From a virus: 64,000 nt of DNA. The notes below the pieces were generated by a model. It ran no database searches. It saw only the letters and a list, made by a program, of their open reading frames with translations, and was not told the origin of the DNA. The position numbers and the translations under genes were made by a program. The stretch lies in IMG/VR virus record IMGVR_UViG_3300043425_000861; one strand, 5' to 3'. Of the stretch, positions 1 to 64,000 are shown one piece after another. Positions within the stretch are counted from its first letter, which is position 1, and each line of letters begins with the position of its first letter.

Positions 1-38
1 TTGGATGGTGCAACTTAAGGTGAGTTAGAATCAAAATT

Positions 39-112
39 GGAGCGGTAGTTCAGTTGGTTAGAATGCCTGCCTGTCACGCAGGAGGTCGCGGGTTCGAGTC
101 CCGTCCGTTCCG
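39..112 (+). tRNA. tRNA-Asp(GTC)
   Basis: Acceptor GGAGCGG/CCGTTCC, anticodon loop CTGTCAC, GGTTCGAGTCC T arm. Confidence 0.95.
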
Positions 113-119
113 CAAATTT

Positions 120-205
120 GGAGAGATGGCAGAGTTGGTCTATCGCGTCGGTCTTGAAAACCGAAGTTCTGAAAGGGACCGTGGGTTCGAATCCTACTCT
201 CTCCG
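120..205 (+). tRNA. tRNA-Ser(TGA)
   Basis: GGAGAGA/TCTCTCC stem, loop CTTGAAA, long variable arm. Confidence 0.95.
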
Positions 206-210
206 CACTT

Positions 211-282
211 GCTCGGTTCGACTAGTGGTTAGGTCGCATCCCTTTCACGGATGTAGCACGGGTTCGAATCCCGTACCGAGTA
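211..282 (+). tRNA. tRNA-Glu(TTC)
   Basis: GCTCGGT/ACCGAGT stem, loop CTTTCAC. Confidence 0.93.
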
Positions 283-565
283 CAAAATAATTTTTAACTA
301 TTTACACTTTTTTATAATTTGTGTATACTTATTAAAACGATGAAGAATATAAATAACATATTGACGAGTACAAGACCACTTACAAATGGTAATGGGTATG
401 GTGTGCAACCGTTATGTTACTTATGTTCGGATATCAATAAAGGATAATAGAAAATTATTAAAACTTATATCGAGACCCGAACACAAAAAATGTTCGGGTT
501 TTTTGTTTTGTAATTTTTTATCTCTATATTTGAAATAGGTTCTTTGACATATTGGAATAACGAAT

Positions 566-649
566 GCCGGAGTGTTGGAATGGTAGACAAGACAGACTTA
601 AAATCTGTTGAGCTGAAAGCTCGTGTGGGTTCGAGTCCCATCTCCGGTA
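566..649 (+). tRNA. tRNA-Leu(TAA)
   Basis: GCCGGAG/CTCCGGT stem, loop CTTAAAA, variable arm. Confidence 0.93.
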
Positions 650-689
650 CAAACACTATCGTTCTTTGAAGATAAAGGAGAAACATAAT

Positions 690-938
690 ATGGATATATT
701 ATCATTTATTTTAGGAATGTCTATAGTTGTGGTTATTGCGGTTGCAGTAGTTGCGGTTATAGCCTTTGTTAAGGTGAACAGACTAAACAAAGAGATTGAA
801 TCGATTCACACAATTTATTCGGGTGAATTTGAAAGGGTTAATAGAGATAGAACAGATTCGGAAAGACAGATTTATTCTGTGTTAGATTCTCGACTTGATA
901 AACTTGAAAGTAAAATAACAAATAGCCGTAAGGCATAA
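690..938 (+). CDS. small membrane-anchored coiled-coil protein
   Basis: N-terminal hydrophobic helix (ILGMSIVVVIAVAVVAVIAFV) then a charged helix; start placed at MDILSF. Confidence 0.7.
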   Translation: MDILSFILGMSIVVVIAVAVVAVIAFVKVNRLNKEIESIHTIYSGEFERVNRDRTDSERQIYSVLDSRLDKLESKITNSRKA

Positions 939-976
939 AAATTAAATAAAACTTTCAAAGACGATAGTGTTAATTT

Positions 977-1048
977 GGGCCCATAGTTAAAGGGATATAA
1001 CTTCTCACTTCTAATGAGATGTTCGTGGTTCGAGTCCACGTGGGCCTA
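977..1048 (+). tRNA. tRNA-Arg(TCT)
   Basis: GGGCCCA/TGGGCCT stem, loop CTTCTAA. Confidence 0.92.
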
Positions 1049-1050
1049 CA

Positions 1051-1188
1051 AAGATAATGGTCTGATGTTATAATTGTTGTCGACTAACATTATAACTACT
1101 TAAACAGACAGCACCCTCTGCCGATGCATCGTAAAACTATTACTAAGCAGTTAAGATTGGAACGAAACGGGTATTCCAACATTATCTT
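1051..1188 (+). ncRNA. candidate structured ncRNA inside the tRNA array
   Basis: Closing stem AAGATAATG/CATTATCTT; internal pairings GTCTG/CAGAC, GTTATAAT/ATTATAAC, CTGC/GCAG, TTGGAA/TTCCAA; no ORF. Confidence 0.5.
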
Positions 1189-1193
1189 TATTT

Positions 1194-1267
1194 TGGGAAT
1201 TAGCGTAGTCCGGTATCGCGCTTGGTTTGGGACCAAGAGGTCGTCAGTTCGAATCTGGCATTCCCAA
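1194..1267 (+). tRNA. tRNA-Pro(TGG)
   Basis: TGGGAAT/ATTCCCA stem, loop TTTGGGA. Confidence 0.92.
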
Positions 1268-1274
1268 CAAAAAT

Positions 1275-1346
1275 GCTGATGTAGCTCAACGGCAGAGCAA
1301 TTGACTGTTAATCAATAGGTTGAGATATCGTAATTCTCCATCAGCG
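1275..1346 (+). tRNA. tRNA-Asn(GTT), atypical T-loop
   Basis: GCTGATG/CATCAGC stem, loop CTGTTAA; T-loop reads ATCGTAA instead of TTCRAnn. Confidence 0.85.
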
Positions 1347-1351
1347 CAAAT

Positions 1352-1433
1352 GGCCAAGTGGTGGAACGGTATACACGTATGTTTTAGAAACATATGTCAG
1401 AACGGCGTGAGAGTTCGAATCTCTCCTTGGTCA
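1352..1433 (+). tRNA. tRNA-Leu(TAG)
   Basis: GGCCAAG/CTTGGTC stem, loop TTTAGAA, variable arm. Confidence 0.9.
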
Positions 1434-1479
1434 CGGAAAACGGTTTGTATGTATACGTTAGGTTAGGAATGTACAGAAT

Positions 1480-1560
1480 GGGAGTATCGCATAGCGGCAA
1501 TTGCAGAAGACTGTAAATCTTCCCTCATCGAGTTCAGTGGTTCGAGTCCACTTACTCCCA
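1480..1560 (+). tRNA. tRNA-Tyr(GTA)
   Basis: GGGAGTA/TACTCCC stem, loop CTGTAAA, variable arm. Confidence 0.93.
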
Positions 1561-1571
1561 CAAAATAAAAT

Positions 1572-2108
1572 ATGATGAGAACACTAAAAGAACTTATAAA
1601 GGAGATTAAATCTCCCGAATACAAACAAAAACAAATTGAAGAACATCAAAAGTATCTTGATGAGATATCGATGGATTATCAACTAGGTTACTACGTTGGT
1701 GAATATATTGTTAATCGTTATCTCCCAACGTTATCGACAGATATGATTCAATCAAGAAATGTTATTGAAGTATCTGAAGAGGATTCTATTGAAAATAATA
1801 GGTTAGATAGAGAATGGTATTTAACAACGAAGTATCAGAATGATTGGAATGGAGAAGAAGATGGTAATAAAGAAAAGTGGGATTTATACCACCAGCATAA
1901 TAAAATGTTGGAACAAAAATACCTCCCTCAAAAATTAGAATGTCATTTAGGTTTAATTAAGTTTAATGACGAAAAAGAATTTAAAGAAGGGTTACGTTCA
2001 TCGTTATGGGATTGTGATATGTGTTCTTATAACATTGATGTTGAAAATATAAAAATTGTAAATGATATGGAAATTGGTTTCACCATCATAACATTTCAAT
2101 TAGTTTAA
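1572..2108 (+). CDS. hypothetical protein
   Basis: 178-aa ORF filling a gap between tRNAs. Confidence 0.75.
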   Translation: MMRTLKELIKEIKSPEYKQKQIEEHQKYLDEISMDYQLGYYVGEYIVNRYLPTLSTDMIQSRNVIEVSEEDSIENNRLDREWYLTTKYQNDWNGEEDGNKEKWDLYHQHNKMLEQKYLPQKLECHLGLIKFNDEKEFKEGLRSSLWDCDMCSYNIDVENIKIVNDMEIGFTIITFQLV

Positions 2109-2115
2109 AAAGTTT

Positions 2116-2189
2116 GGACTTGTAGCTCAGTTGGTTAGAGCACTTCACTCATAATGAATAGGTCCCTGGTTCGAGACCAGGCTGGTCCA
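2116..2189 (+). tRNA. tRNA-CAT (Ile2/lysidine type or elongator Met)
   Basis: GGACTTG/CTGGTCC stem, loop CTCATAA; lacks initiator features. Confidence 0.88.
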
Positions 2190-2242
2190 CAACAGGTCGT
2201 TCCTCCCCAATAAAACGTTGGTTGCAACATAATAGCAAAAAC

Positions 2243-2316
2243 AGAAGATTAGCTCAGTTGGTTAGAGCATTTGGTTTACATCCAAAGGGTCATAGGTTCG
2301 AATCCTATATCTTCTA
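2243..2316 (+). tRNA. tRNA-Val(TAC)
   Basis: AGAAGAT/ATCTTCT stem, loop TTTACAT. Confidence 0.92.
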
Positions 2317-2321
2317 CAATA

Positions 2322-2393
2322 GCTCGGTTAGTTCAACCGGTAGAATAAATGATTTGTAATCATTAGACAACAGTTCGAATCTGTTACTGAGCT
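2322..2393 (+). tRNA. tRNA-Thr(TGT)
   Basis: GCTCGGT/ACTGAGC stem, loop TTTGTAA. Confidence 0.9.
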
Positions 2394-2400
2394 CAAACAA

Positions 2401-2473
2401 GCGGATATAGCTCAATTGGTAGAGTGCGTTCCTTCCAAGTACGAAGTTGCAGGTTCGAGCCCTGTTATCCGCT
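2401..2473 (+). tRNA. tRNA-Gly(TCC)
   Basis: GCGGATA/TATCCGC stem, loop CTTCCAA. Confidence 0.93.
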
Positions 2474-2478
2474 CACAT

Positions 2479-2549
2479 TGTCCTTTAGTATAACGGCAGT
2501 ACAGGTGGTTTTGGTCCATCTAGTTGGGGTTCGAATCCCTGAGGGACAA
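2479..2549 (+). tRNA. tRNA-Gln(TTG)
   Basis: TGTCCTT/AGGGACA stem, loop TTTTGGT. Confidence 0.92.
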
Positions 2550-2556
2550 CAAAACA

Positions 2557-2642
2557 GGAGAGTTACCCAAGTTGGTGAAGGGGGCAGTTTGCTAAACTGT
2601 TAGGTCGTTCGCGGCGCAAGGGTTCGAGTCCCTTACTCTCCG
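2557..2642 (+). tRNA. tRNA-Ser(GCT)
   Basis: GGAGAGT/ACTCTCC stem, loop TTGCTAA, variable arm. Confidence 0.93.
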
Positions 2643-2683
2643 CTCAATGTATAAACCAATAATTATAATAAAATGAAAATGTA

Positions 2684-3145
2684 ATGAAAAAATTCAAAAC
2701 TCTCCACGGAACTCCAATTCCAGATGTTGTAGAATACATCAGAGAGTACATCTCAACGAGAGAGAATGTAGAAATTCTCATAGGTTCCGACTCACAAAGT
2801 TATTCCAATAGAAAAACAATTTATGGTGTGGTTGTGGCATTATATACAAAAGGAAAGGGCGCTCACGTTTTATGTACACGTGAAACATTACCTATGGAAT
2901 ATAACACAGCATCAAGATTGTTGGGTGAAGTGTGGAAATCGTTAGAGGTGGCAGAATTTTTGAAAGATAATGGTTTACCAAAACCTACTTGGATTGATAT
3001 TGATTTAAATCCTGACCCAAAATATAAATCAAATGCAACGCTTAGACAAGCTGTTGGTTTGGTTGAAGGTATGGGTTATAAAGTTAGATATAAACACGTA
3101 GGTGCGATGATGACTTACGCAGCAAATCACTTAGTTAGAATCTGA
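2684..3145 (+). CDS. RNase H-like YkuK (DUF458) family protein
   Basis: IGSDSQ, RLLGEVWKS, WIDIDLN and AANHL motifs typical of the family. Confidence 0.8.
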   Translation: MKKFKTLHGTPIPDVVEYIREYISTRENVEILIGSDSQSYSNRKTIYGVVVALYTKGKGAHVLCTRETLPMEYNTASRLLGEVWKSLEVAEFLKDNGLPKPTWIDIDLNPDPKYKSNATLRQAVGLVEGMGYKVRYKHVGAMMTYAANHLVRI

Positions 3146-3577
3146 CGATTCCTTAGGTCCGTATAAAATAAAATAACTTCCGGTTGGTACTTCAACAAGA
3201 GGACCAACCGGTAATTCAATTGTTGATAGAATTCTTCTGTATTTTGCGGTTTTGTTTCTATTCATAGAACCAACTCTTAAATCACCATATTCAATTGACC
3301 ATTGTCTTAGTTTATTGGACAATCTTTTCCAATTACGAGCAATGTCAATCATTTGGTGTCCGATGGCCCTATCTCTTTGAGCGTGTGGAGTCGTGAAATC
3401 TTCTTCGTCAGATGTTAAAGCAACATCATAAAGTGAATCATAGTGAAATGTTTGATTTTTTAGAAGAAACATTTTGTAAGGACCTGCATCTATTCTGTCG
3501 ATATCTTCCATACCCATTGAACGGAGTTTTCTCAACTCATCTTCAATCATTTCAAGAAGTATATCTGTAAAGTTCAT
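3131..3577 (-). CDS. hypothetical protein with MNFTDILLE leader
   Basis: 148-aa ORF; TATTTATA upstream on the coding strand. Confidence 0.75.
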   Translation of the reverse strand: MNFTDILLEMIEDELRKLRSMGMEDIDRIDAGPYKMFLLKNQTFHYDSLYDVALTSDEEDFTTPHAQRDRAIGHQMIDIARNWKRLSNKLRQWSIEYGDLRVGSMNRNKTAKYRRILSTIELPVGPLVEVPTGSYFILYGPKESSDSN

Positions 3578-3633
3578 TAAAGTATTTTTTTATAAATATT
3601 TGAAAATACCAATTTATTGTTTTATATTATACT

Positions 3634-3990
3634 ATGTTAAAACAACAGATATTATATCTTACATATTCAATACTTTTGTTCCTATTAGGTTCATTTGGTC
3701 ATTGGTATATAATGTATTGGCAATTTAGGTTACCTAATTGGGTTAAAACTCCTTGGCCATATCTAATATCAATTGTTTGTACCTTCATTTGGATAACAGC
3801 ATCTCATTATGGTGTGAAAGCATTTAATGGTGAAATGTGGAGTAATAGATTTTTGTTTTTTGTTACAGGTATCTTTGTGGCTGCGGTGTTATATCCATAT
3901 CACTTCGGTCAACCATTTACAATGAAAACTATGGTTCAGTTATTATTAGCAACTACCATTGTTTTAATATCACTTTTTTGGAAAAATTAA
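3634..3990 (+). CDS. small 4-TM membrane protein
   Basis: Four hydrophobic segments in 118 aa. Confidence 0.75.
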   Translation: MLKQQILYLTYSILLFLLGSFGHWYIMYWQFRLPNWVKTPWPYLISIVCTFIWITASHYGVKAFNGEMWSNRFLFFVTGIFVAAVLYPYHFGQPFTMKTMVQLLLATTIVLISLFWKN

Positions 3991-4001
3991 ATTTAGATAA
4001 T

Positions 4002-4235
4002 ATGAAATGCATTCAAGCAATTAAAGAAACAAAATCCTATAAGTTAGGTGAAATTCGTAGAACTGATGATATCGATGCAGACCAAAAGGTTGCAAGTGGT
4101 GTATGGAAGTTTATTCCTAAGTCAGAATGGAAGGGTGTTAAAAAAACACAATCGGTTGGTGTTCAACACGATATGGGAGGTTCTTACGAAGTTAAGACTG
4201 AAAATAAAAAAAATTCAAAAAAAGTTTCAAAATAA
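4002..4235 (+). CDS. hypothetical basic protein
   Basis: ORF from MKCIQAIK with a G-W-F-PKSEWK motif. Confidence 0.65.
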   Translation: MKCIQAIKETKSYKLGEIRRTDDIDADQKVASGVWKFIPKSEWKGVKKTQSVGVQHDMGGSYEVKTENKKNSKKVSK

Positions 4236-4236
4236 T

Positions 4237-4295
4237 TTGACTTTTAAAAAAAGTCATTGTATATTTGTAAAAGAAACAAGAAATAGTTCTTTGAT
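4237..4295 (+). promoter_or_regulatory. Bacteroidota-type promoter plus boxA-like antiterminator
   Basis: TTTG...TATATTTG (4237-4267), then GTTCTTTGA; a similar TATATTTG + GTTCTTTGACATATT precedes tRNA-Leu near 525-553. Confidence 0.6.
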
Positions 4296-4299
4296 TTAA

Positions 4300-5107
4300 A
4301 AATATTGGCCGCCTATGGTCGATTAAAATAAACCACGAAAGTGGGATAAAGTGACAAACCTTTGGTTGAGGTAAGTTGCGGTTTCAGTAATGGAACTCGA
4401 GTAGGCAAGTGGAATATCATCGAACCTTAAGTACTGAGGGTGACACTTTAGGGAAAGTGGTTTGATGACCAAGCAATCCGAGTTGTTTGGTTGAGGTGGG
4501 AACACCAACAAGAATAATCCATAGAGTTATTGTAAGAAATATAGTCATCCAACTATACAATTACGTGATTCAATATGATGGGAATCTTAAAACCGAAAGG
4601 TATGGTGAAGTACGAGTGGTGTCGTTATCATCCTTTATCGGACTCTACCAAGAGTTTGATTTTGAAGGGGTCCAAAAATATGGTGGCAGGGATGTTACAG
4701 AGAGTAGTTTAGTATCGAGTCGCTCAAAAGGTGGCTTGGCTAGGTGACGAACCACTACTTTCCAAATTCGGATAACTAAATTTTGTTAATTTTGGTTTAA
4801 CAACTTAAAATCATACAAGAAGAAGTGTTCGTCAGTCGTTGTAGACAGGTGGCTACATAGTCGTGAGGGGTTCACGGCCACAAAGGGTCTCAAGCCCGAT
4901 GTGATTTTTAAGAAAGTTCTCTAAACCCGCAAGGTTGAATCAGGGAGGCATCTTTGATGAGTAATGAGTATTAAAAGAGTATATAACGACTCAAGGATTG
5001 GTTAATCTAATTGACCGCCGCTGATTGGTACTACTCAAAAGGTAGTGGATACGGGAAGAATCAAATAATGTCCCCAAGTCAATCTCAAAATGGTGTAATC
5101 TCAGCCC
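4300..5107 (+). ncRNA. large (~800 nt) structured ncRNA, GOLLD-like
   Basis: GC-richer than its flanks, no credible ORF, many short hairpins (CCAC-GAAA-GTGG, ACC-GAAA-GGT, CC-GCAA-GG, CTAC-TCAAAAG-GTAG), own promoter and boxA, ends in a T-run, lies beside tRNAs. The family name rests on size and context only. Confidence 0.7.
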
Positions 5108-5248
5108 TTTTTTATTTTCTTTGTTTATTAAAACAAAGTGGTGGAATTACCTTATTTTTTCTATGAAAACCGAAGGCCCCGAAAACTAAGTCAGATTTTT
5201 TCTGACTTTTTTTTTGCTTTATCAATAATTTTATTTATATTATCTATT

Positions 5249-6004
5249 ATGAGAATAGTTTGTATATCCGATACACATAGTCTTCATAAAAAAATGGAGG
5301 ATTATGGAACATTACCAAAAGGTGATGTACTAATTCACGCGGGTGATTGTACGAATGTTGGTAAACCTCACGAAGTAAAAGAGTTCGTTGAATGGTTTAT
5401 GGGTATTGAAGGATTTGATACTAAAATTTTCATTGCAGGTAATCACGATTTTGCGTTTGAACAACATAGATATCCTCATCATAAAGGTGAATATGATTGG
5501 TATTTCAATTTAATAAATGAAGAGAATTTATCACAATCTAATGTTACCTATTTGGAGGATAGTCAGTTGATTATTGAATCACCGGAATTCTCAAGACCAA
5601 TTAAATTTTGGGGTAGTCCTTGGCAACCTGAATTTTACAATTGGGCGTTCAACTTACCAAGACTTGGTGATGAATTAAAAAAATATTGGTCAATGATACC
5701 TGACGATACCGATGTATTAATAACACACGGACCACCTAATGAAGCTAGAGATTTTGTTAGTAATTGGAGACAAGGTGATGTTAACGTTGGTTGTGAATTG
5801 TTAAGATATAGAGTCGATGAAATAAATCCTTTAGTTCACGTGTTTGGTCATATCCACGGAGCTTATGGTGCTGCACATATTAAAGATACTTTGTTTGTGA
5901 ATGCATCAATTTGTAATGATAGATATGCACCATCAAATAAACCACTCGTAGTAGAATTGACAGAATACGATGGAGAAATAGTAGCAAATTATGTCGAAGA
6001 GTAA
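5249..6004 (+). CDS. calcineurin-like metallophosphoesterase (MPPED/239FB-like)
   Basis: SDTH, HAGD, AGNHD, THGPP and FGHIH motifs. Confidence 0.92.
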   Translation: MRIVCISDTHSLHKKMEDYGTLPKGDVLIHAGDCTNVGKPHEVKEFVEWFMGIEGFDTKIFIAGNHDFAFEQHRYPHHKGEYDWYFNLINEENLSQSNVTYLEDSQLIIESPEFSRPIKFWGSPWQPEFYNWAFNLPRLGDELKKYWSMIPDDTDVLITHGPPNEARDFVSNWRQGDVNVGCELLRYRVDEINPLVHVFGHIHGAYGAAHIKDTLFVNASICNDRYAPSNKPLVVELTEYDGEIVANYVEE

Positions 6005-7538
6005 CCAACCTGTAAGTGTTGTTATATCAACACGAAAAATCGATGATGAGTATTTGAAACACGTTGAGAAAATGTTTTCTCACCCAAAAACACAAATACT
6101 TGTTTATGAAAATGATGGAGTTTCATCATTAGCTGAAATTTATAACGATGGATTGAAAGATTCAATCTACGACGTTGTAGTTTTTATGCACGATGATTTA
6201 ATAATTGAAACCAAATGTATTGGTGAAAAAATTATTAAATTATTTGATAAAAATCCTGAGTTTGGTATTATTGGAATTGCAGGTACCACTGATTTGGTGA
6301 CAGGTAGATGGTGGGAAATTAAGAAATCAATGGTAGGTGAAGTTTATCACGAAAATGGTGGTAAAAGATGGTTATCAAAGTATTCGAAAGAATCATATTC
6401 TGATATATTAAAAGATGTTGTCTGTGTTGATGGTTTATTCTTTATGGTTCATAAAAATAGAATTAAAGATACATTCGACCAAGATTTTAAAGGATTCCAT
6501 TTTTATGAAATTCCATTCTGTTTATCAAATTACACAAAAGGTGTAAAAATTGGTGTTACAACTAAATTTAACATTGTACATAAATCTGTTGGTCAGACAA
6601 ATGAACAATGGGAAGAAAATAAAAAACAATTTGAAGAGAAGTTCAAAGACGTATTACCAATACGTTTAACAAACAATAAAACGTTTGATGAAAAATTAAA
6701 CTACGATAAAGATAAAATCGGTGTCGGTATTGTGACATACGATGCTCAACATAGAATCGTACAATCTGCACCTACAGTACCTTCTTGGGTAAAACATTTT
6801 GTTATTGTTAACGATGGTACACCGTATGATGAAAATTTATATCCAAAAAATGCACATATTATTCAACACGAAACTAATATGTCTGTTGGATATGCAAAAA
6901 ATTCAGCAATTCAATATCTAATGGACCAAGGATGTGAGCATATTTTCATTATGGAAGATGATATTCTAATTAAAGATGAAAATGTCTTTGACCAATACAT
7001 TAAAACATCAGTTTTAACGGGAATTAAACATTTAAATTATGCATTACAAGGACCCGCAAATAAAAAGGGTTCCAAAGGATTTGATTCATTAGAGGAGAGA
7101 GCGAAATTAAATAACTTAACCGAACCAAACCCAAGACAAATAGTAACATATCCCGATGGTGTGGAGGTTGCATTGTACCCTAATTCTGTTGGTTCGTTCT
7201 CTTATTACAATAGAGAAGTTATTGAAAAAATTGGGTTATTTGATAAGATTTATAAAAATGCTTGGGAACACGTTGACCACACGTTAGAAGCATATAAAAA
7301 TGGATTTACAACACCTTATTGGTGGTTTGCAGATATTAACAAATCTTGGGATTATATTGAGGATATTGAAAATAGTATTGAAAATTCAACAATTGCAAGG
7401 TCAGAAACTTGGAAACAAAATTATAAAAGAGGTTTAGAACATTTCACTAAGAAGCACAAATTTGCACCTACAATGATACCTGATTTAGAACCAACAAAAG
7501 TAAGTCAGGTCTTAAATACCCTTTACCAATTTAGATAA
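5991..7538 (+). CDS. two-domain GT-A (family 2-like) glycosyltransferase
   Basis: N domain YNDG..FMHDD..VDGLF..FHFY; C domain IVNDG..AKN..MEDD..EHVD. Confidence 0.85.
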   Translation: MSKSNQPVSVVISTRKIDDEYLKHVEKMFSHPKTQILVYENDGVSSLAEIYNDGLKDSIYDVVVFMHDDLIIETKCIGEKIIKLFDKNPEFGIIGIAGTTDLVTGRWWEIKKSMVGEVYHENGGKRWLSKYSKESYSDILKDVVCVDGLFFMVHKNRIKDTFDQDFKGFHFYEIPFCLSNYTKGVKIGVTTKFNIVHKSVGQTNEQWEENKKQFEEKFKDVLPIRLTNNKTFDEKLNYDKDKIGVGIVTYDAQHRIVQSAPTVPSWVKHFVIVNDGTPYDENLYPKNAHIIQHETNMSVGYAKNSAIQYLMDQGCEHIFIMEDDILIKDENVFDQYIKTSVLTGIKHLNYALQGPANKKGSKGFDSLEERAKLNNLTEPNPRQIVTYPDGVEVALYPNSVGSFSYYNREVIEKIGLFDKIYKNAWEHVDHTLEAYKNGFTTPYWWFADINKSWDYIEDIENSIENSTIARSETWKQNYKRGLEHFTKKHKFAPTMIPDLEPTKVSQVLNTLYQFR

Positions 7539-7565
7539 TATTTATTTATATAAAAACACACACTT

Positions 7566-7868
7566 ATGATGACAGTTATTTTAGTTTTAGTGGCATTAGC
7601 AGTAGCAGCAGGTGCAACATTCTTCCTTATGAAAACGGGTAAAATCGAAGATAAGGACAATAACAATATCCCTGACGTAATCGAAGACAAAATCGAGGAA
7701 GCTAAGGAAGTTGTTAAAGAAGTAAAAGAAAAAACAAAAAGAGTAGTTGAAGAAACTAAGGACGTTGTTAAAGCTGCTAAAGAGGTTGTTAAACAAACAA
7801 AGGACGTAGTAAACGCAGCAAAAGGTTCAGGTTCTCGTAAAGGTAGAAAACCGGCAGCAAAGAAATAA
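7566..7868 (+). CDS. membrane-anchored Lys/Glu-rich helical protein
   Basis: N-terminal TM, D-x-N-x-N-x-IPD motif, 11-mer-like KEVV repeats; TATTTATA upstream. Confidence 0.75.
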   Translation: MMTVILVLVALAVAAGATFFLMKTGKIEDKDNNNIPDVIEDKIEEAKEVVKEVKEKTKRVVEETKDVVKAAKEVVKQTKDVVNAAKGSGSRKGRKPAAKK

Positions 7869-7952
7869 TTGACCACCAAAATATAGAATTATGGGTTAAA
7901 ATTAGTTTTTTAACCCTTTTTTATCTATATTTGTATTAGTTCTTTTATTTAT

Positions 7953-8343
7953 GGGGGTGTCTGGTATTGATTTCAGGTATCAGGGATAAATGGCACGTAG
8001 TCAGAATTCATCTATGACTTAAATCCACGGTGAAAAATTTTAAGCGGCAACGTTTACAACAATATGGAAGTAGCAGGTTTACTTGCAACTTCTAAAGTAG
8101 CAGCCTAACTAAGTTAGACTCCTATCTCGGGTCGGTCAGGACATATACCTAGGAACAGAAGTCCACTGAAACGGGTCACAGGTCAGAGCTCGTTTAAAAT
8201 AACTCTGAGACCAGGTTGTTTGTTAGTTTCGTTCCCACTTATATGAAACAAACTATTTGTCGGTTGAGAACCAATTGAATAAACGTGTAGTCATTTATTG
8301 TTGAACAGGAAAGACACGGGTTCGACTCCCGTCACCTCCACCA
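7953..8343 (+). ncRNA. ssrA: tmRNA
   Basis: 5' GGGGGTG pairs with 3' CACCTCC-ACCA (G3:U wobble); GGTTCGACTCC T arm; tag frame 8046-8108 GNVYNNMEVAGLLATSKVAA*. Confidence 0.95.
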
Positions 8344-8357
8344 AAAATTAAACCCAT

Positions 8358-9302
8358 CTATATGATGGGTTTTTTTGTTTCAAGTAATTCTATAAATGTA
8401 TTAGCTAATTCTTTATGTCCATTTCTACTATAATGAATATCGGGTATGTTACCGTTAGTTTCCTCATTAATAGTTTCGTAATTATAGTACGGTATAAACA
8501 ATTTAAAACATTCTTTTTTATGATTGATTGAGTTATACTCAATACAATTAAAAGTTTGATAGAATGGTCCTAAAATGTCTAACGGTGCTAATTCAACATT
8601 AATACCAAATACTCTTTTACCACTATTCACTAATGACTTAATCTCATCCATATTAAATGGTTTAGCTAAATCAAGTAACAAATCACAACTCCTTCCAATC
8701 GCATTTTTAACATCAATATCAATATTTTTCCAAGACCTTGCCATCATTACATTTTTATGTCTAAGATTATTTTCTGACCATATATTATCAACAATTGTAC
8801 TTGACGGTAAACACCAACTCCAATGATATACTATGTTATTTTTTAACAATTCATTTATAATTTTAACAAATTGTTCTAATTCTTTCCAATAGATATTGTA
8901 TGAATCTCTATTAATTGCAATTTCTTGTGTGGTTCTCAAATCAACATCGTCATTTTGTTTTGGGTGTGGGGTATTTGGTAAGATGTCAATGTACCTATTT
9001 TGATGATTAGCAATTCTAAATCTATTTATCGCTGTCCAACCGAAAATTACAATATCACCCTGTGATATGTTTTTTTTATTATCAAAAAATGTATCAAATA
9101 TTGTATAATTTGAACATCCACCAATTGCGTGATTGTGTAAATCGTAATCGAAATGATTTGCAATTAATTCTGTGTAATTTTCAGGAACCTCACCAATATA
9201 GTCCATATACTTGTTTCCCCAAGCTGAACCGCCATTTCTATGTGATTTGAATGTTTGAGTAAAAGAATCACCAAACGTATGAAGTTTGACTTTATTTAAC
9301 AT
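8358..9302 (-). CDS. SGNH/GDSL-like hydrolase-fold protein
   Basis: FGDSFT, G-CSN and D-H-S-xx-GH motifs; paralogous to the C-half of 36774-38285. Confidence 0.7.
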   Translation of the reverse strand: MLNKVKLHTFGDSFTQTFKSHRNGGSAWGNKYMDYIGEVPENYTELIANHFDYDLHNHAIGGCSNYTIFDTFFDNKKNISQGDIVIFGWTAINRFRIANHQNRYIDILPNTPHPKQNDDVDLRTTQEIAINRDSYNIYWKELEQFVKIINELLKNNIVYHWSWCLPSSTIVDNIWSENNLRHKNVMMARSWKNIDIDVKNAIGRSCDLLLDLAKPFNMDEIKSLVNSGKRVFGINVELAPLDILGPFYQTFNCIEYNSINHKKECFKLFIPYYNYETINEETNGNIPDIHYSRNGHKELANTFIELLETKKPII

Positions 9303-9444
9303 ACTGTTTTAATCTAAATAGGTATAAACGAACAAAAGGTCCGAAGACCCTTTGCCGAGATTTGAAATACCTCCTTTTCGTTTTATAATCGTTATCGTTT
9401 AACGGCGACCAAACCAATTAAACTCTAATAATAAATATCACAAA

Positions 9445-10389
9445 TTAAACAAAACGAGCGAAAGATTTTAATAAACTTAAACCAACCATTCCTTTAAAAC
9501 CGTCCATTGCGCTGTCAACAACACCAGGACTTTTTTCTGCACTATTATCTGCAGATGTTTCTAATGATGATTTTTCATCGTCCGAAAGTGAATTGTTATA
9601 AATTTTTGCAAATTCAGGGTCTTTTAATAATTTTTCTGCTAATTCAGGATTATCACCTGGATTACGCATAAAATTTTCAAATGTTTGTATGTTTGGGAAA
9701 CCAAATGTACCTAATAAATTACTACCAAGTATTAATTTTCTAACAACGTTTTTTCTCATCATTCTTCCACCATAAACAACATTCCACCATCTTGAAATGA
9801 AATTACTAGGAGCTTTACCGCCAGTGTTTACTAAGAATCTTTGTAACGCTTGATTTTGAAAATTTTGTTTAACGGTTTTACCAACACCTCTTTCCAATGT
9901 TTTAGTTGCGGTAGTTGCCATACCTTGAACCTTACCCATTAAACCTTTTTGTAAATTTTGTGCATTTTTCAATATTGCAGCATTACCTGGTGAAACTTTA
10001 TTTACTTGACCAACTAATTTAGCAATTTGAGGGTTATCAAGTTGTTTACCAATTTTAGAATATGCCGCTTTTGCTGCGGGATTGTCCGATAAATATTTTA
10101 AAAATGTTGCAGATGTTTTAAATGCACCTGCAGCCTTACCTAATCTTAAGAATGGTTTAACGATGAAATCACCGAAGGTTGGAATTAATGCAAATAACAT
10201 TAAACCAGCTTCAATTTTTCTATCTTGTCTATAATAATGTATAATTAATGCAATATCTGCAATCTCACCAATTACAGGTACGAATCCAACAAGTTGTAGT
10301 AAATTTTCACCCCAACCTTCGGACACTTCTTGATTTATTGGTTCGTAAGATTCCGATTTTGTGTATTTTTTTTCTTTAAAGTTTTCCAT
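9445..10389 (-). CDS. putative virion protein with pre-toxin TG-like motif
   Basis: GFVPVIGEIADIA...ALIPTFGD resembles PT-TG; start placed at the TAATG overlap with the upstream gene. Confidence 0.65.
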   Translation of the reverse strand: MENFKEKKYTKSESYEPINQEVSEGWGENLLQLVGFVPVIGEIADIALIIHYYRQDRKIEAGLMLFALIPTFGDFIVKPFLRLGKAAGAFKTSATFLKYLSDNPAAKAAYSKIGKQLDNPQIAKLVGQVNKVSPGNAAILKNAQNLQKGLMGKVQGMATTATKTLERGVGKTVKQNFQNQALQRFLVNTGGKAPSNFISRWWNVVYGGRMMRKNVVRKLILGSNLLGTFGFPNIQTFENFMRNPGDNPELAEKLLKDPEFAKIYNNSLSDDEKSSLETSADNSAEKSPGVVDSAMDGFKGMVGLSLLKSFARFV

Positions 10390-11009
10390 TATTTCCAAAT
10401 TACTCCGCAAAGTTTATTACCTGCCAATTCACCAATGTTTGATTGTTTTATCAATTCATCAATGATATTACCTAAACCCGATTTTGCTTGGTCCGCAACA
10501 TTTAAACCTACCGATTTTTCACCGAATTGCATATAACCTCTGATACCCGCCATAATTGCGTCTGAAATTTCTGGCATTTTTTGTCTACATAATTCAGGAG
10601 TTTTAAATACTCTTAATAAGTCTCTTGGGTCCATTTGTTCAAGTGCTGCTGCCATTGCATTTGCTGCACCTTGACCAACACCAAGTTGGACTAATATCCA
10701 TCTAATAACTTGTTCTTTTATTGTACCTAAACCACCTCCAATTAGTGCATCAAAAACGTTGGTATTCTTCCATATATCACCAGCAACTGCACCGGCTCCT
10801 TGTTGTAGTTTATCTAAAAATTGTTCAGAAACTAATTCAATTTCTTCAACAGTATAACCTTCATCAAGTAATTTACCAGTCTTAGATAGATATTGTGTAA
10901 ATAAGAAATCCACATCTTCAATATCACTTAATTCATTGAGTGATTCTTGAATACGATTTCTTCTTATTTTAAGTAACTCCTCTTTTAATTTTTTATTTAA
11001 AGTATCCAT
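10389..11009 (-). CDS. hypothetical protein
   Basis: 206-aa ORF in an apparent operon. Confidence 0.8.
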   Translation of the reverse strand: MDTLNKKLKEELLKIRRNRIQESLNELSDIEDVDFLFTQYLSKTGKLLDEGYTVEEIELVSEQFLDKLQQGAGAVAGDIWKNTNVFDALIGGGLGTIKEQVIRWILVQLGVGQGAANAMAAALEQMDPRDLLRVFKTPELCRQKMPEISDAIMAGIRGYMQFGEKSVGLNVADQAKSGLGNIIDELIKQSNIGELAGNKLCGVIWK

Positions 11010-11018
11010 AAATTTTAA

Positions 11019-12896
11019 TTATCTTTTTAACCAAACGTATTTGTCACCGTAACTTTTATCTAATTTTTGTTTGATTCTATCATAACCCAATCCTGATAAA
11101 GTAGTGTCTAATTTACCAACAGTTTCAGCATCTAAATCAGGACCTTTATATTTTACTCGATTTGTTGGTGGTAATACTGTACCATCTTCTAATCTTGTTT
11201 CATTTGCATCTCCTTTAAGATATCCAGCATCTTTAAGTGCGGTATATAAATCTACCGGTTGTTGATTAGACTGAATTATAGGAGCTATTTGAGGTAACTT
11301 CATATCAATAGCAGATGGTAATTTAATATCTCTTGTTGGTAATTTTATTGGTTCAGCATCTAATCTTTTTGTAGGTGCCGGATTAGAACCATTACAGTTA
11401 CTTGTTATTTTCAAATAAACATCTTTTGTTAATTTTGAACCATCATATCCCGCATCACTCAATGCTTTAGTTGTTATAGGTCCAAAATTACCTGTTTGAT
11501 ATTTTTGAGGTAAGCCTAAACATAATTGTACTTCTCTTACATAATCACTCTTACAACCTGGTGTTAAATCAAAATCAGCGCAAGGCTTATATGTTGACCT
11601 TGTTTTGGCTGGACCAGCATCATCTGTTTTTCTTGTATCGTCACCACCCGCAGCCTTTTCACCGTCCCAATCAATATGGATGTTAGAATATTTTTCATCT
11701 GTAGCCTGTTCGGCAATTGTAGCACTCACTTCTTCTGCACCACCACTAGTTCCTTTACAGTAGTAACTACCTCTTACTTGACCATCACCTGTAATTGCTC
11801 TATTATTTGGCCAAAAAGTTAATCCTTGGTGGTTTCTTGATTTTTCATCAACACCATCAGGTATTGTTGCAATTACAACATCACCTGTACCAATTCCGAA
11901 TTCTACATCAGGTAAATTAGCAACACAAGAAGGTAAAACACCATCAGCATTTTTTCCATCTTTACCGAACAAACCTTTAACAAGTTCATACGCACCATAA
12001 CCTGCAAGTCCATATAACAATGCCTGTTTAAGTGACATTCTACCTTTTAGACCTTTTATTTTATTCCATACGTTAGCACCATATTTTCCAATATTATAAC
12101 CCGCCTTCTCAACTGCAGTCATTGCTGCCGCTTCTCCTTTTACTACATCTTTTAATTTACCAACTTCTTTAAGTGGGGTATTAGTAGCAGCCGGAACACT
12201 TGTTCCTTTCATTTTTTTGTAATCTGCTAATCTTTGATTTAAATCTTTACCTGAGAAAGCACTGGTACCTGCATTTTTAGGAATACCCGGCATAGCTTTA
12301 GGAACACCTCCTGTTGGTATTTTATTACCTTTAACCGCACCTGCTGCAACATCATCCACGTTTTTCGATACACCAACGGCAATATCATCAGCCTGTTTAA
12401 CAATTCTATTAATTGTCGCTTCAGGATAACCCGCATTTTTTAATAACATCATACGGTCTGCTCTTGATGCTCCCTGAAATTGAGTAGCTAAACTACTTTT
12501 TGAACCCATTAACTCTTTTGTATAATTTTTAATCGCGTCATCAAATAAACCTGGATTAGTTTTAACAAACTTGGTGTCTTTTAAAATACCTTTACTAAAG
12601 TTACCAAGTTCTCCTGACAACGCTTTTCCTTCTCTTGCTCTCTTTAAAAACGCTACAGCATCATCTGCAGAACCTTTAAACATTGGGAGTCCCTTAATTT
12701 CACCACCTAAAAGTTTTATTGCGTCATCACTAAAATTTCTCAATAAAGCTTTAAGTTGCTCATCTAACGATTCTTGGTTTTCATAAATCATACCATCATC
12801 AACTAAATCATTGTTCTCAACAATAACATTAGTATCTTTAATACCCATAAGGACTTTAACCCTATCTACTTGTTCATTAAGTTCTATCTTTTTCAT
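11019..12896 (-). CDS. large putative virion protein with leader, TM helix and peptidoglycan-binding-like domain
   Basis: LNEQVDRVKVLMG leader; VREVQLCLG...GNFGPITTKAL resembles PG_binding_1; C-terminal domain shared with 41845-42645. Confidence 0.7.
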   Translation of the reverse strand: MKKIELNEQVDRVKVLMGIKDTNVIVENNDLVDDGMIYENQESLDEQLKALLRNFSDDAIKLLGGEIKGLPMFKGSADDAVAFLKRAREGKALSGELGNFSKGILKDTKFVKTNPGLFDDAIKNYTKELMGSKSSLATQFQGASRADRMMLLKNAGYPEATINRIVKQADDIAVGVSKNVDDVAAGAVKGNKIPTGGVPKAMPGIPKNAGTSAFSGKDLNQRLADYKKMKGTSVPAATNTPLKEVGKLKDVVKGEAAAMTAVEKAGYNIGKYGANVWNKIKGLKGRMSLKQALLYGLAGYGAYELVKGLFGKDGKNADGVLPSCVANLPDVEFGIGTGDVVIATIPDGVDEKSRNHQGLTFWPNNRAITGDGQVRGSYYCKGTSGGAEEVSATIAEQATDEKYSNIHIDWDGEKAAGGDDTRKTDDAGPAKTRSTYKPCADFDLTPGCKSDYVREVQLCLGLPQKYQTGNFGPITTKALSDAGYDGSKLTKDVYLKITSNCNGSNPAPTKRLDAEPIKLPTRDIKLPSAIDMKLPQIAPIIQSNQQPVDLYTALKDAGYLKGDANETRLEDGTVLPPTNRVKYKGPDLDAETVGKLDTTLSGLGYDRIKQKLDKSYGDKYVWLKR

Positions 12897-12907
12897 ATTT
12901 TTTTGTT

Positions 12908-14185
12908 TTATAATGATGTTTCAAAATCATATGTCGCACCATCTAATTTAATATCATCTAACTTTTCTGCTGTGGGTGAACCGTTTCTTTCGCGATAAGC
13001 TTCGACACCTTTATTTAAAAGTGCAGTTCCGCCAGCAAATGCCAATCCAGCAGTTGCTCCTTTTTTAGCTGCGGTGGCTATTGATACCGGACCTCTTCCT
13101 TTTATCGCCTTCAAACCGGGTACCACTATATCTCTTTTTATTTGTTGTTTAACTACTGAACCAACTGAAGGTGCTTTACTACCCGCGGCCTTTGTAATGG
13201 CTTCTGACATTCTAGTAAAAATCCCATCGATTCTACCTTTAAATGTTTGTATTAATTTTGTTGCACCTGGTCCTAATGCCTTTGCTAACCATTCTAATGG
13301 TTTTACCATCACTCCGATTAACCAACGAGCACCCTTACCAATAACGTTTAGAATTGGACCAAAGAATTTAGCTCCTAATTTTGCAACATTACTTCCTGCA
13401 GCTTTTAGAGTTACTCTCGCAGCTTTAGCTGCTCCTGAAAAACCAACTCCAAGTACACAAACAGCAATGTCGAGATATGTGAAAATACTTGTGGCATCAG
13501 TTTGTCCCGATACTAATTGATATATTTTCCAAACTAAAATCGCCCCCCATAAAACTCCTGTGGCAACTTTACCAACACCAATCGCGGTTAATGCAATATC
13601 TAAACCAATACCCACTGGTGATATTAGAAAATCCTCTAATTTTTGAAAGAACCAAGGTAATCCCTTTTTTAAAATCCAAGCACCTGCGTCTTTAATACCT
13701 TCCCAAGCTTTTCCTGCAACTTCTTTTGTTTTATCCCAAGCCTTTCCTGCAACTTCTTTCGTTTTATTCCAAGTATTCCCAACATCGGATTTAAACTCAT
13801 CCCAAGAATACTCCTGAATAATCATTGGACATTGTTCGTACAATTTGTTCTTTACAAAATCCCAAGACTCAAGAATTATTTGTTCAGTTCTGTACTTATC
13901 TTCAGATTCGAAGATTAAGTTGTTACCATATCTAACCTCATATTCCATAATGTAACCACTATTATTACCCATCATCGGGTAGATAAGTTGTTTCATTTTT
14001 TTAAATAAATCGGTCGATTCAAAAAGATTTTCTTTGTAAGCAAATGCAAATTGGTTTTTATACATTTCACAAACAAATATTGGATTCGGAGAATCGATAT
14101 CGGTTGAAATGTCGGTGTGTAAATCAACGATTCTACCCAACATTTGTACATATCTACCGTCACCAGTTATGTTAAAATTTTCCAT
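12908..14185 (-). CDS. putative virion/membrane protein with 11-aa KAW repeats
   Basis: Tandem W(N/D)KTKEVAGKA repeats followed by hydrophobic Gly/Ala-rich helices. Confidence 0.75.
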   Translation of the reverse strand: MENFNITGDGRYVQMLGRIVDLHTDISTDIDSPNPIFVCEMYKNQFAFAYKENLFESTDLFKKMKQLIYPMMGNNSGYIMEYEVRYGNNLIFESEDKYRTEQIILESWDFVKNKLYEQCPMIIQEYSWDEFKSDVGNTWNKTKEVAGKAWDKTKEVAGKAWEGIKDAGAWILKKGLPWFFQKLEDFLISPVGIGLDIALTAIGVGKVATGVLWGAILVWKIYQLVSGQTDATSIFTYLDIAVCVLGVGFSGAAKAARVTLKAAGSNVAKLGAKFFGPILNVIGKGARWLIGVMVKPLEWLAKALGPGATKLIQTFKGRIDGIFTRMSEAITKAAGSKAPSVGSVVKQQIKRDIVVPGLKAIKGRGPVSIATAAKKGATAGLAFAGGTALLNKGVEAYRERNGSPTAEKLDDIKLDGATYDFETSL

Positions 14186-14225
14186 TTATCTTTTGATTAC
14201 TATATAAATATCCTATAAAAGTTAT

Positions 14226-14480
14226 TTATTTCAATTTATTTGCCTTTCCTCTTTCCTTAATTCTGTCCTCCATTGGTGTATTGTCAATCTTGTTTGCAGG
14301 TCCTCGAGTAACTCCACTTTCCCAAACACCTACCTCAGGGTATCCTTGACCACCACTTTGTGTGGATGAAGTACCTGATTCAGGTTGTGCTGCTGCTGGG
14401 TCATCCTGTTCGTCAATCTCTTGATTATCAGTACTTTTAAACAACCCTTTTAGTTGTTTTTCACTTATTAATATCTTCAT
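14226..14480 (-). CDS. small protein with ISEKQL leader
   Basis: Starts MKILISEKQLKGLF; C-terminal WESGVTRGPAN motif. Confidence 0.7.
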   Translation of the reverse strand: MKILISEKQLKGLFKSTDNQEIDEQDDPAAAQPESGTSSTQSGGQGYPEVGVWESGVTRGPANKIDNTPMEDRIKERGKANKLK

Positions 14481-14561
14481 ATATGATAAATAGTAAAAAA
14501 AATATTTGAAATATTCTTGTATATTCAAAAAAATACATATTTTTGTTCAAATTTTGAAGTT

Positions 14562-15182
14562 ATGAGAGCAATATTAAGTTTACTATTAGTGGTAATTCTT
14601 ACAGGATGTGAGAAATACGAGCAACCATCAAGTATCTTACAACAGTTATCAGGACCCACTCCATTTTATTTGAAATCTTATAGAATTCAAATTCAAACTA
14701 CTAATGAAAAAGACGATATTGGTATGTTTGTTGATGTAGGAAGTCCAAACACAACAAACTACATTGGTTTGGGTGATTGGTACGTAATCAATAGAATTGG
14801 TGATAGATATATTATAAGATGTGATACCACTTCATTAATTGCACAAAGAAAATACGTAATAGGAGACCAATGGAATTTTGGTAACCCTGACATATACGGT
14901 TTAAAAATATTTGATAACCTTAGAAGTCGAATTAATGGAGTTTGTGAAGTATATGAGGGAGGAAGTAGTAGTACTTTCGTTTATCCTAATTTATTAAAGA
15001 TTATAGATAGTAAGTCTGGTATGACGGACTATGGATTTTCTGCATCTACTAATTCAAGAGGTGTATCTTACGCCACTGAATTATATTTAACCACACCAAA
15101 AAAATGGTTTTATGTTAAAGAAGGTCAAAGAGTGATAGGTAGATTCAATTATTCGATAGAATTATTATTTAATAGAAATTAA
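14562..15182 (+). CDS. lipoprotein
   Basis: Signal MRAILSLLLVVILTG|C with lipobox. Confidence 0.75.
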   Translation: MRAILSLLLVVILTGCEKYEQPSSILQQLSGPTPFYLKSYRIQIQTTNEKDDIGMFVDVGSPNTTNYIGLGDWYVINRIGDRYIIRCDTTSLIAQRKYVIGDQWNFGNPDIYGLKIFDNLRSRINGVCEVYEGGSSSTFVYPNLLKIIDSKSGMTDYGFSASTNSRGVSYATELYLTTPKKWFYVKEGQRVIGRFNYSIELLFNRN

Positions 15183-15547
15183 CTATCGTAAATTGTTGGG
15201 TCGATTTTTGAATACATTTTAATGTATTGACCGGCTTTTGCATTTGCCTCATCCTCAATTTCACCACCGATATCAGGTGGTCTAACTTCGAGACGACCTT
15301 GTTCGAATTGTTTGTGATGAACCATTTCGTGTGCCACACTTCTCATAACATCAACTAACATACGACCTTTACCGAAAACCTTAATTATCTTGTTTTCTTT
15401 GGTGTAATCGTAATTAGCGGTAGTTTTAAGACCATCTCTGTTCCCTTTAATTACAATTGTAGGAACGGTTTCAAGTTCAAGTTCTTTTTTAACGAACTTA
15501 ACAAACTCATTTAGCCTTTCTTTATTTTCATCACTTAGGAATCCCAT
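15179..15547 (-). CDS. zincin-like metallopeptidase domain protein
   Basis: HEMVH motif plus downstream E-x-EA; TATTTATA upstream. Confidence 0.7.
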   Translation of the reverse strand: MGFLSDENKERLNEFVKFVKKELELETVPTIVIKGNRDGLKTTANYDYTKENKIIKVFGKGRMLVDVMRSVAHEMVHHKQFEQGRLEVRPPDIGGEIEDEANAKAGQYIKMYSKIDPTIYDS

Positions 15548-15559
15548 ACTATATAAATA

Positions 15560-15808
15560 TCATAAAATAATTTCATCAGGTAAATCATTTTCAGTTAGAT
15601 ATTGATTTACCAAATCAATTATGAAATCTTCTTCTATTTCGTTTAAATCATATTCATCAATAATTTCAGGAGAATACAATTCAATATCACCAAAATCAAG
15701 TTCTAAGATTCTATAAAACTTGTCAAGGTCTTCTTTTGTGGAAAATTCAACGTATAACCTTCTGGTATCCTCGTTGTAGTAATATTCGTGTATAATCATT
15801 GTAAACAA
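15560..15808 (-). CDS. hypothetical acidic protein
   Basis: 82-aa ORF. Confidence 0.7.
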   Translation of the reverse strand: MFTMIIHEYYYNEDTRRLYVEFSTKEDLDKFYRILELDFGDIELYSPEIIDEYDLNEIEEDFIIDLVNQYLTENDLPDEIIL

Positions 15809-15836
15809 TGATAAGTATAACGAACTTTTTAAAAAG

Positions 15837-16577
15837 TTATGCCATATTTGAATGGACTTTTGTTGGATTCATAGCCAAACCACCAGTATTCAATACTTCA
15901 TAATGTAAATGTGGTCCTGTAGAATTACCAGCATATTTCGCACCTGCTTGACCACCTGAATAACCAATTAATTGACCTTTCTTAACCTCATCTCCTTTTT
16001 TAACTACCCATTGAGTTAAATGACAGAACTTTGTCATCAATCCTACATTCGTATGATTTAATTTAACAAATCCACCACAACCATTTGGAGTAGTATCGCC
16101 AGCAAACATCACCACCGCATCTTGAGGTGCATATACTGCAGTACCAACAGGTGCTCCAATATCCACACCTTTATGATTTTTGGATGTATTACCCCCAATA
16201 TTTCTCATACCAAAACTACTGGTCACTTTGTATGAAGGTCCCAATGGGTGCATAAGTTCTAAACCTGGAGGTATATTTGCGGCAAATTCTCCCGCACCAC
16301 CTCTATTGGTTTCGGTACCACCTGACACACTATTTTGAGTATTACCTGACGTTTTTGAAAATAAAGACGTTGCCAAATCTACCATCATATTAGTGTAACT
16401 ATCAACAGTACCCTGTAAACCACTTCCCGAACTTTTTGACGTTTCAGTACTGCCGGTTGTTGATGTTTGAGTATTACCGGTTGTTGATGTTTGAGTACTA
16501 CCTGTTTTTGGAGTTTCTTGTTCCTCTAATCTCCACATTAGATTTTTAACTTGGTTTTCTGTTAATTGAAGTTTCAT
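15837..16577 (-). CDS. M23 family peptidase with LTENQV leader
   Basis: HKGVD and STGPHLHYE motifs; Thr/Ser linker with TTGxTQTS repeats. Confidence 0.9.
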   Translation of the reverse strand: MKLQLTENQVKNLMWRLEEQETPKTGSTQTSTTGNTQTSTTGSTETSKSSGSGLQGTVDSYTNMMVDLATSLFSKTSGNTQNSVSGGTETNRGGAGEFAANIPPGLELMHPLGPSYKVTSSFGMRNIGGNTSKNHKGVDIGAPVGTAVYAPQDAVVMFAGDTTPNGCGGFVKLNHTNVGLMTKFCHLTQWVVKKGDEVKKGQLIGYSGGQAGAKYAGNSTGPHLHYEVLNTGGLAMNPTKVHSNMA

Positions 16578-16624
16578 ACAAATATAAATATACAATTTAC
16601 TCTAAATTTACAATACTTAATAAT

Positions 16625-16948
16625 ATGGATTGGTATAGTATCAAATATTTGTACCCTGAATCTTTCGAAAGATTTAGTTCGGTTATGTTCCCAAATACGG
16701 GAATCGTGAGTTTATCTACATTGTCTTATTATGACAATAAGAAACTATATTATTTTTTCGATAAGGAGGGTATTTTTTTGATGATTGAAAGATTTAATAT
16801 CGATGTATGGAATTACACCATAAGTTTACATAATGGTGTTTGTTTTGGTCCTGGTGACCTATCTAAAAAAACAAGAGAAGAAGCTGAGAGTGAGGGATTT
16901 GCTGAATGTTTCAAAATATTATACAAATGTATTAGAGATTGTAAATGA
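16625..16948 (+). CDS. hypothetical protein
   Basis: 107-aa ORF. Confidence 0.7.
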   Translation: MDWYSIKYLYPESFERFSSVMFPNTGIVSLSTLSYYDNKKLYYFFDKEGIFLMIERFNIDVWNYTISLHNGVCFGPGDLSKKTREEAESEGFAECFKILYKCIRDCK

Positions 16949-16961
16949 CTATTTATCTAAT

Positions 16962-17249
16962 ATGTCCACAATTACGTTTTTATTACAAGCCACAAGAATT
17001 CTTCACGTTGGTAACTATGATGAAGATGAGTTACGTATGATTTACGATTTTACAACTCAACTTGACAATGTTGTATTAAATGAGTATCTTAATAACACAA
17101 CCATCTTATCTTATAATAATGATTTAGAATTGTATGTTGAAATTTTACAATCACTAATCGTTATATTTGAGGAAAGAGAAGAATATGAAAAATGTAATTT
17201 ATTAAAAATAAAAATTGACGAATCAATAAAATTAATTAAAACCAAATAA
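16962..17249 (+). CDS. hypothetical protein with C-terminal UVR-like helix
   Basis: EEREEYEKC motif; TATTTAT upstream. Confidence 0.65.
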   Translation: MSTITFLLQATRILHVGNYDEDELRMIYDFTTQLDNVVLNEYLNNTTILSYNNDLELYVEILQSLIVIFEEREEYEKCNLLKIKIDESIKLIKTK

Positions 17250-17250
17250 T

Positions 17251-17397
17251 ATGTGTATATTCAATATGAAAGAAGACGAAAGAAAAAAAATTTCGGAACA
17301 ACACAAAAAGTTAGAAAAGGAAGCTAAAGAAAGAAAAGAAGAACTTAAAAAAGGATTGAAAGCTCCTGAAAAAAAAGAAGATAAAAAAACCTCCTAA
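17251..17397 (+). CDS. small charged protein (not in ORF track)
   Basis: MCIFNMKEDERKKISEQHKKL..., similar to the N-terminus of 44819-45247. Confidence 0.55.
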   Translation: MCIFNMKEDERKKISEQHKKLEKEAKERKEELKKGLKAPEKKEDKKTS

Positions 17398-17398
17398 T

Positions 17399-17638
17399 TT
17401 AGGAGGTTTCTTTTTTATTTAAGTATTTGGTAAGTAATATATACGATAACCAAAAACACCCTGAAATTGAGTAGAAGATAACGTCTGCTCCCCAATACGA
17501 ACCTGTCACTTCCATCATTAGTTTGAATAGTGCATCGTAACCCAGAGGTAGAAAGAACATCGCTAACATTAGTGACGTATCTTTGTAAAACAGAAGTCTT
17601 TTGTTTTTGTCTTTTAATTTTTTTAATTTGTTCACCAT
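17399..17638 (-). CDS. small 2-TM membrane protein
   Basis: Two hydrophobic segments. Confidence 0.6.
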   Translation of the reverse strand: MVNKLKKLKDKNKRLLFYKDTSLMLAMFFLPLGYDALFKLMMEVTGSYWGADVIFYSISGCFWLSYILLTKYLNKKETS

Positions 17639-17693
17639 CAGGGTCCATCTATAAGGGGTTTATAACATTATGGATTTAGATAATCCTTTTATA

Positions 17694-18797
17694 TTAAATA
17701 CTCTCAATTTCTACTTTGGACCTTTTCAACGCAGATGCAAAAACTTGGTGCATATCGTAGTATTTGTAATCGGCCAATCTACCACCAAATAGGTATTTGG
17801 TTTCTTTCGACATTAATTCCTTATACTGACCATATCTAATATTATTGATATTATCGTTCATTGGATAATAAGGTTCTCCTTCTGTTTTTGGGTATTCTTT
17901 TGTTATCACAGTCGTTGGTTGTTCGCCAAATTCAAAATGTTTGTGTTCAATGATTCTTGTGTATGGAACATCAACATCACCATAATTCATACCGGCAATT
18001 CCTTGATAATCTGGTATGTCTAATATTTCTGTTTCAAACTTTAAACTACGATATTCTAATTTACCGAACTGATAGTTGTAAAATTCATCCACCGCACCCG
18101 TATAAACAACTTTAGTTGCTTTAGAATCCCAATTCTCTTTATCCTTCAAGTAATCAACATTTAATTCAACATCAATTCCTTCTAATAATTTTTCAAAAAT
18201 TTTAGTATAACCCCCAATAGGAATTCCTTGATAATTGTCAAAGTAATAATTGTCATCAAACGTCAATCTAATTGGTAAACGTTTGATGATGAATGATGGT
18301 AATAACTTAGGTTCTCTACCCCATTGTTTAGTGGTATATCCCTTTATGAAGATTTCATAAAGTTCAGGACCCACTTCTGATAATATCCACTCCTCCAAAT
18401 TAATTACTCTACCTAACGGATTTTTATCAAACGGTATTTTAACTTCCTCAAGTTTTTTTCTTGCTTCCTCAGGTGTTTTAACACCATATACTTGATATAA
18501 AGACATTAAATTAATTGGTAGTGAATATATCTTGTCTTTATATTTTATTTTAGGTCTATAACTAAAATGATTAAATGGGACTAAATTATTTACATAATCC
18601 CATACTCGTTTATCTGATGTGTGGAATATATGAGGACCGTATTTGTGAACATTAATACCGTCAATCTTTTCGGTATAACAATTACCACCAATATGATATC
18701 GTTTGTCTATTACTAATACCTTTTTACCAGCATTTGTTAATTCTCTTGCAAATACCGCACCATATATTCCCGCACCAACTATTAAGTAATCGTACAT
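17694..18797 (-). CDS. glf: UDP-galactopyranose mutase
   Basis: GAGIYG, HIGGNCY, HKYGPHIFHT, EPYYP, GRLADYKYYDM. Confidence 0.96.
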   Translation of the reverse strand: MYDYLIVGAGIYGAVFARELTNAGKKVLVIDKRYHIGGNCYTEKIDGINVHKYGPHIFHTSDKRVWDYVNNLVPFNHFSYRPKIKYKDKIYSLPINLMSLYQVYGVKTPEEARKKLEEVKIPFDKNPLGRVINLEEWILSEVGPELYEIFIKGYTTKQWGREPKLLPSFIIKRLPIRLTFDDNYYFDNYQGIPIGGYTKIFEKLLEGIDVELNVDYLKDKENWDSKATKVVYTGAVDEFYNYQFGKLEYRSLKFETEILDIPDYQGIAGMNYGDVDVPYTRIIEHKHFEFGEQPTTVITKEYPKTEGEPYYPMNDNINNIRYGQYKELMSKETKYLFGGRLADYKYYDMHQVFASALKRSKVEIESI

Positions 18798-18798
18798 A

Positions 18799-19476
18799 TT
18801 AAATGTCTAAGTTTTGTATTGGTTTTAAATAACTGTTGATGAACCCTGATGGACCAAATGAATGGTGTCCACCAATATCACTAACATCACCGCCTCTTTG
18901 AGTTACTGCAACAGGATATACTGAATATTTTTTTGATAGGTTCGCAGACAATAAAATATCCATCGGATACGCATAATGATAATGATTGATTAATGTGTCG
19001 TAAGCGGTGTGATTTAAAATAAACGCGTGTGAAGTATTCATTCCACCAACTTTAATTAAATGTCTACCTGCCTGTGTAACGTATTGGTCAAGTAACGAAC
19101 CGCCCAAATACAATATTTCCCAATCCTTATCCTTTACTTCATCAATTGCGGATTCAATAATATCCATTGAATGGGTAAAACCACCATTATAAAAATAAAT
19201 GTCATCTTCGAATACCAATATTCTTTCGTAGTTATTTTCTTTAGCGTCATTAATAATTTTTAAGTGTGATTGAGTACAACCATCAACACATTTTTTCCAA
19301 TCATCGGAACCATAATCACATTTAACCGTTTCGTTAAATGCCGCCACCGCAGATACTCTTTCCACTAAGTCTTGGAGGTTATATTTTTCCAATTCTTGTT
19401 TTGTCTTTTCATTTCTTTCGGTTTTATAATCTAAATTGATATAATACCCTTTGTTTACAAAATCTTTTAGTTTCAT
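18799..19476 (-). CDS. GT25-like glycosyltransferase
   Basis: YINL..R, GC..SH, LVFEDD, W-x-ILYLG. Confidence 0.85.
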   Translation of the reverse strand: MKLKDFVNKGYYINLDYKTERNEKTKQELEKYNLQDLVERVSAVAAFNETVKCDYGSDDWKKCVDGCTQSHLKIINDAKENNYERILVFEDDIYFYNGGFTHSMDIIESAIDEVKDKDWEILYLGGSLLDQYVTQAGRHLIKVGGMNTSHAFILNHTAYDTLINHYHYAYPMDILLSANLSKKYSVYPVAVTQRGGDVSDIGGHHSFGPSGFINSYLKPIQNLDI

Positions 19477-20126
19477 AATTCTAATACTTTATTCGCGTTT
19501 TTTATATAGATGTCAATATTCCCACCCGAAGCCGAATGGAAATTATGAAATATTAAATCTTCGTACACACTCCCATTACCAAACATAACACCTGGTTTTA
19601 GTTCCCACCTTTCAATTTCACACTTGTCAAATTTTAAATATGAAATTTGATAATTCTTTTCTCTACATATATGGGACAATTCTTCCCCAACATCACCTCT
19701 ACCGGTTGCGTTATATTTTGGTCTATCTAATAAATCATAAAAACTTTTAGATATACAAAAACAAGCAGGACCGGCATATACATCGTTATTTAAATGACTG
19801 GTTTTTTGTTCAATACCTAATATTGTATTTTTATCATAAACTCTGTCAATTATAATATCAAGAAAATTTGATTTAGTTGGGAATGCGTCGATGTCAAAAA
19901 ATAAAAGGTAATCAACGTCTTCGTTGTTTGATATGTCGTTCATAAAATTTGGGTGTCCATCATAATCCATCGGACCTTCCCATAAAATTTGATTTATACT
20001 AACCTTAAATTTTTCAAAAATTTGTTTTTGTAAATCTCTATATCTCAAATCATTATTTGGGAAATAAACACTATAAATCCCAATCTTTATTGTTTCACTA
20101 TTTTTAGTTATGTAATTATATTTCAC
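19473..20126 (-). CDS. putative GT-A glycosyltransferase
   Basis: FFDIDAFP DxD motif; sits in the glycosylation operon. Confidence 0.6.
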   Translation of the reverse strand: MKYNYITKNSETIKIGIYSVYFPNNDLRYRDLQKQIFEKFKVSINQILWEGPMDYDGHPNFMNDISNNEDVDYLLFFDIDAFPTKSNFLDIIIDRVYDKNTILGIEQKTSHLNNDVYAGPACFCISKSFYDLLDRPKYNATGRGDVGEELSHICREKNYQISYLKFDKCEIERWELKPGVMFGNGSVYEDLIFHNFHSASGGNIDIYIKNANKVLEL

Positions 20127-21326
20127 TTACACCAAATCATTAATGAAGTCAACCCACATTGAGCCGATTTTATTAACATTGAATTTACTTAAAATATAAT
20201 CTTTACCGCGTCTTCTAATGTCTTCTTTAATTTCAGGATTTTCTTCTAAGAATTTAATTTTTTCAACAATATTATCGGTGATTGTAAATTTACCATCTAA
20301 ATCTTTTGTTAATGCCTCACTCTGCATTTTATCAACATCAACACCTTCAGGAAAATCTAACCATTGACAAAATCCTTCAAAGTTTTCAGGTAATGCACCT
20401 AATGGATATGTAACAACAATCGCACCTAATGCAATTGCTTCCGCAACTACACAAGAAAATGTGTCTTTGTGTACATCTTGATATGGTGTATACAATGGAT
20501 AGATGAAATACTCACTTTCCGCAATGTTTGTAAATAATGTTTTCTTATCCACTCCATTATGTAAATTAAAAAATGAGTCTTGGTGGTGATGTGTTGCTAA
20601 AAGATAATCAAATGCGTGAAATTCGGAATCTTCGAAATTTAATCTTCTAACAGCTTCAACGGCAACATTACCTCCCCTTGCCCAAGCTGCGTGGAAAACA
20701 AATTTATGTGGTTTTCTTGTTGGATATGAATACGTGACTTCATTAATCATATCATCTAATACCGGATTAGGAATTAAAGTAGATTTAATTTTAGTCGGGG
20801 AGTCTTCATTTGAAAATTGAGGTCTATTTTTAACTGATTCAATAATATTTTTAGTCATACTTTTCTCCCACTCTGAAATATGGATAAAACCTAATGATAA
20901 ATTATTATCCTTAACATAATTTACCAGTTCTTCAATTCCATAAACCCATTGCATATGTGACCAATAAATTACACTTTTAGTTACTGTTATAGGTAACGAT
21001 TTATAATCGTGAAACCATAGCATACTAACTAAAATATCAAACTCCCTATTCTCAATGCCTTCGAAATCAATATTGGTGTATTTCACTCCATAGAATTCTC
21101 GACCTGGTACATATGTAATACCTCTGGATTTATATTCTTCTTCTAATCTTGGTTCCAATCTGTCTGCAACAAATACGACTTCGTGTCCTTGTTTTGCAAG
21201 ATACTCAGCCATTAATATTGAACTTCCGTCAGTACCTGACCCACCTCCATTTCCATATCTTAAAGTGTGACCATTCAGGTAATTACTTCTTCTACTATTA
21301 CCAATAACAACAAAGGCAATTCTCAT
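20127..21326 (-). CDS. GT-B (family 4-like) glycosyltransferase
   Basis: GGGSG..MAEYLAKQGHEV; DTFSCVVAEAIALG...GALPE. Confidence 0.85.
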   Translation of the reverse strand: MRIAFVVIGNSRRSNYLNGHTLRYGNGGGSGTDGSSILMAEYLAKQGHEVVFVADRLEPRLEEEYKSRGITYVPGREFYGVKYTNIDFEGIENREFDILVSMLWFHDYKSLPITVTKSVIYWSHMQWVYGIEELVNYVKDNNLSLGFIHISEWEKSMTKNIIESVKNRPQFSNEDSPTKIKSTLIPNPVLDDMINEVTYSYPTRKPHKFVFHAAWARGGNVAVEAVRRLNFEDSEFHAFDYLLATHHHQDSFFNLHNGVDKKTLFTNIAESEYFIYPLYTPYQDVHKDTFSCVVAEAIALGAIVVTYPLGALPENFEGFCQWLDFPEGVDVDKMQSEALTKDLDGKFTITDNIVEKIKFLEENPEIKEDIRRRGKDYILSKFNVNKIGSMWVDFINDLV

Positions 21327-22579
21327 TATAATGTTTTTTCATATCGACCACTCCATTGTTTTTCCTCGTCAAACAAGTACATAACAATTTTGGTTGGTTT
21401 ATCAAAAGAATCTAAAGTCACGCTGTAAACGTTATTTTCCAAGTTCACATATTGAGGGTCGGTATCAACTGTAAAATCTTTTCTTAATATCTCTTCTCCT
21501 TTATTATTAAGTACACCTAAAGTCATAAATTTAGGTTTTTTGAACTCAAAATTTTTGAAAAATTCTAAATCCCATTCACAGGTAATTCTGTGAGTGTTTT
21601 TAATGAATTGTTCTTCCCAATCTGACGGATTTGGTGGTTCTTTTACTTTAAGTGTATAATCTTGAATTAAACATTTCTTAAAATCAAATCCACCATATAC
21701 TTCGTAGTCGTGTAATGTTCTTTCAGTACCTAAACCATACTCACCTAAATCAATTCCATACTCATCAGTACCAAACATTTGTCTAGTTTTATTTCTTGCG
21801 TGAATATCACGTTCGCCACTTGTTTTTTGTGTTTCACTTTGTGTTCCGTGGTCATCCCAATGTTTAGGTCTATAACTTCTTGTATATTCGTGCCACATCA
21901 CCATTTGATACGGACTAAAGAAATCATATCCATTGGTGAATGCTCTTAAACTAAGTGTTGTTTCTTCTGTATACCCACCGAAATAGATTTCAGGGTCATA
22001 AGGTACCTCTTTAACAAAATCACCACTCGTGAAATAGAAGTGACCACTAATTGTACGAGCCTTAATAACTCTTTTTCTTTGTTTATAATCTTGTATAAAC
22101 CAAGGCATACTCATTAATAATCTATCACTACTAAATTCATATTGAGACATTAGACACGGAGTAGGATTCCAAGTTGATTCATCCTTTGTGGGGTCAAACG
22201 GAGTACAATATGTTGTGATAACAGGTTTATCAGAAACCATTAACGCTTGATTATAGTCTCTTAATACAATCTCATCCCAATTCTCAACAAATCTATGATG
22301 GGAATCAATTTGTAATGTGTATTTCTCACCACCATATAACGTATTGGTTATGTTTCTGGCCCAACCAAGTCCTTGGCTTTCACTATAATGATGTTTACTA
22401 ACTCTAAATTGTGGATTATTATCATATCTATCCACATCTTCAGTATCATCATATTGCCAACAAATACCAAACACCAAATTCCAAGGTTCTTTAGCCTTAT
22501 GAATCATATCTTCAATGGTTGGGATTAATTGTGGGTCTCTATACGACGCGATTTGAACGAAAATTTTATCACTATTCAT
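21326..22579 (-). CDS. GT60-like N-acetylglucosaminyltransferase
   Basis: IFVQIASYRDP, G..WAR, LQIDSHHRF, VPYDP..F-G-EE. Confidence 0.85.
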   Translation of the reverse strand: MNSDKIFVQIASYRDPQLIPTIEDMIHKAKEPWNLVFGICWQYDDTEDVDRYDNNPQFRVSKHHYSESQGLGWARNITNTLYGGEKYTLQIDSHHRFVENWDEIVLRDYNQALMVSDKPVITTYCTPFDPTKDESTWNPTPCLMSQYEFSSDRLLMSMPWFIQDYKQRKRVIKARTISGHFYFTSGDFVKEVPYDPEIYFGGYTEETTLSLRAFTNGYDFFSPYQMVMWHEYTRSYRPKHWDDHGTQSETQKTSGERDIHARNKTRQMFGTDEYGIDLGEYGLGTERTLHDYEVYGGFDFKKCLIQDYTLKVKEPPNPSDWEEQFIKNTHRITCEWDLEFFKNFEFKKPKFMTLGVLNNKGEEILRKDFTVDTDPQYVNLENNVYSVTLDSFDKPTKIVMYLFDEEKQWSGRYEKTL

Positions 22580-22684
22580 TTTATCTTTTTTTTAAAATAT
22601 AGTATTATTTTATTTAATAATCAAATGTTGTCTACCCATTTTTTATTCTGAAAAATTTTATTTATACTTTAAAAAAAGACTCAT

Positions 22685-23035
22685 ATGAAAACTACATACC
22701 AACCTGCAGTAATTCAACAAACTGAAAATGTTATTAATGGATTAATCGACGCAGAATTTTTTGATGATTACGAAATAACTGATTTAACATACGCAAGACA
22801 ATACCTAAATGAGTTTTTTACACGAAAATTCATTGAAGGTAAAATAGAAGATGATATTGAGGAGATATTCTCAGAACAAGAATTTGAAGTTATTCTAAGA
22901 GAGATTGCAGCAGGTACCGTACTTCACGAATTGAAAGAAAAGGGACTTGTTGATTCGTATGAAGATGAGAATACTGAAGAAATGTTTTTTTTGACCGAAG
23001 AAGGTAAAAAATTCGTTAAAAAGACTGACGATTAG
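22685..23035 (+). CDS. hypothetical protein (winged-helix-like C-terminus)
   Basis: L.EKGLV...F-LTEEGK. Confidence 0.7.
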   Translation: MKTTYQPAVIQQTENVINGLIDAEFFDDYEITDLTYARQYLNEFFTRKFIEGKIEDDIEEIFSEQEFEVILREIAAGTVLHELKEKGLVDSYEDENTEEMFFLTEEGKKFVKKTDD

Positions 23036-23361
23036 GATTTTTTCTCCTCAATAGATTGAGAATAAACACTTTTTTTGTGTGATTTAACTTTTTCCTTTAA
23101 TTGAGATAATAATTTTTGAGCTTCTGTCAATTTTGATGAGATTCCTGAAACTCTACTATTACAAATAGGTTTTAAACCACCAGGAACACAATCATCCAAC
23201 TTTCTCAACTCTTTAAATGTTTCATTTAATGAGTTTTGTAACTCTTCTATTTTAAATTGTACTCTGGCGAAATCCTCACGTTTCACTTTTGATGCCTGCT
23301 CGTTTAAAATTTGATGCAGAACACTTTTTACCACCTCTTCTGAAATTATATTGTTTCCCAT
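23032..23361 (-). CDS. coiled-coil protein with IISEEVV leader
   Basis: TATTTATA directly upstream of MGNNIISEE. Confidence 0.7.
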   Translation of the reverse strand: MGNNIISEEVVKSVLHQILNEQASKVKREDFARVQFKIEELQNSLNETFKELRKLDDCVPGGLKPICNSRVSGISSKLTEAQKLLSQLKEKVKSHKKSVYSQSIEEKKS

Positions 23362-23432
23362 AATAGTATAAATACTTTTCATTTTTTAATTTGATTTTTT
23401 TTTCTTATATTTTCAATAGATAACATAACACA

Positions 23433-24482
23433 ATGAAGGATATATTTGAAACACTTTACGATTTTGATGATTTTCTGATTGAACCTGCGATTTTATCATC
23501 AATCAGAAGTCGAAGAGTTATTAATACAAGAAACATTTGGGGTGAGTTACCTCTTATGACCGCTCCAATGGATACTGTCGTATCTGAAAACAACTTTCAT
23601 CTATATAAAAACAATGGTATCCTACCCGTTTTACCAAGAATTGCAAATCCGACCGATGATTGGGTTGATACCAACATATTTTTATCATATAGTTTACAAG
23701 ATTTTGAGAGAATTTTCCTTTTAAAGAGAAAAAAGGTTAATGGGGGGACAAGATTACAAGTTTTAATTGATGTTGCTAATGGTCATATGTCAGATTTATA
23801 TGATTTAGCGAAAGAAGCTAAATTAACTTACGGTGATGATATGTGTTTGATGGTGGGTAATGTGGCAAATCCTAAAACTTTCCAAGAATATTGTAAAATT
23901 GGGGTTGATATTGTTAGAATTGGTATCGGAAACGGTGGAGGATGTCTAACAACAGTCCAAACAGGTGTGGGATACCCAATGGCATCCCTAATTCAAGAAT
24001 GTTACAAAATTAAAAAGCTGTCAAACTACACAACTGAGATAGTTGCGGACGGTGGTTTCAAGAAATATTCCGATATTATCAAAGGTTTGGCGTTAGGGGC
24101 GGATTATATAATGTTAGGTTCTATTTTGAATCAGTGTTTGGAGAGTTCGGGTGAAACAACAAAGGAAAATTATGAAGTTGTTAACCAATTTTCGTCAGAA
24201 ATTAAAGAAGCGTTCCACGGGGAACTCCCACTTTACAAAACATTTAGAGGAATGAGTACAAAAGAGGTCCAAAAATCGTGGGGAAAGGAAAAACTAACCA
24301 CTTCTGAAGGAATTGTACGTAGAAACCCCGTAAAATATACAATTGAGGGGTGGGTGTCTAATTTTGAGGATTATTTACGCTCCGCAATGAGTTATACCGG
24401 AAAAAAAGAACTCCACCAATTTATAGGTGGAGTCAATTTAAATTTAATTAGTGGTAATTCCTTTAAGAGATTCAATAAATAG
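23433..24482 (+). CDS. IMP dehydrogenase / GMP reductase family enzyme (no CBS domains)
   Basis: APMDTV, IDVANGH, GIGNGGGCLT catalytic Cys loop, ADGG, RGMS, LRSAMSY. Confidence 0.9.
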   Translation: MKDIFETLYDFDDFLIEPAILSSIRSRRVINTRNIWGELPLMTAPMDTVVSENNFHLYKNNGILPVLPRIANPTDDWVDTNIFLSYSLQDFERIFLLKRKKVNGGTRLQVLIDVANGHMSDLYDLAKEAKLTYGDDMCLMVGNVANPKTFQEYCKIGVDIVRIGIGNGGGCLTTVQTGVGYPMASLIQECYKIKKLSNYTTEIVADGGFKKYSDIIKGLALGADYIMLGSILNQCLESSGETTKENYEVVNQFSSEIKEAFHGELPLYKTFRGMSTKEVQKSWGKEKLTTSEGIVRRNPVKYTIEGWVSNFEDYLRSAMSYTGKKELHQFIGGVNLNLISGNSFKRFNK

Positions 24483-24485
24483 GTA

Positions 24486-24734
24486 TTATTTGAGACCAAA
24501 CTCTTTTTCTTCAGAATCTGTGAGTTCTCCGTCTCTTTTCATACCTTCCTTTATATAATTTCTGATTAATTTTGAAACTGTTGTCTTTTGATTATCTGCA
24601 ACTTTCTCAATTTCTTTATAATACGCAGGAACAACTCTAAATGATAACATTTGTATCAATTTTTTATGTTTAGGTCTATCATCCGAACTATCGGGACTCA
24701 TATTTTTCATTTGTTTTGATGCTTCTGACGCCAT
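24486..24734 (-). CDS. ribbon-helix-helix-like DNA-binding protein
   Basis: MLSFRV...IEKVA...TVSKLIRNYI. Confidence 0.65.
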   Translation of the reverse strand: MASEASKQMKNMSPDSSDDRPKHKKLIQMLSFRVVPAYYKEIEKVADNQKTTVSKLIRNYIKEGMKRDGELTDSEEKEFGLK

Positions 24735-24808
24735 ATCTTAATATTTCTTTATAAATATTTGGTTAATAGGTTTAAATTTCTTATATTATAAATATAAACA
24801 AAAATTTT

Positions 24809-25168
24809 ATGTCAGAAGATAAACAACAACCAAATCCAGTCATTAAACAGATAGAAGAACAATATCCTGAAATGACTAAAGAGTTCAAAAGAATTTTAAA
24901 AGACCAATACGAAACTTTTTGTAGAAAACAGTCGAATTATGGTCCTGATAACATCTCATTGGGAAGAGATTTAGTTAAAGAAGAAGACCGAAAATTGTCA
25001 CAAATGGGTCTATTTTTTCGTATGAATGATAAAATACAAAGAATTAAACAATTGGTGGTCCTTGGGGCTCAGGACAATGTTGGTGAGGCCGTTGATGATA
25101 CATACCAAGACTTATCTGTCTACGCCGTTATTGCTCAATTAGTAAAAAACGGTAAATGGGGTAAATAA
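24809..25168 (+). CDS. nucleotide-modification-associated domain 1 (DUF1599-like) protein
   Basis: KQSNYG...R-x-x-DK-x-x-R...DT-x-x-DL-x-x-YA. Confidence 0.75.
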   Translation: MSEDKQQPNPVIKQIEEQYPEMTKEFKRILKDQYETFCRKQSNYGPDNISLGRDLVKEEDRKLSQMGLFFRMNDKIQRIKQLVVLGAQDNVGEAVDDTYQDLSVYAVIAQLVKNGKWGK

Positions 25169-25262
25169 AACTCCATAAAAATTAGTAGAGGGATAAATAA
25201 AAAAATTTATCCCTTTTTTATTGTTAAACAACCACCCAAACTATTTATAAAAAAACGAAAAT

Positions 25263-25622
25263 ATGAAGGTAAACGTAAATCATCCAAGTTTCATTTCATT
25301 CTTAGATAATGTAACAACTAATATACTTTCACACATTACAATTGAGAATTATTTCACCATTAATTCGGATAAAAAATTGGCGGTTCAGTATATGGTGTAC
25401 AAATTGATGAAAAATTCAGTTCAAAATAGAACTAAATTAACTGATGACGAAATGAAGAGTTTTCTTACCGTTTTATGGAAGAAAAATGAAGAATCTGAAA
25501 ATTATGAATTGGCATCAATTTTAAAGGATATTTTAAACAATTTTGAGACGGTGAATGAGTTCACAAAAACACCTAAAAGACAACCAAAAACGGTAAAAAC
25601 GGACAAAAAACCAAATGGCTAG
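25263..25622 (+). CDS. hypothetical protein
   Basis: ENYELASILKD UVR-like helix; TATTTATA upstream. Confidence 0.75.
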   Translation: MKVNVNHPSFISFLDNVTTNILSHITIENYFTINSDKKLAVQYMVYKLMKNSVQNRTKLTDDEMKSFLTVLWKKNEESENYELASILKDILNNFETVNEFTKTPKRQPKTVKTDKKPNG

Positions 25623-26010
25623 AACTATTAACACAGAAACCAAAAAACGATATGCTACATTAGCAATAAGGTGGTGTGAGAGTTATTTTGGTCTGTGTGA
25701 TAGAAAAAAACGTAGATTAATTTTTAGATTTAGTGAAAGAAAACGTACAATGGACGGTTGTGACGTTTTTGGTAACTATTGTTTTTATAGGAATGAAATT
25801 ATCATATATCTACCTAACAACAACACAATTTACGATGTAGTTGCAACCGTTATTCACGAATATACCCATTATTTACAAGTTCGTAGAAAATATCGAGAGT
25901 ACGAACTCTCAAGATATTACTCACAAAATCCTATGGAGAGACAAGCTAAAAGAAATGAAGACAGATATACAAAAATATGTCTTAAAGAAATTAAAAAATT
26001 AATCGACTAA
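25615..26010 (+). CDS. zincin-like protein
   Basis: HEYTH...P-x-E-x-x-A. Confidence 0.7.
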   Translation: MARTINTETKKRYATLAIRWCESYFGLCDRKKRRLIFRFSERKRTMDGCDVFGNYCFYRNEIIIYLPNNNTIYDVVATVIHEYTHYLQVRRKYREYELSRYYSQNPMERQAKRNEDRYTKICLKEIKKLID

Positions 26011-26199
26011 AACCGCTTCAGGAATTTCCCTTAGAAATAGGATAATGTCATCATTTTGATTTCTATTTCTAACCGCAACATCACAATTCCAAAACTCTTT
26101 CAAATCGTTTACGTGACCCTCTTTAATTAACGATGCTTTTACCTTTCTATAAACCCAATATAATTTGTCTTGATATTTTACTAATTCCTTACTTAACAT
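25999..26199 (-). CDS. hypothetical protein
   Basis: 66-aa ORF in a minus-strand run. Confidence 0.6.
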   Translation of the reverse strand: MLSKELVKYQDKLYWVYRKVKASLIKEGHVNDLKEFWNCDVAVRNRNQNDDIILFLREIPEAVLVD

Positions 26200-26202
26200 A
26201 AT

Positions 26203-26805
26203 TTATTTGTGTTCTGACGATTCACACAACATCTCTAATTCATTCCATTTAAACTTTGGTTTTTCGTTTAAAAACACAAAACATTTCCATTTTTTTGATT
26301 TCTCAAAATAGATATGTTTCTGCATATGTGAAGGTATTGCTGCGTTAGTAGGTACTCTTTTAGGAACCTTATCAAAAAATACTTTTATTATAACTGTTAA
26401 ATTTTCATCATCATCCCACTTTCTTTCTTGTTCTTCCAAAAGTCTCCATTCACCTCTGTTCTGATACTGGTCTTGCATCATACAATTCAAATATGAGAAG
26501 GTTTGTTTAAGGTTTTCCATATTATCGGAAAAAGACGCAGCAGGTGCTAAATGACCTTTATCGTAGATATTTTTAACATAATCATTAGCGTCCGATGTTT
26601 TTATATTCTTTTCAGTATAAAAATCCATAGTACCTCTATTAACGTTTGTTGGTCTGTTAGTTGAACGATACTTCAACCATAAAGGGGATTCTAAATTTTG
26701 TGAGTAAAGTACTTCAAATACTTGATTTTTAACTCTGATTGTATCTTGTGAAAACGAACTTAAACTAATTAGAATAAGTCCAAATAAAAATAATGTTTTT
26801 TTCAT
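26203..26805 (-). CDS. secreted DNA/RNA non-specific endonuclease (NucA/EndA-like)
   Basis: Signal peptide; YDKGHLAPA, TF-x-x-x-N, NRG-x-W-x-x-LE. Confidence 0.9.
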   Translation of the reverse strand: MKKTLFLFGLILISLSSFSQDTIRVKNQVFEVLYSQNLESPLWLKYRSTNRPTNVNRGTMDFYTEKNIKTSDANDYVKNIYDKGHLAPAASFSDNMENLKQTFSYLNCMMQDQYQNRGEWRLLEEQERKWDDDENLTVIIKVFFDKVPKRVPTNAAIPSHMQKHIYFEKSKKWKCFVFLNEKPKFKWNELEMLCESSEHK

Positions 26806-26806
26806 A

Positions 26807-27355
26807 TTATAGATGTGTTATATACTTAAATATGTCCACAGCAGTATTACTACCAACAGGAAATTCAACAAAAGGTATAGAGTTAATGAGTAGTGTTTGT
26901 TTAATGTCCTCATCAATTTCCTGAGCCTCCTGTAAATCCTGTAATCTACCATTTGGGTCATATGTTTCATTGTTTCTGGTTAATAAAATGTTTATGTTAT
27001 CATATTGACTAAATAAGTTCCATAAAAATTTACTTAATCCCGACATACCATAGAATGACGCTGGATAACCCTCACCATATCTCTGTTCATAGAAACAACC
27101 CAAAACTATTGGTGAATCGACAATTATGTAATCTACTTTTCCGTACAACCTACTGATATTTCTATGCTGATTTGCAGTTATGAAAAATTGGTCACTTAGT
27201 TGGGAAACGTTTCCTTCCCACGCAACTTCTTTCGGGAATTCGTATGTATATTCAACACTCATATGGTGTTTTTTCATTTCGGTAAACAACCCCGATGCTT
27301 GTGTTGATTTCCCAATTCCTGGTCCTCCAAACAGATTAATTATTTTACTTTTCAT
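26807..27355 (-). CDS. NadR/Ttd14-like P-loop NTPase (AAA_28)
   Basis: INLFGGPGIGKST, E-x-x-KE, IVDSP, GR-x-Q. Confidence 0.8.
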   Translation of the reverse strand: MKSKIINLFGGPGIGKSTQASGLFTEMKKHHMSVEYTYEFPKEVAWEGNVSQLSDQFFITANQHRNISRLYGKVDYIIVDSPIVLGCFYEQRYGEGYPASFYGMSGLSKFLWNLFSQYDNINILLTRNNETYDPNGRLQDLQEAQEIDEDIKQTLLINSIPFVEFPVGSNTAVDIFKYITHL

Positions 27356-27578
27356 ATTGTATAATATACACAAAAAAAGGGAGTTTGTGAAATCCTCCCA
27401 TATAATAATTTTAATCTGTTTATTTTGTCCCCCGACAACAAAAATAAATAAGTTATAGGACCAAAAAATACCCATAAATCCACTGACTATTTGTCCTGTT
27501 AAAAATAATCTTAGTTCATAATACTCAGAAGTCGAACTTTTTATAAATTTTATTTTGTATGACACTATTTATAACAAT

Positions 27579-27881
27579 ATGGAAAACATTTACTCAGTTT
27601 TGATAACCGCAATTACAGTACTTGGAGGTACTGGTGCTTGGAGGTATTATGAAAAAAGAGCCTTAAATAAAGAACGAGACGAAGATTTTATTCGTCACGA
27701 CTGTAAGGATAGAATCACCAAATTAGAGGCGTTATTAGAAGCGTCATCTAAAGAGAAGGATGATTTAAGAAATATGGTTTTAACATTAACTAAAGAAGTT
27801 GCTGCATTATCTGTTAAAGTTGAATTTTTAACAAAAGAAAATGAAACTTTAAATAAAAGAAACACATCAAGAGTAAAATAG
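27579..27881 (+). CDS. single-TM coiled-coil protein (holin/spanin-like candidate)
   Basis: VLITAITVLGG TM followed by a heptad coil; TATTTATA upstream. Confidence 0.65.
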   Translation: MENIYSVLITAITVLGGTGAWRYYEKRALNKERDEDFIRHDCKDRITKLEALLEASSKEKDDLRNMVLTLTKEVAALSVKVEFLTKENETLNKRNTSRVK

Positions 27882-27882
27882 T

Positions 27883-28110
27883 ATGAAAAAATACGTATTC
27901 ACAGAATCACAACTCAAAAAAATAATCGATAATCAAGTATCTGAATCTGAAGAAAAAAAAGAATTTCGTCCAGGTGTTAATTTAGGAAAATACAACCTTA
28001 AATCATTTTTAAAGGATAAGGACGACGATGGTGATGACGAAAAAGATAAAGACGAAAAGAAACCATTCTCAACAAACCGGTTGAAGTCTGAGAAGAAAAA
28101 AGAAGACTAA
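27883..28110 (+). CDS. small protein with FTESQL leader
   Basis: MKKYVFTESQLKKII. Confidence 0.7.
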   Translation: MKKYVFTESQLKKIIDNQVSESEEKKEFRPGVNLGKYNLKSFLKDKDDDGDDEKDKDEKKPFSTNRLKSEKKKED

Positions 28111-28673
28111 GATTTATTAACACAAGTATCAAATATTTTAATAATATCATCTAACCCCAAAATATTAAAACATTCGGAATAACCTGAAAAAGATTCCAAC
28201 AAAGGTCTGTATTTTTTTACCGACCTTTTTTTATTTAATTTATCTTTAATTTCTTCCTCTAACTTTTCGGCGTCAGGTGTATCAATTCTTCTTAAAATAG
28301 AATCCACCACATATCCCTCATAACCGTACGCTTTACTAAACCTACGCATTATAAATTTTTTAGATGTTATACCAACTTTCACAAACGTCTTACCCGAACT
28401 TTCCTCTTTAATTAAAACCAAGTATAATGATTTTGGTAACTTTGCTATTTTCTTTTTCTTCTCTTGTGATTTCTTAACCAATTTTAAACCAACATATTCT
28501 TTGGCTTTTTCCAATGATGTAAATTCTTTAACATCTCGATATGGATTAACTACATACTTTTTAAATCGAGCAATGTATAGTGTTTTACCACTATCAACCT
28601 TATATTTGATTTTATCTTTGGTAACTATTTGGTATATTGTATAATAACCCATTTTCATTAACTCTTTTTCCAT
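28107..28673 (-). CDS. GIY-YIG-like (T5orf172/MUG113-type) nuclease domain protein
   Basis: LYLV...FVKVGIT...RR...LE...GYSECF. Confidence 0.65.
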   Translation of the reverse strand: MEKELMKMGYYTIYQIVTKDKIKYKVDSGKTLYIARFKKYVVNPYRDVKEFTSLEKAKEYVGLKLVKKSQEKKKKIAKLPKSLYLVLIKEESSGKTFVKVGITSKKFIMRRFSKAYGYEGYVVDSILRRIDTPDAEKLEEEIKDKLNKKRSVKKYRPLLESFSGYSECFNILGLDDIIKIFDTCVNKS

Positions 28674-28755
28674 TATAACAATAATACTTTTTTATTTTTA
28701 ATTATTTGTATATTCTAACATTAATACATATCTTTGTGTTCAAATAATTCAAATT

Positions 28756-29106
28756 ATGGTTTTAAAAAAGAAGTGTACTAAGTGTAAAGAAGAGTTGCCG
28801 ATTGATAAGTTTTATAAAAATAAACTAACTCAAGACGGCCACAGTATCTATTGTGTTGATTGTACCAAAGTAAACTCAAAAAAATATTTTGAAAAGAAAA
28901 AGGTAAAAACCAGCAAGATAGAGAATGAAAATTTAATGAAGTCAGTACTTTTAAACAAATTCAACGGTAAACTAAACGAGGAGGAGATAAATCAGTTGAT
29001 GAGGATTATGTTAATCGAAAAAATGGTTAATACCATTGTAGAAGAATTGGTACCATTAAAACAACATTACGTAAAAAGTAATAATTTAATTGAGACGGGG
29101 TTATAA
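28756..29106 (+). CDS. zinc-finger protein
   Basis: KCTKCK...F...DG...CVDC. Confidence 0.7.
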   Translation: MVLKKKCTKCKEELPIDKFYKNKLTQDGHSIYCVDCTKVNSKKYFEKKKVKTSKIENENLMKSVLLNKFNGKLNEEEINQLMRIMLIEKMVNTIVEELVPLKQHYVKSNNLIETGL

Positions 29107-29158
29107 AAACCCCGTTTTTTATGCTCGTAAAAAGATATTTATTAGATATTTATAAATT

Positions 29159-30859
29159 ATGAAATTAAAAGACATCATTTTAGAATATCTAATGGAACAA
29201 CCGGACCCTAATCCTGAACAAGAATTAGACCCGAATGCACCGGTACCAGGTCCTGAAGATAACGAAGAACCTGATAGTGAAGAAGAGCCAACTGACGAGC
29301 CAGAAGGTGACCCCACACAAGAACCTGAAGGAACTTCACAAGTTAAACAAAAAGTGAAAAAACAATCACCTTTTGATATTGCAAAAGAAAGGTGGCAACA
29401 AGAAGTACCAGGTATTGAGTCAAACGCCCTTGAAGGTGGTATAACATTTTTTAATAATATTAAAACCAATTTACAACCACTACCAACAAGTCCTGACCAA
29501 AGAGCACAACCTGATGTCTATGCAATGTCTCAACGTTTCGCTAATGCCGAATATCCTGAATATTTTGGTAAATTGGCAGGTAACAGAATTTCAGACACAT
29601 TCAAAGACGTAAGTAAGTTAAGAGATATTGGTCATTATACTTGGGCTATGATTGAATTCTTAGTTGATAGGGCAAGTGAGGCGGATGCAAGAGAATCTTA
29701 TGATTTCTCAATAGAAGGTGACACACCTGAGATTAGAAAACAATCTGCAATGGCTAAGTGGGAAAAATCAGGAAACAAAATTATTGATGAAAATGGTTTA
29801 GTGGTTTTTAGAGTTCAATCAAAAGATGAGTCAAAAATGTTGGGATTATTACAACATATTTTGGTTGGTCAGTATGGTGGTATGAAATGGTGTATCACTT
29901 ATTTAGATTCGTCAAATTATTATAACAATTACAGACCTTATAGGTCCTACTACTTTGTTATGGATAAAAATAAATCTGAAAATGACCCTAACTACATATC
30001 AGTATTACAACCAATAGACACAAGATACCAATACTATTCTGATTACGGTCCTTATGTTATCACCCCAAGACCAAATGGTGACCAAACGAAAAAAACTTGG
30101 GAAGATGTTGTTGCAATATGGCCGGAATTAAGGGGTAAAGAAAATCTCATCAAGTTTTTCGGTGAAACAAATCGAGAAAGGGCTGAAAAAGAATTAAAAC
30201 ATATCAATTTTAATAAAAATGACCAAAGAAATTATTTTGGTTACCAGAGTCCAAATTTACAATTTAATTGGATTGACAATAACAATCTAATTAATGACCC
30301 TGAAGCGTTTTTAATGATGAGAAAAGAACTTCAAACAGAATATGTTAGAAGAGTAACTTTAGACAACTACAAAACAAGATTTACCTGTTCAAACACAAAT
30401 AAACCTTTTGGTATGTTGGATGCATTAAGTAAAAATGATAAGAGATTATTGGATGTACGTTTAAAAGAAAATGGGATAAAGGCTGGCATAAATGCTGTAA
30501 AGGCATCAATTCTAAAGGTAAATTTAAATCAATCATTTAAAGATATTAATAATCCGAATATTATGTTATTTGAAGACAGATATAGCAATGGTAAATTTGG
30601 TGTTATCGACTTATCCACAATGGATTGGCTTAAAGAATTAAATTACACAAAAGGTAGAGCAATCACTATGTTCGACCCAGAAAAAAGAACAATATTTGTT
30701 GTTAGAAGTTATGTTAGTTTAAATGGTGATGACTATTTTTATTTAATATTACCTAAAGAAAATTTAGTCTCTAAAGACAAGGAAAAATTAAGTGGAATTT
30801 ATCTTGATGGGCCTGAAGGTGATGAATACATTAAAAAATACAAAAGGTTAGGTGAATAA
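29159..30859 (+). CDS. large hypothetical protein with MKLKDIILE leader and acidic Pro linker
   Basis: 566 aa; KWCIT motif; TATTTAT twice upstream. Confidence 0.8.
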   Translation: MKLKDIILEYLMEQPDPNPEQELDPNAPVPGPEDNEEPDSEEEPTDEPEGDPTQEPEGTSQVKQKVKKQSPFDIAKERWQQEVPGIESNALEGGITFFNNIKTNLQPLPTSPDQRAQPDVYAMSQRFANAEYPEYFGKLAGNRISDTFKDVSKLRDIGHYTWAMIEFLVDRASEADARESYDFSIEGDTPEIRKQSAMAKWEKSGNKIIDENGLVVFRVQSKDESKMLGLLQHILVGQYGGMKWCITYLDSSNYYNNYRPYRSYYFVMDKNKSENDPNYISVLQPIDTRYQYYSDYGPYVITPRPNGDQTKKTWEDVVAIWPELRGKENLIKFFGETNRERAEKELKHINFNKNDQRNYFGYQSPNLQFNWIDNNNLINDPEAFLMMRKELQTEYVRRVTLDNYKTRFTCSNTNKPFGMLDALSKNDKRLLDVRLKENGIKAGINAVKASILKVNLNQSFKDINNPNIMLFEDRYSNGKFGVIDLSTMDWLKELNYTKGRAITMFDPEKRTIFVVRSYVSLNGDDYFYLILPKENLVSKDKEKLSGIYLDGPEGDEYIKKYKRLGE

Positions 30860-30887
30860 AAAAAGGGAGTTTTTAACTCCCTTTTTT
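30858..30887. terminator. bidirectional intrinsic terminator
   Basis: AAAAAAGGGAG-TTTTTAA-CTCCCTTTTTT between convergent genes. Confidence 0.8.
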
Positions 30888-30888
30888 G

Positions 30889-31731
30889 TTATGATAATAA
30901 TGAATAATACTCTTTAAAGTGTTTGATACGGTCCGCCAATCCAATCGTACCACCGTTAACACGTTTAGTAATTTTAGTTACAACAGTGTCAGTTGCTCCC
31001 TCATCGGCCATTTTGTGTAAACCGTTTTTATTGAAAAACCAAGCGGCGGATAATAATGCATAATTAGCGGCTACTTTATCTGGATTCGAACAAATATCTT
31101 CATTTATTGCTTTACCAAATGCAGTATAATTTTCTTTTCCGGTCAATTGAATATATCCTCTACCACGGAATTTGTATCCCTCTTGAGTTGATTCAGGACC
31201 ATTACCCATTCTTCCACCATATACCTTAGAAGCAATTTTAATTGGTTGTCTGGCGTAAGGCGCAGCTGAGGCTTCAGTTGGAAAGTATTTTTTAAAGATA
31301 CCATTCAAACCCTTTGCTGAATAGTTTAAGTTTTCTTGTGTTGCTCTAAATCCACCACTTTCGTGTCCACATTGTGCTAAGAAGTGAGCTAATCTTAGTG
31401 GAGTGTTAATTTGAAATTTAGAAGCAGTATCAGGGATTTGAGCAATAACTGCGTCAGGTATGTGTCCCTTTAATTTCTCCAATTTTAACCCACCAACTGA
31501 TGGTGCAGGTGCCGGTTCGGTAATTACTGTCGGAGCACTTGTAACTTCTTCACTAAACATTTTAGACCAAGTACCATCCCCAACAATACCATCTGCGGTT
31601 AATCCATTGGACGCTTGCCAAGTTCTTACTGCGGCATCTGTTTTTGGTCCGAATTTACCTATTGGGTCAACTCCTAATTTTATCTGTAATTTTTTTACGT
31701 CTTCTCCTTCAGAACCTAATTTAAGTAGCAT
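30889..31731 (-). CDS. endolysin: PG-binding domain + GH19 glycoside hydrolase
   Basis: GLTADGIVG..TW; HFLAQCGHES, ENLNYS, FRGRGYIQLTG, VNGG..GL..R. Confidence 0.93.
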   Translation of the reverse strand: MLLKLGSEGEDVKKLQIKLGVDPIGKFGPKTDAAVRTWQASNGLTADGIVGDGTWSKMFSEEVTSAPTVITEPAPAPSVGGLKLEKLKGHIPDAVIAQIPDTASKFQINTPLRLAHFLAQCGHESGGFRATQENLNYSAKGLNGIFKKYFPTEASAAPYARQPIKIASKVYGGRMGNGPESTQEGYKFRGRGYIQLTGKENYTAFGKAINEDICSNPDKVAANYALLSAAWFFNKNGLHKMADEGATDTVVTKITKRVNGGTIGLADRIKHFKEYYSLLS

Positions 31732-31837
31732 AATATCAATTTGTATTTGTAAGTTTATTACTTATAAATACCCAAAAAATATCAAATAAAATTTGGTAGA
31801 TTTCAAAAAATACTAGATTTTTGTAAAAATGTGATTT

Positions 31838-32353
31838 ATGAGAAGATTATACTTTTTAGTCTGTATCCCGTTATTTTTTGGGTTTATAGAACCAAAATAT
31901 AAAGATAATTCTGTTTTATTCAACTTTGAAAGGATATTAAATCAGTATCGCATTGAGAATGGTAAGTCTCCTCTTGTTGTTGATACGATTCTTAAAAAAT
32001 TTACTGAAGAACGATGTAAGTATATCTCGGAAGTTGAGTATAGTCATAATGGGTTTGAAAAGATAAAACATCTCCCTTTCGGATTTACTATTGCGGGTGA
32101 AAATATTACGGAAGCCGTCATACCTTTAGATAAGAAACCTTATTATTCTTCTAACATTAAAGAACTTGCGGATATAATGAATAAAATGGCAATGAGTACA
32201 TCGAATTACGATATTGCAATGTATTGTTTTTTGAAGTGGAAATATTCACCTTCACACAATAATTTACTACTCAATCCACAAACTAAAAGGTTCTACTTAT
32301 CATATGATAAAAGTAGAACCCGTTATTATTTTAATTATGTTTCTTTAGATTAA
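31838..32353 (+). CDS. CAP/SCP-domain exported protein
   Basis: LNQYR..NG, SH, GENI, W-x-x-SPSH-x-x-x-LL. Confidence 0.8.
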   Translation: MRRLYFLVCIPLFFGFIEPKYKDNSVLFNFERILNQYRIENGKSPLVVDTILKKFTEERCKYISEVEYSHNGFEKIKHLPFGFTIAGENITEAVIPLDKKPYYSSNIKELADIMNKMAMSTSNYDIAMYCFLKWKYSPSHNNLLLNPQTKRFYLSYDKSRTRYYFNYVSLD

Positions 32354-33567
32354 GGTTTTCTTGGACAAGGAACACCCTTACCTCTTTTACCAAATAACCC
32401 AAGTCTTAAATTCGGTAATGTAATTCTGATATTAAGATTTGGTCTAAATTTAAAAATGTTTCTACCTGTTGCGGTAAATCTAACAATAAAGTCAGTCCTT
32501 TCAACAGGTGCAAATTGAGGTGGAATCGGGTCAATTTTAACGGTTTGTGATTGTGGCGGAGTTTTACCCTTAACAGCAAATTCAACCACAAATTCAACTC
32601 TCTGATTTTTAATTAAATCTTCTTTATTCTGTCCCACATATGCAGGTCCGCTAGTCCCTGTAGCATCAAGTTCAACCATCTTATCACCATTTTTTAGTGT
32701 CATTGTTTGTCCTGCGTTGGTTCCATCGCTATTAATTACAACACCACTTGGATTAATTTCAGCCTTTCTTTTTGCAAGTTCTTTTGTTATATAATCATAA
32801 ACAACTCTTGCTCTTGCCTCTGACAATTCTTTAAATGTTGGTACTTTACCGGGGAATGTTCTCTTACTAACACCATTTGGTATTGTGGAAGATGAAGAAG
32901 TTATTTGTAATTTATTGATATATAAATTTGCTGCGGTTCTACCCTTTTTCTCTAAATTTGATGTCATATTTTGAATACCTTCATCAATCGCTGCCAATAA
33001 ATTTTCATTAATATAGTTCACAAAATCAGGAGTCATAATTGCCTCATTATATGCAAACTGCATTGGTTGTTGTACTTTTGGGGGTGAAAATATTTCGTAC
33101 CCTTCCTCAACAACAGGAACCTCAATCTCACCACCAGGTTTACCTGGGTCAATCATTTCTTGTTTAATTGTTACCTGATTATCTACAACGATTTTCTTAT
33201 TTTTTACTTGACCACCCAAAGTTCCTCTCTGATATGATGAAACAATATAATAATAAAAATTAGGGTTTAATTGTTTCATAGTATCAAATATCTGAGCAGA
33301 AGATTCATCCATCAAACCTTTCATTTGTGATATGGTTTTATCTAATTCAGGGTTAGGTAATGGTTGTTTGGTCTTCGGGTCCCAAGCAAGACCTACCGCA
33401 GTAAACATAGACTGTAATGTTCTATTTGCGAAGTTTTTAGCAATTTTAGGGTCTTTAGTTGAAAGAACGACATTAACATCGTCTTGTTTCTCAAACCCAA
33501 CTTGCTCCTCAATCATCTTGTCAACCACAAATTTGACTTGTTCTTCAGTTATAATAATTCTTCTCAT
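32350..33567 (-). CDS. leader-bearing protein with OmpA-C-like domain
   Basis: MRRIIITEEQV leader; LSEARARVVYDYI...NQRVEF resembles the OmpA/MotB PG-binding motif. Confidence 0.65.
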   Translation of the reverse strand: MRRIIITEEQVKFVVDKMIEEQVGFEKQDDVNVVLSTKDPKIAKNFANRTLQSMFTAVGLAWDPKTKQPLPNPELDKTISQMKGLMDESSAQIFDTMKQLNPNFYYYIVSSYQRGTLGGQVKNKKIVVDNQVTIKQEMIDPGKPGGEIEVPVVEEGYEIFSPPKVQQPMQFAYNEAIMTPDFVNYINENLLAAIDEGIQNMTSNLEKKGRTAANLYINKLQITSSSSTIPNGVSKRTFPGKVPTFKELSEARARVVYDYITKELAKRKAEINPSGVVINSDGTNAGQTMTLKNGDKMVELDATGTSGPAYVGQNKEDLIKNQRVEFVVEFAVKGKTPPQSQTVKIDPIPPQFAPVERTDFIVRFTATGRNIFKFRPNLNIRITLPNLRLGLFGKRGKGVPCPRKP

Positions 33568-33633
33568 TAATTTTATATTATAATATAAATATCCGAAAAA
33601 ATACTTACATTTGTAACCATAATATTTATTATT

Positions 33634-34095
33634 ATGGGAAAAATAGTAATTTCAGAAAATCAATACAAAAATCTACAGAAAATGATAACTGAAGATGTTA
33701 ATAACAGATACGAAAGAGTCGTTAAAGTTAATGTTGGTATAGGTGGAAGTCCTCGTTATGAGAATATGACCCTTGAGGACATTACAACATACTATAATGA
33801 AATGAGATTAACCTATTTAATCGAACAAGAACATAGAAGTTGGGGTATCAAAAACATATCATTATATGATATTCAAGGTAATGACGAAATTGAAGTGGAA
33901 TTACATTTATATCCTGACAACTCAAATGAGCCCATCATTAAAGAGATTAAGATTCCGTTAGATTGGAGTAAATTAGAAACAAGTACTAATCAAGGTGAGG
34001 GTGTGGTAACTATTGGTGATAGATTAGATATTAGATTTTACCTTGTTGATGGAAAATTCGAATATGAAATGGAATTAGAAGTTTACAATTTGTAA
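33634..34095 (+). CDS. hypothetical protein with ISENQY leader
   Basis: MGKIVISENQYKNL; TATTTAT upstream. Confidence 0.75.
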   Translation: MGKIVISENQYKNLQKMITEDVNNRYERVVKVNVGIGGSPRYENMTLEDITTYYNEMRLTYLIEQEHRSWGIKNISLYDIQGNDEIEVELHLYPDNSNEPIIKEIKIPLDWSKLETSTNQGEGVVTIGDRLDIRFYLVDGKFEYEMELEVYNL

Positions 34096-34231
34096 CCATT
34101 TCACTTTACATTTTATAATTTTTTCTTATACTTATATTAGACCTTGTGGTTGAAGTCGAAGTGTCCTTGCGGCATTTGAGTTGGAATTGATACCAACGAA
34201 TTCGGGTTCAAATACAAAAAAATATAAGGAA

Positions 34232-35008
34232 ATGAACAGAAGAATTTCAATCAACACGATTGGTTATGCTGTACCTCAATCTTTTATCACTAAAAGTAAA
34301 CAAAGATTAAAACAGCACACAGACACCGTATATCTGAATAACGGTGATGAGTTCGAAATCGAACTTTACAATCCCACACAAAATAAAGTTTTATCAAAAA
34401 TCGAGATGAATGGTAAATCCATTGGTAATGGTATCATACTTCGTCCTGGTGAACGTATCTTCCTTGAAAGGTATCTTGATGAGGCAAAGAAGTTTTTGTT
34501 CGAAACATACGTCGTAAATGGGAATAATGAGGAAGTAAAACAAGCAATTGCAAATAATGGTGATGTGGTTGTTAAATTCTATAATGAAGACATTTTACCT
34601 ACAAGAACTTTTTATGGTAGTGGTAGTACATTAACAATTAACAATCCCGTTTGGACTAATACGCCATATACTTACACAACACATAATACATTAGGTAACT
34701 CCTCTTTTACCACGTCAAGTACAAATACATTTTATAATACTTCATTAACTAGTGGAACTATTAATACTAATTCATTAAGAAGTCTTGAAACAGGTAGGGT
34801 GGAGAAGGGTTCCAATTCTGACCAAACTTTTACTTATGATAGCTCATCATTTGTTAGTTACCCATCAACCACAAATTGGTGGAAAATTAAACCACAATCA
34901 ACTAAACCATTAGTTAGAGAAGATTTGGTTACTTACTGTACAGAGTGTGGTAGTAAGAGAAAAAAAGACACACATAAATTTTGTCCACATTGTGGAACTA
35001 AATTCTAA
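34232..35008 (+). CDS. hypothetical protein with C-terminal zinc ribbon
   Basis: CTECG...FCPHCG; Thr/Ser-rich middle. Confidence 0.75.
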   Translation: MNRRISINTIGYAVPQSFITKSKQRLKQHTDTVYLNNGDEFEIELYNPTQNKVLSKIEMNGKSIGNGIILRPGERIFLERYLDEAKKFLFETYVVNGNNEEVKQAIANNGDVVVKFYNEDILPTRTFYGSGSTLTINNPVWTNTPYTYTTHNTLGNSSFTTSSTNTFYNTSLTSGTINTNSLRSLETGRVEKGSNSDQTFTYDSSSFVSYPSTTNWWKIKPQSTKPLVREDLVTYCTECGSKRKKDTHKFCPHCGTKF

Positions 35009-35043
35009 ATAAACATAATCACAAGGTCATAAAAAAAGGGAGT

Positions 35044-35214
35044 TTATACTCCCTTTTCTTTTTTATTATCGTGTCCACATTTGTGACACAAATACATATC
35101 ATCACCACCTTCTGATTTCTTCCATTCCCATCCACATCCGTCACATATGACTTTATCGGAAGTTTCAGCTTCCAATATTTTTTTTAATTGTTCTTCTGTT
35201 ACTATTATTTTCAT
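35044..35214 (-). CDS. 56-aa zinc-ribbon protein with VTEEQL leader (not in ORF track)
   Basis: MKIIVTEEQLKKILEAETSDKVICDGCGWEW...LCHKCGHDN; TATTTAT upstream. Confidence 0.75.
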   Translation of the reverse strand: MKIIVTEEQLKKILEAETSDKVICDGCGWEWKKSEGGDDMYLCHKCGHDNKKEKGV

Positions 35215-35291
35215 AGTAATAAATACATTTTAATTTCCATTTTATTGTTTTTTTATGTATATTTTACATATGTCTTAAAAGAAAATAACTG

Positions 35292-35642
35292 ATGAGTGAA
35301 CAAGTAAAAAAAGGATGGGGTAAAGAAATCGTAATTGCTAATAGTGAAAAATATTGCGGTAAATTATTATGTTTTAATGAAGGTTCAATATCCTCAATGC
35401 ATTTTCATATGTTAAAGGATGAAACTTGGTATGTCAATAGTGGTAAATTTATTTATCGTTGGATTGAAAAGAATAGTGCTAACATTTACGAAGAGACTTT
35501 AGATATGGGTAACATTGTTAACGTTCCACCAGGTTTACCACATCAATTAGAATGTATCGAAGAAGGTGTAATATTCGAAGTTTCAACACAACACTTTGAT
35601 GACGATTCTTATCGAATTTTTAAAGGAGATTCACAAAAATAA
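35292..35642 (+). CDS. cupin (sugar isomerase-like)
   Basis: KGWGKE, YCGK, SMHFH..KDETWY, H..E, STQHFDDDSYR. Confidence 0.85.
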   Translation: MSEQVKKGWGKEIVIANSEKYCGKLLCFNEGSISSMHFHMLKDETWYVNSGKFIYRWIEKNSANIYEETLDMGNIVNVPPGLPHQLECIEEGVIFEVSTQHFDDDSYRIFKGDSQK

Positions 35643-35645
35643 ATA

Positions 35646-36047
35646 ATGAAAAAAGTTTGGGTAAATGGGACATTTGATGTTGTACATATTGGTCATATTA
35701 AACTTCTTGAGTTTGCGAAATCATTTGGCTCCGTTACTGTTGGATTGGACACAGATGAAAGAGTTCGTTCAAAAAAGGGAGAATCAAGACCGTTCAACAC
35801 ATTGGTTAATAGGATGGATTTTATTTCGTCTATACGTTTTGTTGATAATGTGGTATGTTTTGACACTGACGAAGAATTGGTAAATCAAATTAAAAAATTA
35901 GAACCTGATGTGATGGTCATTGGTGGTGAATATAGGTATAAACAAATAATAGGATTAGAACACGTCCCACACATTGAATTTTTTGAAAAGATTGACGGGT
36001 ATTCTTCTAGTAAAATTTTAAATTATGAGAATAATAGTAATAGGTGA
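35646..36047 (+). CDS. cytidylyltransferase-like nucleotidyltransferase (RfaE domain II/HldC-like)
   Basis: NGTFDVVHIGH, KGESRP, YSSS. Confidence 0.88.
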   Translation: MKKVWVNGTFDVVHIGHIKLLEFAKSFGSVTVGLDTDERVRSKKGESRPFNTLVNRMDFISSIRFVDNVVCFDTDEELVNQIKKLEPDVMVIGGEYRYKQIIGLEHVPHIEFFEKIDGYSSSKILNYENNSNR

Positions 36048-36771
36048 AATTTGTGAAGATGTATTTGTGTACGGAGAATCTAAAAGATTAAGTCCTGAAG
36101 CGCCTGTACCTGTTTTCATTCCAAAATACACAACCATCAATAACGGTATGTGCGGTAACGTTATGGAAAATTTGAAAGGACTTGTTCCCGATGCAGACGT
36201 TAATTATGTCCCCCAACAAGCTAAAATAACTAAGACTCGTTACGTTGATGATAAAACTAATTATATGTTTTTAAGAGTTGATGATGGTGAAGGTGACGTC
36301 AGTCCTTTAAAATTAAATGGGTACATCCGAAAACTAATTGAAAAAAGTGATATCACTATTGTTAGTGATTATAATAAAGGATTCCTAACTGACGATGTTT
36401 TAGTTGAAATTGGTCAATTATCAAAATTGTCAATTATTGATAGTAAGAGAAATCTCACCGACTCCGTAGTTGAGTCCTACACATTTATTAAATTAAATGA
36501 AGAAGAGTTTTCGGTTAATAAAAAGTTATCCGAAAAGTATTTAAATAAAATGGTTGTTACATTAGGTATGAAAGGTGCAATGTATAACAACGTTAATTAT
36601 CCATCACCTTCACCAAAACAAACAATAGATGTTAGTGGTGCGGGTGATACCTTTGTGGCTTCATTCATAACAAAGATTTACGAAACGGACGATATTTCCG
36701 ACTCAATAAAATTTGCAAATGAAATGGCTTCAATTGTAGTATCAAAAAGAGGTGTTGCAACACCGTTCTAA
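36025..36771 (+). CDS. PfkB sugar kinase (RfaE domain I/HldA-like)
   Basis: RLSPEAPVPV, SDYNKG, DVSGAGDTF. Confidence 0.88.
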   Translation: MRIIVIGEICEDVFVYGESKRLSPEAPVPVFIPKYTTINNGMCGNVMENLKGLVPDADVNYVPQQAKITKTRYVDDKTNYMFLRVDDGEGDVSPLKLNGYIRKLIEKSDITIVSDYNKGFLTDDVLVEIGQLSKLSIIDSKRNLTDSVVESYTFIKLNEEEFSVNKKLSEKYLNKMVVTLGMKGAMYNNVNYPSPSPKQTIDVSGAGDTFVASFITKIYETDDISDSIKFANEMASIVVSKRGVATPF

Positions 36772-36773
36772 TT

Positions 36774-38285
36774 ATGTTAAAAAGATTTAAAAGAATTTAC
36801 GTTACAGGTTGTTCATTAACCGCGGGAAGTGGTTTAGATTCAAATGATGTTAAACAAAGATATAAAGAACTTCACAACATCGAATATAATCACGAAAAGG
36901 AATTAACATATCCAAAATATTTGGGTGAATTTTTTGAATGTCCTGTTATTAACGATGCCAAATCAGGCACAGGTTCACCTCGTTTAATTAGGAGAGTATA
37001 CGAATACATAAAAGAAATTGGTTTTGACGAAGCTAAAAAAACTTTATTCTTTTTACAGATAAATAATGCCGCTCACAGAGCTGAAATGTATTATAAAAAA
37101 ATTGGTGATTACTTAGTTATAAATCCAAAATACGATTTAGAAACTGGTGAATTGAAAGGAGTTGACTCAACAGATAATTGGTCGGGGAGTGATAGAATGT
37201 ACGATGCTAGAGAATATTTTGAGGTAAACAAATATTTAAAAAATCATTTGGATACGTTTCACGACCCATTTGTGTATGAAGATAAAATTGGTGATGAGTT
37301 TTTAGGTTTAATTAGTTTTTTAGAAAGTTTAAATATTGAGTATTACTATATTTTAGAGTTTGATAGTATACAAGATAGATATCGAATGGAAGTGTATAAT
37401 AAACTAAATAAAAAAAGATTAATCTCACCTGCTGGTGAATGGGGTGTAAGTCCGTTTACCACAAATAGAAAATTAAATATTTGTGATGAGACTAATTTTG
37501 TTGTGACAGATTCACATCCAGGCATTTTGGGTCATAAAGCTTTAGGTGAAGAATTATGTAAAATATTAAAAGAAAAACTAACACAAAAGTTGTGGGTTTT
37601 CGGTGATTCATTTAGTACCGGTTTCGAAGACCTTTCAATGCAATATAAATCATTTGAAGATTATGTTAATTTAAAAGGATATGTACCAAGAAATTACATC
37701 GATATTGTTTCGGAAGATTTTGGTTATAAGGTAAAAAACTTTTCTAAACCAGGAGTTTCTAATTCGACCATATTAGGACAATTCATCAAAGTAATGAATG
37801 ATATTGAACCTGAAGATATCGTGATTATAAATTGGACTTCAGTTTTTAGATTTAGGGTATCAAAAGAAGATGGTACTTTTTGGGATGTTACTGACACCAA
37901 CAACATTGAAAATTTGAAAAATCCAATTTCTAAACAATCGTTAGATGAAATCAAATTAAATAGAAGTAATGCGTTTTATAAAGAAATGTTAGAATACATT
38001 ACATTGATTGATAAGATTTGTAAAAATAATTTAGTAATTCATTGGTGTTGGGATTTACCTTATAGTATAAATTCCGACACAACAATCAATATCTTGAAAA
38101 ATAAATTATTAAGTATTAAGGATTTTGAAACAATTCACGAAGAGACTCGAGGAGAAGTGATTGATTACCACTATTCAGAAAAGGGTCATTTGGAATTATC
38201 CGAATTTGTTAAGAAGGTTATTAAAAATAAATTTGACCACCCAAAGGAATCACTAATTGATAGGTTATTGAAAAAATTATTGTGA
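36774..38285 (+). CDS. tandem SGNH-like domain protein
   Basis: GCSLT...DSHPG..GH and FGDSFS...DYHYS..GH. Confidence 0.7.
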   Translation: MLKRFKRIYVTGCSLTAGSGLDSNDVKQRYKELHNIEYNHEKELTYPKYLGEFFECPVINDAKSGTGSPRLIRRVYEYIKEIGFDEAKKTLFFLQINNAAHRAEMYYKKIGDYLVINPKYDLETGELKGVDSTDNWSGSDRMYDAREYFEVNKYLKNHLDTFHDPFVYEDKIGDEFLGLISFLESLNIEYYYILEFDSIQDRYRMEVYNKLNKKRLISPAGEWGVSPFTTNRKLNICDETNFVVTDSHPGILGHKALGEELCKILKEKLTQKLWVFGDSFSTGFEDLSMQYKSFEDYVNLKGYVPRNYIDIVSEDFGYKVKNFSKPGVSNSTILGQFIKVMNDIEPEDIVIINWTSVFRFRVSKEDGTFWDVTDTNNIENLKNPISKQSLDEIKLNRSNAFYKEMLEYITLIDKICKNNLVIHWCWDLPYSINSDTTINILKNKLLSIKDFETIHEETRGEVIDYHYSEKGHLELSEFVKKVIKNKFDHPKESLIDRLLKKLL

Positions 38286-38873
38286 TTTTTTATTTCTAAT
38301 CATACTCCAAAGATTACCAGTGTCTTTAACATTTTTCTTCGCGTAAGTGAATAACATACTAGCATCAATAATCTCATCAATTCTATAATCTACTTTCATA
38401 GTATGACTCCTATTATAAAACATTGTTTTAACATTATTACCGTCAATAACTAAGTAAAAAATGTCTCCAACAGAGTTGGTTTCGTCATCTTTAATATATA
38501 AACGAGCATCTTCTTGGATAACCTCTTTAAGTGTTTGTAATTTAATATCAACATTAGGCCACATTACATTTTTATTCCCAACCCCGAGTAAATCAAATTT
38601 ATGGACGATAATCCCTAATCTCACATCAGAAGGTATAACATAATTCATTATCTCGTCTAATGTGTTAAATATTTTTTCACTTTCTTCATTTGTCACTTTA
38701 TATGTTGCAACCTGTTTCCCCCAATCATCCCCACCATTTTTTTTCCTAAGTATAACAGGAAAGTAAGTTTGTTTTACAAATCTAGCGATAATTCTTTTTA
38801 TCGTGTGTTCGGTGGCGTTTAATTCATTAATAGATTGACTATTAATAGATTCAAAAATTGGGGTTAGCTTCAT
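38277..38873 (-). CDS. hypothetical protein with MKLTPIFE leader
   Basis: 198-aa ORF. Confidence 0.75.
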   Translation of the reverse strand: MKLTPIFESINSQSINELNATEHTIKRIIARFVKQTYFPVILRKKNGGDDWGKQVATYKVTNEESEKIFNTLDEIMNYVIPSDVRLGIIVHKFDLLGVGNKNVMWPNVDIKLQTLKEVIQEDARLYIKDDETNSVGDIFYLVIDGNNVKTMFYNRSHTMKVDYRIDEIIDASMLFTYAKKNVKDTGNLWSMIRNKKSQ

Positions 38874-38877
38874 TTTT

Positions 38878-39882
38878 TTAAGTTGTTTTAGGTGCTGGTG
38901 TCGGTGCAGGAGTTGGAGCTGGAGTTGTTGTTGGTGCAGGTGTTACCCTTGACTTCTCAATTTCTTCTGCTCTTTTTAAAATATCATCCTCAGTTACGCC
39001 AGGAGGAAGTGGAGGTAATGTTGTAGTTGTCGACGCAGTTCCTTGTTTTGCTGCTTGTGCTGCTCTTGTTATTGGTCCCATAATTCCATCAACATCTGCT
39101 TCAGTGAATTTTCTTCCGTTAACTACCGTACCCACCAATGTTTTTTGTAATTCTTGAACCTTAGGGTCGGGTTGTCTTCTTTGTCTTTGTTGTGTATTGG
39201 TTTGTCCACCAACTCCTATTGAGGCTTTTGCTTGGTCTATTTCCGCTTGAGTTACTCCAAATTTAGAAATATAATCGGACAAAGGTGTATTATTATATTG
39301 ACTTCCTGGATTTTTAATTATACCTTGAGCATCAACAGTTTTTAATATGTTAGTAATATTTTGAATTCTACTATTTCCAGCCGCGGGTGTTGGTGCTGGT
39401 TGTGATTGATTTAGTTGATTTGCTTTATTAATCTCATCTTGAGTTACCCCAAATTTAGAAATATAATCGGACCAAGGTGTGTTGTTAAATTGGGATTTTG
39501 GGTTTACAATCATACCATCGGCATTTACCATTCTTGATATGTTTGCAATTTGTTGTATTCTACTTTGTTGTTGAGTTGCTTCGGTGTTTTGTTTTGTTGT
39601 AAGTTCCTTTGCTTTTTTAATATCATCTTGAGTAATATTAAATTTAGCAATATAGTCTGCCCATCTTGTATTATTATATTGAGATTTTGGGTTTTTAATA
39701 ATACCCTGAGCATCAACAGTTTTTTGTATATTCGCAATGTTTTGTAATCTTTTTTGTTGTTCATCATTTGCAGCCTGTGTCGCATATTGACCGGCGTACA
39801 TACCATACATCTGCTCTTTTATAACGTTATCGACAATTTTTTTAATGTCAGTTTCTTTTAGTTTTACTACTTTATTAGCCAT
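38878..39882 (-). CDS. leader-bearing protein with three ~60-aa repeats and PG-binding-like domain
   Basis: RxQxIxNI..VxAxGxIxNPxSQxNNT..DYIxKFxxTQ three times; VQELQ...VDGIMGPITRAA. Confidence 0.8.
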   Translation of the reverse strand: MANKVVKLKETDIKKIVDNVIKEQMYGMYAGQYATQAANDEQQKRLQNIANIQKTVDAQGIIKNPKSQYNNTRWADYIAKFNITQDDIKKAKELTTKQNTEATQQQSRIQQIANISRMVNADGMIVNPKSQFNNTPWSDYISKFGVTQDEINKANQLNQSQPAPTPAAGNSRIQNITNILKTVDAQGIIKNPGSQYNNTPLSDYISKFGVTQAEIDQAKASIGVGGQTNTQQRQRRQPDPKVQELQKTLVGTVVNGRKFTEADVDGIMGPITRAAQAAKQGTASTTTTLPPLPPGVTEDDILKRAEEIEKSRVTPAPTTTPAPTPAPTPAPKTT

Positions 39883-39891
39883 TTTAAATCT

Positions 39892-40224
39892 TTATTTATG
39901 TTTAATTATTAATTCCCCCAAAACTTCTATAAGGCCCACTAATTTTTGAAATTCAACTTGGTTCATATTACTCCCCAAATCACATAACTTATCTAAGTGT
40001 TCTTTATATTCTTTTTTAGCATCATCCAAATCAAAATTACCTTCGGATGCTTTTTTGTAATATGGTAATTTAACAACAAAGTGGTGATAGGTTAACATTG
40101 CTGGTCCACCCTTCTCTTTTGCATTCTCCACAATTTTAGTAGCACCACCCAATCTCTTTTCCGCAAATTCACAGAACTTATTTTTTTTCTCTTCCGATTC
40201 GGATATTAATTCTAATAGTTTCAT
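39892..40224 (-). CDS. hypothetical protein with MKLLELISE leader
   Basis: 110-aa ORF. Confidence 0.7.
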   Translation of the reverse strand: MKLLELISESEEKKNKFCEFAEKRLGGATKIVENAKEKGGPAMLTYHHFVVKLPYYKKASEGNFDLDDAKKEYKEHLDKLCDLGSNMNQVEFQKLVGLIEVLGELIIKHK

Positions 40225-40228
40225 AAAA

Positions 40229-40489
40229 TTATTTTTCGGTACTAAATGTTGAACCATATAAGAAGGGTAACTCTTCCTTCATTCTGGCCAATATTTCAAA
40301 CATTGGTCTTACTAAAGGTTGGTACTCTTCGTCTTTTATAAATCCAAGGTCTCTGAATTCCTTTAATCTGTGAAATAATCTCACATACTCATCATAATGA
40401 CGTTCACTGAATTTTTCAGGTTCCTCTTCCTTTTTATCAAAGTATTCAAATACTTTATCTAATTGTTCTTCGGTTAGTGCTAATTTCAT
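40229..40489 (-). CDS. hypothetical protein with LTEEQL leader
   Basis: TATTTATA directly upstream. Confidence 0.7.
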   Translation of the reverse strand: MKLALTEEQLDKVFEYFDKKEEEPEKFSERHYDEYVRLFHRLKEFRDLGFIKDEEYQPLVRPMFEILARMKEELPFLYGSTFSTEK

Positions 40490-40503
40490 AATATATAAAT
40501 ACT

Positions 40504-41130
40504 TTATTTTTTGATAACCCAAAAATTACCGTCAATAATATTCATATTTATATTCATTTCAGATTTAAAACGACCTAATGCGTCCCTAACTCCAACCCAA
40601 TTTCCATAATCATCACCGAAAATAACCCCACCCGGTTTCAATATACTGTAATAGTTTTTCACATCTTTATAGACATCGTCCTCCTCGTGAGACGCGTCAA
40701 TGTATATTAATTCAGGTTCTAATTTCATATAGGAAAGGTATCTAAACCCATTTTCTGATGTGTTAGGAAACGGGGTTATAATATCTTGTAAACCGTTATG
40801 AACCACGTTTGATAGAAATTGGTAATATATTTGTGGGTACCCATTCTTTAAAAGGAGATTTCTTTCAGGAGTGGTCGAAGCCCAAGACCAAAATTCAATC
40901 GCACCCAACCAAGTGTCAATACAGATTATTTTAGTGTCTTTGTTATTTTCTAATATGTGTTTTCCCATATTAATTGCTGACTGACCTTTCCAAGTCCCAA
41001 CTTCCACAATTAATTTAGGATTAACCTCATCAATTATACTTTTAAAAAAATTGTGACTACCATTCCATCCCTGATTATCTTCAGGTAATAATTCGAGATT
41101 ATCATAAATCTCTTTGTTAATTAAATTCAT
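40504..41130 (-). CDS. class I SAM-dependent methyltransferase (Methyltransf_24-like)
   Basis: VEVGTWKGQS, IDTW, IYIDASH, GDDY. Confidence 0.88.
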   Translation of the reverse strand: MNLINKEIYDNLELLPEDNQGWNGSHNFFKSIIDEVNPKLIVEVGTWKGQSAINMGKHILENNKDTKIICIDTWLGAIEFWSWASTTPERNLLLKNGYPQIYYQFLSNVVHNGLQDIITPFPNTSENGFRYLSYMKLEPELIYIDASHEEDDVYKDVKNYYSILKPGGVIFGDDYGNWVGVRDALGRFKSEMNINMNIIDGNFWVIKK

Positions 41131-41131
41131 A

Positions 41132-41767
41132 TTAAGGTTTATTTACGTAAATATCTTTTAGACACCAATTAGCTTTCACCTTATATAAGTCTATATTTGG
41201 AAAGTACTCGATAATTCTATCGGTACCGTTATTGTAATAATCGGTTGGGTTGGATGATTGTCTCCGAGAAACGTTAAAATGATGTACACTTGGTCTAAAG
41301 AACATATCCTCATCAATAATTAATAATGTTTTATACTCTTGTAAACTATCCGAAGTATTTTTGTATCTTACTATATCTTCTTTCCTTTCTTGAATATAAT
41401 CCCACCTATATGCACCCATATTCATACTTAATTCCACATCTAAACTAATATACTTTTTATCTTCGTATGGGTATTCGGTAACCGTCTTATAAAACCTATT
41501 ACCAACGTAACAAGTATCGTGTAATAAAAACCAATAGTCCGATTCGATGTTTAATTCAATAAGTGAAATTAGACCTGTAAAATCCATTGAATTGTGTGGA
41601 CAGGTGTATCTATTATACTCACCATCAAGTTTTCTATAATCACCCTCATAACCACCAATAAAGAAGTATATATCCTCAGGAGGTACCCCTGAGCTTATTA
41701 AAGATTGAACCACTTTATGTTCAGTCAATCCCATATAATCTTTATGTGAACTAATAGCAAATTTCAT
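41132..41767 (-). CDS. hypothetical protein, possibly glycosyltransferase-like
   Basis: WFLLHDT motif; next to the methyltransferase. Confidence 0.6.
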   Translation of the reverse strand: MKFAISSHKDYMGLTEHKVVQSLISSGVPPEDIYFFIGGYEGDYRKLDGEYNRYTCPHNSMDFTGLISLIELNIESDYWFLLHDTCYVGNRFYKTVTEYPYEDKKYISLDVELSMNMGAYRWDYIQERKEDIVRYKNTSDSLQEYKTLLIIDEDMFFRPSVHHFNVSRRQSSNPTDYYNNGTDRIIEYFPNIDLYKVKANWCLKDIYVNKP

Positions 41768-41844
41768 TTAATAAAATATATTAAATAAATACCAAATAAA
41801 AAACCCCTCACAAGGAGGGGTTTAATTATTTTTGAACGTTTAGT

Positions 41845-42645
41845 TTATGCCGCTAAGTCAGATGGTAACGCGTTTCCACCTTTAACCCATACATATTTTT
41901 GACCATATCTTTTATCTGGTACTTGTGAGAATCTTCCACCATATCCATTGTCAACAAGATGCTTAGTTAATGTTCCTAATTGTTCTTGAGATAATGGGGC
42001 TCCTTTATAAACAATTCTTCTATTTTCATAACCGTTCATATCAGTAAGTCCATTAATTAAACCTTTTTGCATTAATAGATTGTGTATTTCTTGTCCTGAC
42101 ATTTGTTTAGTTGCCGGTTGTCCTGATACACCAGGCGCTGTAGGGGTTGTAACAGATGGAAGAGGTGGTTTTTGTGCGGCACCAATTGCAGCGTCTGGAC
42201 CTGTTTGTCCCGTCACTGTTACGGTTGGTAATTCAATTCCTTGTGCTGCAGGTGTTGTTGGTCCACTTCCCACTTTACTAATTGTGGTTCCTGACACACT
42301 AGGTGCTGCCGCCACTGTATTAGCATTGTTAATCGCTGTAGATGGTGAAGTGTTTTTTGGTGCAGTTATTGCCGGTGCAGGACCTCTTTTAGCAGTTACC
42401 GTTACAGGGGGTAAATCAGTTACTTTAATTGTTCCGTCAGGATTTAGAAAGTTACCTGCATTCCTAACTTTTCTAATTTCTATCGCTCTTTTTAAAATTT
42501 CATCATCGGTCATACCACCTGGATTTTTTGATGTTCCCGCTGCTGGTGTTCCTGCTGGGTCTGGTGCTTCAGACATAATTTGTGATGAGACCATTCTCTT
42601 AACCATTTTTTCAAGTTGCTCTTCAGTTAATACTATTTTTGCCAT
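41845..42645 (-). CDS. leader-bearing Pro/Thr/Ala-rich protein
   Basis: MAKIVLTEEQLEKMV; C-terminal domain shared with 11019-12896. Confidence 0.8.
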   Translation of the reverse strand: MAKIVLTEEQLEKMVKRMVSSQIMSEAPDPAGTPAAGTSKNPGGMTDDEILKRAIEIRKVRNAGNFLNPDGTIKVTDLPPVTVTAKRGPAPAITAPKNTSPSTAINNANTVAAAPSVSGTTISKVGSGPTTPAAQGIELPTVTVTGQTGPDAAIGAAQKPPLPSVTTPTAPGVSGQPATKQMSGQEIHNLLMQKGLINGLTDMNGYENRRIVYKGAPLSQEQLGTLTKHLVDNGYGGRFSQVPDKRYGQKYVWVKGGNALPSDLAA

Positions 42646-42651
42646 TTTAAT

Positions 42652-43080
42652 TTATATAAATCTTTTAAATTCTGATTTTATTTTTTCGATTGATTCGTTC
42701 ATAGGTCCTTCAACAGGTTCTTCCGATGTTCTGTTAATGTGTCTAACATCCAACATTACATCTGAGAATATATCGTGCATATCTGAAACGTATTTCTGAC
42801 TCATTTTTCTAACTTCTTTATGTAAGTTATGTAGACTAGAAACCGCACCATCAATTGATTTTGCATATTCGGGATTTTGTAGACGAATTAATTCTAATAT
42901 TTCTGTAGCCCAATGAATTTGTTGTGTTGCATCACTACCGAACCCTGAGTCTTGTATGATATTCTCAAGGAATGATATTGCACTTTCTGTGGCTTCTTGT
43001 GAGGATAACGTCTCAAACGCTTTCACGGAATTCCTATATTCAGATTCAGGACCGTGATTATTTTCGTTTATCTGTTTCAT
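42652..43080 (-). CDS. hypothetical protein
   Basis: TATTTATA directly upstream. Confidence 0.75.
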   Translation of the reverse strand: MKQINENNHGPESEYRNSVKAFETLSSQEATESAISFLENIIQDSGFGSDATQQIHWATEILELIRLQNPEYAKSIDGAVSSLHNLHKEVRKMSQKYVSDMHDIFSDVMLDVRHINRTSEEPVEGPMNESIEKIKSEFKRFI

Positions 43081-43138
43081 AGTATATAAATACTTACAAA
43101 TTTATTTAAACCCCGGTTCCGGCGTATGAAACCCGGCT

Positions 43139-43255
43139 TCAGAGGTTTTTTTTTATTTTCGCAATTAAATTTATTAATCCCCATATGATATAGAATGGTG
43201 ACATTGCAATCACCATAAAACACACCACAATAATTGCAAGAAGACGTGTGAACAT
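43139..43255 (-). CDS. 38-aa hydrophobic peptide (not in ORF track)
   Basis: MFTRLLAIIVVCFMVIAMSPFYIIWGLINLIAKIKKNL; TATTTATA just upstream. Confidence 0.5.
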   Translation of the reverse strand: MFTRLLAIIVVCFMVIAMSPFYIIWGLINLIAKIKKNL

Positions 43256-43371
43256 ATGTAGAATATAAATATTTTATTACAATAAAAAAAGGACAAGAGT
43301 AGCGAATTCTTGTCCCAACGGGATAGTAACTAGTCCCGGTCCTAAGCAGGGTCTTCAAACCCTGGTTCTCT

Positions 43372-43491
43372 TTATCCTTTCTTAGTAAGGAATTTCTTTA
43401 GAATCTCTAAGTTGCGTTTAACTTGTTCCATCTTTTTAACACCGGAACGTTTGCTTCTCATAGCTCTTGGTTTTTTCTGTGCACTTCCCAT
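43372..43491 (-). CDS. 39-aa basic peptide (not in ORF track)
   Basis: MGSAQKKPRAMRSKRSGVKKMEQVKRNLEILKKFLTKKG. Confidence 0.5.
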   Translation of the reverse strand: MGSAQKKPRAMRSKRSGVKKMEQVKRNLEILKKFLTKKG

Positions 43492-43522
43492 AATATTTGT
43501 TTTATAATAAGTATAATCCGTC

Positions 43523-44080
43523 CTATTTTTCAATATGGTGTCCACCACCATCCAATTTGTTTGTGAAACCCATTAGTTTATCAAATGATTTATGTGTCTG
43601 AATAGGTTCTTTCTTTGTGTCTCTCATAACGTCCCAAGTACGAGGTTTAACTTTCATATGATTACTCACCAAGTATTTTATCTCGTCAATATCCGTCCCT
43701 TCAAAAGTTAGAATCCAATCTTTAAAATATTCAACATAGTCTGTCGATTTAAATTCGTGTCCGTGAGCGGTAGGGTGTCCTGTCTTAGGGTTAATGTCAT
43801 ATGTGTCCATCTTACCCAAATCGTGAAATAGAGCAGCCATAATCATATTAGGGTCGTCAGGGTAATGGTGATACGCTCTTTTCAACACGACTATCATATG
43901 TTTTAGAGTGTTACCCTCAGGATGCCATTCAGGGTTCTGTTTTGCACTCCATTGTTTAAAAAACAATTTTTTTAATTCATTGGGTAGATTCTTAATCAAT
44001 AACTGAGGGGTTGCAGGAATGATATCTTCGATAAGATGTATCATAGATTTAATTCTTGTAATTTGTTCCTGTAAATTCAT
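43523..44080 (-). CDS. HD-domain phosphohydrolase (CCA-adding-enzyme HD-like) with LQEQI leader
   Basis: Q-x-x-x-WHPEG..H, AALFHDLGK, GHE..S, LV-x-x-HM. Confidence 0.8.
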   Translation of the reverse strand: MNLQEQITRIKSMIHLIEDIIPATPQLLIKNLPNELKKLFFKQWSAKQNPEWHPEGNTLKHMIVVLKRAYHHYPDDPNMIMAALFHDLGKMDTYDINPKTGHPTAHGHEFKSTDYVEYFKDWILTFEGTDIDEIKYLVSNHMKVKPRTWDVMRDTKKEPIQTHKSFDKLMGFTNKLDGGGHHIEK

Positions 44081-44148
44081 ATCATATAAATACAACAAAA
44101 AACCCTCTCGTGTGAGAGGGTCTTATAAAAATACAGTTTAAAAAATTA

Positions 44149-44817
44149 TTACATTCCTTGGTTTTCGGAACTATTCTTTGCACCTTTTAAAATATAAAGT
44201 TTGGACTCATCTGAAAGGTGATTATTATTCATTATTAATCTCTTAATATCTTCCACACTATATTCTCCCTTTAATAACATATTCAATGCCACTTGCATAA
44301 CCAAAGAGTCTTTTCTATCCTGACTTATGTCAAATTCTTGATACGATTCCTTTTCATCATCTGTATGAACACCTTCTGAAAAATCATCCTTCCAATTCTG
44401 AGATTTCATCACATCATCTTTTACCTTACCATATTCAGAATCTCTGACACCTTTCTTCCAACTCGGTTCCATATCTCCACCCAAAGTATTTGCGGTATCG
44501 TATTGATGTTTTAAACTCTTTAATTTGTCTTTTTTGTTACCATCAACATATGAATCAACCATCTGTTTAAGTTCAAAAAAAGAAAGTTTGTTAATATCTC
44601 TTTTATCAACAGGAAAATTATTTTTAATCTCATCAAATCTCATAACATAAGCCTCGACTTCAGATGCGGCTTGTTGTTTAAATTTATCAACAACCTTGTT
44701 AAAAAAACCTTCAGAGTATTCATTTAAATCGTCCTCTTTCTCATAGTGCCCTTCATCGACACTTTTAATCATCCCTTTAATGCGGGATACTTGTTCTCCC
44801 AATGTTTGCTTTTTCAT
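44149..44817 (-). CDS. hypothetical protein with LGEQVSRIK leader
   Basis: 222-aa ORF. Confidence 0.75.
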   Translation of the reverse strand: MKKQTLGEQVSRIKGMIKSVDEGHYEKEDDLNEYSEGFFNKVVDKFKQQAASEVEAYVMRFDEIKNNFPVDKRDINKLSFFELKQMVDSYVDGNKKDKLKSLKHQYDTANTLGGDMEPSWKKGVRDSEYGKVKDDVMKSQNWKDDFSEGVHTDDEKESYQEFDISQDRKDSLVMQVALNMLLKGEYSVEDIKRLIMNNNHLSDESKLYILKGAKNSSENQGM

Positions 44818-44818
44818 A

Positions 44819-45247
44819 TTATCTTAATGATTCTGAGTTGTTATATTTTTTAATTAGTTCTGCGTGTTTGAACGCCTTTTGAATTCCCATCGGGAACATA
44901 TCACCACCTGAAACGGGAATCCAATCTTTTTGAAAGAATTGAACGGTTAAATCTGATTCGGTCTTTTTATCAGGACTTCCAAAAACGGGACCACGATATA
45001 ATATCTTTGCCTTATCACCCATAATAACGATGTTAACAGCATACACATTATCGGGACCTGAAAAACCTTCAATAACCGAACCGTTATCGAGGGTCTTTTC
45101 AAATTTCTTTTGAAAACCGAAGTGATTGATTATTTCTTCTTTTGATACCTCCTCATTTAATAGAGATGGTTTTTTATAACCAAACGAGGAGTGTTGTTCC
45201 ATAATCTGTCCTCTTTCCTCATCAGTTAAATTAAAGTTCTTATACAT
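44819..45247 (-). CDS. hypothetical protein with LTDEER leader
   Basis: TATTTATA upstream. Confidence 0.75.
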   Translation of the reverse strand: MYKNFNLTDEERGQIMEQHSSFGYKKPSLLNEEVSKEEIINHFGFQKKFEKTLDNGSVIEGFSGPDNVYAVNIVIMGDKAKILYRGPVFGSPDKKTESDLTVQFFQKDWIPVSGGDMFPMGIQKAFKHAELIKKYNNSESLR

Positions 45248-45287
45248 AGTCCTAATCTTATTTATATAAATATAAAAGTTTCCTTAA

Positions 45288-46055
45288 TTATCTATCGTTA
45301 GACACAAATGAATCAAACTCATAGTCTTTATCGTACTCAACAAATTGATTCATCCGTTTTTTAATGTCTTCAATATTTCGTTTTAGATTTTCAATTTTCT
45401 CCTCTTTATCCTCACCCTGATAGTTTGGCATATGATTATCCAAAAAATTTTTAAAAATATTTAAATCTTTTCTTAAATTATTAAATCTATCGTCGGGGTT
45501 TAAGATGGTTTCACCTGAACCCATTTCTTTTAAACGAACAACACCATCGGGTCTCCATATACAACCTGAACTAATGTCCCAAGTATATAACCAATAGTAT
45601 TTCTCATAGTTCTCATCTCGGAATAAACTTCTAAAACCCAATTCACTATATACAGGAATTTCAATACCTGAGTATTTTTCCGCAACCCTATTCCATTTGG
45701 GATAGTATTCTCTAATACCATTTATCTTAGGACTTTCCACAAACTCATCACAGAACGCATCTAACTTTTCTTTACTGTTAATGGAATAAACTTTGGATGG
45801 GTCCACATATACCTTATAGGTATGTGCAAGTCTTTCAGCAAAACTCTTCATCTCAGTTTTAACGAAGTATATCCATTCGTCACCGAAACCGTACCAAAAC
45901 CCTGTGGGTTTTGCCAACATACCTCGTCTATCATATGGGTCAGCCTGAACTCTATCAGTGGTGTCTCTAATCCCTGTAACGGGTTCTTTGGATATGTGTA
46001 TACGTTCTTTACTACCTACACTTAGTATCTCATTTAATATGGGTTGTAATTTCAT
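45288..46055 (-). CDS. hypothetical protein with MKLQPILNE leader
   Basis: KPTGFWY..W, W-x-x-V-x-x-x-Y-x-GIE, WD-x-x-SGCIW; TATTTATA upstream. Confidence 0.75.
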   Translation of the reverse strand: MKLQPILNEILSVGSKERIHISKEPVTGIRDTTDRVQADPYDRRGMLAKPTGFWYGFGDEWIYFVKTEMKSFAERLAHTYKVYVDPSKVYSINSKEKLDAFCDEFVESPKINGIREYYPKWNRVAEKYSGIEIPVYSELGFRSLFRDENYEKYYWLYTWDISSGCIWRPDGVVRLKEMGSGETILNPDDRFNNLRKDLNIFKNFLDNHMPNYQGEDKEEKIENLKRNIEDIKKRMNQFVEYDKDYEFDSFVSNDR

Positions 46056-46107
46056 AATATATAAATACTATTCATAAACAAAGAACCCTCCGTTAGGAGG
46101 GTTTGTA

Positions 46108-46224
46108 TTAGGCTCTTTTCTTGGTTTTACGAGTATGTCCTTTTCGGATACAACTCTTAACCACCGGACCGTTCTTTGTCTTAACGATTCTTGAGAAGTT
46201 GTGGGGTCTTACTGTTGTTGCCAT
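46108..46224 (-). CDS. 38-aa basic peptide
   Basis: MATTVRPH...RKGHTRKTKKRA followed by a terminator hairpin. Confidence 0.5.
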   Translation of the reverse strand: MATTVRPHNFSRIVKTKNGPVVKSCIRKGHTRKTKKRA

Positions 46225-46404
46225 ATTATAAGTTTTATACAAAGATAGTATATTTTCCAAAAAATTCCAGAAATTTTTTTTTCGGTTTTTAGAAATATAT
46301 TTCCATTTAAAGGTTTTTACCCCCCGAATGTATAGGGATATTATAGGAATTAGAAATATAGTTCCAATTTCCCCGATTTTTTCCGGAAAAATTTCAGTCG
46401 GAGC

Positions 46405-46520
46405 ATTGTCCCCCCTATTAGACAAGGTAAAAACCCTATATATAAGGGGGGATACGGGAGGGGGGAGGGGGTACATATAGGTATAGGGGGGTATACCCCA
46501 CCCCATAACCGGTGGACTTG
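46405..46520. other. G-tract region at the divergent transcription switch (possible genome end, pac site or origin)
   Basis: GGGGGG-ATAC-GGG-A-GGGGGG-A-GGGGG...GGGGGG-TATA-CCCC; genes run minus to the left and plus to the right. Confidence 0.45.
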
Positions 46521-46640
46521 TTTTCACCTACCTGTTCGGGTGTTCTTAACATTCATTAACAAAAAAATATACCGAAGTATTAGGATTTCTCATATAACCT
46601 TTATACATTTACATATCGTTTCACACTAACCCCTACTAAA

Positions 46641-47012
46641 ATGAAAGTAACAGAAAAAGAGTATCAAGAGTCAATGAAGTTGGTTGAGAAGTACAACCGA
46701 CTAATCTCAAAACACGAGGACATCATCAAGACCTACTACAAGAATCTTGTTAATACCAATTCCTCCGTTCCCGTTCCTCCCACCTTTGATAGTATTCACA
46801 TTTGGGATTTGAACTTGAATGTGTACACATTTAATATCCTTAAAGATAAGACCAATATCCGTACTCTTGGGGATATATGTAGAACTCAACCTTACGAGTT
46901 GTTCAAGATAAGAGGTCTTGGTAAGGATAGACTATATAAGTTGAATGACTTAATCGAAAAGGACTATAAGTTTAGGTGGTTTCAAAGTCACGGACTTGGG
47001 AGGGGTTATTAA
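46641..47012 (+). CDS. protein with RNA polymerase alpha-CTD-like domain
   Basis: IWDLNLNVYTFNILK..NIRTLGDI.....ELFKIRGLGK matches the alpha-CTD pattern. Confidence 0.7.
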   Translation: MKVTEKEYQESMKLVEKYNRLISKHEDIIKTYYKNLVNTNSSVPVPPTFDSIHIWDLNLNVYTFNILKDKTNIRTLGDICRTQPYELFKIRGLGKDRLYKLNDLIEKDYKFRWFQSHGLGRGY

Positions 47013-47413
47013 CCCCTCTTTTTTTTGTCCAATAATTTGTATCGTAGTAAAAACAACAAACGATAATATGTCCAACAGCTTTTGATGATACAAACAAAAA
47101 ATAAAAAAACCCAAAACCAAATTTTTTCCTGAGTTTTTTTTAATGTCTACCGGTTATTTGATGAGGTCGAAAGCTGTTTGACATTTTCCGTGGACGGTAT
47201 CCGAAAAAATGTGGATAACTATGTGGAAAACTTTTGACCAAAATATTAGGATATATGGATTATATTATTTTACTTTGTATTGTTGTTGAGGGGGTTGGTA
47301 ATAAGGGTTAAAAATTTTAACATTTCTTAACAAAGTCTTAACACAAAATATTAGGTTTATTCATTTTTATTTCCGTACTTTGTCCTATCGTTAAACAATT
47401 AAACAATAACACT

Positions 47414-48022
47414 ATGTCAAATCAAGTAAAAGAAATCGTATCAGTACCTAACAATGAGTGGGTATCAGTAGTAGGGGAAGTTTTATCCAATGTAAATAAC
47501 CCTACATTCAGTTCCTTTGTATCAAAGGTAAAAGTTAAAATGAATCAGTACCTTGACTATTGGATAATCAATGAGGAAGGTAAGAAGAAGAAAAATCCTA
47601 ACCCTACCAAAAATCCTTACTACGAAGAAGGTATCATTAACCACTCTCGTAAGGTACAAATTAACACAGGTTTTGACTATGTTAAGAGTGTGAACGGAAG
47701 ATTGGAGAGAGAAGGTAAAGAGGGTAACTTTGAAGGTCAAGACAATTGGTTTGAGGTTATCAGTAAGGGTTTGGTAACTGACAAGAGTACTCGTACCAAG
47801 TTGTACTTTCGTTATCAGTACCTTAAAACAAGTACCCAAGACCAAGAGTTCTTATTTCAAGGTAACCAAATTGAAAAGAGATTATTTGAGAGTTTTATGA
47901 CTGAAAAGTCAAACTACGAAAATCAAGGTTTGGATAACCCACTACAATTCCAAGTGTGTGATTTGAACAATATCTTAAAGATATCAATCGGGGGTGTAAC
48001 CTACGAAAGAGAGTTAGTGTAG
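47414..48022 (+). CDS. hypothetical early protein (paralog of 56133-56648)
   Basis: Shared KVxMN...NxYYE..I.H...DY...F-x-GN-x-IEK-x-LF. Confidence 0.8.
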   Translation: MSNQVKEIVSVPNNEWVSVVGEVLSNVNNPTFSSFVSKVKVKMNQYLDYWIINEEGKKKKNPNPTKNPYYEEGIINHSRKVQINTGFDYVKSVNGRLEREGKEGNFEGQDNWFEVISKGLVTDKSTRTKLYFRYQYLKTSTQDQEFLFQGNQIEKRLFESFMTEKSNYENQGLDNPLQFQVCDLNNILKISIGGVTYERELV

Positions 48023-48342
48023 TGTGAGTAGTTTAACAACTGAAAAGGGGTGTAGAAATACACTCCTTTTTTTTTGTCTTACATATTCCGAGTCGGAGGA
48101 AGACGGGTCGGAAATGTCTTACAGCTTCTCGGTCAAAAAAAAGTTTAATAAAAATTTGTTGTGTGAAAAATTCTTCTTGTGTCAGGAAGTTAAAGATGTC
48201 TTACAGCTTTCGGGTATTGTCTTACATAACCGGTGGACATCTTTGAAGAGTCACCGTCACGGGTTGTTAAAAAAAATTTAACACAAAATATTTGGATATA
48301 TGATTTATATTGTTTTATTTTGTCTTACTAAACATTAAGGAT

Positions 48343-48636
48343 ATGACAAAAGAATACATTCAAGAACAATTACAATTCAACCCAAAGTGGATTGAAAGAG
48401 GTTTGGTGGTTTTGTATAACAGACAAACCCAAGATGAGAAAGAAAATGTAATGACCAAGTATGAGAACGGAGTAGGTTTCAATGGTAGTGATGTGAAGTA
48501 TCTAACCTATTGTAGTAAGTGGGTATTGAGTGGTAGACATTTGAGTGGTGTCCACTTAAACAAGTGTGGTAAGATGTTGAAGAAGTATTGGAAACAAATA
48601 CTACAAGAGATAGAGAAAAAGAAAAGGGAGAATTAA
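48343..48636 (+). CDS. hypothetical early protein
   Basis: LYNRQTQDE..T..NGVGF..D...KYWKQ. Confidence 0.8.
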   Translation: MTKEYIQEQLQFNPKWIERGLVVLYNRQTQDEKENVMTKYENGVGFNGSDVKYLTYCSKWVLSGRHLSGVHLNKCGKMLKKYWKQILQEIEKKKREN

Positions 48637-48853
48637 CTCCCTTTTTTTATGTCCATACATCATCATTGTAATCTAATTACAATCAACTGAAATGTCAAAC
48701 AGCTTTCAGTGTGGTATTTGTCTTACAGATAACCGGTGGACATTTCTTCACCATCAGAGTTCCCTCAAAACTTTAACATTTCTTAACAAAGATAAATTTG
48801 GTGGTTTCATATAAAGATATTACTTTTACATCATAATCAAAAACACATACACT

Positions 48854-49102
48854 ATGTCAAAGTTTCAAAAAGTTATCGGTCAAATCGGTTTTACACTTAT
48901 CGGTCTATTCGGTTTGTGTGTAGTCCTTACCATTCTTTCTTCCGACTATCGTGGAGAAGAAGAATACAATCGTTATGTTGTAATTCAAGAATTTTTATTA
49001 AATTGGTACACGGTTACAATGTGTATTGTCGGTATGTTGTTCGTATCATTCACTTGGTTTAAGTTTGAACCAAAGAGAAGGAATAGACCAACGACTTTCT
49101 AA
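48854..49102 (+). CDS. 2-TM membrane protein
   Basis: Two hydrophobic segments; own promoter. Confidence 0.75.
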   Translation: MSKFQKVIGQIGFTLIGLFGLCVVLTILSSDYRGEEEYNRYVVIQEFLLNWYTVTMCIVGMLFVSFTWFKFEPKRRNRPTTF

Positions 49103-49305
49103 AAGAAAAATTTACAAGGTTGTAATGTCAAGGTGATGTCTAACAGCTTCACCTTGATTTTTTCGTTGTCCAAATAACCGGTGGACATTTTCGGTGGTAC
49201 AGATGATGATAAAAACTTTAACACTTCTTAACAAAAATAAATTTGGTATTCTCGTATAAGGGTTATATATTTGTATATCGTTAAACAATTAAATACATTT
49301 ATCAA

Positions 49306-49512
49306 ATGGAAAATCAAGAAAACAAACTAAAAGTAAAGTTGAGTCCGTTCAAGTCCGACCTTACATTTAATGAGTGGGTGGAGAAATACAAAGTTGGTAG
49401 TGGTTATGTGGAACCGACAAAGTATTTTCAAGGTAATCCTTCGTGTGGTGTCAAACCCATAAACATTGAGGAAAACAAAAACCCCATACTCAAATTCTTC
49501 TTTAATGTATAA
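49306..49512 (+). CDS. hypothetical early protein
   Basis: Own promoter and terminator. Confidence 0.7.
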   Translation: MENQENKLKVKLSPFKSDLTFNEWVEKYKVGSGYVEPTKYFQGNPSCGVKPINIEENKNPILKFFFNV

Positions 49513-49742
49513 AATCAAAACCCTACTTCGGTAGGGTTTTTTTATGTCTAATAATTTGTATCGTAGTAAAAACAACAAACGATAAAATGTCTTCCGGTTA
49601 TTCAGGAGCTGTTTGACATTTTCCGTGGACGAAGGAAATCCAAATTTTATTTGTTAAAAAAATAATTAAAAATTTAACACAAAATAATAGGATATATGGA
49701 TTATATTGTTTTACTTTGTTCTCAAATCAAATCACACTACAA

Positions 49743-49958
49743 ATGAAAGTAATCCAATCACGAATCACTGAACAACCGAAATCGTTGTTCGACCCAATCC
49801 CAAGAGTTTATGTTACATTAGAAAATGGAGTGGAAGAATTCCTATTCGACTACTACCCCGATGAAATCAGTTTCACACCGAGTGAGTTCATTGGTTTGAC
49901 AATCGAAGAATGTAGACACCTCAAATTCAAAAAGGATAGACATTATCTGACAAGTTAA
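49743..49958 (+). CDS. hypothetical early protein
   Basis: LFDYYPDEISF..EFIGLT. Confidence 0.75.
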   Translation: MKVIQSRITEQPKSLFDPIPRVYVTLENGVEEFLFDYYPDEISFTPSEFIGLTIEECRHLKFKKDRHYLTS

Positions 49959-50198
49959 AATCAGACCCTACTTCGGTAGGGTTTTTTTATGATGAAGAAT
50001 CAGTGTTCCGAACACCGATGGTAGGATGTTCAACAGCTTCCCATAGACCAAATAACCGGTGGACATTTCTTCACCACCCGTGTCCCCAAAAAAATTTAAC
50101 ATCCTTTAACACTTTTTTAACTTCTCAAATTTGGAATATCCGAATATTACTTTTATATTTGTATTGTTAATTAATCACACACTAAAAACACTTAACAA

Positions 50199-50405
50199 AT
50201 GAAAAATTTATTTCAAACCCTATTCGGTACAACCTTTCAAAATGTAGTGGACATTGTAAGTCAAATGGACACTATTGAAAAATGTCTATTCCTTTTTTGG
50301 AGTATTTGTGTAGTAATGTTTTATTCTACATTCCTTTACATTATCTATATGGTAGGTAAGGAGTTGGTATCTAAATTAGTATTCACCCTTAAAACTTCAA
50401 AGTAA
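50199..50405 (+). CDS. small membrane protein
   Basis: Hydrophobic central helix. Confidence 0.7.
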   Translation: MKNLFQTLFGTTFQNVVDIVSQMDTIEKCLFLFWSICVVMFYSTFLYIIYMVGKELVSKLVFTLKTSK

Positions 50406-50737
50406 TGTCAAATCACATTTCAACAAAATCAAGATGGGTTTCAACCGATGGTTGGAGAGGTTATTCAGAACCGATTAATGGTATCGGTGGTTGTAACCAC
50501 ACAGGTAGTTGGTCTGATAGTCCGTGTCCAACACACGTTGTGAAGTCAGAGTTAGACGGGTTTAAAAAAATCCTACGTCAAAACAAAATTAAGTTTAAAC
50601 AATTCGTTACTCAAAGTTCCAATGTCTTTTGTCAACACGTTTACATTTTAGTACACCCTTCTGATAGGGAACGTGGATTGGAATTGAGTAAGGAATACCA
50701 ACACCGAGAGGGAATCAGATTATTCTATTCGTGTTAA
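50405..50737 (+). CDS. hypothetical early protein
   Basis: WVSTDGWRGY...SNVFC; TAATG coupling to the upstream gene. Confidence 0.75.
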   Translation: MSNHISTKSRWVSTDGWRGYSEPINGIGGCNHTGSWSDSPCPTHVVKSELDGFKKILRQNKIKFKQFVTQSSNVFCQHVYILVHPSDRERGLELSKEYQHREGIRLFYSC

Positions 50738-51054
50738 TAGTTCCTCCATATACCCCCAACCCTCATCGAGAAACCGGTGGGGGTTTTTTATTGTCTTACA
50801 TATTCCGAGTCGGTGCATCCTGAATCTGTGGAAATGTCTTACAGCTTTTAAGTGTTGTCTTACAAATAACCGGTGGACATTTTACACCTTCCAGGGTGCC
50901 CGGGTCTTAAAAAATTTTAACACTTTTTAACAAAATAAATTTGGTAGTCTCGTATAAGGGTATTACCTTTACACTATGAAAAACGAAATGAAAAACGTAT
51001 TGATTAAATGGTCACTTATTTTAGTATTATTAACAATTAAAACCTTATTAGAAA

Positions 51055-51387
51055 ATGGTAATTAAATTAACACTCCTTAATGGAAACTCGTTTTTGGTAA
51101 ACACAAACCAAGTTCAGACAATCTTCCCTAAATTTTACAAAGGGGATTATGTAACTCGTATTCAGTTCAATCAAGAGACAATGATTCAAGTTCGTGAATC
51201 GGTTGAAGAAATTTACAATCAGATTTGGAACGAAGAAAAAATTGACACACCTTTTGAATTGATAACTCGTGATGATGAAAGTTTTGATTTTAAACCAAGA
51301 CCTCAAAGTCAAAGACCTCGATACAATAATCAACAAGAGTATCGACCTCGTTATGATAGAAACTATAACACCCAAAACCATTATTAA
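51055..51387 (+). CDS. hypothetical protein (FlbD-like N-terminus)
   Basis: IKLT.LNG..F.VN...I...T.I......VRESVEEI. Confidence 0.6.
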   Translation: MVIKLTLLNGNSFLVNTNQVQTIFPKFYKGDYVTRIQFNQETMIQVRESVEEIYNQIWNEEKIDTPFELITRDDESFDFKPRPQSQRPRYNNQQEYRPRYDRNYNTQNHY

Positions 51388-51388
51388 G

Positions 51389-51532
51389 ATGAAAGAGATA
51401 ATAGATACATTCAGAGAACATTACAGAGAAGACAGAAAAGATTTTTGGGAAGTGATAATTGGTTCGATTCTCATTACATCATTCATAGTCTTTATGTTTT
51501 GGTTTGTCGGAACGTTTTGTTACGATATGTGA
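51389..51532 (+). CDS. small membrane protein
   Basis: 47 aa with a C-terminal TM. Confidence 0.6.
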   Translation: MKEIIDTFREHYREDRKDFWEVIIGSILITSFIVFMFWFVGTFCYDM

Positions 51533-51794
51533 TTAGTAGTAGTGTAGTTTAACGATGAGAAATACCCTCGATGAAAGTCGGGGGTTTTCTTTTTGGTCTC
51601 AGTCGAGTCTACAACAGGTACTGGTGAAATGTCTTACAGCTTTCGTATAACCGGTGGACATTTTCGTAGTACAGAACCTTCGGGTACTGAGTAAAAAAAA
51701 ATTAACAGATTTTAACATTCTTTTAACCACGAATATTAGGATATATGGATTATATTGTTTTACTTTGTTACATCATTAAACCATATACTACAAT

Positions 51795-52115
51795 ATGAAA
51801 AATTTAAAAGACGAAAAACAACAATTAGTAAAGAACATTAGTGAGACTAATGACTTTAAAAAGTTAGAATTCACAATCATCAGTTTGATTATGGGTTGGA
51901 CAATCGACAACACTCATCAAGACGAGTACAAGGAGTTGATTAAACTTTCAGTTGGTCGATTGAGAACTTTATCAATCATCAACGGAATTGAACATCCTCT
52001 TATGGATATGGATGTGGACACGGAAGAAGATAGAATTAAAAATTCGTTCCGTTTGTCTTTGTTACATAATGTAATAGAGAAGAAAGAACCAACATTCGAC
52101 TTCAATTTGAATTAG
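51795..52115 (+). CDS. hypothetical early protein
   Basis: Own promoter and terminator. Confidence 0.75.
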   Translation: MKNLKDEKQQLVKNISETNDFKKLEFTIISLIMGWTIDNTHQDEYKELIKLSVGRLRTLSIINGIEHPLMDMDVDTEEDRIKNSFRLSLLHNVIEKKEPTFDFNLN

Positions 52116-52369
52116 GTGTTGTAAATGAATTGTGAAACCCTCGGACTTAAATGTTCGGGGGTTTTTTATTTCCATACCTCATCATTGTAATCTTTTTACA
52201 ATCAACTGAAATGTCTTCCGGTTATTTGAGAGCTGTTTGACATTTTCCGTGGACGAAACCTTCAGAAAAAAATTAACACTTCTTAACATTCTTTTAACTA
52301 CAAAAATTTGGTATTCTCGTATAAAGATTATACATTTGTAACATCATTAACAATTAAACATACTACGAA

Positions 52370-52732
52370 ATGAAAAAAGGAATTTTAATCGATGTTCACA
52401 ATCGTGAAATCAAAGAAGTAGAAATTGAAAAAGGTATTCAATCTATCTACGACCAAATTAAGTGTGACACATTTGATTGTGTTCAAATCCACGAAGAAAA
52501 TGATGTCTATGTAGATGACAACGGACTAATGAACTTAAATGAGAAATCTATGTTCTTTAGTTACAAGGGTTATCCACAACCTTTAAGTGGGAATGGTTTG
52601 ATACTTGGTATCGACCACGAAACGGGTGAAAGTATTGATACCACTTTGACAATCGAAGAAGTTAAAAAGAATGTAACTTTCTTAACTCTATTCGAAATCC
52701 AACTGATGTCAAGATTCGGTGTTTTAAATTAG
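52370..52732 (+). CDS. DUF3846-like protein
   Basis: ILID...I...I-x-C..FD-x-V...YVDDNGL...QPLSGNGLILG. Confidence 0.7.
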   Translation: MKKGILIDVHNREIKEVEIEKGIQSIYDQIKCDTFDCVQIHEENDVYVDDNGLMNLNEKSMFFSYKGYPQPLSGNGLILGIDHETGESIDTTLTIEEVKKNVTFLTLFEIQLMSRFGVLN

Positions 52733-52969
52733 TGTTATAGTGTGGGTTAGTAAGACCACTCCGAAAGGGGTGGTTTTTTTTTGACCACAATCCATCTTGA
52801 GTCAGGACCAGGAGAAATGTTTAACAGCTTTCGAATAACCGGTGGACATTTTCCACTCTTCCGGACGACATCTGATTTTAACATATCTTAACACTTCGTT
52901 AACAAAATAAATTTGGTGGTTTCAAATAAAGGTATTACCTTTATAGTGTTAAAAAAAAACAATACTACT

Positions 52970-53356
52970 ATGGGACAATTCAGTTGGATTACACAAGACA
53001 CGAAAAGGTCAATCTCCTCGATTACTCCTTTTCAAGTAACTATGACAGACCACAAAGGAAACAAGTGGACTGAAAATGATTACGAGGGTTATGGTGAATT
53101 TGGTGGTAAGGACTTCTTTTCACTACTCTCCGAAATGAATGGTGGTAATGGTGACCGAAATCACGGGATTGATTTACGATTTAGTGGTCAACCTTATCTA
53201 TCACCGAACTTGAACGAAGACCCGACAATCGAATGGAAAGATGAAGTTCCCGATGATTGTCCAAGACAAGGTTGGGTAGAGTACGACGAAGATGGTGACG
53301 AACTCCCCGACGAAGATGAAGATGAATGGGAAGACGACGAGGAAGAAGAAGATTAA
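52970..53356 (+). CDS. hypothetical protein with acidic tail
   Basis: MGQFSW...YEGYGEFGGKDFF...DCP-x-QG. Confidence 0.8.
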   Translation: MGQFSWITQDTKRSISSITPFQVTMTDHKGNKWTENDYEGYGEFGGKDFFSLLSEMNGGNGDRNHGIDLRFSGQPYLSPNLNEDPTIEWKDEVPDDCPRQGWVEYDEDGDELPDEDEDEWEDDEEEED

Positions 53357-53590
53357 AAAAGAGACCACTCCGAAAGGGGTGGTTTTTTTTTGTGACCAAG
53401 AAGAAGATGTAACCTTACGGTTCGGGAGAAATGTCTACCGGTTATTTGGAGCTGTTGGACATTTTCGTAGTACAGAACCTTCGGGTACTGAGTAAAATCA
53501 TTAACATCTCTTAACAAAGTTTTAACTACTGATATTTGGTATTCTCATATATAGGTATTACCTTTATACCCTAATCAAACTACTACTATT

Positions 53591-53881
53591 ATGGAAAACA
53601 ATGTAAATGTATTTGAGTTCGGAGTATCGTTAGGTCAAATCGAGTTCGTTCAAAATTGGGACTTAGACCTCAACGATAATTGTTCCGAGGAGAATTGTGT
53701 TAGTGTTTTAGAAAAACTAATGGATACCAATCAATTTGAAATGGAAGAAAAAACATTTGGTATGGTTATTCGAAATGAAGAAAAGGATAACACCTACTTC
53801 GTTCTTACTCGACCTTATGTTGATGGTTGGAGTTGGGACTTTGACCACGAAGACACTATCGAAGTCGAAATCACAATCTAA
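53591..53881 (+). CDS. hypothetical acidic early protein
   Basis: Own promoter and terminator. Confidence 0.75.
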   Translation: MENNVNVFEFGVSLGQIEFVQNWDLDLNDNCSEENCVSVLEKLMDTNQFEMEEKTFGMVIRNEEKDNTYFVLTRPYVDGWSWDFDHEDTIEVEITI

Positions 53882-53981
53882 ATAGAAACCCCTCACACGA
53901 GGGGTTTTTTTATGTCAAGAATTTATCCAACGGTCGTCAGAGTGGAATGTTCAACAGCTATGTTAAAAAAAAGTTTTAAAT

Positions 53982-54027
53982 TTTAACACAAAATATTTGG
54001 ATATATGGATTATATTGTTTTACTTTG
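53982..54027 (+). promoter_or_regulatory. representative early promoter (Bacteroidota sigma-type) with upstream TTAACA
   Basis: TTTGG-atatatggattatattgtt-TTACTTTG; similar copies precede almost every cassette from 46.6 to 62.8 kb. Confidence 0.8.
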
Positions 54028-54050
54028 TGGTATCAAAAATTAGAAAAGAT

Positions 54051-54551
54051 ATGACCACGATTGACAAATTTATTGACGACCAACGAAATTTCGTACTACG
54101 AGTGTTCAAAGGTAAAAGTGAATTATCACCTATGTTGTGTATGTTGACTGAAAAGGAAGGTAAGACCTATACTTCTATGTGTCCTATACCTACTGAACTG
54201 ATGACTGATGAGGGTAAGGATATTATTAGGTACGGAATTGTTGAGAAAGTAAAAGAGTCAATAAAGAAAGATGGTCACAAACTATTGTGTGTGAATTGGA
54301 ATAGTGAAGGGTGGATGTACCAAAGTTCAAAAGAACAATTAAATGAAGTTGATGGTTACTACCGAAAGTTACCACGAACGGAAGTATTGTTAATGTCCTT
54401 TGATACGGAAGAGGGTAGTAAAATCATTACCTACGAAATCGTTAGGAAAATGTCAGTTGGGGTTGATGGACTAAATGAAGAGGTGGAAGTTGAACTTATG
54501 AAACTTGGTGAAAATTTTACAACAAAGGGTAGGTTTACAAATATGTTTTAA
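54051..54551 (+). CDS. hypothetical early protein
   Basis: SEGWM...R-x-EVL...GRF. Confidence 0.8.
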   Translation: MTTIDKFIDDQRNFVLRVFKGKSELSPMLCMLTEKEGKTYTSMCPIPTELMTDEGKDIIRYGIVEKVKESIKKDGHKLLCVNWNSEGWMYQSSKEQLNEVDGYYRKLPRTEVLLMSFDTEEGSKIITYEIVRKMSVGVDGLNEEVEVELMKLGENFTTKGRFTNMF

Positions 54552-54808
54552 TGGTTGACTCGTGTTTTTTGTTATAAAGAGGTAGGACTTTGTCTTACCT
54601 TTTTTTTGTCCACAATCCATCTTGGTTCCCGTCCTGGTAAAATGTTCAACGGCGAAAGCTGTAAGACATCCTCAGCTGTACCCTGATATGACAAGGTTGT
54701 CAAAATAATTTAACACTCTTTAACATTTTTTTAACTACAAATATTTGGATATATCAATTATATTGTTTTACTTTACACTATTAAATCACACACTTAAAAA
54801 AATTAATT

Positions 54809-55093
54809 ATGGAAAGTAGAATTGTAGTAACAAGACGTGGTGACTTCGGTCACGATTGGAACTTGATTGTTGAAACACACAATGGTATCAAGAACTTTTA
54901 TTTGGGACAAGATGTAAAATTTTGTAGTCGAGTATTAGGAATGTCACCAAGAGAAATTGTAAACGAAATCGGTACGGGTGACTTCACCAAAGAAGAAAAT
55001 CTAAAACTATTAGGTAACTTCATTAGTGAACATTTAGGATTGGTTGATGAACAAGTACAAGAATTGGAAACGTGGGAATTGTGTTGTCAGTAA
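54809..55093 (+). CDS. hypothetical early protein
   Basis: FYLGQDVKFCSRVLG. Confidence 0.75.
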   Translation: MESRIVVTRRGDFGHDWNLIVETHNGIKNFYLGQDVKFCSRVLGMSPREIVNEIGTGDFTKEENLKLLGNFISEHLGLVDEQVQELETWELCCQ

Positions 55094-55282
55094 AATCTAA
55101 ACGAAAAGACCTCAACGAAAGTTGGGGTTTTTTTATTTCATTAATAATCAATCTTTTACGAATTCAAACTTCAACTGTTACAATGTCGAACAGCTATGTT
55201 AAAAAAATAATTAAAATTTTAACATAAAATATTTGGTTATATAAATTATATTGTTTTATTTTGTATTCTAAAATTAACCACT

Positions 55283-55480
55283 ATGTTACTACCAAAGTAT
55301 GAAGAAGTCCCAATGAAATGTATCAAAGTAAGTTTTAGTGAAGACAAGTTCTATCACATATTCTTACAAGATGAAAATGATGTCAGTAGTTGTATGTCCA
55401 TAACCGATAATATGGGTTTACCACTTGACTTTAACGAATGGGATAATGTTCTACTATTTCTTAATCTTAAAACACACTAA
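55283..55480 (+). CDS. hypothetical early protein
   Basis: Follows a promoter. Confidence 0.65.
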   Translation: MLLPKYEEVPMKCIKVSFSEDKFYHIFLQDENDVSSCMSITDNMGLPLDFNEWDNVLLFLNLKTH

Positions 55481-55482
55481 AA

Positions 55483-55776
55483 ATGAAACATTTTGAAGAT
55501 GTAAAAAAGGAATTAACCAAAGGTGGAATTGATTGGGTATTAGGTACGGAAACGGGTTGGAGTGAGAACTCCTTAATCTTTGATGGGGGTGATTGTAAAA
55601 TTCTACTCTATGTCGAGGAAGATGAAAAAGGTAATTTGTCCTTAACTTATCACGACCTATTTGAAGAGGGTGAATACTCACCAATCTTTGACAACACGAA
55701 TGAAGAGACCACAACAAGTTATCGTGGTACTGATACTTCGGTTAAAGGTATGTTAAAAAACTTGGACTTAATTTAA
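55483..55776 (+). CDS. hypothetical acidic protein
   Basis: 97-aa ORF followed by a terminator. Confidence 0.7.
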   Translation: MKHFEDVKKELTKGGIDWVLGTETGWSENSLIFDGGDCKILLYVEEDEKGNLSLTYHDLFEEGEYSPIFDNTNEETTTSYRGTDTSVKGMLKNLDLI

Positions 55777-56132
55777 GTTTGTAAATCTTAAACACGACCA
55801 CTCCGAAAGGGGTGGTTTTTTTTTTGTCCAAGAAGATGTAAGGTTACAGGGGTGGGAGAAATGTTTAACAGCTTTCACACCAACAAAATAACCGGTGAAC
55901 ATTTTTTCACCCAACAGGTGTCAAAAAATTTTAACACTTCTTAACAAAGTTTTAACACAAAATATTAGGTTTATTCATTTTTATTTACGTACTTTGTATT
56001 GTTGAAATGAGGGAGATATATCAAAAAAAAATTAACATTCTTTAACATTCTTTTAACACAAAAAATTTGGTATTCTCATATAAAGATTATACATTTGTAT
56101 TGTTAAATTATTAAACACTAAAAGTTACTACT

Positions 56133-56648
56133 ATGGTAAATCAAACATTGTTAGTTGACTACGATACTATGGTATCAGTATGTCGTGGAATTACGAAAGG
56201 TCAATTCGTAAACCTATTCACTTCAACGAAAGTGAATATGAATAAGGGTGGTCGTCAGGGGTTGAATACCTACTACGAGAAAGTGATTAAACACGTAAAA
56301 GGGAATGTCCGTCCTTTGTGTGACTACGAGTTACGTATGGACAACGAGAATGAGAAACGTGGTTTACCCGAACACGAGTTGGGACAAAACAAAGTTGGTA
56401 GTCACGTGGACGAGGTTGGTTGTGTTACTCGTAACGAAAAGTTAAATCGTTACTACTTTATGTACGAGTTCTTCGACAACGTACGAGTAAAGGTTGACTA
56501 CGAGTTCGAGGGTAATTCTATCGAGAAACAACTTTTCGACCAATGGGTTATCAAGTCGACAAAGAACAACGTGAATGTTCGTCAAGTGAATATCGACAAC
56601 ATCAACGAAATCACTATCGACAAAACGAAGTACATTAGAGTAAGGTAG
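56133..56648 (+). CDS. hypothetical early protein (paralog of 47414-48022)
   Basis: See 47414; both genes have tandem double promoters. Confidence 0.8.
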   Translation: MVNQTLLVDYDTMVSVCRGITKGQFVNLFTSTKVNMNKGGRQGLNTYYEKVIKHVKGNVRPLCDYELRMDNENEKRGLPEHELGQNKVGSHVDEVGCVTRNEKLNRYYFMYEFFDNVRVKVDYEFEGNSIEKQLFDQWVIKSTKNNVNVRQVNIDNINEITIDKTKYIRVR

Positions 56649-56875
56649 GGTTAAAGTTCATAGGTGAAAGGGGGTGTAGTAATACACCCCTTTTTTTTTG
56701 ACCACAATCCATCTTGGTTCGGGACGTAATCCGAAATGTCTACCGGTTATTTGAAAGCTGTAAGACATTCCAACTCAGATGGGACGTCCTATTTTCTTAA
56801 CACTTCTATAACAAAATAAATTTGGTAGTTAAATAAAAAGGTATTACTTTTACATCATAATCAAAAACACTATTA

Positions 56876-57211
56876 ATGGAAACACTAATTATCACATCAT
56901 CATCAAATCAAGGACTTAATGATAAGATTAAGTCATACACCGAACAAGGTTATAGAGTGGTAGGTACACACCAAGTTGTAGAGACACACCACCAAAATCG
57001 TTTTCGTGGTACTCAACACGTGGATACAATTATCGAACGTGAGTATAGTATTACTATGATAAAACACCAACCTACTGATGAGGACGTACACCCATCATTA
57101 AAAGTTGGGATATACTACCGATACCGAGGGGGAGACGTCAAGATATATGATGAGGACGAAATGAGAAACGAGTTCGAGGAAAAATTATCTAACCTAATAA
57201 ACCCATTGTAA
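56876..57211 (+). CDS. hypothetical early protein
   Basis: C-terminal YDEDEMRNEFEEKL resembles the C-terminus of 58621-58974. Confidence 0.75.
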   Translation: METLIITSSSNQGLNDKIKSYTEQGYRVVGTHQVVETHHQNRFRGTQHVDTIIEREYSITMIKHQPTDEDVHPSLKVGIYYRYRGGDVKIYDEDEMRNEFEEKLSNLINPL

Positions 57212-57212
57212 T

Positions 57213-57422
57213 ATGAGTGAAGTTTATGTAATTGTCTATAAAGACACCACGTTTAATCACGAAGACACCATTGAGGGAGTGATAGAAAAAGAAAATCAAT
57301 TTTCCGAGTGGTTAATTCGACACAATAACGATAGACGTGAATTAGATGAGGACAACGACTACTTTGTGGAAGAAACCGAAGAGGACTTTCAGTTGGTACG
57401 AGTTCCATATTTCAAATCTTGA
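57213..57422 (+). CDS. hypothetical acidic protein
   Basis: 69-aa ORF. Confidence 0.7.
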   Translation: MSEVYVIVYKDTTFNHEDTIEGVIEKENQFSEWLIRHNNDRRELDEDNDYFVEETEEDFQLVRVPYFKS

Positions 57423-57551
57423 TGAGGAGATAAAATGTTAATGGAATGTCTAACAGCTTCCATTAACACTTTTTAACAATCTTTTAACGAGAAATACTTG
57501 TTTATATCGTTTATATTGTTTTACTTTGTACTTCATTAAAATCTACACAAA

Positions 57552-57803
57552 ATGAACAAAGAAAAAGTAACCCAAGTTGTTAAAGGAATGATTATCGACC
57601 GAATAACCGAAATGGTGGAAGATATGTCGAACCACGACTTTGTCGAGAATGTAATGGATAGACTCGAAAACGAAGGAGTTGTAATGGACTTTGAAAACGA
57701 AGAAGTCCAAGAAGAAATTACCGAACTTATCGGTACCCAAGTTTTACCACTACTTCACAAGATGTCGGAGTATATACTCGGTAAGGAAATTCCTATCAAG
57801 TAA
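57552..57803 (+). CDS. hypothetical acidic protein
   Basis: Own promoter and terminator. Confidence 0.7.
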   Translation: MNKEKVTQVVKGMIIDRITEMVEDMSNHDFVENVMDRLENEGVVMDFENEEVQEEITELIGTQVLPLLHKMSEYILGKEIPIK

Positions 57804-58052
57804 TTCTCAAACCGAGTTAAAAACCTCACAAGAAATTGTGGGGTTTTTTTATGTCCAAGAAATTACAACCTTGTAAATTTTCAAAAATCTTGGAATGTTC
57901 AACAGCTTTCAAATAACCGGTGAACATTTTTTACCCCAACAGGTACGAAAATTATTAACAGATTTTAACAAAACTTTTTATCAAAGTATTAGGAAATATC
58001 ATTTTTATTTATCACCTTTGTATTGTCTACTAACCAATAGACATCTACAACT

Positions 58053-58376
58053 ATGGACACATTGTTCAAATCACAAATCGAAAATACTCTTACTACCAAT
58101 GTGGAGTTTGAGTTCTCTTTGGACTTCCAAGGACAAGTTGAGTACATTGAGTCGGAGGACACCGACCAATTTTTGGAATTGGAACGAGTAGTTCTATTCC
58201 TTGTTGAAAAAGATTTAATCCCTATCAACGAGAGAACCGAGGGTGTTGTAACCATCAAAGATGGTGTTGTCGAAATCGACTACAAGACTTGTTCACAACT
58301 CGGTGAGGATTGGGGTGATGATGTTTGGGACGAACACATTACCAAAGTTTCAGTACAAGATTTGGTAGGGGAATAA
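58053..58376 (+). CDS. highly acidic protein (DNA-mimic candidate)
   Basis: Very Asp/Glu-rich 107 aa; mimic role is speculation. Confidence 0.7.
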   Translation: MDTLFKSQIENTLTTNVEFEFSLDFQGQVEYIESEDTDQFLELERVVLFLVEKDLIPINERTEGVVTIKDGVVEIDYKTCSQLGEDWGDDVWDEHITKVSVQDLVGE

Positions 58377-58409
58377 TCCCCTACTTTTTTTCATTATAAA
58401 ACTACAACT

Positions 58410-58616
58410 ATGTCAAAGTATCAATGTTTATCTCCCGATGGTTTCACGATTGAATTCGACAAGTGGACGTACCCCTCAAAAAAACAAATGATGGAGTCCT
58501 TCAACAAATGGAAAAAGAGGTACGAACAACAAGGGTATTATAGTTCCAACAACTACGGACGAATTCCATTAGACCAATTAGAAAATTATTGTACATTCAA
58601 AACCATTAAATCTTAA
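58410..58616 (+). CDS. hypothetical early protein
   Basis: LSPDGFTI...W..RY..QGYYSS..GRIPL. Confidence 0.75.
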   Translation: MSKYQCLSPDGFTIEFDKWTYPSKKQMMESFNKWKKRYEQQGYYSSNNYGRIPLDQLENYCTFKTIKS

Positions 58617-58620
58617 AACT

Positions 58621-58974
58621 ATGTTAAAAGTTAAAGACCACACGAGGTATCGTCATTTCGATTACGAAAGTGAACCAAGTACTACGTACCAACTTGGTGA
58701 TGTGTTACTCAAAAAATACGATGATGAATTAAGTTCGGAAATTGGAGTAGTAATACAAACATTCTCCGATGGTGATTTTAGAACTGATATGTGGGGTATG
58801 AGTTCATATAGTGAAGTATTACGAGCTAAACTATCTGATGTTAAAGAATATAGACCTGACCTTCTATCAGATTTAATTATTAACATAGATGTTTACTTCA
58901 CTACCGATGATAATGGTGAGATAACATTTGATGTTGAGGAAATGGAAAATGAGTTAATCCACTTGACTATGTAA
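58621..58974 (+). CDS. hypothetical protein
   Basis: EIGVVIQ...FRTDMWG; carries the first Ala codon after the GpC-free zone. Confidence 0.75.
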   Translation: MLKVKDHTRYRHFDYESEPSTTYQLGDVLLKKYDDELSSEIGVVIQTFSDGDFRTDMWGMSSYSEVLRAKLSDVKEYRPDLLSDLIINIDVYFTTDDNGEITFDVEEMENELIHLTM

Positions 58975-59352
58975 AACATTAATGATATATTTTTGTTATA
59001 GTTTAGTGTTTAGTTTGTTTGGTAGTAAGTTTAAAGGTGGATAGAAATGTCCACCTTTTTTCATTTATAACATCATCTTCACCTGGAATCCCAGGTCAGA
59101 TGTTCAACAGCTTTGTGGCCGTAAGACATTTGTCTGGTTTAGCCCGAGTCCCATTCTTCAGAATAACATATTGATTAGCAACTCCTATTTCATTTAGTGT
59201 GAAACCATTTATAGCCGTAAGACATTCAATGCAGCGCGCGCTGGTCCTGATTCCAGTGTTAAAAAAATAAATTAAATTTTAACAAAAAAACTTATCAAAA
59301 TATTTGGTTTATAAATTCTCGTGTAGTAATTTTGAATTCTAAATTAAATCGT

Positions 59353-60219
59353 ATGACAGAACAAACTATCACCACAGGTAACGAGATTACCGACATTCTC
59401 AATCAGACAGGTCTGAATTGGAATGTAAGAACAGAAGAATTACAAACCACATCAGGAATTATTATCCCTGATAAGATTGGTTTAATCCGTGATGACAACA
59501 ACACTTGTCTTGGCGTTCACTCGGGTTCGTATGTACCTTATCAGAATCAAGAGTTATTGGAATTGTTATTCCGTATCTCTCAACAAACAGGATTGAAACT
59601 TCATACAGGGGGTTCATTCAAAGGTGGTGAGAAGGTATGGTTTCAATTAAAGTCAGAAGACTTGAAGTTGTCCAACGACAGGATTGAAGGTTACATTAGT
59701 GGGTTCAACTCATTTGATGGAAGAACATCATTAGCGTTTGGTAACTCGAATGTTACAGTATCTTGTCAAAATACTTTTTGGAAAGGTTACAGAGATGTTG
59801 AAACCAAATTGAGACACTCATCAGCGATGAAACCAAAGATTGAAGAAATTTTGAGAAAGATTGATGTTCTATTACAAGAAGAACAACAAACCTTCGACAA
59901 CATTCAACGTCTTGGTAATGTTAGAATGACACAACAAGTTAAAGACTTGGTTATTCGTAGATTGTTCGACATTGAAAAGGAAGAGAGACTTGATAGTGAT
60001 GACTTATCTACTAACAAGAAAAACAAACTCTCTCGTTTCTACATTGACTTGAATGGTGAGTTACAACAAAAGGGTGATAACCTTTGGGGTTTATTTAGTG
60101 GTGTAACAAAATATACCACACACTCTATGAAGAAAGGTGATAACACGGAAGGTAAAATCTTCGGACAAGTCGGTTACAAAGAGAGACAGATTTGGGACAA
60201 CCTCGTAGAATTGGTGTAA
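59353..60219 (+). CDS. DUF932/DUF945-family protein
   Basis: GLNWNV, Y-x-P-x-QN, GSFKGGEKVW, NSFDG, VSCQNT, RH, NLWGLF-x-GVT-x-Y. Confidence 0.85.
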   Translation: MTEQTITTGNEITDILNQTGLNWNVRTEELQTTSGIIIPDKIGLIRDDNNTCLGVHSGSYVPYQNQELLELLFRISQQTGLKLHTGGSFKGGEKVWFQLKSEDLKLSNDRIEGYISGFNSFDGRTSLAFGNSNVTVSCQNTFWKGYRDVETKLRHSSAMKPKIEEILRKIDVLLQEEQQTFDNIQRLGNVRMTQQVKDLVIRRLFDIEKEERLDSDDLSTNKKNKLSRFYIDLNGELQQKGDNLWGLFSGVTKYTTHSMKKGDNTEGKIFGQVGYKERQIWDNLVELV

Positions 60220-60514
60220 GACATAATAGGTTGATGTGATTTGAAACCCTCGGACTTTTGGTTCGGGGGTTTTTTGTTTCTGTGCACTGTACCTGCACAG
60301 CACTGGAGTCAATGTTCAACGGCTTGTGGCTGTAAGACATTCACCTGCACCAGCGCTGCACTGGCGTGCTGCGTTTATCGTCGCCGTAAGACATTGGACC
60401 TGGGATTTAGCGCTGTTCTGTTCTTAACATTCTTTAACATTCTTTTAACAAAAAAAATTTGGTAGTTAAATAAAAACATATTACTTTTACATCATCATCA
60501 AAAACAACAAAGAA

Positions 60515-60733
60515 ATGATTAAATCAATCGAAGAAAAAGAAACCAAGTTAGAAATTGACTTGACAGGTCCTGACGGAAACGCGTTTGTACTATTAGGGTA
60601 CGCGAGTAGATTCTCTAAACAATTAGGTTTAGATGGGAAAACCATTCAATCAGAAATGATGAAAGGAGACTACGAACATCTCGTAGATACATTCGACAAA
60701 TATTTTGGGGAATACGTTACGTTATATCGTTAA
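60515..60733 (+). CDS. hypothetical phage protein
   Basis: IDLTGPDGNAFVLLG...M-x-GDYEHL. Confidence 0.8.
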   Translation: MIKSIEEKETKLEIDLTGPDGNAFVLLGYASRFSKQLGLDGKTIQSEMMKGDYEHLVDTFDKYFGEYVTLYR

Positions 60734-60809
60734 CAAAATTTTAACTAAAATTATTTGGCGGTTAAATAAAAAGTTATTACTTTTACATCATCATCAAAAC
60801 AACAAAGAA

Positions 60810-61061
60810 ATGTCAGAGTTAAAAACAAAAACTGATGTCCTATCACATTGGACTAAAAAATCGAAAGAGGTTTTACAGGGTAAGACCATAGTAGAAGTTC
60901 GTTATCTTAATGACGAAGAAATGGAAATGATGGGTTGGTATAAACGACCTGTGTGTTTCTTCCTTAATGATGGTACAAGTTGTATCTTGTCCTGTGATGA
61001 TGAAGGGAATGATGGTGGTGTATTATTTTATGGTAGTGATGGAGTTCTACCAACATTATAA
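60810..61061 (+). CDS. hypothetical protein
   Basis: L-x-GKTI..VRY..E....GW...S-x-DDEGNDGG. Confidence 0.75.
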   Translation: MSELKTKTDVLSHWTKKSKEVLQGKTIVEVRYLNDEEMEMMGWYKRPVCFFLNDGTSCILSCDDEGNDGGVLFYGSDGVLPTL

Positions 61062-61080
61062 ACCTTTAAATCAAAAAGAG

Positions 61081-61314
61081 ATGAGTTACCTAACATTAAG
61101 AGATTGGAGAGAAAACCACGTCAAAGTTATTTTTAAACTTGACGGAAGTAAGGTAGAGGTTAAATCAACTGATAGTGATATAACCTACTTTAAAAGTACC
61201 GATAGAAAAATTGTTCAAGAGTTTATCGACAATTCGACAAAACAACTGACAACAATCTACGAACTTAATTTCGAGAACATTCAACAAGATTTTCTAAACG
61301 TAATAAATAATTAA
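61081..61314 (+). CDS. hypothetical protein
   Basis: 77-aa ORF in an operon. Confidence 0.65.
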   Translation: MSYLTLRDWRENHVKVIFKLDGSKVEVKSTDSDITYFKSTDRKIVQEFIDNSTKQLTTIYELNFENIQQDFLNVINN

Positions 61315-61318
61315 AAAA

Positions 61319-61762
61319 ATGGGTTACACACACTATTGGAATTATACCAAACCATCAAAAGATTTTGATGATGAGTACATCAACGTACTATTAGACATCA
61401 ACCTCGGATTAAAAAATCTCGACAAGAGTATCGTATTACGAGGTGGAGACGGAACAGGTTTACCTGAATTCACAAGAGAAAGAATTTGTTTCAACGGAGA
61501 CGGACAACAAGGTTTAAACCACGAAACATTTTATTTTGATAAAGACCCTACGGACTTTACCTTTTGTAAGACAAACAATAAACCCTATGATTTTTTTGTA
61601 GGAGTTTGTTTACTCTCACTGGCGAATAGAATAACAGGGTTTGAGTTCAGTTCAGACGGAGACAATCGAGAGTGGGAACCAATTATTTTGTTCTATCAAA
61701 AGTTTATTGGTGAGATTAAACCAAGTATTTTAGAAAAATTATTAAGATTAGAAGAATTTTAA
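61319..61762 (+). CDS. hypothetical phage protein
   Basis: MGYTHYW...FNG...HETF...FCKT..KPYD...SSDG. Confidence 0.8.
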   Translation: MGYTHYWNYTKPSKDFDDEYINVLLDINLGLKNLDKSIVLRGGDGTGLPEFTRERICFNGDGQQGLNHETFYFDKDPTDFTFCKTNNKPYDFFVGVCLLSLANRITGFEFSSDGDNREWEPIILFYQKFIGEIKPSILEKLLRLEEF

Positions 61763-61864
61763 CAAAAAATATTTGGAAGTTAAATAAAATTGTATAACTT
61801 TGTAATCGTATTCATTATTCTATAACTAACTCGGGGACGGGACGAAATCCGAACAAAAATTATC

Positions 61865-62611
61865 GTGAATAAAATTCAAACAGGTAAAAAAGTGGGTGAA
61901 ATCTTTGAGACCAAAGATTACTCAATCTTCAAATTTAGAGAAGATAATCGTATCGTAAATCAAAACCACGTTAGAAAACTCTCTCAACGTATGAAAGAGA
62001 ATGGTTGGTTATCAACATCAGTAGTTACTATCAATGGTAGTGGTGAAGTTATTGACGGACAACACAGGATTAAGGGAGCGATTATCGCGGGTGTCCCTGT
62101 CCGTTACAAATGTGTGAGAGGGGCGGGTAGTGATGAAATGACATCAATGAACACACTTCAACGAAATTGGTCTCCATTTGACCACTTAAATAAATTCGTG
62201 AAGAAAGGAAATCCTAACTACATAACTTTCCAAAAGTTTACGGAAGAATTTCCAATGTTCAAATATACTGAATGTGCGATGTTGTTACAAAATAGTGTAA
62301 CATCAATCAAGAGAGATAATTTTGATAGTGGTAATTATGTTGTGAGAAACGAGAAGAAAGGTCGATTATGGGGACAACACTTGTTAGAGTTGAAACCATA
62401 CTTTGAGAAGTACTACAACAAATCAATCTTTGTGAGAGGTTTCATCAAAATCATTTCTAACAAGAAAGAGTTTGTGTTTGAAGAATTTTTACACAAAGTA
62501 AAGTTGAGACCTAATATGTTAGTTCCTTGTGGTACAACGGAACAATATATTGAAATGATTGAGAACATTTACAACTATAAGAGAAGTAATAAAGTTAATT
62601 TAAGATTTTAG
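61865..62611 (+). CDS. ParB/Srx-like N-terminal domain protein
   Basis: NR-x-V...HV-x-KL...M...GW...VIDGQHR. Confidence 0.75.
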   Translation: MNKIQTGKKVGEIFETKDYSIFKFREDNRIVNQNHVRKLSQRMKENGWLSTSVVTINGSGEVIDGQHRIKGAIIAGVPVRYKCVRGAGSDEMTSMNTLQRNWSPFDHLNKFVKKGNPNYITFQKFTEEFPMFKYTECAMLLQNSVTSIKRDNFDSGNYVVRNEKKGRLWGQHLLELKPYFEKYYNKSIFVRGFIKIISNKKEFVFEEFLHKVKLRPNMLVPCGTTEQYIEMIENIYNYKRSNKVNLRF

Positions 62612-62853
62612 TTGTAGATGATGAGTGAGAAAAGGGGGTGTAGAAATACACTCCTTTTTTTTTGTCCAAGAAGATGTAACCTTACAGGGTGGGAGGAATG
62701 TTCAACGGCTTTCAAATAACCGGTAGACATTTCTTTCCGACGCGCTGAGGAAATCTTTTAACAAAATTTTTAGAAAATAATTGGTTCAGAATTTGGAAAT
62801 ATCAATGATATAGATGTATATTTGTGAATAATTAATCATCTCAATCAAATCAA

Positions 62854-63117
62854 ATGAAAAAGAAAACACAACACACACTCTTAAAGGGTGAAGGTATCCA
62901 CCAACACACATTGTATGGGGATTTCAAAATCGGTTCTGAAACCGAAGTAGATTTTATGGAAGTGGAAGTATCCGAAGAAAGTTTACTTAAACACGAGAAA
63001 CCTAATGGTTCTTTTGGTGAACACAAGACACTAAAAATTGAACAGGGTAAGTGGGTGATGGGTAAACAAGTAGAGTACAATCCTTTTAATCAAACCATTT
63101 CAAGAGTTTGGGACTAA
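62854..63117 (+). CDS. hypothetical protein
   Basis: GEG-x-H-x-H...L-x-HE...EH....G-x-W...Q-x-EYNP. Confidence 0.75.
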   Translation: MKKKTQHTLLKGEGIHQHTLYGDFKIGSETEVDFMEVEVSEESLLKHEKPNGSFGEHKTLKIEQGKWVMGKQVEYNPFNQTISRVWD

Positions 63118-63521
63118 TGGCTAATCCACTAATTCATTCAAAATCCAGTGTAAAAAGGTGGGGTGGAAAAGTAGAAGACTACATATCCATTCACGAGTTA
63201 ATTGATAGTCCGAAGGCGACTATGAACAATAACTCATCAAGATTATTAACACATAATACTTGGTTTGCGTATCATATATGTCCGAAGATTTTTGGATATA
63301 ACATTACGAACTCTGATGGTAAGAGTGTTGATGTAGTTGATATTGCGATGTTACATATCGCAGAGGACTTCCGTATGAAGTTCGTTCCGACACCACAGGA
63401 TTACTTACAACATTTACAAGTCCAACCCTGGATGAATAATGGTGTGAAGGTTTTGGATAGTGTGGACGCCCAAAACATTGTTAAACAACTAAACGAAAAA
63501 TTACATTATGAAATCAGTTAA
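63117..63521 (+). CDS. DUF6915-like protein
   Basis: P-x-x-HS-x-SS..WGG..DY..IH...DS-x-K...H...HI-x-ED. Confidence 0.7.
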   Translation: MANPLIHSKSSVKRWGGKVEDYISIHELIDSPKATMNNNSSRLLTHNTWFAYHICPKIFGYNITNSDGKSVDVVDIAMLHIAEDFRMKFVPTPQDYLQHLQVQPWMNNGVKVLDSVDAQNIVKQLNEKLHYEIS

Positions 63522-64000
63522 AGAAGAAATGATTGACAAGTGGAAAGAACTCAATATCAAAAGTTGTAGTATGGAGTTCTCTTGTGGTGGTGATAGTATG
63601 AACGACTATTCATTCACCTTTTACACCAACGACAACAAAGAAGTTGATGGTGAAGAACTTACTGACTACTTTGAAACCGAAGTATTCAATGAGGTTGAGT
63701 TTTATGAAGTTTCTGATGGACATTACATTGGTGAGTCTGGTGTTGTTGAAATCACATTGGAAGAAGATGATGAACCATACTTTTCGTATTACAAAGATGC
63801 GAGTTCTGAATGGTCAGAGAGATTTTTCGGACAAATGAACGTACCACTAACCGATACCGAACTTTCTTTTATTAAAGAAAAGGTATTGAATATGAATGGT
63901 AGTGATTGGGGTGAACCAAATATCAACTACAAAATAGATTGTATCATTACTGATGAAGAACAGGAAATGATTAACAATTTAATTAAAAGAATTGATGATG
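63508..64000 (+). CDS. hypothetical acidic protein, runs off the window end
   Basis: Open frame from MKSVKEEMIDKW with an FSCGGDS motif. Confidence 0.7.
   Translation, partial: MKSVKEEMIDKWKELNIKSCSMEFSCGGDSMNDYSFTFYTNDNKEVDGEELTDYFETEVFNEVEFYEVSDGHYIGESGVVEITLEEDDEPYFSYYKDASSEWSERFFGQMNVPLTDTELSFIKEKVLNMNGSDWGEPNINYKIDCIITDEEQEMINNLIKRIDD

What the first reader, a model, noticed from the sequence alone, without database searches (positions are those of the whole stretch)
3131..46055. About 20 unrelated proteins share a Glu-containing N-terminal leader: candidate capsid-targeting/propeptide system
Seen, four classes. A (hxhTE-x-Qh-K): 14480, 16577, 27883, 33567, 33634, 35214, 40489, 42645, with variants at 23361 and 39882. 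B (L-x-EQh-x-RhK-x-h): 12896, 44080, 44817. C (M-x-h-x-x-hh-x-E): 3577, 29159, 38873, 40224, 46055. D (FN-h-x-x-x-ER..I-x-EQH): 45247, 17251. The cargoes differ completely (M23 peptidase, HD hydrolase, zinc ribbon, OmpA-like, PG-binding), and most follow TATTTATA. Established: T4 internal proteins carry short N-terminal capsid-targeting sequences removed by the prohead protease after (I/L)-x-E. Inference: a modular tag that loads diverse effectors into the head for ejection into the host.
Basis: partly seen in the sequence, partly recalled or inferred. Interest (0 to 1): 0.8.

Follow-up and report, generated by a model that had tools for sequence, protein, structure and literature searches.

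The report
Swappable leader tags on jumbo-phage late proteins
In this piece of an uncultured T4-related giant lake phage, 13-15 unrelated late proteins start with one of three interchangeable 20-30-residue tags ending in the motif cut by the phage's head protease; they are probably "load into the capsid, then clip" labels, though neither loading nor clipping has been measured.

Summary
Class profiles separate 13-15 genes from 1,099 candidate starts by a wide score gap.

The tag is a short strand plus an N-capped amphipathic helix ending in hydrophobic-hydrophobic-x-Glu, usually followed by Gln. Conservation collapses just after that point. Selection acts on the protein, not the DNA.

One cargo family carries a class A tag in some phages and a class D tag in others, joined exactly at Glu|Gln.

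Relatives encode a T4 gp21-type protease. Their capsid protein has L-I-N-E|A at the position of T4's maturation cut, the same four-residue type that ends the tag.

Tagged genes are late: 15 of 59 genes in the late block, 0 of 39 in the early block.

A profile of the tag finds 1,356 protein clusters worldwide, nearly all matching at residue 1.

Still unproven: packaging, cleavage and ejection. The tag also occurs inside some proteins, and a similar N-terminus is an integral part of one small domain family.

This is a new variant of the T4 capsid-targeting sequence. The scan has noted similar tags on other jumbo-phage DNA.

The parts
32350..33567 (-). 405-aa cargo with class A leader (residues 1-21, junction I-E-E|Q); body weakly OmpA/MotB-like
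   Evidence: HMM 41 bits. Orthologues carry class D leaders joined at the same E|Q. AF2: residues 1-28 have pLDDT below 40 and form a free helix, while the body is folded. Foldseek E 3e-3 to OmpA-like domains.
38878..39882 (-). 334-aa protein with the canonical long class A leader (Lys in place of Thr; junction V-I-K-E|Q), then three internal ~70-aa repeats
   Evidence: HMM 26 bits. Same form as the global consensus. Repeats seen directly in the sequence.
15837..16577 (-). 246-aa protein: class A leader (junction L-E-E|Q), Thr/Ser/Gly-rich linker, M23 peptidase domain
   Evidence: Pfam PF01551 E 5e-25 at residues 134-238. HMM 29 bits. Promoter box 5 nt upstream.
14226..14480 (-). 84-aa protein with class A leader (junction I-D-E|Q) and an acidic Pro/Ser/Gly-rich continuation
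41845..42645 (-). 266-aa protein: class A leader (junction M-S-E|A), long Pro/Thr/Ala-rich linker, C-terminal ~45-aa module shared with 11019-12896
   Evidence: HMM 29 bits. Shared module at 48% identity.
33634..34095 (+). 153-aa protein with class A leader (junction I-T-E|D)
   Evidence: HMM 35 bits. Promoter box 3 nt upstream.
35044..35214 (-). 56-aa protein: class A leader plus a small Cys4 zinc-ribbon-like body
   Evidence: HMM 30 bits. Pfam DZR match is weak, E 0.004.
27883..28110 (+). 75-aa protein with class A leader (junction V-S-E|S) and a charged tail; second gene of an operon
   Evidence: HMM 17 bits. Matches the loose regex.
40229..40489 (-). 86-aa protein with a class A-like N-terminus and no clear junction; ambiguous between a tag and part of a small domain
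   Evidence: HMM 26 bits. Aligns only weakly (17% identity) with the ~100-aa domain family in which this N-terminus is packed into the fold.
23032..23361 (-). 109-aa protein, weak class A variant (junction L-N-E|Q); the start at 23361 is favoured by a promoter box 5 nt upstream
   Evidence: HMM only 10 bits. Promoter box. Weak DUF6674 match.
11019..12896 (-). 625-aa protein with class B leader (junction I-V-E|N)
   Evidence: HMM 43 bits. Strict regex match. No Pfam or PHROG family.
43523..44080 (-). 185-aa HD-domain protein with class B leader (junction L-I-E|D)
   Evidence: Pfam PF01966 E 2e-6. HMM 37 bits. Promoter box 4 nt upstream.
44149..44817 (-). 222-aa protein with class B leader (junction V-D-E|G)
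   Evidence: HMM 44 bits
44819..45247 (-). 142-aa protein with class D leader (about 32 residues, junction L-N-E|E)
   Evidence: HMM 66 bits. Same class in G1, G2 and G10.
17251..17397 (+). 48-codon ORF with a class D-like start; doubtful as a gene
   Evidence: HMM 44 bits, but the ORF is short and Lys/Glu-rich, and it has no promoter box.
45288..46055 (-). Class C example: 255-aa late protein whose N-terminus is NOT a portable leader
   Evidence: 17 homologues keep the first ~30 residues as one conserved block, with no swap.
29159..30859 (+). Class C example (566 aa); has M-E|Q at residues 12-13 and an acidic Pro-rich continuation; unresolved
3131..3577 (-). Class C example (148 aa); unresolved, no evidence of a shared tag
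38277..38873 (-). Class C example (198 aa); unresolved
39892..40224 (-).
16583..16590 (-). Late-promoter-like box TATTTATA, 5 nt before the ATG of the M23 gene. Boxes of the same kind lie at 14485-14492, 23367-23374, 33584-33591, 35218-35225, 40494-40501, 44085-44092 and 45265-45272 (all - strand) and at 33623-33630 (+ strand).
   Evidence: In relative G2 the same box precedes the portal, scaffold-like and adaptor-like genes.

Best explanation
The class A, B and D N-termini are portable address tags of a T4-related jumbo phage.

Proposed mechanism:
1. Each tag is a short hydrophobic strand followed by an N-capped amphipathic helix. Inferred: it docks a late protein onto the assembling prohead core or the inner shell.
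2. The tag ends in hydrophobic-hydrophobic-x-Glu. Inferred: the gp21-type head protease cuts there, and possibly also after the first Thr/Ser-Glu. That frees the body inside the head.
3. Further inference, by analogy with T4: the body leaves with the DNA at infection.

Shown here:
- the tag exists;
- it is position-specific and selected at protein level;
- it is exchangeable exactly at the Glu junction;
- it sits on late genes;
- it co-occurs with a T4-type protease whose inferred capsid site has the same four-residue form.

Not shown: binding, packaging, cleavage, ejection.
For: 1. Position specificity. All strict regex matches in six frames are N-terminal. There is a wide HMM score gap among 1,099 candidate starts.

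2. Protein-level selection. Ser is encoded by both TCA and AGT, Leu by four codons and Arg by three. 27% of identical residues use different codons.

3. Shared ending. [ILVM]-x-E-Q occurs at residues 11-36 in 15 of 32 leader proteins, against 14 of 380 other N-termini (Fisher p 2.5e-11) and 1.8% of internal windows. In the global set the junction Glu lies 14 residues after the Thr in 120 of 139 hits, and conservation collapses right after it.

4. Modularity. The 405-aa cargo has class A leaders in about 28 homologue clusters and class D leaders in about 30. Only Glu-Gln is invariant across the join. P0046 and P0050 have near-identical bodies directly after different leaders.

5. Detachability. 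In the AF2 model the leader has pLDDT about 35 and forms a free helix, and the body folds from residue ~29.

6. Protease link.
- Peptidase_S77 is found in G2 (E 3e-23).
- It is found in 10 of 13 large leader-bearing contigs, and in 5 of 6 that are at least 90% complete.
- T4 gp23's cut (Glu65|Ala66; 65-residue propeptide, PMC9958956) aligns with L-I-N-E|A of the relatives' capsid protein.
- The proteases carry [VI]-[IL]-K-E|[ASN] near residue 37.
- This four-residue type occurs once per 1,123 residues in the G10 proteome.

7. Late class.
- The promoter box is upstream of 7 of 14 leader genes against 14 of 110 others in the window (p 0.002).
- In G2 the figures are 10 of 15 against 35 of 185 (p 2e-4), and there the box also precedes head genes.
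- 15 of 59 late-block genes carry a leader, against 0 of 39 early-block genes (p 3e-4).

8. Precedent. T4's 10-20-residue CTS propeptides load internal proteins, Alt and foreign proteins, and are removed by gp21. Multiple cuts inside a propeptide are usual (PMC5694885, PMC9958956).
Against: - There is no virion proteome or N-terminal data for any phage that carries these tags.
- The window holds no head or protease gene, and its whole genome was not available, so the protease link rests on relatives with 46-65% identical orthologues.
- Co-occurrence with S77 is lineage-bound, not independent.
- The residue after the junction is mostly Gln in tags but Ala or Ser in the capsid protein.
- The helix module also occurs inside or at the C-terminus of some proteins (44 copies among the top hits).
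- A similar N-terminus is a confidently packed part of a ~100-aa domain family.
- Several cargoes look envelope-directed (M23 peptidase, OmpA-like), which is unusual for T4-type head cargo.
- The tags share no sequence similarity with the T4 CTS beyond the ending.
Confidence: 0.6

Rival explanations
1. The tag is an uncleaved docking or oligomerisation helix. It attaches diverse late proteins to some shared hub of the particle (tail lumen, baseplate, neck, capsid surface) or to each other, and it stays on the mature protein.
For: - Internal, tandem and C-terminal copies of the helix occur in some proteins, which suits a reusable binding module.
- Envelope-type cargoes (M23 peptidase, OmpA-like) with long Pro/Thr/Ser linkers resemble tail-associated or surface-displayed proteins.
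- Leader genes flank a tape-measure-like gene in the window (12908-14185), and one leader gene sits beside large late genes in G2.
- The Thr-Glu-x-Asp/Gln-Leu core is a generic helix N-cap with hydrophobic staple, so its conservation needs no protease (inference from established helix-capping rules).
Against: - Conservation ends sharply at hydrophobic-x-Glu in three otherwise different classes, and recombination joins fall exactly there.
- That ending equals the inferred capsid and protease maturation sites.
- A docking helix would not need a shared Glu ending across classes.
Confidence: 0.2
2. The shared N-terminus serves a non-virion role common to late proteins. Examples would be recognition by a phage chaperone or modifier, a stability or turnover signal, or simply the first strand and helix of small globular domains that were fused to other bodies.
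For: - In the ~100-aa family the same kind of N-terminus is modelled at pLDDT 82-96 as part of the fold.
- The window's 40489 protein lacks a junction.
- Promoter boxes 3-5 nt from the ATG suggest leaderless messages, whose first codons may be constrained.
Against: - In the 405-aa cargo the leader does not pack on the body.
- Two unrelated leader classes replace each other on one body.
- Codon-level variation argues against an RNA-level constraint beyond the first few codons.
- No modifier or chaperone candidate was identified.
Confidence: 0.12
3. The tag is an export leader of the double-glycine / Nif11 (bacteriocin or RiPP) type. A peptidase-containing transporter would remove it while secreting the cargo.
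For: The pattern Leu-Ser/Thr-x-x-Glu/Asp/Gln-Leu-x-x-Ile/Val resembles the helix of double-glycine leaders (from my own knowledge of that consensus, not a tool result). The only literature hits for the string LTEEQL are papers on RiPP leaders.
Against: - There is no Gly-Gly or Gly-Ala ending.
- Cargoes reach 625 residues.
- No Nif11 or other leader family was hit in Pfam.
- No transporter or modification gene was seen among the annotated neighbours.
Confidence: 0.03

Closest known systems
Capsid targeting sequence (CTS) of phage T4 internal proteins IPI-III and Alt, removed by the prohead protease gp21 (Mullaney and Black 1996, as reviewed in PMC9958956 and PMC5694885)
   Same: - An N-terminal tag that is portable onto unrelated proteins.
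- It ends in hydrophobic-x-Glu.
- The lineage has gp21-type protease, gp23-type capsid and gp20-type portal genes.
- The tagged genes are late and lie outside the head gene cluster.
   Different: - The tags are 20-32 residues long, against about 10 in T4.
- At least three unrelated tag classes coexist in one genome and replace each other on the same body.
- Conserved features are an N-cap box and a Gln after the junction.
- A genome carries 13-20 or more tagged genes, and 1,356 clusters match worldwide.
- There is no sequence similarity to the T4 CTS.
- Function is untested.
Propeptides of head and ejection proteins of giant phages phiKZ, 201phi2-1 and SPN3US, cut by gp21-like proteases at (S/A/G)-x-E (PMC5694885, PMC10052503)
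   Same: - A jumbo phage in which many head proteins are processed at x-Glu.
- SPN3US paralogues gp53 and gp54 have identical N-termini.
- Multiple cuts within a propeptide occur.
   Different: Those propeptides are mostly over 100 residues long, are not a shared consensus tag on unrelated proteins, and use a small residue at P3 rather than a hydrophobic one.
Cargo-loading peptides of encapsulins
   Same: It works in a similar way: a short portable peptide that addresses unrelated cargo to the inside of an HK97-fold shell.
   Different: Those peptides are usually C-terminal, are not cleaved and belong to a different shell family. No homology is claimed, and this comparison comes from my own knowledge, not from a test here.
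Double-glycine / Nif11-type leader peptides
   Same: A short N-terminal capped helix with a similar hydrophobic spacing.
   Different: No Gly-Gly site, large folded cargoes, no transporter, and a phage late-gene context.

Membership tests
T4-type capsid-targeting / propeptide system | Tag sits at the extreme N-terminus of the precursor | tested here: met
   All strict matches are 2-5 residues from the start. 123 of the top 150 global hits start at residue 5 or earlier. Some proteins carry extra internal copies.
T4-type capsid-targeting / propeptide system | Tag ends in the prohead protease motif (Leu/Ile-x-Glu in T4) | tested here: met
   31 of 32 leader proteins have [ILVM]-x-E at residues 11-36, and 15 of 32 have Gln next, against 14 of 380 other N-termini. 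The junction Glu is at a fixed position in 120 of 139 global hits.
T4-type capsid-targeting / propeptide system | Genome encodes a gp21-type (Peptidase_S77) prohead protease | tested here: inconclusive
   Met in relatives: G2 and 10 of 13 large tag-bearing contigs. The window has no such gene, and its whole genome was not held.
T4-type capsid-targeting / propeptide system | Tag is portable between unrelated proteins | tested here: met
   Bodies are unrelated by BLASTP. Class A and D leaders are exchanged on one body family at the Glu|Gln join.
T4-type capsid-targeting / propeptide system | Tagged proteins are found inside the head | not testable with these tools
   No cultured phage with class A tags was found in 50,697 phage records at the sensitivity of a 26-residue tblastn. 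No proteome is available.
T4-type capsid-targeting / propeptide system | Tag is removed from the mature protein | not testable with these tools
   There is only indirect support, from the match to the inferred capsid and protease sites.
T4-type capsid-targeting / propeptide system | Sequence similarity to the T4 CTS itself | tested here: not met
   Classes A, B and D share only the ending with it. Class C, which looks most like it, did not behave as a portable tag.
Sec/Tat signal peptide | Hydrophobic core of 10 or more residues after a basic N-region | tested here: not met
   Seen directly: the tags are charged and amphipathic, with net charge -1 to +2 and no hydrophobic run.
Double-glycine / Nif11 leader peptides | Gly-Gly (or Gly-Ala) cleavage site and a cognate peptidase-transporter | tested here: not met
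   No Gly-Gly at the junction. No such Pfam family on the tagged proteins or their neighbours.
Integral N-terminal helix of a globular domain | N-terminus packs on the body with high model confidence | tested here: not met
   Not met for the 405-aa cargo (pLDDT about 35). Met for the separate ~100-aa family of the relatives (pLDDT 82-96), which is therefore excluded from the tag set.

The most novel reading that the evidence does not exclude
These lake phages of the T4 superfamily run a multi-tag addressing system. At least three interchangeable leader classes, present on more than a thousand protein families, define a sequence-predictable set of head-packaged and injected proteins that includes cell-wall enzymes. 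The different classes would send cargo to different places in the core, or into a different order of ejection.
Probability: 0.3. Interest if true: 0.75.

Novelty: new variant of a known kind. Interest (0 to 1): 0.55.

Why it matters
- If the tags do load the head, the injected protein set of a large, uncultured phage clade could be read straight from sequence. That set would include hundreds of families with no known function and likely counter-defence or host-takeover proteins.
- The tags would be ready-made handles for packaging foreign proteins into phage heads.
- Exact tag swapping at the protease site also shows how such cargo repertoires evolve.
- The principle has been known from T4 since 1996, so this extends a known mechanism rather than revealing a new one.

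Tried and rejected
- No whole genome is held for the window.
- blastn and tblastn of window genes found nothing in the 50,697 phage records.
- A 26-residue class A leader gave no tblastn match there at E up to 10.
- The class-B-like leader of phage immuto matches only immuto isolates.
- Pfam and PHROGs have no family covering the leader.
- A literature search for the motif strings gave only unrelated RiPP papers. Other searches found no description of this tag.
- Cluster look-ups gave only 'hypothetical protein' and no organism names.
- A profile search of the immuto record through the genome search returned nothing. I replaced it with a direct scan of the fetched genome.
- Foldseek found no fold for the ~100-aa control family.
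- Class C was rejected as a portable tag.
- A DNA- or RNA-level repeat was rejected on codon variation.
- A signal peptide and a double-glycine leader were rejected on anatomy.
- The 20 residues after the junction are only modestly more acidic and polar than the rest of the protein, so I put no weight on that.

Full report
**What the window is**

The window is AT-rich (31-36% GC). It carries 15 tRNA genes, a tmRNA gene and a GOLLD RNA gene.
- The block from 8.3 to 46.5 kb holds mixed-strand genes. They include glycosyltransferases, a GMP-reductase-like enzyme, an endolysin-like protein and a non-specific nuclease.
- From 46.6 kb onward lies a plus-strand block of small genes that is almost free of the GC dinucleotide and of alanine.
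- No whole genome is held.
- Relatives were found in IMG/VR with the 405-aa protein of 32350-33567. L001 is syntenic, with mostly 95-100% identical proteins. G1 and G2 have about 46% identical orthologues.
- G2 is about 46% complete at 142 kb. It encodes a large terminase, a gp20-type portal, a gp21-type protease and a gp23-type capsid protein.
- The nearest cultured relatives of that capsid protein are Flavobacterium phage vB_FspM_immuto, a Microcystis phage, Rhodothermus RM378 and T4-like phages.
- The window therefore belongs to an uncultured T4-superfamily jumbo phage of about 290-330 kb (contig sizes).

Classes A, B and D are real.
- A six-frame regex scan found 7 strict class A matches and 3 class B matches. 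Every one lies 2-5 residues after an initiator Met.
- Class profiles were built from the window, its relatives and database homologues, then run over all 1,099 candidate starts of the window. They separate nine class A starts (17-41 bits), three class B starts (37-44 bits) and two class D starts (44-66 bits) from a background below about 10 bits. The starts at 23361 and 46641 fall in between. The profiles include the window's own sequences, so the absolute scores are partly circular, but the gap is clear.
- The bodies are unrelated by BLASTP, apart from one shared C-terminal module.

Class C is not supported.
- Its pattern is only weakly enriched: 4 of 124 N-termini against 0.5% of internal Met positions, and 1 of 200 in G2.
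- Homologues of the 46055 protein conserve the first ~30 residues as one block, with no leader exchange.

**Anatomy of the tag**

- The global consensus (printed) runs as follows: Met, two basic residues, two or three hydrophobic residues, a basic residue and Leu; then a Thr-Glu-x-Asp/Gln-Leu box; then an amphipathic basic helix ending in Val-Ile-Lys/Asn-Glu, usually followed by Gln.
- The Thr-Glu-x-Asp/Gln-Leu box, with a hydrophobic residue before it, has the form of a helix N-capping box with a hydrophobic staple. This is an inference from established capping rules.
- The junction Glu lies 14 residues after the Thr in 120 of 139 hits. Conservation collapses immediately afterwards.
- The window mostly uses a shorter form, with Gln in the box. 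The start at 39882 carries the long form.
- Classes B and D have different helices but end the same way.
- [ILVM]-x-E-Q occurs at residues 11-36 in 15 of 32 leader proteins, against 14 of 380 other N-termini and 1.8% of internal windows.
- Codon usage shows selection on the protein. Ser is encoded from two codon families, Leu by four codons and Arg by three.

**Modularity**

- The 405-aa protein has a class A leader in the window and in L001, but a class D leader in G1 and G2. In the alignment, only the Glu-Gln pair is invariant in the leader region.
- Of the 60 database homologue clusters, about 28 carry class A and about 30 carry class D.
- P0046 and P0049 (class A) and P0050 and P0053 (class D) have nearly the same body directly after the junction.
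- Leaders have therefore been exchanged by recombination exactly at the Glu|Gln join, and the two classes are functionally equivalent for this cargo.
- AlphaFold2 with a 32-sequence alignment models residues 1-28 at pLDDT below 40, as a free helix. The body is folded from about residue 29. Its C-terminal half is weakly OmpA/MotB-like.

**Link to the head protease**

- T4 gp23 loses a 65-residue propeptide (PMC9958956).
- In an alignment with the G2 capsid protein, T4's Glu65|Ala66 falls on L-I-N-E|A, and both residues are invariant. G10 has L-I-N-E|S at the same place.
- Eleven protease homologues share a conserved [VI]-[IL]-K-E|[ASN]-type site near residue 37.
- The commonest leader endings are V-I-K-E and V-I-N-E. 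This four-residue type occurs once per 1,123 residues in the G10 proteome.
- 10 of 13 large tag-bearing contigs encode Peptidase_S77, as do 5 of the 6 that are at least 90% complete. These contigs are one clade, so this is consistency rather than independent proof.

**Expression class**

- The box TATTTAT[AT] lies at two preferred distances from start codons, 3-5 nt and 13-18 nt.
- In G2 it precedes the portal gene, the scaffold-like genes and a head-tail-adaptor-like gene, so it behaves as the late promoter.
- It is enriched before leader genes: 7 of 14 against 14 of 110 in the window, and 10 of 15 against 35 of 185 in G2. Most leader genes without a box are downstream genes of operons.
- 15 of 59 genes in the 8.3-46.6 kb block carry a leader, against 0 of 39 genes in the early block.
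- None of the sugar or nucleotide enzymes carries a leader.

**Breadth**

- A 30-column profile of class A leaders found 1,356 representative clusters at E of 0.001 or better among 1.84 billion proteins.
- Of the top 150 hits, 123 match from residue 5 or earlier, and 8 more within 35 residues. Lengths run from about 30 to over 500 residues.
- The complete relative G10 (293,850 bp, about 400 genes) has at least 20 leader proteins: 10 class A, 7 class D and 3 class B. They cluster near the genome ends, far from the head module at 63-71 kb.
- No Pfam or PHROG family covers the tag, and no paper in the searchable library describes it.

**Complications**

1. Some database proteins carry a second copy of the helix, either inside the chain, in tandem, or at the C-terminus. 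Relatives have two long ORFs with internal copies. This fits polyprotein-like cargo cut at each junction, but it fits a reusable docking helix equally well.
2. A ~100-aa paralogue family in the relatives starts with a class-A-like N-terminus that AlphaFold2 packs into a compact domain (pLDDT 82-96, pTM 0.79). The N-terminal motif alone is therefore not proof of a detachable tag. The window's 40489 protein is ambiguous for this reason.
3. The residue after the cut is mostly Gln in tags, but Ala or Ser in the capsid protein.
4. Several cargoes are envelope-type proteins.
5. Nothing has been measured.

**Comparison and verdict**

- In every feature I could test, the system works like the T4 CTS and its gp21 processing.
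- It differs in tag length, in having several coexisting and interchangeable classes, and in scale.
- Membership in the strict sense (proteins in the head, tag removed) cannot be tested with these tools.
- Earlier reports of this scan describe similar leader tags in other T4-related jumbo phages. They include a 23-residue helix on over a thousand families in marine phages and three interchangeable tags in a Bacteroidota phage. The scan has thus found this kind of thing before on other DNA. Those notes are not independent evidence.
- I rate the finding as a new variant of a known kind. The capsid-loading reading has about 0.6 probability.

Noticed in passing
window 4700-5107 (+): Full-length GOLLD RNA (RF02032, 311 bits) between the tRNA array and a metallophosphoesterase gene. 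A tmRNA lies at 7953-8343 and 15 tRNA genes at 39-2643.
   Followed up: partly
window, e.g. 16583-16590, 33623-33630, 35218-35225, 40494-40501, 44085-44092, 46060-46067: Many late-promoter-like TATTTAT[AT] boxes end only 3-5 nt before the ATG. The messages would then be leaderless or nearly so. A second set sits 13-18 nt away. The same two spacings occur in G2.
   Followed up: partly
window 11019-12896 (residues 579-624) and 41845-42645 (residues 210-255): Two leader proteins of different classes (B and A) share a C-terminal ~45-residue module at 48% identity. No other copy was found in the window, G1, G2 or G10.
   Followed up: partly
window 38878-39882 (-): The body of this leader protein holds three ~70-residue repeats and ends in a Pro/Thr/Ala-rich tail. 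No curated family matches it.
   Followed up: no
L010:19713-20000 and L011:1-2166 (G2 119713-122166, - strand); also G1 76772-78208 (L016:16772-18208, - strand): These are long ORFs of 817 and 478 aa with a complete leader-like segment in the middle (near residues 380 and 229). They may be polyprotein-like cargo, gene fusions or miscalled genes.
   Followed up: no
L011:4872-5502, L011:18451-19083, L012:1118-1420 (G2): A family of ~100-aa paralogues has a class-A-like N-terminus that is part of a confidently modelled alpha/beta domain with no match in the PDB. It could be the evolutionary source of the class A helix, or a decoy for motif scans.
   Followed up: partly
window 46405-58825: The early-looking plus-strand block has 24 GC dinucleotides against 346 CG in 12.4 kb, and 0.6% alanine.
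   Followed up: partly
window 17694-22579 (-) and 5991-7538 (+): A cluster of sugar-modifying genes: a flavin-dependent mutase-like N-terminus at 17694-18797 and several glycosyltransferase-like ORFs. Orthologues of 5991-7538 and 21326-22579 occur in G2 and G10.
   Followed up: no
L166:5061-5456 and L170:11675-12139 (Flavobacterium phage immuto, NC_055915 25061-25456 and 111675-112139): Two proteins of a cultured phage share a 22-residue class-B-like leader ending I-I-T-E|S, followed by unrelated bodies. This phage's capsid protein has I-V-S-E|A at the T4-homologous site. It may be a testable model.
   Followed up: partly

Follow-up and report, generated by a model that had tools for sequence, protein, structure and literature searches.

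Within the 64,000 nucleotides of viral DNA analysed here (IMG/VR record IMGVR_UViG_3300043425_000861; hereafter the window), 24 consecutive proteins are devoid of alanine because the G-then-C step (GpC) has been removed from a 12-kb early gene block (Table 1). Between positions 46405 and 58825 we counted 24 GpC dinucleotides where 361 were expected (observed/expected ratio, O/E, 0.07 vs. 0.64 upstream of 46405), with CpG at a normal frequency (O/E 0.96), in agreement with a sequence-only reading of this DNA that had estimated about 25 by eye against a few hundred predicted, had described CpG as plentiful, and had proposed a sliding comparison of the two steps. The 24 open reading frames (2,459 codons, earlier given as ~2,450) encode no alanine at all (P <1e-16, even on the assumption of a 1.5% alanine content), and GC is missing from their coding DNA in any frame (0 vs. 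233 expected), the codons TGC, GGC, AGC and CGC and the G|C codon junctions each being absent, as that reading had also stated. Once the repeated motif described below is masked, the terminator-to-promoter spacers are near GC-free too (3 vs. 66). Two parts of the earlier interpretation are supported, i.e. a constraint acting at the level of DNA and a conservative replacement of alanine: alignment with homologues, as had been suggested, showed that conserved alanine positions mostly carry glycine, serine or cysteine, and in the DUF3846 protein, for which such exchanges had been proposed, the family's Ala4 (85/124) is Gly and its Ala73 (95/124) is Ser. Furthermore, we found the zone to be depleted of CTAG, CCAG and CAG (CTAG, CATG and GATC 0; CCAG/CTGG 4 vs. 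44; CAG/CTG 0.52), while GCG and CGC contexts were both better tolerated, on both strands (six genomes).

Table 1. Coordinates of the features in the window.
Feature	Position	Strand	Remarks
Single-copy conserved landmark (A/T box, C-tract, TATATA, G-tracts)	46385..46500	+	~49 IMG/VR contigs, once per genome
GpC-free zone	46405..58825	.	GpC O/E 0.07
24 small Ala-free ORFs	46641..58616	+	mostly one gene per promoter-gene-terminator cassette
123-aa protein with RNA polymerase alpha-CTD-like domain	46641..47012	+	PF03118, E 8e-7
202-aa hallmark protein	47414..48022	+	usually first gene past landmark; weak Sm/SH3 (WYL-like) barrel with insertion
DUF3846 protein	52370..52732	+	conserved Ala positions carry Gly and Ser
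171-aa paralogue of 202-aa protein	56133..56648	+	
44 half-sites of 13-16 bp motif	46509..62735	either orientation	sited after a terminator, ahead of the following promoter
Relaxed-purge tail of gene array	58621..64000	+	coding GC ~0.06-0.25 of expected; remaining Ala mostly GCG
First GC-dense, GCGC-rich non-coding spacer	59110..59241	.	10 GC; coincides with strict zone end
DUF932 gene	59353-60219		within tail
Second GC-dense spacer	60284..60413	.	15 GC; densest 150 nt of window

A Bacteroidota-type promoter of its own is predicted for 21 of the 24 zone genes (relaxed match to TTTG / TAnnTTTG, background 3.8%, the pattern having been fitted to these same sites; the strict pattern gives 16 vs. 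6 by chance) and may be used by the host polymerase, while terminator-like sites number 24 (vs. 8 +/- 2.8). Cassette gene content varies between strains, and a mosaic locus was seen (L018). The motif that recurs in the spacers (type A, AATGTYYWACRGC; type B, AATGTYYACCGGT; half-sites single or as inverted pairs) appears operator-like, and 21 of the 24 GCs that survive in the zone are AGCT inside it. This placement is new to the present analysis: the sequence-only reading had the number of survivors right, and missed both their non-random position and the GC-dense spacers at the zone end. The motif GC is not universal, since that of the G004 lineage has none. The motif was rejected as a hairpin or attC site, for true partners did not exceed shuffled ones in complementarity and fell below them in two lineages; it had no Rfam hit, and a scan of IMG/VR gave one chance hit only. 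The 202-aa protein, the sole near-universal zone protein, would be a candidate binder of the motif. It has no Pfam hit, no match that would reveal a cultured relative and, as a model, none in the PDB (Foldseek); its BFVD matches are uncharacterised phage proteins only, and comparison with PafBC, BrxR, DriD and CapW gave Z 4.0-4.5 over ~75 residues (rmsd 3-3.6). Set against the zone, its gene divides into 6 with and 7 without, a pattern that tracks two subclades, and the link between gene and zone is therefore not independent evidence. DUF932 and DUF3846 are absent from the list in a plasmid leading-region preprint, and MANTIS was judged irrelevant.

The onset of the purge is sharp and falls at the conserved C/G-tract landmark, inside which lies the last preceding GC (46403) and at which gene orientation switches from the minus to the plus strand. 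Coding GC (pooled over loci) stands at O/E 0.04 in the first 2 kb past the landmark and at ~0.3 beyond. Moreover, whole-genome GpC is low in the clade (0.5-0.65) with a minimum just past the landmark (the 5-kb minimum sits at it in G003, G004, G005 and G006), which had likewise gone unreported. The earlier statement that the rest of the window uses GC freely proved wrong at synonymous sites, where NGC codons reach 4-10% vs. 19-48% for other two-fold NNC codons and the G|C codon-junction O/E is 0.36; 554 of the 658 coding GCs upstream of the zone are alanine codons. The end that had been set at 58825 holds for the strict purge, but depletion trails on to 64 kb, with 1.3% alanine in this tail (12 of 16 alanine codons being GCG). 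A further new observation is that in several lineages the far zone end is marked by GCGC-rich non-coding spacers.

Synteny places the window among the bS21-encoding jumbo phages of freshwater Bacteroidota: it has 43 proteins in common with relative G005 (median identity 56%, largely collinear), and the landmark is common to both. As in the jumbo phages of PMC9723584, the relatives carry bS21 beside the terminase (5/5, on the opposite strand and adjoining terminase, portal and capsid genes in the layout of G004, a region of the relatives that lies outside the window), measure up to 316 kb at 30-35% G+C, and share synteny with the window; the accessible part of that paper leaves GpC depletion, the landmark and an alanine-free block unmentioned. 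The purge, which the sequence-only reading had advised looking for in related phages, is clade-wide (109/120 homologues alanine-free) and still under selection, given that among 1,031 substitutions between close strains only 2 create GC (91 expected; CG 93 vs. 113). Host loci have GpC ratios of 0.9-1.3 and the six low-ratio genomes checked among 300 Bacteroidota genomes are simply G+C-rich, so that no host with long-term GpC methylation decay emerged; in Flavobacterium phage immuto, used as control, GpC showed no loss (1.08). Our literature search returned no paper that describes a GpC purge of this kind.

We tentatively favour the reading that the zone enters first and was cleared of GC as an escape from a GC-recognising nuclease, more likely host-encoded than phage-encoded. 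The zone would be the first part of the chromosome exposed in the host cytoplasm, where host RNA polymerase would read it from the matches seen to cassette promoters, and a host-side nuclease or nicking enzyme would target the GC step on duplex DNA (the target shape being what the depletion displays), acting most weakly where GC overlaps CG. Free GC would be costly there, leading to the observed replacement of alanine and all other GC codons; the only GCs to survive would be those of operator-like sites, where a phage protein probably covers them, and later DNA would mostly be shielded by an early gene product, so that only synonymous GCs would be lost. The GC-dense spacers just past the zone may be decoys, and fit a phage-side signal equally well. 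This account extends one of the two models of the sequence-only reading; it is favoured by the sharp start at the landmark, the distance gradient, the promoters before 21 of 24 genes and the loss of restriction words, and weakened in that no genome end was located and no enzyme found. We know of no GC-specific host nuclease, and the papers searched held none. T4 packs headfuls with permuted ends; the clade's terminase is T4 gp17-like (23-29% identical; with 29% as the best terminase match, no cultured relative emerged), and with permuted headful ends a fixed entry order would be lost. The landmark is a candidate genome end, packaging site or origin; contig ends near it are scattered, and all relatives are classed as linear in IMG/VR. 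First-entry site avoidance has precedent (PMC10644984, PMC12455610).

A possible but less probable account, overlooked in the sequence-only reading, is that the GC reader is the phage's own: an early or virion nuclease would shred the host's DNA at its GCs at a stage when nothing but the GC-free leader has entered, or a GC-binding protein would halt or cut transfer at the first dense spacer, like the T5 injection stop signal. GpC would then be a self-made signal, with GCGC-rich spacers setting the leader end. Array spacers carry ~9x the GCGC density of the remaining intergenic DNA (23 occurrences in 25 kb as opposed to 5 in 48 kb; nominal p 3e-7, the counts not being independent), and in four genomes without the zone GCGC is absent from them. 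Coding GC steps up where the first dense spacer lies in G004, G005, G012, L026, L038 and the window; in L042, L060, L065 and G016, however, it climbs ahead of that spacer. GC-normal hosts would be good targets, and for T5 the question of how its own DNA is spared has yet to be answered (PMC10644984; 10.64898/2026.04.02.716235). On the other hand, the zone proteins gave no nuclease family hit (Pfam, PHROGs, PADLOC), their sole near-universal member is predicted to fold as an Sm/WYL-like barrel, and two-step entry is presupposed.

The other earlier model, self-modification of phage DNA at GpC from which early genes must be exempt if host polymerase is to transcribe them, we regard as unlikely. 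Phage C5 methyltransferase, TET and glycosyltransferase pathways do act on GpC (PMC8256090; 10.1101/2023.12.21.572611), core glycosyltransferases of the GT-B and GT2 types occur in the clade together with a conserved D12-class methyltransferase, and genome-wide GpC thinning would cut the cost. Nevertheless, a C5 methyltransferase occurs in 2/11 relatives (accessory, in a variable region), and, although genomes are 81-100% complete, TET in 0/5 (three records >90% complete; diverged forms may escape) and TGT-like PF01702 in 0/5 (DpdA can escape this model); an adjacent C5 methyltransferase-TET cluster was thus not found, nor was a convincing QueC or FolE motif of the 7-deazaguanine pathway. Furthermore, the purge weakens with distance although promoters are alike in all cassettes.

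Still less probable is that replication or packaging begins at the landmark, which would then not be an entry end, and that GC was removed on account of an enzyme linked to either process or of a small molecule binding GC. The landmark is kept even in the subclade without the cassette array, where GpC also dips beside it, and the terminase is T4-type, but the strong purge is one-sided and confined to lineages with the early cassette array, and this reading would leave the additional CTAG and CATG losses unexplained. That many ordinary restriction systems with GC-containing sites jointly removed GC is very improbable: of the GCs in zone-like DNA, 71% fall within known sites of up to 10 bits, and avoidance extends to other palindromes, but the same sites cover CG more (87-93%) while CG is untouched, a control that largely rules out their union; 29% of the 233 coding GCs should also persist (none does), and AGCT is the word kept. 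No better placed is local hypermutation by C deamination in GpC without selection, for although lost GC returns chiefly as AC (1.32) and GT (1.20), with valine and threonine slightly up, the replacements of conserved alanine are mostly unreachable by one deamination, and motif GCs persist at >20 sites. A GC-cutting RNase or loss of tRNA-Ala is hardly credible: in the tail, GC does come back more rapidly in spacers than in coding DNA, but the zone lacks it in all three frames and in probably untranscribed spacers, and context tolerance has the same direction on both strands.

Among known systems, the first-step-transfer (pre-early) DNA of T5/BF23 resembles the zone in that its ~10 kb carry small early genes and are selectively open to restriction (PMC10644984; 10.1101/866236), with a repeat-rich non-coding stretch (iss) at its far end; the zone too is poorer in restriction words than the rest (pooled CTAG 0.07 vs. 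0.42; CATG 0.28 vs. 0.51), and GATC is missing altogether from four large genomes of the clade, which therefore relies on site avoidance. The T5 region, unlike the zone, has no dinucleotide purge (GpC O/E 1.52, no 4-mer absent); it lies in a long direct terminal repeat at the end entering first, encodes A1/A2 and is injected in two steps separated by a pause. The ~15 zone proteins scanned gave no A1/A2-like PHROG or Pfam hit. In Murciavirus, target-motif loss likewise matters only in the early-injected leading region, but concerns one long Type I site rather than a two-base step at the cost of an amino acid (PMC12455610). Repeated terminator and early-promoter units between variable small genes recall the T4-like PeSL cassettes (PMC2839356, PMC4122927), in the accessible parts of which reports no compositional purge is described; the zone differs in an extra lineage-specific inverted motif whose halves lack pairing covariation. 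R.CviJI is a GC-centred enzyme with the site RGCY; in the zone, by contrast, it is GCG and CGC that are better tolerated, and AGCT, an RGCY word, that survives. M.CviPI and phage C5 methyltransferase/TET clusters (PMC8256090) prove that GC-centred specificity exists, though none of these enzymes was found as a conserved gene in the clade.

Avoidance of 4-8 bp sites has precedent in the DNA with which phages enter first; in the present case it extends to a step of only two bases and strips an amino acid from a whole protein block, across a widespread clade. The purge points to a GC-specific enzyme at work within minutes of the start of infection, be it a novel host defence or a nuclease or gate of the phage's own, and such a predicted two-base cutter would be useful. 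It also suggests, in a form open to testing, how phage DNA that carries no modification withstands early nucleases, a question still unsettled for T5. Moreover, the zone yields known folds in natural alanine-free form, and its sequence alone serves to flag candidate entry ends among jumbo phages that have not been cultured. If true, a self-made GpC signal would amount to self/non-self discrimination by dinucleotide removal, the cost being an early proteome built from 19 amino acids.

The observed/expected ratio of GpC drops from 0.64 in the upstream part of the window to 0.07 at 46405-58825 (the zone; 24 observed vs ~361 expected), while that of CpG is 0.96 in the same interval, and the 24 consecutive ORFs between 46641 and 58616 contain no alanine in 2,459 codons and no GC in any frame (233 expected), a deficit far beyond chance. 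Both the CpG-sparing purge and the run of alanine-free ORFs had been claimed by the sequence-only reading, and both hold; its further claim, that the remaining window uses GCA/GCT freely, does not extend to synonymous GC sites. In the genes upstream of the zone NGC codons account for 4-10% (other two-fold NNC codons: 19-48%) and 84% of GCs are alanine codons, and in the tail (the relaxed stretch reaching to 64 kb) alanine amounts to 1.3%, with GCG as its main codon; GpC loss thus extends further than first reported on both sides. The window also carries 15 clustered tRNA genes (39-2643), none being tRNA-Ala in that part; among the tRNAs called in related genomes, tRNA-Ala is absent from G003 and G004, and one is present in G005.

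The constraint acts on DNA and not on protein, as had been proposed, with masked terminator-to-promoter spacers holding 3 GC (66 expected) and tRNA-free intergenic DNA elsewhere showing GC at 0.4-0.68. GC overlapping CG is better tolerated, in GCG and CGC orientations alike (six genomes). Selection against GC is ongoing, since among 1,031 differences between close strains only 2 create GC (91 expected), whereas CG-creating ones are near normal. The anticipated alanine replacements were found at conserved columns of the DUF3846 and DUF932 proteins, mainly as Gly, Ser or Cys (Val in some columns); the Gly/Ser/Cys replacements argue against pure deamination, despite AC and GT being the main forms in which lost GC reappears.

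The purge is real and clade-wide. GC-poor zones of 2 to >12 kb start from the same landmark at 66 metagenome loci, and alanine is missing altogether from 109 of the 120 proteins homologous to the 202-aa ORF (the hallmark protein, down to ~51% identity). Some ~49 IMG/VR contigs, the longest of 334 kb, carry the landmark pattern, always as a single copy per genome; they match freshwater Bacteroidetes jumbo phages (PMC9723584), bS21 being shared by both and present in 5/5 landmark-bearing contigs examined; 43 proteins, largely collinear, are common to the window and the relative G005. Across whole genomes of relatives GpC stands at 0.5-0.65 and reaches its lowest value at the landmark (comparison values: Bacteroidota loci 0.9-1.3, T5 FST 1.52, phage immuto 1.08). 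In one subclade the cassette array, the 202-aa gene and the strong purge are all missing; its locus L218 (G006, downstream of the landmark) encodes, on both strands, a large paralogous family of ~110 aa with a common N-terminus. Homologues P0034, P0040, P0110 and P0118 (5-7 alanines each) and a distant one in locus L068, lying in GC-rich DNA (O/E 1.58), are candidate natural controls. A 165-aa gene with 7 alanines sits amid an otherwise GC-free zone (L140:18692-19189, G004; a similar case in L081) and is perhaps a recent insertion.

Features of the window around the zone
Feature	Position	Remark
Landmark	near 46385-46500	gene direction switches; zone starts
202-aa ORF	47414..48022 (+)	usually first gene past the landmark
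First GC-dense non-coding spacer	59110-59241	end of strict zone
Second GC-dense spacer	60284-60413	densest 150 nt of the window
ParB-like protein with DGQHR motif	61865-62611	present in 13 related arrays

The purge is graded with distance, actively maintained at the DNA level and anchored at this conserved landmark, within which the last GC before the zone sits. It covers an array of cassettes (Bacteroidota-type, early-type promoter, one small gene, terminator), the exceptions being operator-like sites and GC-dense end spacers. A relaxed promoter pattern precedes 21 of the 24 genes, and terminator sites number 24 (8 in shuffles). Between terminator and following promoter lie 44 half-sites of a repeated 13-16 bp motif, and of the 24 GCs left in the zone 21 belong to the AGCT of its type A half. 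Complementarity between paired halves does not exceed that of shuffled partners; the pairs thus look like sites where protein binds duplex DNA, and not like hairpins. Other lineages carry distinct motifs at equivalent positions, most of them terminated by GC (that of the G004 lineage contains none), and L018:1-7838 is a mosaic array, its early cassettes bearing one lineage's motif and its later ones that of the window. A second short word, GTATTACA (in the window often GTCTTACA), recurs within or next to motif pairs (window 48090-51640, L018, L027, L060) and is possibly a host-factor site. Spacers comparable to the GC-dense ones occur in G004, G005 (densest 150 nt of 310 kb), G012, G016 and several metagenome loci; GCTGCGC-like words are frequent in them, the density of GCGC in array spacers is ~9 times that of the remaining intergenic DNA, with none in the corresponding spacers of genomes without a zone, and the first spacer coincides with the rise of coding GC in the window and five relatives, though not in four. 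From this position and enrichment, GC seems to be kept there on purpose, as decoy, stop signal or cut site.

Further words are depleted in the zone: CTAG (0 vs 40, both strands), CCAG/CTGG (4 vs 44) and CAG/CTG, which is halved in the zone only (0.52 vs 0.98 outside), likewise in several other lineages, and is a possible second short target. In pooled zones versus the rest, CTAG stands at 0.07 vs 0.42 and CATG at 0.28 vs 0.51; four large genomes (G003-G006) contain no GATC, and window 1-58825 has neither GATC nor CATG. Sequence-specific attack therefore bears more heavily on the zone than on the remaining genome, and the clade responds by avoidance. CCGG is likewise missing from G003.

We suggest that the landmark end of the chromosome would enter the host first and would there be exposed, still unprotected, to an enzyme that recognises GC. 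Tentatively, this enzyme may be a host nuclease; known restriction sites fail to explain the GC loss because they cover CG more, yet CG is intact, and a screen of 300 Bacteroidota genomes revealed no GpC-poor host. That GC is instead read by a phage nuclease or entry gate is less likely: zone proteins gave few family matches and none to a nuclease in Pfam, PHROGs or PADLOC, and the predicted fold of the 202-aa protein (pLDDT 93), weakly resembling a WYL/Sm-like barrel (Z < 5), is a lead only. Phage modification of GpC is improbable. Relatives do conserve a D12-class methyltransferase and several glycosyltransferases; a C5 methyltransferase is not conserved (2 of 11 relatives, accessory), and neither a TET nor a TGT-like gene was found among the relatives searched. 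The D12-class (Dam-like) enzyme is kept in G003-G005 although GATC is absent there, and so probably targets another word. Candidate UDP-galactopyranose mutase-like, glycosyltransferase and ADP-heptose synthesis-like genes (window 17694-22579 and 35292-36771; by eye, from N-termini) probably belong to sugar pathways. A link to an origin or to packaging is less probable still, and the remaining explanations reach a similarly low level only when taken together. The main weakness of the first-entry reading is entry order, as the terminase is T4-like and contig ends are uninformative.

The zone would function much as the first-step region of T5/BF23 does (PMC10644984), or the leading region of Murciavirus (PMC12455610), and the array on which it is built is PeSL-like (PMC4122927). 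Literature searches returned no report of a dinucleotide purge costing an amino acid, and the phenomenon is apparently unpublished. The zone would represent an extreme form of first-entry site avoidance, implying a putative GC-specific enzyme.

Follow-up and report, generated by a model that had tools for sequence, protein, structure and literature searches.

The DNA analysed here (hereafter the window) is a 64,000-nt stretch of the viral record IMGVR_UViG_3300043425_000861. Between 46.5 and 62.7 kb it carries an array of early genes, nearly all of which are separated by gaps that contain short sequence arms, 22 such terminator-to-promoter gaps being occupied. In a pattern scan of the window, the arm consensus proposed in the first-pass annotation returned 32 matches against 0.22 expected, all of them at 47142-62731, so that this consensus can be taken as real. 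The same holds for the claim that the repeat does not occur left of 46.5 kb, where a weight-matrix scan found no A-type (AGCT) arm of at least 12 bits and a single, chance-like match to the B-type (CCGG) arm at 8574; the element is confined to the early array.

The array comprises 15 hetero-arm elements, 10 forward (plus strand) and five reversed (minus strand), as well as three homo-arm elements and about eight lone arms. In its canonical form the element measures 35 bp (14 + 7 + 14), with a short spacer between an AGCT arm and a CCGG arm. This form is found forward at 51628..51662, 52816..52850, 57894..57928 and 62697..62731, the last with an ACGGCT-type A arm, and reversed at 52210..52244 and 56735..56769. 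Across all copies, the spacer ranges from 6 to 27 bp. Further reversed elements lie at 47142..47185 (spacer 16; also reversed in the variants L001-L006), at 49586..49620 (spacer 7) and at 53430..53463, a 34-bp copy whose right flank is the same as that of the forward copy at 51628. The remaining forward elements are those at 48195..48241 (GATGT arms, spacer 19), 48691..48744 (spacer 26, which includes a GC-less arm remnant), 49135..49189 and 50025..50067 (spacers 27 and 15, both with a GATGT-type arm start), 50833..50881 (spacer 21) and 55860..55903 (spacer 16). The first of these falls within a mechanically called open reading frame, 48024-48281, which is probably not a gene. The homo-arm elements, all A-A and without an assigned strand, are located at 54641..54670, 59099..59130 (ACGGC-type arms) and 60311..60341, and the gaps of the latter two hold an extra lone A arm each, on the minus strand (59213..59226 and 60382..60395). 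Other lone A arms, all on the plus strand, occur at 47067..47080 (a TATGT variant), 48113..48126, 53946..53959, 55182..55195 and 57445..57458; those at 53946 and 55182 stand 35 bp before an ATTTGG/ATTAGG word with the -33 box. At the left edge of the array, a partial B-type arm scores 17.1 bits (46507..46520, minus strand). In two cases an A arm forms a hairpin loop: at 49135 that of the preceding terminator, and at 57445, next to the TTAAC repeats, that of a 9-bp hairpin. Compared with this inventory, the approximately 22 loci counted originally stand and the five reversed elements are genuine, but the full element at 48195-48241, the GATGT-arm forward elements at 49135 and 50025, the three homo-arm elements and the GC-less remnants of the TGTCTTACA type had been missed.

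Overall, the element has the shape of an imperfect palindrome in extragenic DNA. When the 28 A arms and 15 B arms are compared with each other and among close variants, the blocks ATGT, AC-GC and ACCGGTTAT are conserved, while single positions in between vary freely. The arms are conserved far above their flanks, which belong to at least five unrelated sequence families; reversed copies adjoin the same flank families as forward ones. The genes between oppositely oriented copies all point in the same direction, and in five of the 15 hetero-arm copies the opposite sequence would stand on the sense strand.

As had been proposed, every element is preceded by an intrinsic terminator and followed by the next promoter; terminator-like sites number 31 against 8.5 expected. 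These promoters are of the Bacteroidota -33/-7 type and were recognised by eye and by alignment; a sigma-70 scan, with 70 sites against 61 expected, is uninformative here. The first-pass annotation had regarded the element as separate from the promoter, a view that the spacing does not bear out. The arm nearer the promoter has its outer end either 26-28 bp (n=10) or 35-39 bp (n=5) from the first TTAAC repeat, two classes that are one helical turn apart (Rayleigh R 0.81 at 10.5 bp, a statistic that overstates the independence of the copies because they share common ancestry). This phasing is the same for forward and reversed copies and persists across at least 10 different flank sequences, whereas the distance to the terminator (33-47 bp) shows no helical phase. 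The related lineage L026 has the same steps of 27 and 37 between arm and TTAAC, and in L018 the arm stands 60-62 or 71-72 bp from the -33 box. L023 speaks against helical phasing: its distances cluster in two groups, and the offset of about 6-7 bp between these does not correspond to a helical step. Given the phase lock of its promoter-side end to the TTAAC repeats and the promoter, the element is best read as an upstream part of the early-promoter control region. By our estimate, about 85-115 bp separate it from the transcription start, so that it stands well upstream of the core promoter. The promoters do not strictly need it, as two of them, tandem second promoters near 47345 and 56065 that do have TTAAC repeats, lack an element.

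The array also stands out by its dinucleotide content. In 46405-58825, only 24 GpC steps are found against 360 expected; 21 of them lie inside arms and the other three in gaps beside an element. L026 independently shows the same pattern, with 27 of 31 GpC inside arms against 309 expected, and this retention supports the earlier proposal that the element is under selection. In five of the six lineages, the arm has a GC step at its inner end. The CCGG arm of the window contains no GpC; the asymmetry of the two arms may stem from a loss of GpC in one of them (GC to GT), caused by whatever pressure cleared the zone. L023 possesses the element but has neither GpC in its arms nor a cleared zone. A further suggestion, that the sites are protected decoys for AGCT/CCGG cutters, finds no support, since the rest of the genome shows no avoidance of such sites.

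An analogous element, likewise two-armed, occupies the same gap in five related phage lineages, with an arm sequence particular to each lineage. The most telling comparison is that with L026, which has its flank modules, TTAAC repeats and promoters in common with the window, while all of its 27 arms are of another type. A concerted change of this kind would be expected if site and binder evolve together. Among close variants, the element is present in every orthologous gap, and its orientation at a given locus is identical in contigs from 14 samples; for instance, the copy at 52210 is reversed in all nine variant contigs that cover it, and that at 52816 is forward in all nine contigs that cover it. 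The spacer is less constant: at 51628 it measures 7 bp in the window and 14 bp in the variants L010 and L011. Variants also differ by insertion, loss or replacement of cassettes, with breakpoints in the linkers. In L010 promoter stretches are duplicated and enclose an additional gene, in L003 other genes stand in place of the first one, and L005 lacks about 70 bp between two direct arm copies, from the 47067 arm to just before the next arm. Apart from this one case at direct arm copies, the breakpoints lie mainly in promoter and flank repeats, and the modules of flank, TTAAC repeats and promoter recur in mosaic combinations. Beyond these relatives, the composite pattern has no match in 185,579 reference genomes (GTDB species representatives), which speaks against a site of a host regulon. 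Pattern and protein scans of IMG/VR gave no match either, nor did a pattern scan of metagenome contigs, although JGI and NCBI contigs of the phage exist; megablast and tblastn found no relatives among GenBank phages.

What we observed directly, namely anatomy, placement, phasing, lack of structure and a lineage-specific, concerted change, suggests that the element is a lineage-specific binding site on double-stranded DNA, operator- or enhancer-like and tied to the early promoters, for a sequence-specific and most likely phage-encoded protein. We assign this reading a probability of roughly 0.6. It agrees with the DNA-level role that had been proposed from the two orientations, and we infer the binding of a protein from the conserved blocks with freely varying positions between them, the phased placement, the absence of structure, the lineage-specific arms and the retained GpC. 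Almost every early promoter has one such putative site upstream, where the protein would contact both arms of 14-16 bp, either as a dimer or as two spacing-tolerant subunits. Positioned on a fixed face of the helix, it would signal to whatever occupies the TTAAC repeats and the promoter. This partner could be RNA polymerase, perhaps through contacts of the alpha-CTD type, and the result would be joint control of all early cassettes. As to the sign of this control, we lean towards early shut-off rather than activation. Two features fit less well: a spacer of 6-27 bp is unusual for a rigid dimer, and so is the distance from the transcription start for a simple repressor. With Pfam and NCBIfam, no classical DNA-binding domain was found in about 30 early proteins, except for an alpha-CTD-like domain. 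Among the early proteins, the most conserved is that at 47414-48022, which has a paralogue at 56133-56648; its predicted fold (pLDDT 90.5) has no Foldseek match in the PDB and weak Sm/WYL-like similarities only (Z about 4-5.5). Because it has no HTH, we do not put it forward as the binder. The count of paralogues against arm symmetry was likewise set aside as a clue to the binder, as three cases are too thin a basis.

The binder might instead be a host protein, such as a transcription factor, a nucleoid protein or, in a BIME-like fashion, gyrase, recruited to strong early promoters. Such a factor would already be present when the DNA enters, the early promoters with which the element is phased are host-type, and differences between lineages could reflect different hosts, considering that GATC is absent in the window and common in L018. 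But the composite pattern is missing from the GTDB representatives, and the arms of the window and L026 differ while their promoters and TTAAC repeats are nearly the same, and we consider a host binder improbable. More remote still is a role in site-specific recombination or inversion, as with lox, dif, attC or hix sites. The element does resemble dif or lox in its 14-7-14 layout and its unequal arms, and both orientations adjoin identical flanks; yet the spacer varies even at a single locus, breakpoints mostly lie elsewhere, the genes between opposite copies run in one direction, and Pfam revealed no recombinase among the window proteins scanned. Active inversion, also raised by the first-pass annotation, is unsupported because the orientation per locus does not change across the consensus contigs of the 14 samples. 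Nor is there support for its proposed link to a ParB-like gene at 61865: the product matches a PHROG family (12305, E=3e-25), but Pfam, NCBIfam and PDB sequence searches gave nothing significant and revealed neither a ParB N-terminal domain nor an HTH, a ParB chain in the PDB reaching only E=0.12. A tiny mobile repeat (REP/RAYT- or MITE-like), or a signal in structured RNA or single-stranded DNA, would be in keeping with an extragenic imperfect palindrome in both orientations and with the two A arms in hairpin loops. We nevertheless hold it to be highly unlikely, as the element folds no better than shuffled sequence (DNA folding z-scores of ten copies, +0.4 to -1.8, no notable hairpin), occurs exactly once per gap at a set distance from the promoter and in a third of its hetero-arm copies would present the opposite sequence on the sense strand. 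On these z-scores a cruciform or hairpin was rejected, and an extended palindrome of about 90 bp across the gap showed a weak tendency (mean z 0.75) that is partly due to pairing of T-runs with A-runs. We saw no target-site duplications at the element ends, no empty sites among close variants, no transposase in the window and no RAYT gene, and 46000-64000 has no Rfam match at gathering score.

Other alternatives concern the cassettes and their GpC content. The element could be a functionless, conserved piece of linkers that are kept for homologous shuffling of early cassettes, in the manner of PeSL terminator/promoter linkers. The cassette differences in L010 and L003, the mosaic modules and the stretch missing from L005 all point this way. 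However, most breakpoints avoid the arms, conservation is far higher in the arms than in the flanks, GpC persists in the arms within an otherwise cleared zone, those of L026 changed in concert while the linkers did not, and the helical phasing would be left without explanation, which makes a mere linker doubtful. We are similarly sceptical that the retained GC steps are programmed targets, with one nick or modification per cassette by the GC-reading clearing activity or by a nuclease of the phage. Nearly all surviving GpC do lie in the arms in two lineages whose arm words differ, and the window encodes a nuclease of the Endonuclease_NS family and a T5orf172-domain protein; but nothing links either of them to the site, the CCGG arm has no GpC, and L023 combines the element with GpC-less arms and has no cleared zone. 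A related reading, still unlikely though slightly less so, treats the arms as address labels specific to the lineage: a protein that enters with the DNA or just after it would read them, and their GC step would be the target of the activity that cleared GpC from the surrounding 12 kb. If true, there would be one sanctioned site per early cassette (bound and shielded, nicked or modified), and the label would have diversified among related phages, comparable to the specificities of immunity or incompatibility, here in a lytic giant phage.

We know of no description of the transcription programme of uncultured giant freshwater Bacteroidota phages, and neither this repeat nor GpC-free early regions of phages turned up in our literature search. 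About 25 copies that are phase-locked to early promoters and switch in concert would point to a single master regulator of host-takeover and anti-defence genes, for which the element could serve as bait. Lineage pairs with the same linkers and different arms amount to a natural specificity-swap experiment, and a site that is nearly the sole refuge of GpC in two lineages offers a handle on what cleared GpC and, with it, alanine codons.

Several known systems share individual traits with the element. Integron attC sites and the BIME/REP sequences of Escherichia coli have in common with it the form of an imperfect palindrome, conserved in its outer parts and variable at the centre, and a location between cassettes or behind terminators. 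They act as folded single strands or hairpin-forming repeats, whereas the element has no folding signal and is accompanied by no integrase or RAYT gene that we could see. The OB sites of KorB on plasmid RK2 and the parS sites of ParB are, like the element, a dozen or more palindromes at varying distances upstream of promoters. KorB and parS sites differ between incompatibility groups as the arms do between lineages, although the ParB-like gene of the window is so called from its PHROG match only. Binding sites are also dispersed over the large genome of the Bacillus phage SPbeta, whose conserved SPBRE repeats are bound by the master repressor MrpR, according to genome-wide binding profiling (PMC10516654). 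SPbeta, however, is temperate, and MrpR, which has a recombinase-like fold, maintains lysogeny; the window phage shows no sign of lysogeny and has hetero arms.

In genomic layout, the array resembles the PeSL (promoter-early stem-loop) cassettes of T4-type phages (Arbiol 2010, PMC2839356; Comeau 2014, PMC4122927). There, too, small early genes are arrayed, each with a terminator and a strong host-type promoter in a conserved linker, and cassettes are gained or lost between close relatives through linker recombination. The gap as a whole is such a linker, joining a stem-loop terminator to a host-type early promoter. PeSLs, though, consist of promoter and stem-loop only, and the window phage adds a third part between the two, which, unlike PeSL parts, is phased to the promoter, stands in either orientation and changes in a concerted way from one lineage to another. 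For this part, the regulator p4 of phi29 offers a parallel, a small phage-coded dimer that switches off early promoters (PMC3100819). Like the element, its sites lie upstream of promoters for the host RNA polymerase and are pseudo-inverted repeats whose outer arms are A/T-rich, unequal and separated by about 15 bp or more. p4 acts via contacts with the alpha-CTD of that polymerase. We found no p4 homologue, and phi29 has four sites in a single control region, compared with about 25 in the window phage, one per cassette and with a variable spacer. As in an operator array, a repeated site at a set position relative to the promoters is present both in the window and in L026.

The early array of the window comprises about 35 small genes, all on the + strand, and the gaps between them share a common layout. 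From 5' to 3', the stop codon is followed by an intrinsic terminator, a flank of about 35 bp, the two-armed element, a second flank of about 27 or 37 bp, a set of TTAAC repeats, a -33/-7 promoter of the Bacteroidota type and the next start codon. The repeats, of the form TTAAC(A), occur in one to three copies at 11-bp spacing directly 5' of the -33 boxes of most early promoters (46545-62790), which fall into two classes, one of the ATTWGGATATATGG type and one of the ATTTGGT...TAYYTTTR type. At 47245-47413 and 55965-56132, promoters are arranged in tandem. The first of each pair has an element; 3' of it come a short leader rich in G, then a second TTAAC set and a second promoter that lacks one. 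The terminator hairpins of the array (46998-62650) are G+C-rich, yet devoid of GpC; their stems are made of runs such as GGGG/CCCC and CTC/GAG.

The first-pass annotation had confined the arms to this array and described five reversed copies, and both statements hold. Its arm consensus is matched 32 times in the window, where chance would give 0.22 matches, and all of these fall within 47142-62731. A weight-matrix scan of the window, which added arms starting with GATGT and TATGT to the set, found no A-type (AGCT) arm of at least 12 bits left of 46.5 kb. Over 22 gaps, we catalogued 15 hetero-arm elements, which pair an A-type with a B-type (CCGG) arm, three homo-arm elements with two A-type arms (54641, 59099 and 60311) and about eight lone arms. 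Relative to the genes, ten hetero-arm elements are forward and five reversed (47142, 49586, 52210, 53430 and 56735), while the core zone has five lone arms, each of A-type and each on the + strand. The canonical element measures 35 bp. An AGCT arm of 14 bp and a CCGG arm stand on either side of a 7-bp spacer, into which the conserved part of the CCGG arm extends (ACCGGTTATTTG). Longer spacers of 14-27 bp are also present, and in many of them the core of the arm recurs in a form without GC. Such remnants (TGTCTTACA; for instance at 48075, 48218, 48719, 50792 and 50856) number 14 in place of the expected 0.8, and are located within long spacers and directly after terminator T-runs; a similar word, GGTATTACA, is seen in the spacers of relatives. 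A mechanically called 85-aa ORF with a GTG start (48024-48281, + strand) takes in the lone arm at 48113 as well as the full element at 48195-48241, and is probably a long gap and not a gene.

Measured from its outer end, the arm on the promoter side stands either 26-28 bp (n=10) or 35-39 bp (n=5) away from the first TTAAC repeat, two groups separated by a single turn of the helix (Rayleigh R 0.81 at 10.5 bp). These distances do not depend on which arm faces the promoter, and they are kept across at least 10 unrelated flank sequences. What is placed, then, is the outer half common to both arms, with the promoter as its reference point. Lone arms are found 35 bp upstream of the ATTTGG/ATTAGG word that contains the -33 box. 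No helical phase was found in the distance between element and terminator (33-47 bp).

No close relatives of this large uncultured phage were found among GenBank phages or in IMG/VR. Searches with two anchor proteins, the product of the gene adjoining the array and a conserved 202-aa early protein, yielded five further lineages. In every one of them, this gap again contains an element with two arms, whose sequence is particular to the lineage: the cores read GTCYAACTGC in lineage L026, TGTTTGGC in L018 and L020, TAGTTTGGC in L024, TAGTGGAGC in L025 and TTGTCTGG in L023. In five of the six lineages, the arm has a GC step at its inner end. L026 has the flank modules, the TTAAC repeats and both promoter classes in common with the window, and the 27- and 37-bp steps recur there, but its 27 arms all differ in type from those of the window. 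In L018, A-tracts take the place of the TTAAC repeats.

As the first-pass annotation had observed, the GpC retained in the cleared zone (46405-58825) resides almost exclusively in the arms: base composition predicts 360, and of the 24 present, 21 lie in arms and the other three in gaps, adjoining an element. Alanine is missing from all of the first 24 proteins encoded by the array. Likewise, 27 of the 31 GpC in 10.3 kb of L026 are within arms (expected total, 309), and in L018, whose genes are free of GpC, arms account for 24 of the 45 GpC found in gaps. L023 has the element, but neither a cleared zone nor arm GpC, so that the two traits, repeat and clearing, can be separated. Along the right-hand margin of the window's cleared zone (59090-60420, 62735-62750), GpC accumulates in gaps, not genes, with GCGC-rich palindromes; the gap flanks of L018 and L023 are similarly GC-rich. 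Two genes upstream of the early array, for a DNA/RNA non-specific endonuclease (26203-26802, - strand; PF01223, E=1.5e-23) and a T5orf172-domain protein (28107-28670, - strand), encode possible candidate nucleases tied to the clearing. GATC is absent from the whole 64-kb window and present in L018 (24 in 19 kb), L020 and L023; in L018, GATC and CCTGG/CCAGG are found to either side of the element.

Folding ten copies of the element with 30-bp flanks gave results no better than shuffled sequences (z +0.4 to -1.8), the symmetry of the flanks around the element is weak, and Rfam returned no matches for the region. No recombinase or transposase was found among the window proteins scanned, each gap holds exactly one element, and no duplications were seen at element ends. 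The first-pass annotation had considered active inversion; among consensus contigs with identical early proteins from 14 metagenome samples (94-100% DNA identity), however, the orientation equals that of the window at every orthologous locus, with locus 52210 reversed in nine of nine covering contigs, so that ongoing inversion is not supported. The same flank families hold the element in both orientations at different loci, which implies that flips occurred in evolution, perhaps via short-patch conversion between copies paired by their shared outer arms. What varies among close variants are two free positions per arm, the Y/R position and the spacer (7 or 14 bp at locus 51628). One variant has a deletion of about 70 bp between two direct arm copies, and the variants differ by whole cassettes, with breakpoints mainly in promoter or flank repeats; the close variant L010 (403-779, versus window 50909-50981) has a 73-bp promoter stretch in duplicate, with an extra 123-aa gene inserted between the copies.

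We favor, with a probability of roughly 0.6, the reading that the element is a recognition site in double-stranded DNA, read by a protein that co-evolves with it, is probably encoded by the phage and acts on the early promoters. This is because conserved blocks alternate with free positions, the element shows no structure, is helically phased with the promoter and is independent of orientation, its arms change in a concerted, lineage-specific manner, its GpC is kept despite strong clearing pressure, and its pattern has zero matches in 185,579 reference genomes. As for the binder, the link to the ParB-like protein put forward earlier gained no support: that assignment comes from a PHROG match, and Pfam, NCBIfam and PDB sequence searches returned no significant hits. 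The first gene of the array (46641-47012, + strand) encodes a 123-aa protein with an RNA polymerase alpha-CTD domain (PF03118, 29.1 bits versus a cut-off of 23.8) and has a homologue in L026 (10182-10481). This domain would be better suited to the A/T-rich TTAAC region than to the arms, and the protein could bind there or compete with the host alpha-CTD. The 202-aa early protein (47414-48022; paralogue, 56133-56648; both + strand) is unusually well conserved, with 159 homologues, most among the matches listed being 50-98% identical and some lying on contigs of 160-340 kb. Its AF2 model (pLDDT 90.5) bears only weak Sm/WYL-like similarity (Z about 5) and had no Foldseek match in the PDB.

We found no published account of this repeat in the literature; it would belong with the operator-like repeats of phage early cassettes. 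The nearest working analogue of the predicted site is provided by phi29 p4, whose binding sites are pseudo-inverted repeats lying upstream of early promoters (PMC3100819), and SPBRE/MrpR exemplifies a dispersed repeat that a single regulator recognizes (PMC10516654). Finally, the cassette differences between variants of the window, which break mostly in promoter or flank repeats, and the cassette gain in L010 resemble the promoter-early stem-loop (PeSL) cassettes of T4-type phages, whose breakpoints likewise fall in linkers (PMC2839356, PMC4122927).

What the first reader, a model, noticed from the sequence alone, without database searches (positions are those of the whole stretch)
58826..63450. 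Graded edge of the zone: alanine returns almost only as GCG
Seen: after one GCT at ~58826, the Ala codons in 59353-60219, 60515-60733, 61319-61762 and 61865-62611 are rare and all read GCG (TTAGCG, TCAGCG, AACGCG, TACGCG, CTGGCG, GGAGCG, ATCGCG, GGGGCG, TGTGCG). GCT/GCA/GCC reappear from ~63120. Elsewhere this AT-rich genome prefers GCA/GCT. Inference: a GC overlapping a CG is tolerated first, so the most strongly avoided target is roughly DGCH. Selection also decays with distance from 46.4 kb, as expected from an entry-order or timing gradient.
Basis: partly seen in the sequence, partly recalled or inferred. Interest (0 to 1): 0.8.

Follow-up and report, generated by a model that had tools for sequence, protein, structure and literature searches.

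The report
Edge of GC-free phage early genes
At the border of a phage gene block that has lost every G-then-C step, and so every alanine, alanine returns only where the GC overlaps a CG, which gives the four-letter preference (GC not preceded by C and not followed by G) of a still unknown factor that seems to act on the early messages, not on the DNA as a whole.

Summary
All 9 alanine codons in the genes between 59.33 and 63.1 kb are GCG, against a 17% GCG share elsewhere in this phage (p = 1.4e-7). The one non-alanine GC there is also followed by G. From 63.1 to 64.9 kb (extended with L001), 4 of 5 GCA/GCT/GCC codons follow a C. After that all contexts return.

The inference that DGCH is the avoided word holds. 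In 46 related lineages the conserved DUF6915 gene uses either a 5' C or a 3' G (odds ratio 0.18, p = 6e-9). Which one depends on whether the preceding codon can end in C. Selection is ongoing: 2 GC-changing polymorphisms against 19.5 expected.

The decay is polar but stepwise, by transcription unit, and is also seen across the clade.

The restriction/entry-order reading is not supported. The purge covers coding DNA, UTRs and terminator stems (o/e 0.05-0.16). It spares the spacers between terminator and promoter (o/e 0.5-0.9, 16 of 16 lineages).

The best reading is evasion of a GC-reading factor that acts on early transcripts, most likely an endoribonuclease with MqsR-like specificity (GCU/GCA). 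No such enzyme was identified.

This scan had already noted GpC-free early zones on other DNA (e1-5320965, e1-5679431).

The parts
46405..59100 (+). Core GC-free zone (context for the edge). About 27 small plus-strand genes have no GC in coding DNA, UTRs or terminators and no alanine. About 25 AGCT survive, each in a palindromic element between a terminator and the next promoter, plus 3 other spacer GCs.
58621..58974 (+). Last gene of the core zone. It carries the single in-frame GC of the zone, Ala GCT at 58825-58827 within an AGCT.
59090..59250 (.). Spacer GC island 1, after the terminator at 59036-59067 and before the promoter at about 59257-59338. It holds 13 GC of all contexts and three GCYGTAAGACAT-type half-sites.
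59332..60219 (+). DUF932 gene, probable start at 59353. It has 2 Ala, both GCG, plus one GGC followed by G, and no other GC.
60276..60420 (.). Spacer GC island 2, after the DUF932 terminator (60240-60275) and before the TTAACA-box promoter at 60424-60506. It holds about 18 GC of all contexts and further GTAAGACAT half-sites.
60515..60733 (+). 72-aa gene with 2 Ala, both C-GCG (AAC GCG, TAC GCG), conserved in six strains.
60810..61314 (+). Two small genes without alanine or GC. The GC at 60758 lies in their promoter's -33 box.
61319..61762 (+). 147-aa gene with 1 Ala, GCG. The site is polymorphic with Ser/Ile/Val among strains.
61865..62611 (+). 248-aa gene with a DGQHR motif (my ParB-like reading from the motif; no significant Pfam hit). 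It has 4 Ala, all GCG, against 6-17 Ala in all but its near-identical strain copy. Four conserved Ala columns are Gly here.
62690..62750 (.). Spacer element copy (AACGGCTTTC...ATAACCGGTAGACAT) plus GCGC. It marks the boundary between the strict and the relaxed edge.
62854..63117 (+). 87-aa gene with no GC, first gene of the last edge operon.
63117..63521 (+). DUF6915 gene. Ala codons are ATG-GCT (codon 2), three GCG, ATC-GCA and GAC-GCC. The GCA and GCC codons in this gene both follow a C.
63508..64000 (+). Gene that runs off the window (to 64155 in L001). One GCG lies within the window. The regime continues through the next gene to 64855 (GCG, C-GCA, C-GCT) and ends at a minus-strand gene.

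Best explanation
The window is the end of a contig of at least 126 kb from a giant freshwater phage. The host is inferred to be Bacteroidota from the promoter type. Its array of host-promoter early genes has been recoded by selection so that the early transcripts carry no GC step.

The given stretch is the downstream edge of that recoding. Here a few alanines are kept, and they sit in the least harmful contexts. First comes GC followed by G (GCG). Then comes GC preceded by C (C-GCA, C-GCT, C-GCC). So the avoided word is D-G-C-H, a GC that no CG overlaps.

The purge covers coding sequence, 5' UTRs and terminator hairpins. It spares the untranscribed spacers. I therefore infer that the selecting factor reads the messages, or the act of transcribing them, not the entering duplex DNA.

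The most likely factor is a short-word endoribonuclease with a GC(U/A/C) preference. It could be a host immunity or toxin RNase, or the phage's own host-shutoff RNase. The earliest messages would have to survive it until a later product neutralises it.

The grading has two causes. One is weaker selection on later transcription units. The other is that larger conserved proteins can give up alanine less easily.

Shown: the pattern, its context rule, ongoing selection, its restriction to transcription units and its conservation. Inferred: that the factor is an RNase, whether it is of host or phage origin, and the role of timing.
For: - Context rule in the window: 9 of 9 GCG, then 4 of 5 GCH codons preceded by C. 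Non-alanine GCs also obey it: GGC|G and AGC|G in the window and four more in L015. So the constraint is on nucleotides, not on tRNA.
- Comparative support: L015 has 15 of 15 GCG. TGCG and CGCA/CGCT swap at homologous sites.
- In 46 lineages, 5' C and 3' G are alternatives (p = 6e-9). Ten lineages have no DGCH but 25 DGCG and 20 CGCH.
- Site by site: Ala34 follows Lys and uses GCG, 22 DGCG to 15 DGCH. Ala51 follows Phe and uses TTC-GCH, 29 of 44. Ala82 follows Ile and uses ATC-GCH, 27 of 46.
- Ongoing purifying selection: 160 polymorphic columns, 2 touching a GC against 19.5 expected (p = 7e-7).
- Long-term selection: 109 of 120 homologues of a core-zone protein, at 50-98% identity, are alanine-free.
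- Restriction to transcription units: GC o/e is 0.07/0.12/0.08 in coding DNA, 0.10/0.16/0.00 in 3' UTR plus terminator, 0 in 5' UTR, and 0.47/0.81/0.88 in spacers, for window/L015/L013.
- Pooled over 16 lineages, o/e is 0.05 in coding DNA against 0.51 in intergenic DNA, in the same direction in 16 of 16.
- Avoidance in terminator stems fits an RNA-level cost, because loss of the 3' hairpin exposes the message. A block to elongation past the stop codon would be harmless.
- A minus-strand gene at 65101-65472 of the extension has o/e 0.73, between plus-strand genes at 0.20 and 0.31.
- Precedent: MqsR cuts single-stranded RNA at GCU and GCA, with minor GCC. The few GCU-free E. coli mRNAs escape it. 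ACA-less mRNAs are translated in MazF-expressing cells (PMC5408214, PMC4905990).
- Protein-constraint share of the grading: the DGQHR-motif gene has 4 Ala against 6-17 in all but its near-identical strain copy, with Gly at four conserved Ala columns.
Against: - DGCH is its own reverse complement. That is what a reader of duplex DNA, or protection by CpG methylation, would predict. For an RNase it would be a coincidence, which I put at roughly one in four.
- No RNase, nuclease or inhibitor was recognised among the zone's proteins.
- No host is known, so no cognate enzyme can be named.
- MqsR cuts only single-stranded RNA. GC inside terminator stems should then be partly shielded, yet it is avoided.
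- The promoters of the strict edge (TTAACA boxes at 60424-60434 and 60730) are of the same class as those of the core zone. Expression class alone does not explain the step from the core zone to the edge.
- In the window's core zone the spacers hold little GC beyond one AGCT per element, 3 others in about 2 kb.
- Terminators and promoters were placed by simple rules, not by transcript data.
Confidence: 0.45

Rival explanations
1. A reader of duplex DNA or of transcription-exposed DNA, not an RNase. The factor recognises GC in DNA but matters only where host RNA polymerase must pass. It could be an Alc-like elongation blocker used for host shutoff, or a site-specific DNA modification at GC that hinders the host polymerase. 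It could also be a deaminase or nuclease that attacks DNA opened by transcription. CpG methylation of the phage DNA would then explain why a GC overlapping a CG is exempt.
For: The avoided word is strictly self-complementary. The 5' C and 3' G rescues are used about equally across lineages, 20 CGCH to 25 DGCG in the ten DGCH-free lineages. That is what hemi-methylation of either strand of a GC by a CpG methylase would give. The restriction of the purge to transcription units is compatible with this reading. T4 Alc, from my own knowledge, is a precedent for a phage factor that stops host polymerase on DNA of a given chemistry.
Against: GC is also avoided in 3' UTRs and terminator stems, where a block to elongation would cost nothing. 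No DNA methyltransferase or DNA-modification enzyme was found in the 64-kb window; the only methyltransferase hit is of the sugar O-methyl type. The rest of the genome could not be searched. Factors of this kind with two-base specificity are not known.
Confidence: 0.2
2. The zone is the first DNA to enter the cell. It avoids the site of a host restriction-type nuclease that cuts duplex DNA at DGCH. Selection fades with entry order because anti-restriction proteins are made before later DNA arrives.
For: The purge is polar from the strand-switch point at 46.4 kb, in the window and in relatives. The principle is established: T5-like phages are restricted only through sites in their first-step-transfer DNA (PMC10644984), and Murciavirus only through sites in the leading region (PMC12455610). 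The word is palindromic, like Type II sites.
Against: Spacers inside the zone carry GC in all contexts, DGCH included. The window has about 25 AGCT and two islands with TGCA, AGCA, GGCT, GGCC and AGCC. L015 has 61 GC in 1.9 kb of spacers. Intergenic o/e exceeds coding o/e in 16 of 16 lineages. A nuclease that cuts at this word would cut there. The regime changes coincide with transcription-unit boundaries. No enzyme with DGCH or plain GC specificity is known to me among bacterial restriction systems.
Confidence: 0.1
3. A translational cause. Early proteins avoid alanine, or use only GCG, because of tRNA-Ala supply or a tRNA-directed defence. The dinucleotide pattern would be a by-product.
For: Nearly all surviving GCs are alanine codons. 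The phage carries many tRNA genes.
Against: GC is equally absent from other codons (AGC, TGC, GGC, CGC), from codon junctions, from UTRs and from terminators. The few non-alanine GCs obey the same flank rule. The base before the codon matters, and no tRNA reads that base.
Confidence: 0.03
4. A mutational footprint, for example context-specific deamination, or the decaying edge of a horizontally acquired GC-free block, without selection on context.
For: AC and GT are somewhat raised in the zone, at 1.32 and 1.20 against 0.98 and 1.04.
Against: The lost alanine is not mainly replaced by Val or Thr; Glu rises most. GC-creating polymorphisms are about ten times rarer than expected among six strains. 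In an AT-rich genome, neutral regain of alanine would give GCA and GCT, not GCG. The state is stable across relatives whose orthologous proteins are only 47-86% identical.
Confidence: 0.02

Closest known systems
Cleavage-word-free mRNAs that escape mRNA interferases (MqsR: GCU and GCA; MazF: ACA; PemK: UAH)
   Same: A two- to three-letter word is missing from whole messages, UTRs included, so they survive an RNase that cuts almost every other mRNA. MqsR's order of preference (GCU, then GCA, minor GCC, no GCG reported) matches GCG being the first context tolerated here (PMC5408214, PMC4905990).
   Different: No RNase has been identified here. The word also depends on the 5' neighbour (not C). 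About 35 consecutive phage genes are affected, at the cost of all alanine. Known cases are single cellular genes or engineered constructs. MqsR spares double-stranded RNA, whereas terminator stems here also avoid GC.
Site-free first-entering DNA: T5/BF23 first-step-transfer region and the Murciavirus leading region
   Same: Both are polar, position-dependent avoidance of a recognition word in a block of small early genes at one end of the gene map, with weaker avoidance elsewhere (PMC10644984, PMC12455610).
   Different: In those phages the word is a 4-13-bp restriction site and must be absent from all the DNA of the region. Here the word is 2-4 bases and is absent only from transcription units, while spacers keep it. 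Two-step entry and the position of the genome end are not known for this phage.
Restriction-site (short palindrome) avoidance in phage genomes, for example GATC-free Staphylococcus phage K (my own knowledge)
   Same: Selection has removed a short self-complementary word from a virus genome.
   Different: That avoidance is genome-wide, concerns words of 4-6 bp, and has no effect on amino-acid composition. It shows no context hierarchy and no coding-versus-spacer contrast.
T4 Alc, a phage factor that stops host RNA polymerase on cytosine-containing DNA (my own knowledge)
   Same: It is a model for a constraint that applies only to DNA that host polymerase must transcribe, while the phage's own templates are exempt.
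   Different: Alc distinguishes modified from unmodified cytosine, not a sequence word. No homologue was looked for or found here.

Membership tests
Restriction-site avoidance in first-injected DNA (T5 FST type) | The recognition word is absent from all DNA of the leading region, whether transcribed or not | tested here: not met
   Spacers hold GC at o/e 0.47-0.88 against 0.07-0.12 in genes. The contrast holds in 16 of 16 lineages. Islands at 59110-59240 and 60284-60412 contain DGCH words.
Restriction-site avoidance in first-injected DNA (T5 FST type) | Avoidance is polar from one physical end of the genome | tested here: inconclusive
   The purge is polar from the strand switch at 46.4 kb. 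The contig runs through that point, and genome termini cannot be read from assemblies.
Restriction-site avoidance in first-injected DNA (T5 FST type) | A cognate host nuclease with that recognition site exists | not testable with these tools
   The host is unknown, no genome is held for the window, and no restriction-enzyme database is available.
mRNA-interferase word avoidance (MqsR/MazF type) | The word is absent from the whole transcript, including UTRs, but not from untranscribed DNA | tested here: met
   5' UTR o/e is 0, 3' UTR plus terminator is 0-0.16, and spacers are 0.47-0.88. Transcript ends were inferred from terminators and -7 boxes, not measured.
mRNA-interferase word avoidance (MqsR/MazF type) | Avoidance is specific to the message strand | tested here: inconclusive
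   GC and DGCH are self-complementary, so strand cannot be read from them. The 5' C and 3' G rescues are used about equally. One lineage (L017) lacks GC followed by T or C while AGC is common, but lineages differ.
mRNA-interferase word avoidance (MqsR/MazF type) | A cognate RNase is present in host or phage | not tested
   No RNase family was hit among the zone proteins scanned. Host genomes were not available.
Protection of GC by overlapping CpG methylation | The phage DNA is CpG-methylated, or a CpG methyltransferase gene is present | tested here: inconclusive
   No DNA methyltransferase was found among the window ORFs scanned. More than 100 kb of the genome is outside the window and could not be searched. 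Base modification cannot be read from assemblies.

The most novel reading that the evidence does not exclude
Freshwater hosts of these phages, inferred to be Bacteroidota, or the phages themselves, deploy an undescribed endoribonuclease that cuts RNA at GC steps not overlapped by CG. A whole clade of giant phages has recoded its immediate-early transcriptome into a GC-free, alanine-free form to stay expressible in its presence. The graded edge would then be a natural read-out of the enzyme's four-base preference.
Probability: 0.4. Interest if true: 0.9.

Novelty: new variant of a known kind. Interest (0 to 1): 0.78.

Why it matters
Avoidance of a recognition word is a known viral strategy. Here the word is only two to four bases long, and removing it deletes one of the twenty amino acids from about 27 consecutive proteins.

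The edge studied here turns that oddity into a specification. The unknown factor tolerates GCG and CGC but not D-GC-H. Its footprint also follows transcripts, not DNA position. This gives a concrete assay target: cleavage of GC-containing RNA in extracts of candidate hosts. It also gives a search image for the enzyme.

The data form a natural experiment on how proteins cope without alanine. In the DGQHR-motif protein, conserved alanines are replaced by glycine.

If the factor is an RNase, it would be a new example of immunity, or of host shutoff, acting on short RNA words. It would also give a reason why early-gene arrays of large phages are so distinct in composition.

Tried and rejected
- No whole genome is held for the window. 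The records behind L016, L006 and L001 cannot be searched. A genome-wide search for methyltransferases, nucleases or RNases was therefore impossible.
- The cultured-phage collection has no near match to 44-64 kb. IMG/VR gave only one small relative.
- A regular expression for Bacteroidota-type promoters was too permissive to define expression classes outside the zone. Only the TTAACA-box repeat was specific, at 46.5-60.7 kb.
- Pfam and PHROGs scans of zone and flanking proteins gave no nuclease, RNase or DNA methyltransferase.
- I first read the data as avoidance of GCH on the message strand only, because C-preceded alanines in the strict edge and in L015 are still GCG. The 46-lineage set overturned this: CGCH is used about as often as DGCG.
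- GC-poor genes elsewhere in the genome do not share the GCG preference; their context mix equals that of GC-rich genes. The edge rule is not a genome-wide codon habit.
- Relatives L010, L011 and L014 carry homologous arrays with little or no purge. The trait is specific to some lineages.
- Literature searches for a published description of GC-free or alanine-free phage early genes found none in the library.

Full report
**What the window is.** It carries 15 tRNA genes, a tmRNA gene, glycosyltransferases and peptidoglycan hydrolases. Earlier notes of this scan place it at the end of a phage contig of at least 126 kb.

- Identical or ~95% identical DNA is present in independent JGI, ENA and Logan assemblies of lake and estuary samples.
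- I extended the window by 13.4 kb with L001 (identical in its overlap with the window) and L006 (joined through its overlap with L001).
- From 46.6 kb onward, small plus-strand genes each have a host-type promoter (TTG-type -33 box, TAnnTTTG -7 box) and an intrinsic terminator. The Bacteroidota host is inferred from that promoter type and was not tested.

**Check of the observation.** The GC dinucleotide is expected 25-35 times per kb. It occurs 1-4 times per kb from 46 to 59 kb, and almost every time as AGCT.

- All genes from 46641 to 58616 lack alanine. ORF 58621-58974 has one GCT.
- Outside the zone the usage is GCA 326, GCT 184, GCG 119, GCC 59. Nine of nine GCG therefore has p = 1.4e-7.
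- Other four-fold codon families keep their usual 7-17% G-ending share in the edge.
- The only non-alanine GCs in the edge's coding DNA are GGC at 59513 and AGC at 64148. Each is followed by a G from the next codon.

**Anatomy of the edge.** Four regimes follow one another.

1. 46.4-59.1 kb: no GC in any gene, UTR or terminator.
2. 59.33-63.1 kb: coding GC only as GCG.
3. 63.1-64.86 kb, one operon starting at the promoter near 62.8 kb: GCG, plus GCA/GCT/GCC that are preceded by C in 4 of 5 cases (background 12.5%, p = 1e-3).
4. Beyond a minus-strand gene at 65.1 kb: all contexts, o/e 0.3-1.2.

The steps coincide with transcription-unit boundaries. The decay is polar but not monotonic. Genes with o/e 0.0-0.3 recur at 70-75 kb and at scattered sites to the left. 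Those genes have the ordinary context mix, 72% DGCH and 17-19% GCG.

**Is it selection?**

- Six strain variants keep GCG at every alanine site of the strict edge, while the base before the codon varies between A and G.
- Among 160 polymorphic columns in that coding DNA, only 2 create or destroy a GC, against 19.5 expected (p = 7e-7).
- A core-zone protein (47414-48022) has 159 metagenomic homologues. Of the best 120, at 50-98% identity, 109 have no alanine.
- The lost alanine is spread over Glu, Val, Thr, Asp and Gln, not over the products of C-to-T change alone.
- A mutational origin is therefore rejected.

**The context rule.** The comparative data support this.

- In L015, whose orthologous proteins are 47-86% identical to the window's, 15 of 15 alanines in the equivalent genes are GCG. 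Three further out-of-frame GCs there are followed by G.
- Homologous alanine sites in the window, L015 and L017 switch between T-GCG and C-GCA or C-GCT.
- I then fetched 80 loci carrying the conserved DUF6915 gene (window 63117-63521). They fall into 46 lineages at 97% DNA identity.
- In that gene, a 5' C and a 3' G behave as alternatives. Counts are DGCG 124, CGCH 81, CGCG 12, DGCH 150, with Fisher odds ratio 0.18 and p = 6e-9. The window's background gives an odds ratio of about 0.74.
- Ten lineages have no DGCH at all, with 25 DGCG, 20 CGCH and 5 CGCG.
- The choice follows what the preceding codon allows:

| Site | Preceding residue | Counts |
|---|---|---|
| Ala34 | Lys (cannot end in C) | DGCG 22, DGCH 15 |
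| Ala51 | Phe | CGCH 29, DGCG 7, CGCG 3, DGCH 5 |
| Ala82 | Ile | CGCH 27, DGCG 6, CGCG 2, DGCH 11 |

- Pooled over all genes of these loci, the DGCH share falls from 0.69 to 0.52 as genes become more GC-depleted.
- A GC is therefore tolerated when a CG overlaps it on either side.

**Where the purge applies.** This is the result that moves the interpretation.

- In every intergenic region of the zone, the surviving GCs lie after the terminator's T-run and before the promoter.
- I split intergenic DNA by simple rules. GC o/e by class, for window / L015 / L013:

| DNA class | Window | L015 | L013 |
|---|---|---|---|
| Coding | 0.07 | 0.12 | 0.08 |
| 3' UTR plus terminator | 0.10 | 0.16 | 0.00 |
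| 5' UTR | 0 | 0 | 0 |
| Spacer (terminator to -35) | 0.47 | 0.81 | 0.88 |

- The two GC islands in the given stretch (59110-59240 and 60284-60412) are such spacers. They hold TGCA, AGCA, GGCT, GGCC and AGCC.
- Across 16 lineages with strongly depleted neighbouring genes, intergenic o/e is 0.51 against 0.05 in the genes. The direction is the same in 16 of 16.
- A nuclease that cuts duplex DNA at this word would cut these spacers. The restriction and entry-order model is therefore disfavoured, although its general principle is well documented for T5-like phages and Murciavirus.

**What acts on transcription units?**

- An RNA-level reader fits best. GC-rich terminator stems are built without a single GC step. 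That makes sense if cleavage there would strip the protective 3' hairpin. It makes no sense for a block to elongation beyond the stop codon.
- Short-word endoribonucleases are common in bacteria. MqsR cuts GCU and GCA, with minor GCC. The few GCU-free mRNAs of E. coli escape it. ACA-less messages are translated in MazF-expressing cells. The order GCG first matches that preference.
- Against this, DGCH is self-complementary and both flanks are used about equally. That is the signature expected of a duplex reader, or of protection by CpG methylation.
- No RNase or inhibitor was recognised in the zone.
- I could not look for a CpG methyltransferase outside the window.
- I give the RNA reading 0.45, a transcription-coupled DNA-level reader 0.2, and classical restriction with entry order 0.1.

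**Why the edge is graded.**

- Clade-wide, plus-strand genes 5-10 kb upstream of DUF6915 have o/e 0.26-0.29. The value rises to 0.46 just upstream, 0.59 at DUF6915 and about 0.6 beyond. The lowest DGCH share is at DUF6915.
- The length of the fully purged part varies: about 2 kb in L010, 6 kb in L013, 9 kb in L015 and 12.7 kb here. It starts at or near the array's first genes where that start is covered (window, L013, L015). That fits a timing or order effect.
- The promoters of the strict edge are of the same class as those of the core, so protein constraint also contributes. The DGQHR-motif protein keeps 4 alanines where all but its near-identical strain copy have 6-17. It keeps the one invariant alanine and has glycine at four conserved alanine columns. 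DUF932 keeps one largely conserved alanine.

**Novelty.** No published description was found in the library. This scan had already noted GpC-free, alanine-free early zones in other giant freshwater phages and in other mobile elements. It had also noted relatives whose early genes lack other short words. New here are the context hierarchy, its either-flank rule across 46 lineages, and the restriction of the purge to transcription units.

Noticed in passing
window 39-2643 and 7953-8343: The phage carries 15 tRNA genes and a tmRNA gene with tag peptide GNVYNNMEVAGLLATSKVAA. A 178-aa gene at 1572-2108, between the tRNA arrays, has a single GC and no alanine.
   Followed up: no
window 59110-59240 and 60284-60412: The two GC islands are clusters of half-sites of the spacer palindrome (GCYGTAAGACAT / ATGTYYAACRGC). 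GC sits at the inner end of each half-site.
   Followed up: partly
L015 8865-19945; L013 9844-18411: Relatives have different spacer palindromes (L015 TTTGGC...GCCAAA; L013 GGCT...AGCC). In both, GC again sits at the inner ends of the arms, always between terminator and promoter.
   Followed up: partly
window 1572-2108, 15560-15808, 27883-28110, 33634-34095; extension 69.7-74.7 kb (L006 about 5850-10850): Genes far from the zone have 0-1 GC or o/e 0.1-0.3, with no GCG preference. GC is depleted genome-wide (o/e 0.65), and 82% of coding GCs are in-frame alanine codons.
   Followed up: partly
window 61865-62611: In the DGQHR-motif protein, four alanine columns that are 65-91% conserved among orthologues are glycine in this lineage. 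Only the invariant alanine column is kept in all.
   Followed up: yes
L045, L038, L033, L066 (orthologues or paralogues of window 61865-62611): In these lineages alanine is mostly C-GCT, for example 9 of 17 in L045. The 5' C solution dominates there, whereas the window lineage prefers GCG. In L017, GC is followed almost only by A or G.
   Followed up: partly
L004 13552-14895; L010 5396-6661 and 9217-9462: IS605 OrfB/TnpB (Cas12f1-like) genes are inserted in or next to the early arrays of relatives.
   Followed up: no
extension 65101-65472 (L001 13783-14154, minus strand): A minus-strand gene between depleted plus-strand genes has near-normal GC (o/e 0.73) in all contexts. It marks the sharp end of the GCG regime.
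   Followed up: partly
window 5138-7538, 17694-24482, 36025-36771, 40504-41130: A sugar-handling set: several glycosyltransferases, a UDP-galactopyranose-mutase-like protein, a dehydrogenase, a PfkB kinase domain, a TylF/CmcI-type O-methyltransferase and a metallophosphoesterase. Whether they modify virion proteins, DNA or host surface is open.
   Followed up: no
window 46641-47012: The first gene of the array has an RNA-polymerase alpha C-terminal-domain-like region (Pfam PF03118, E = 8e-7).
   Followed up: no
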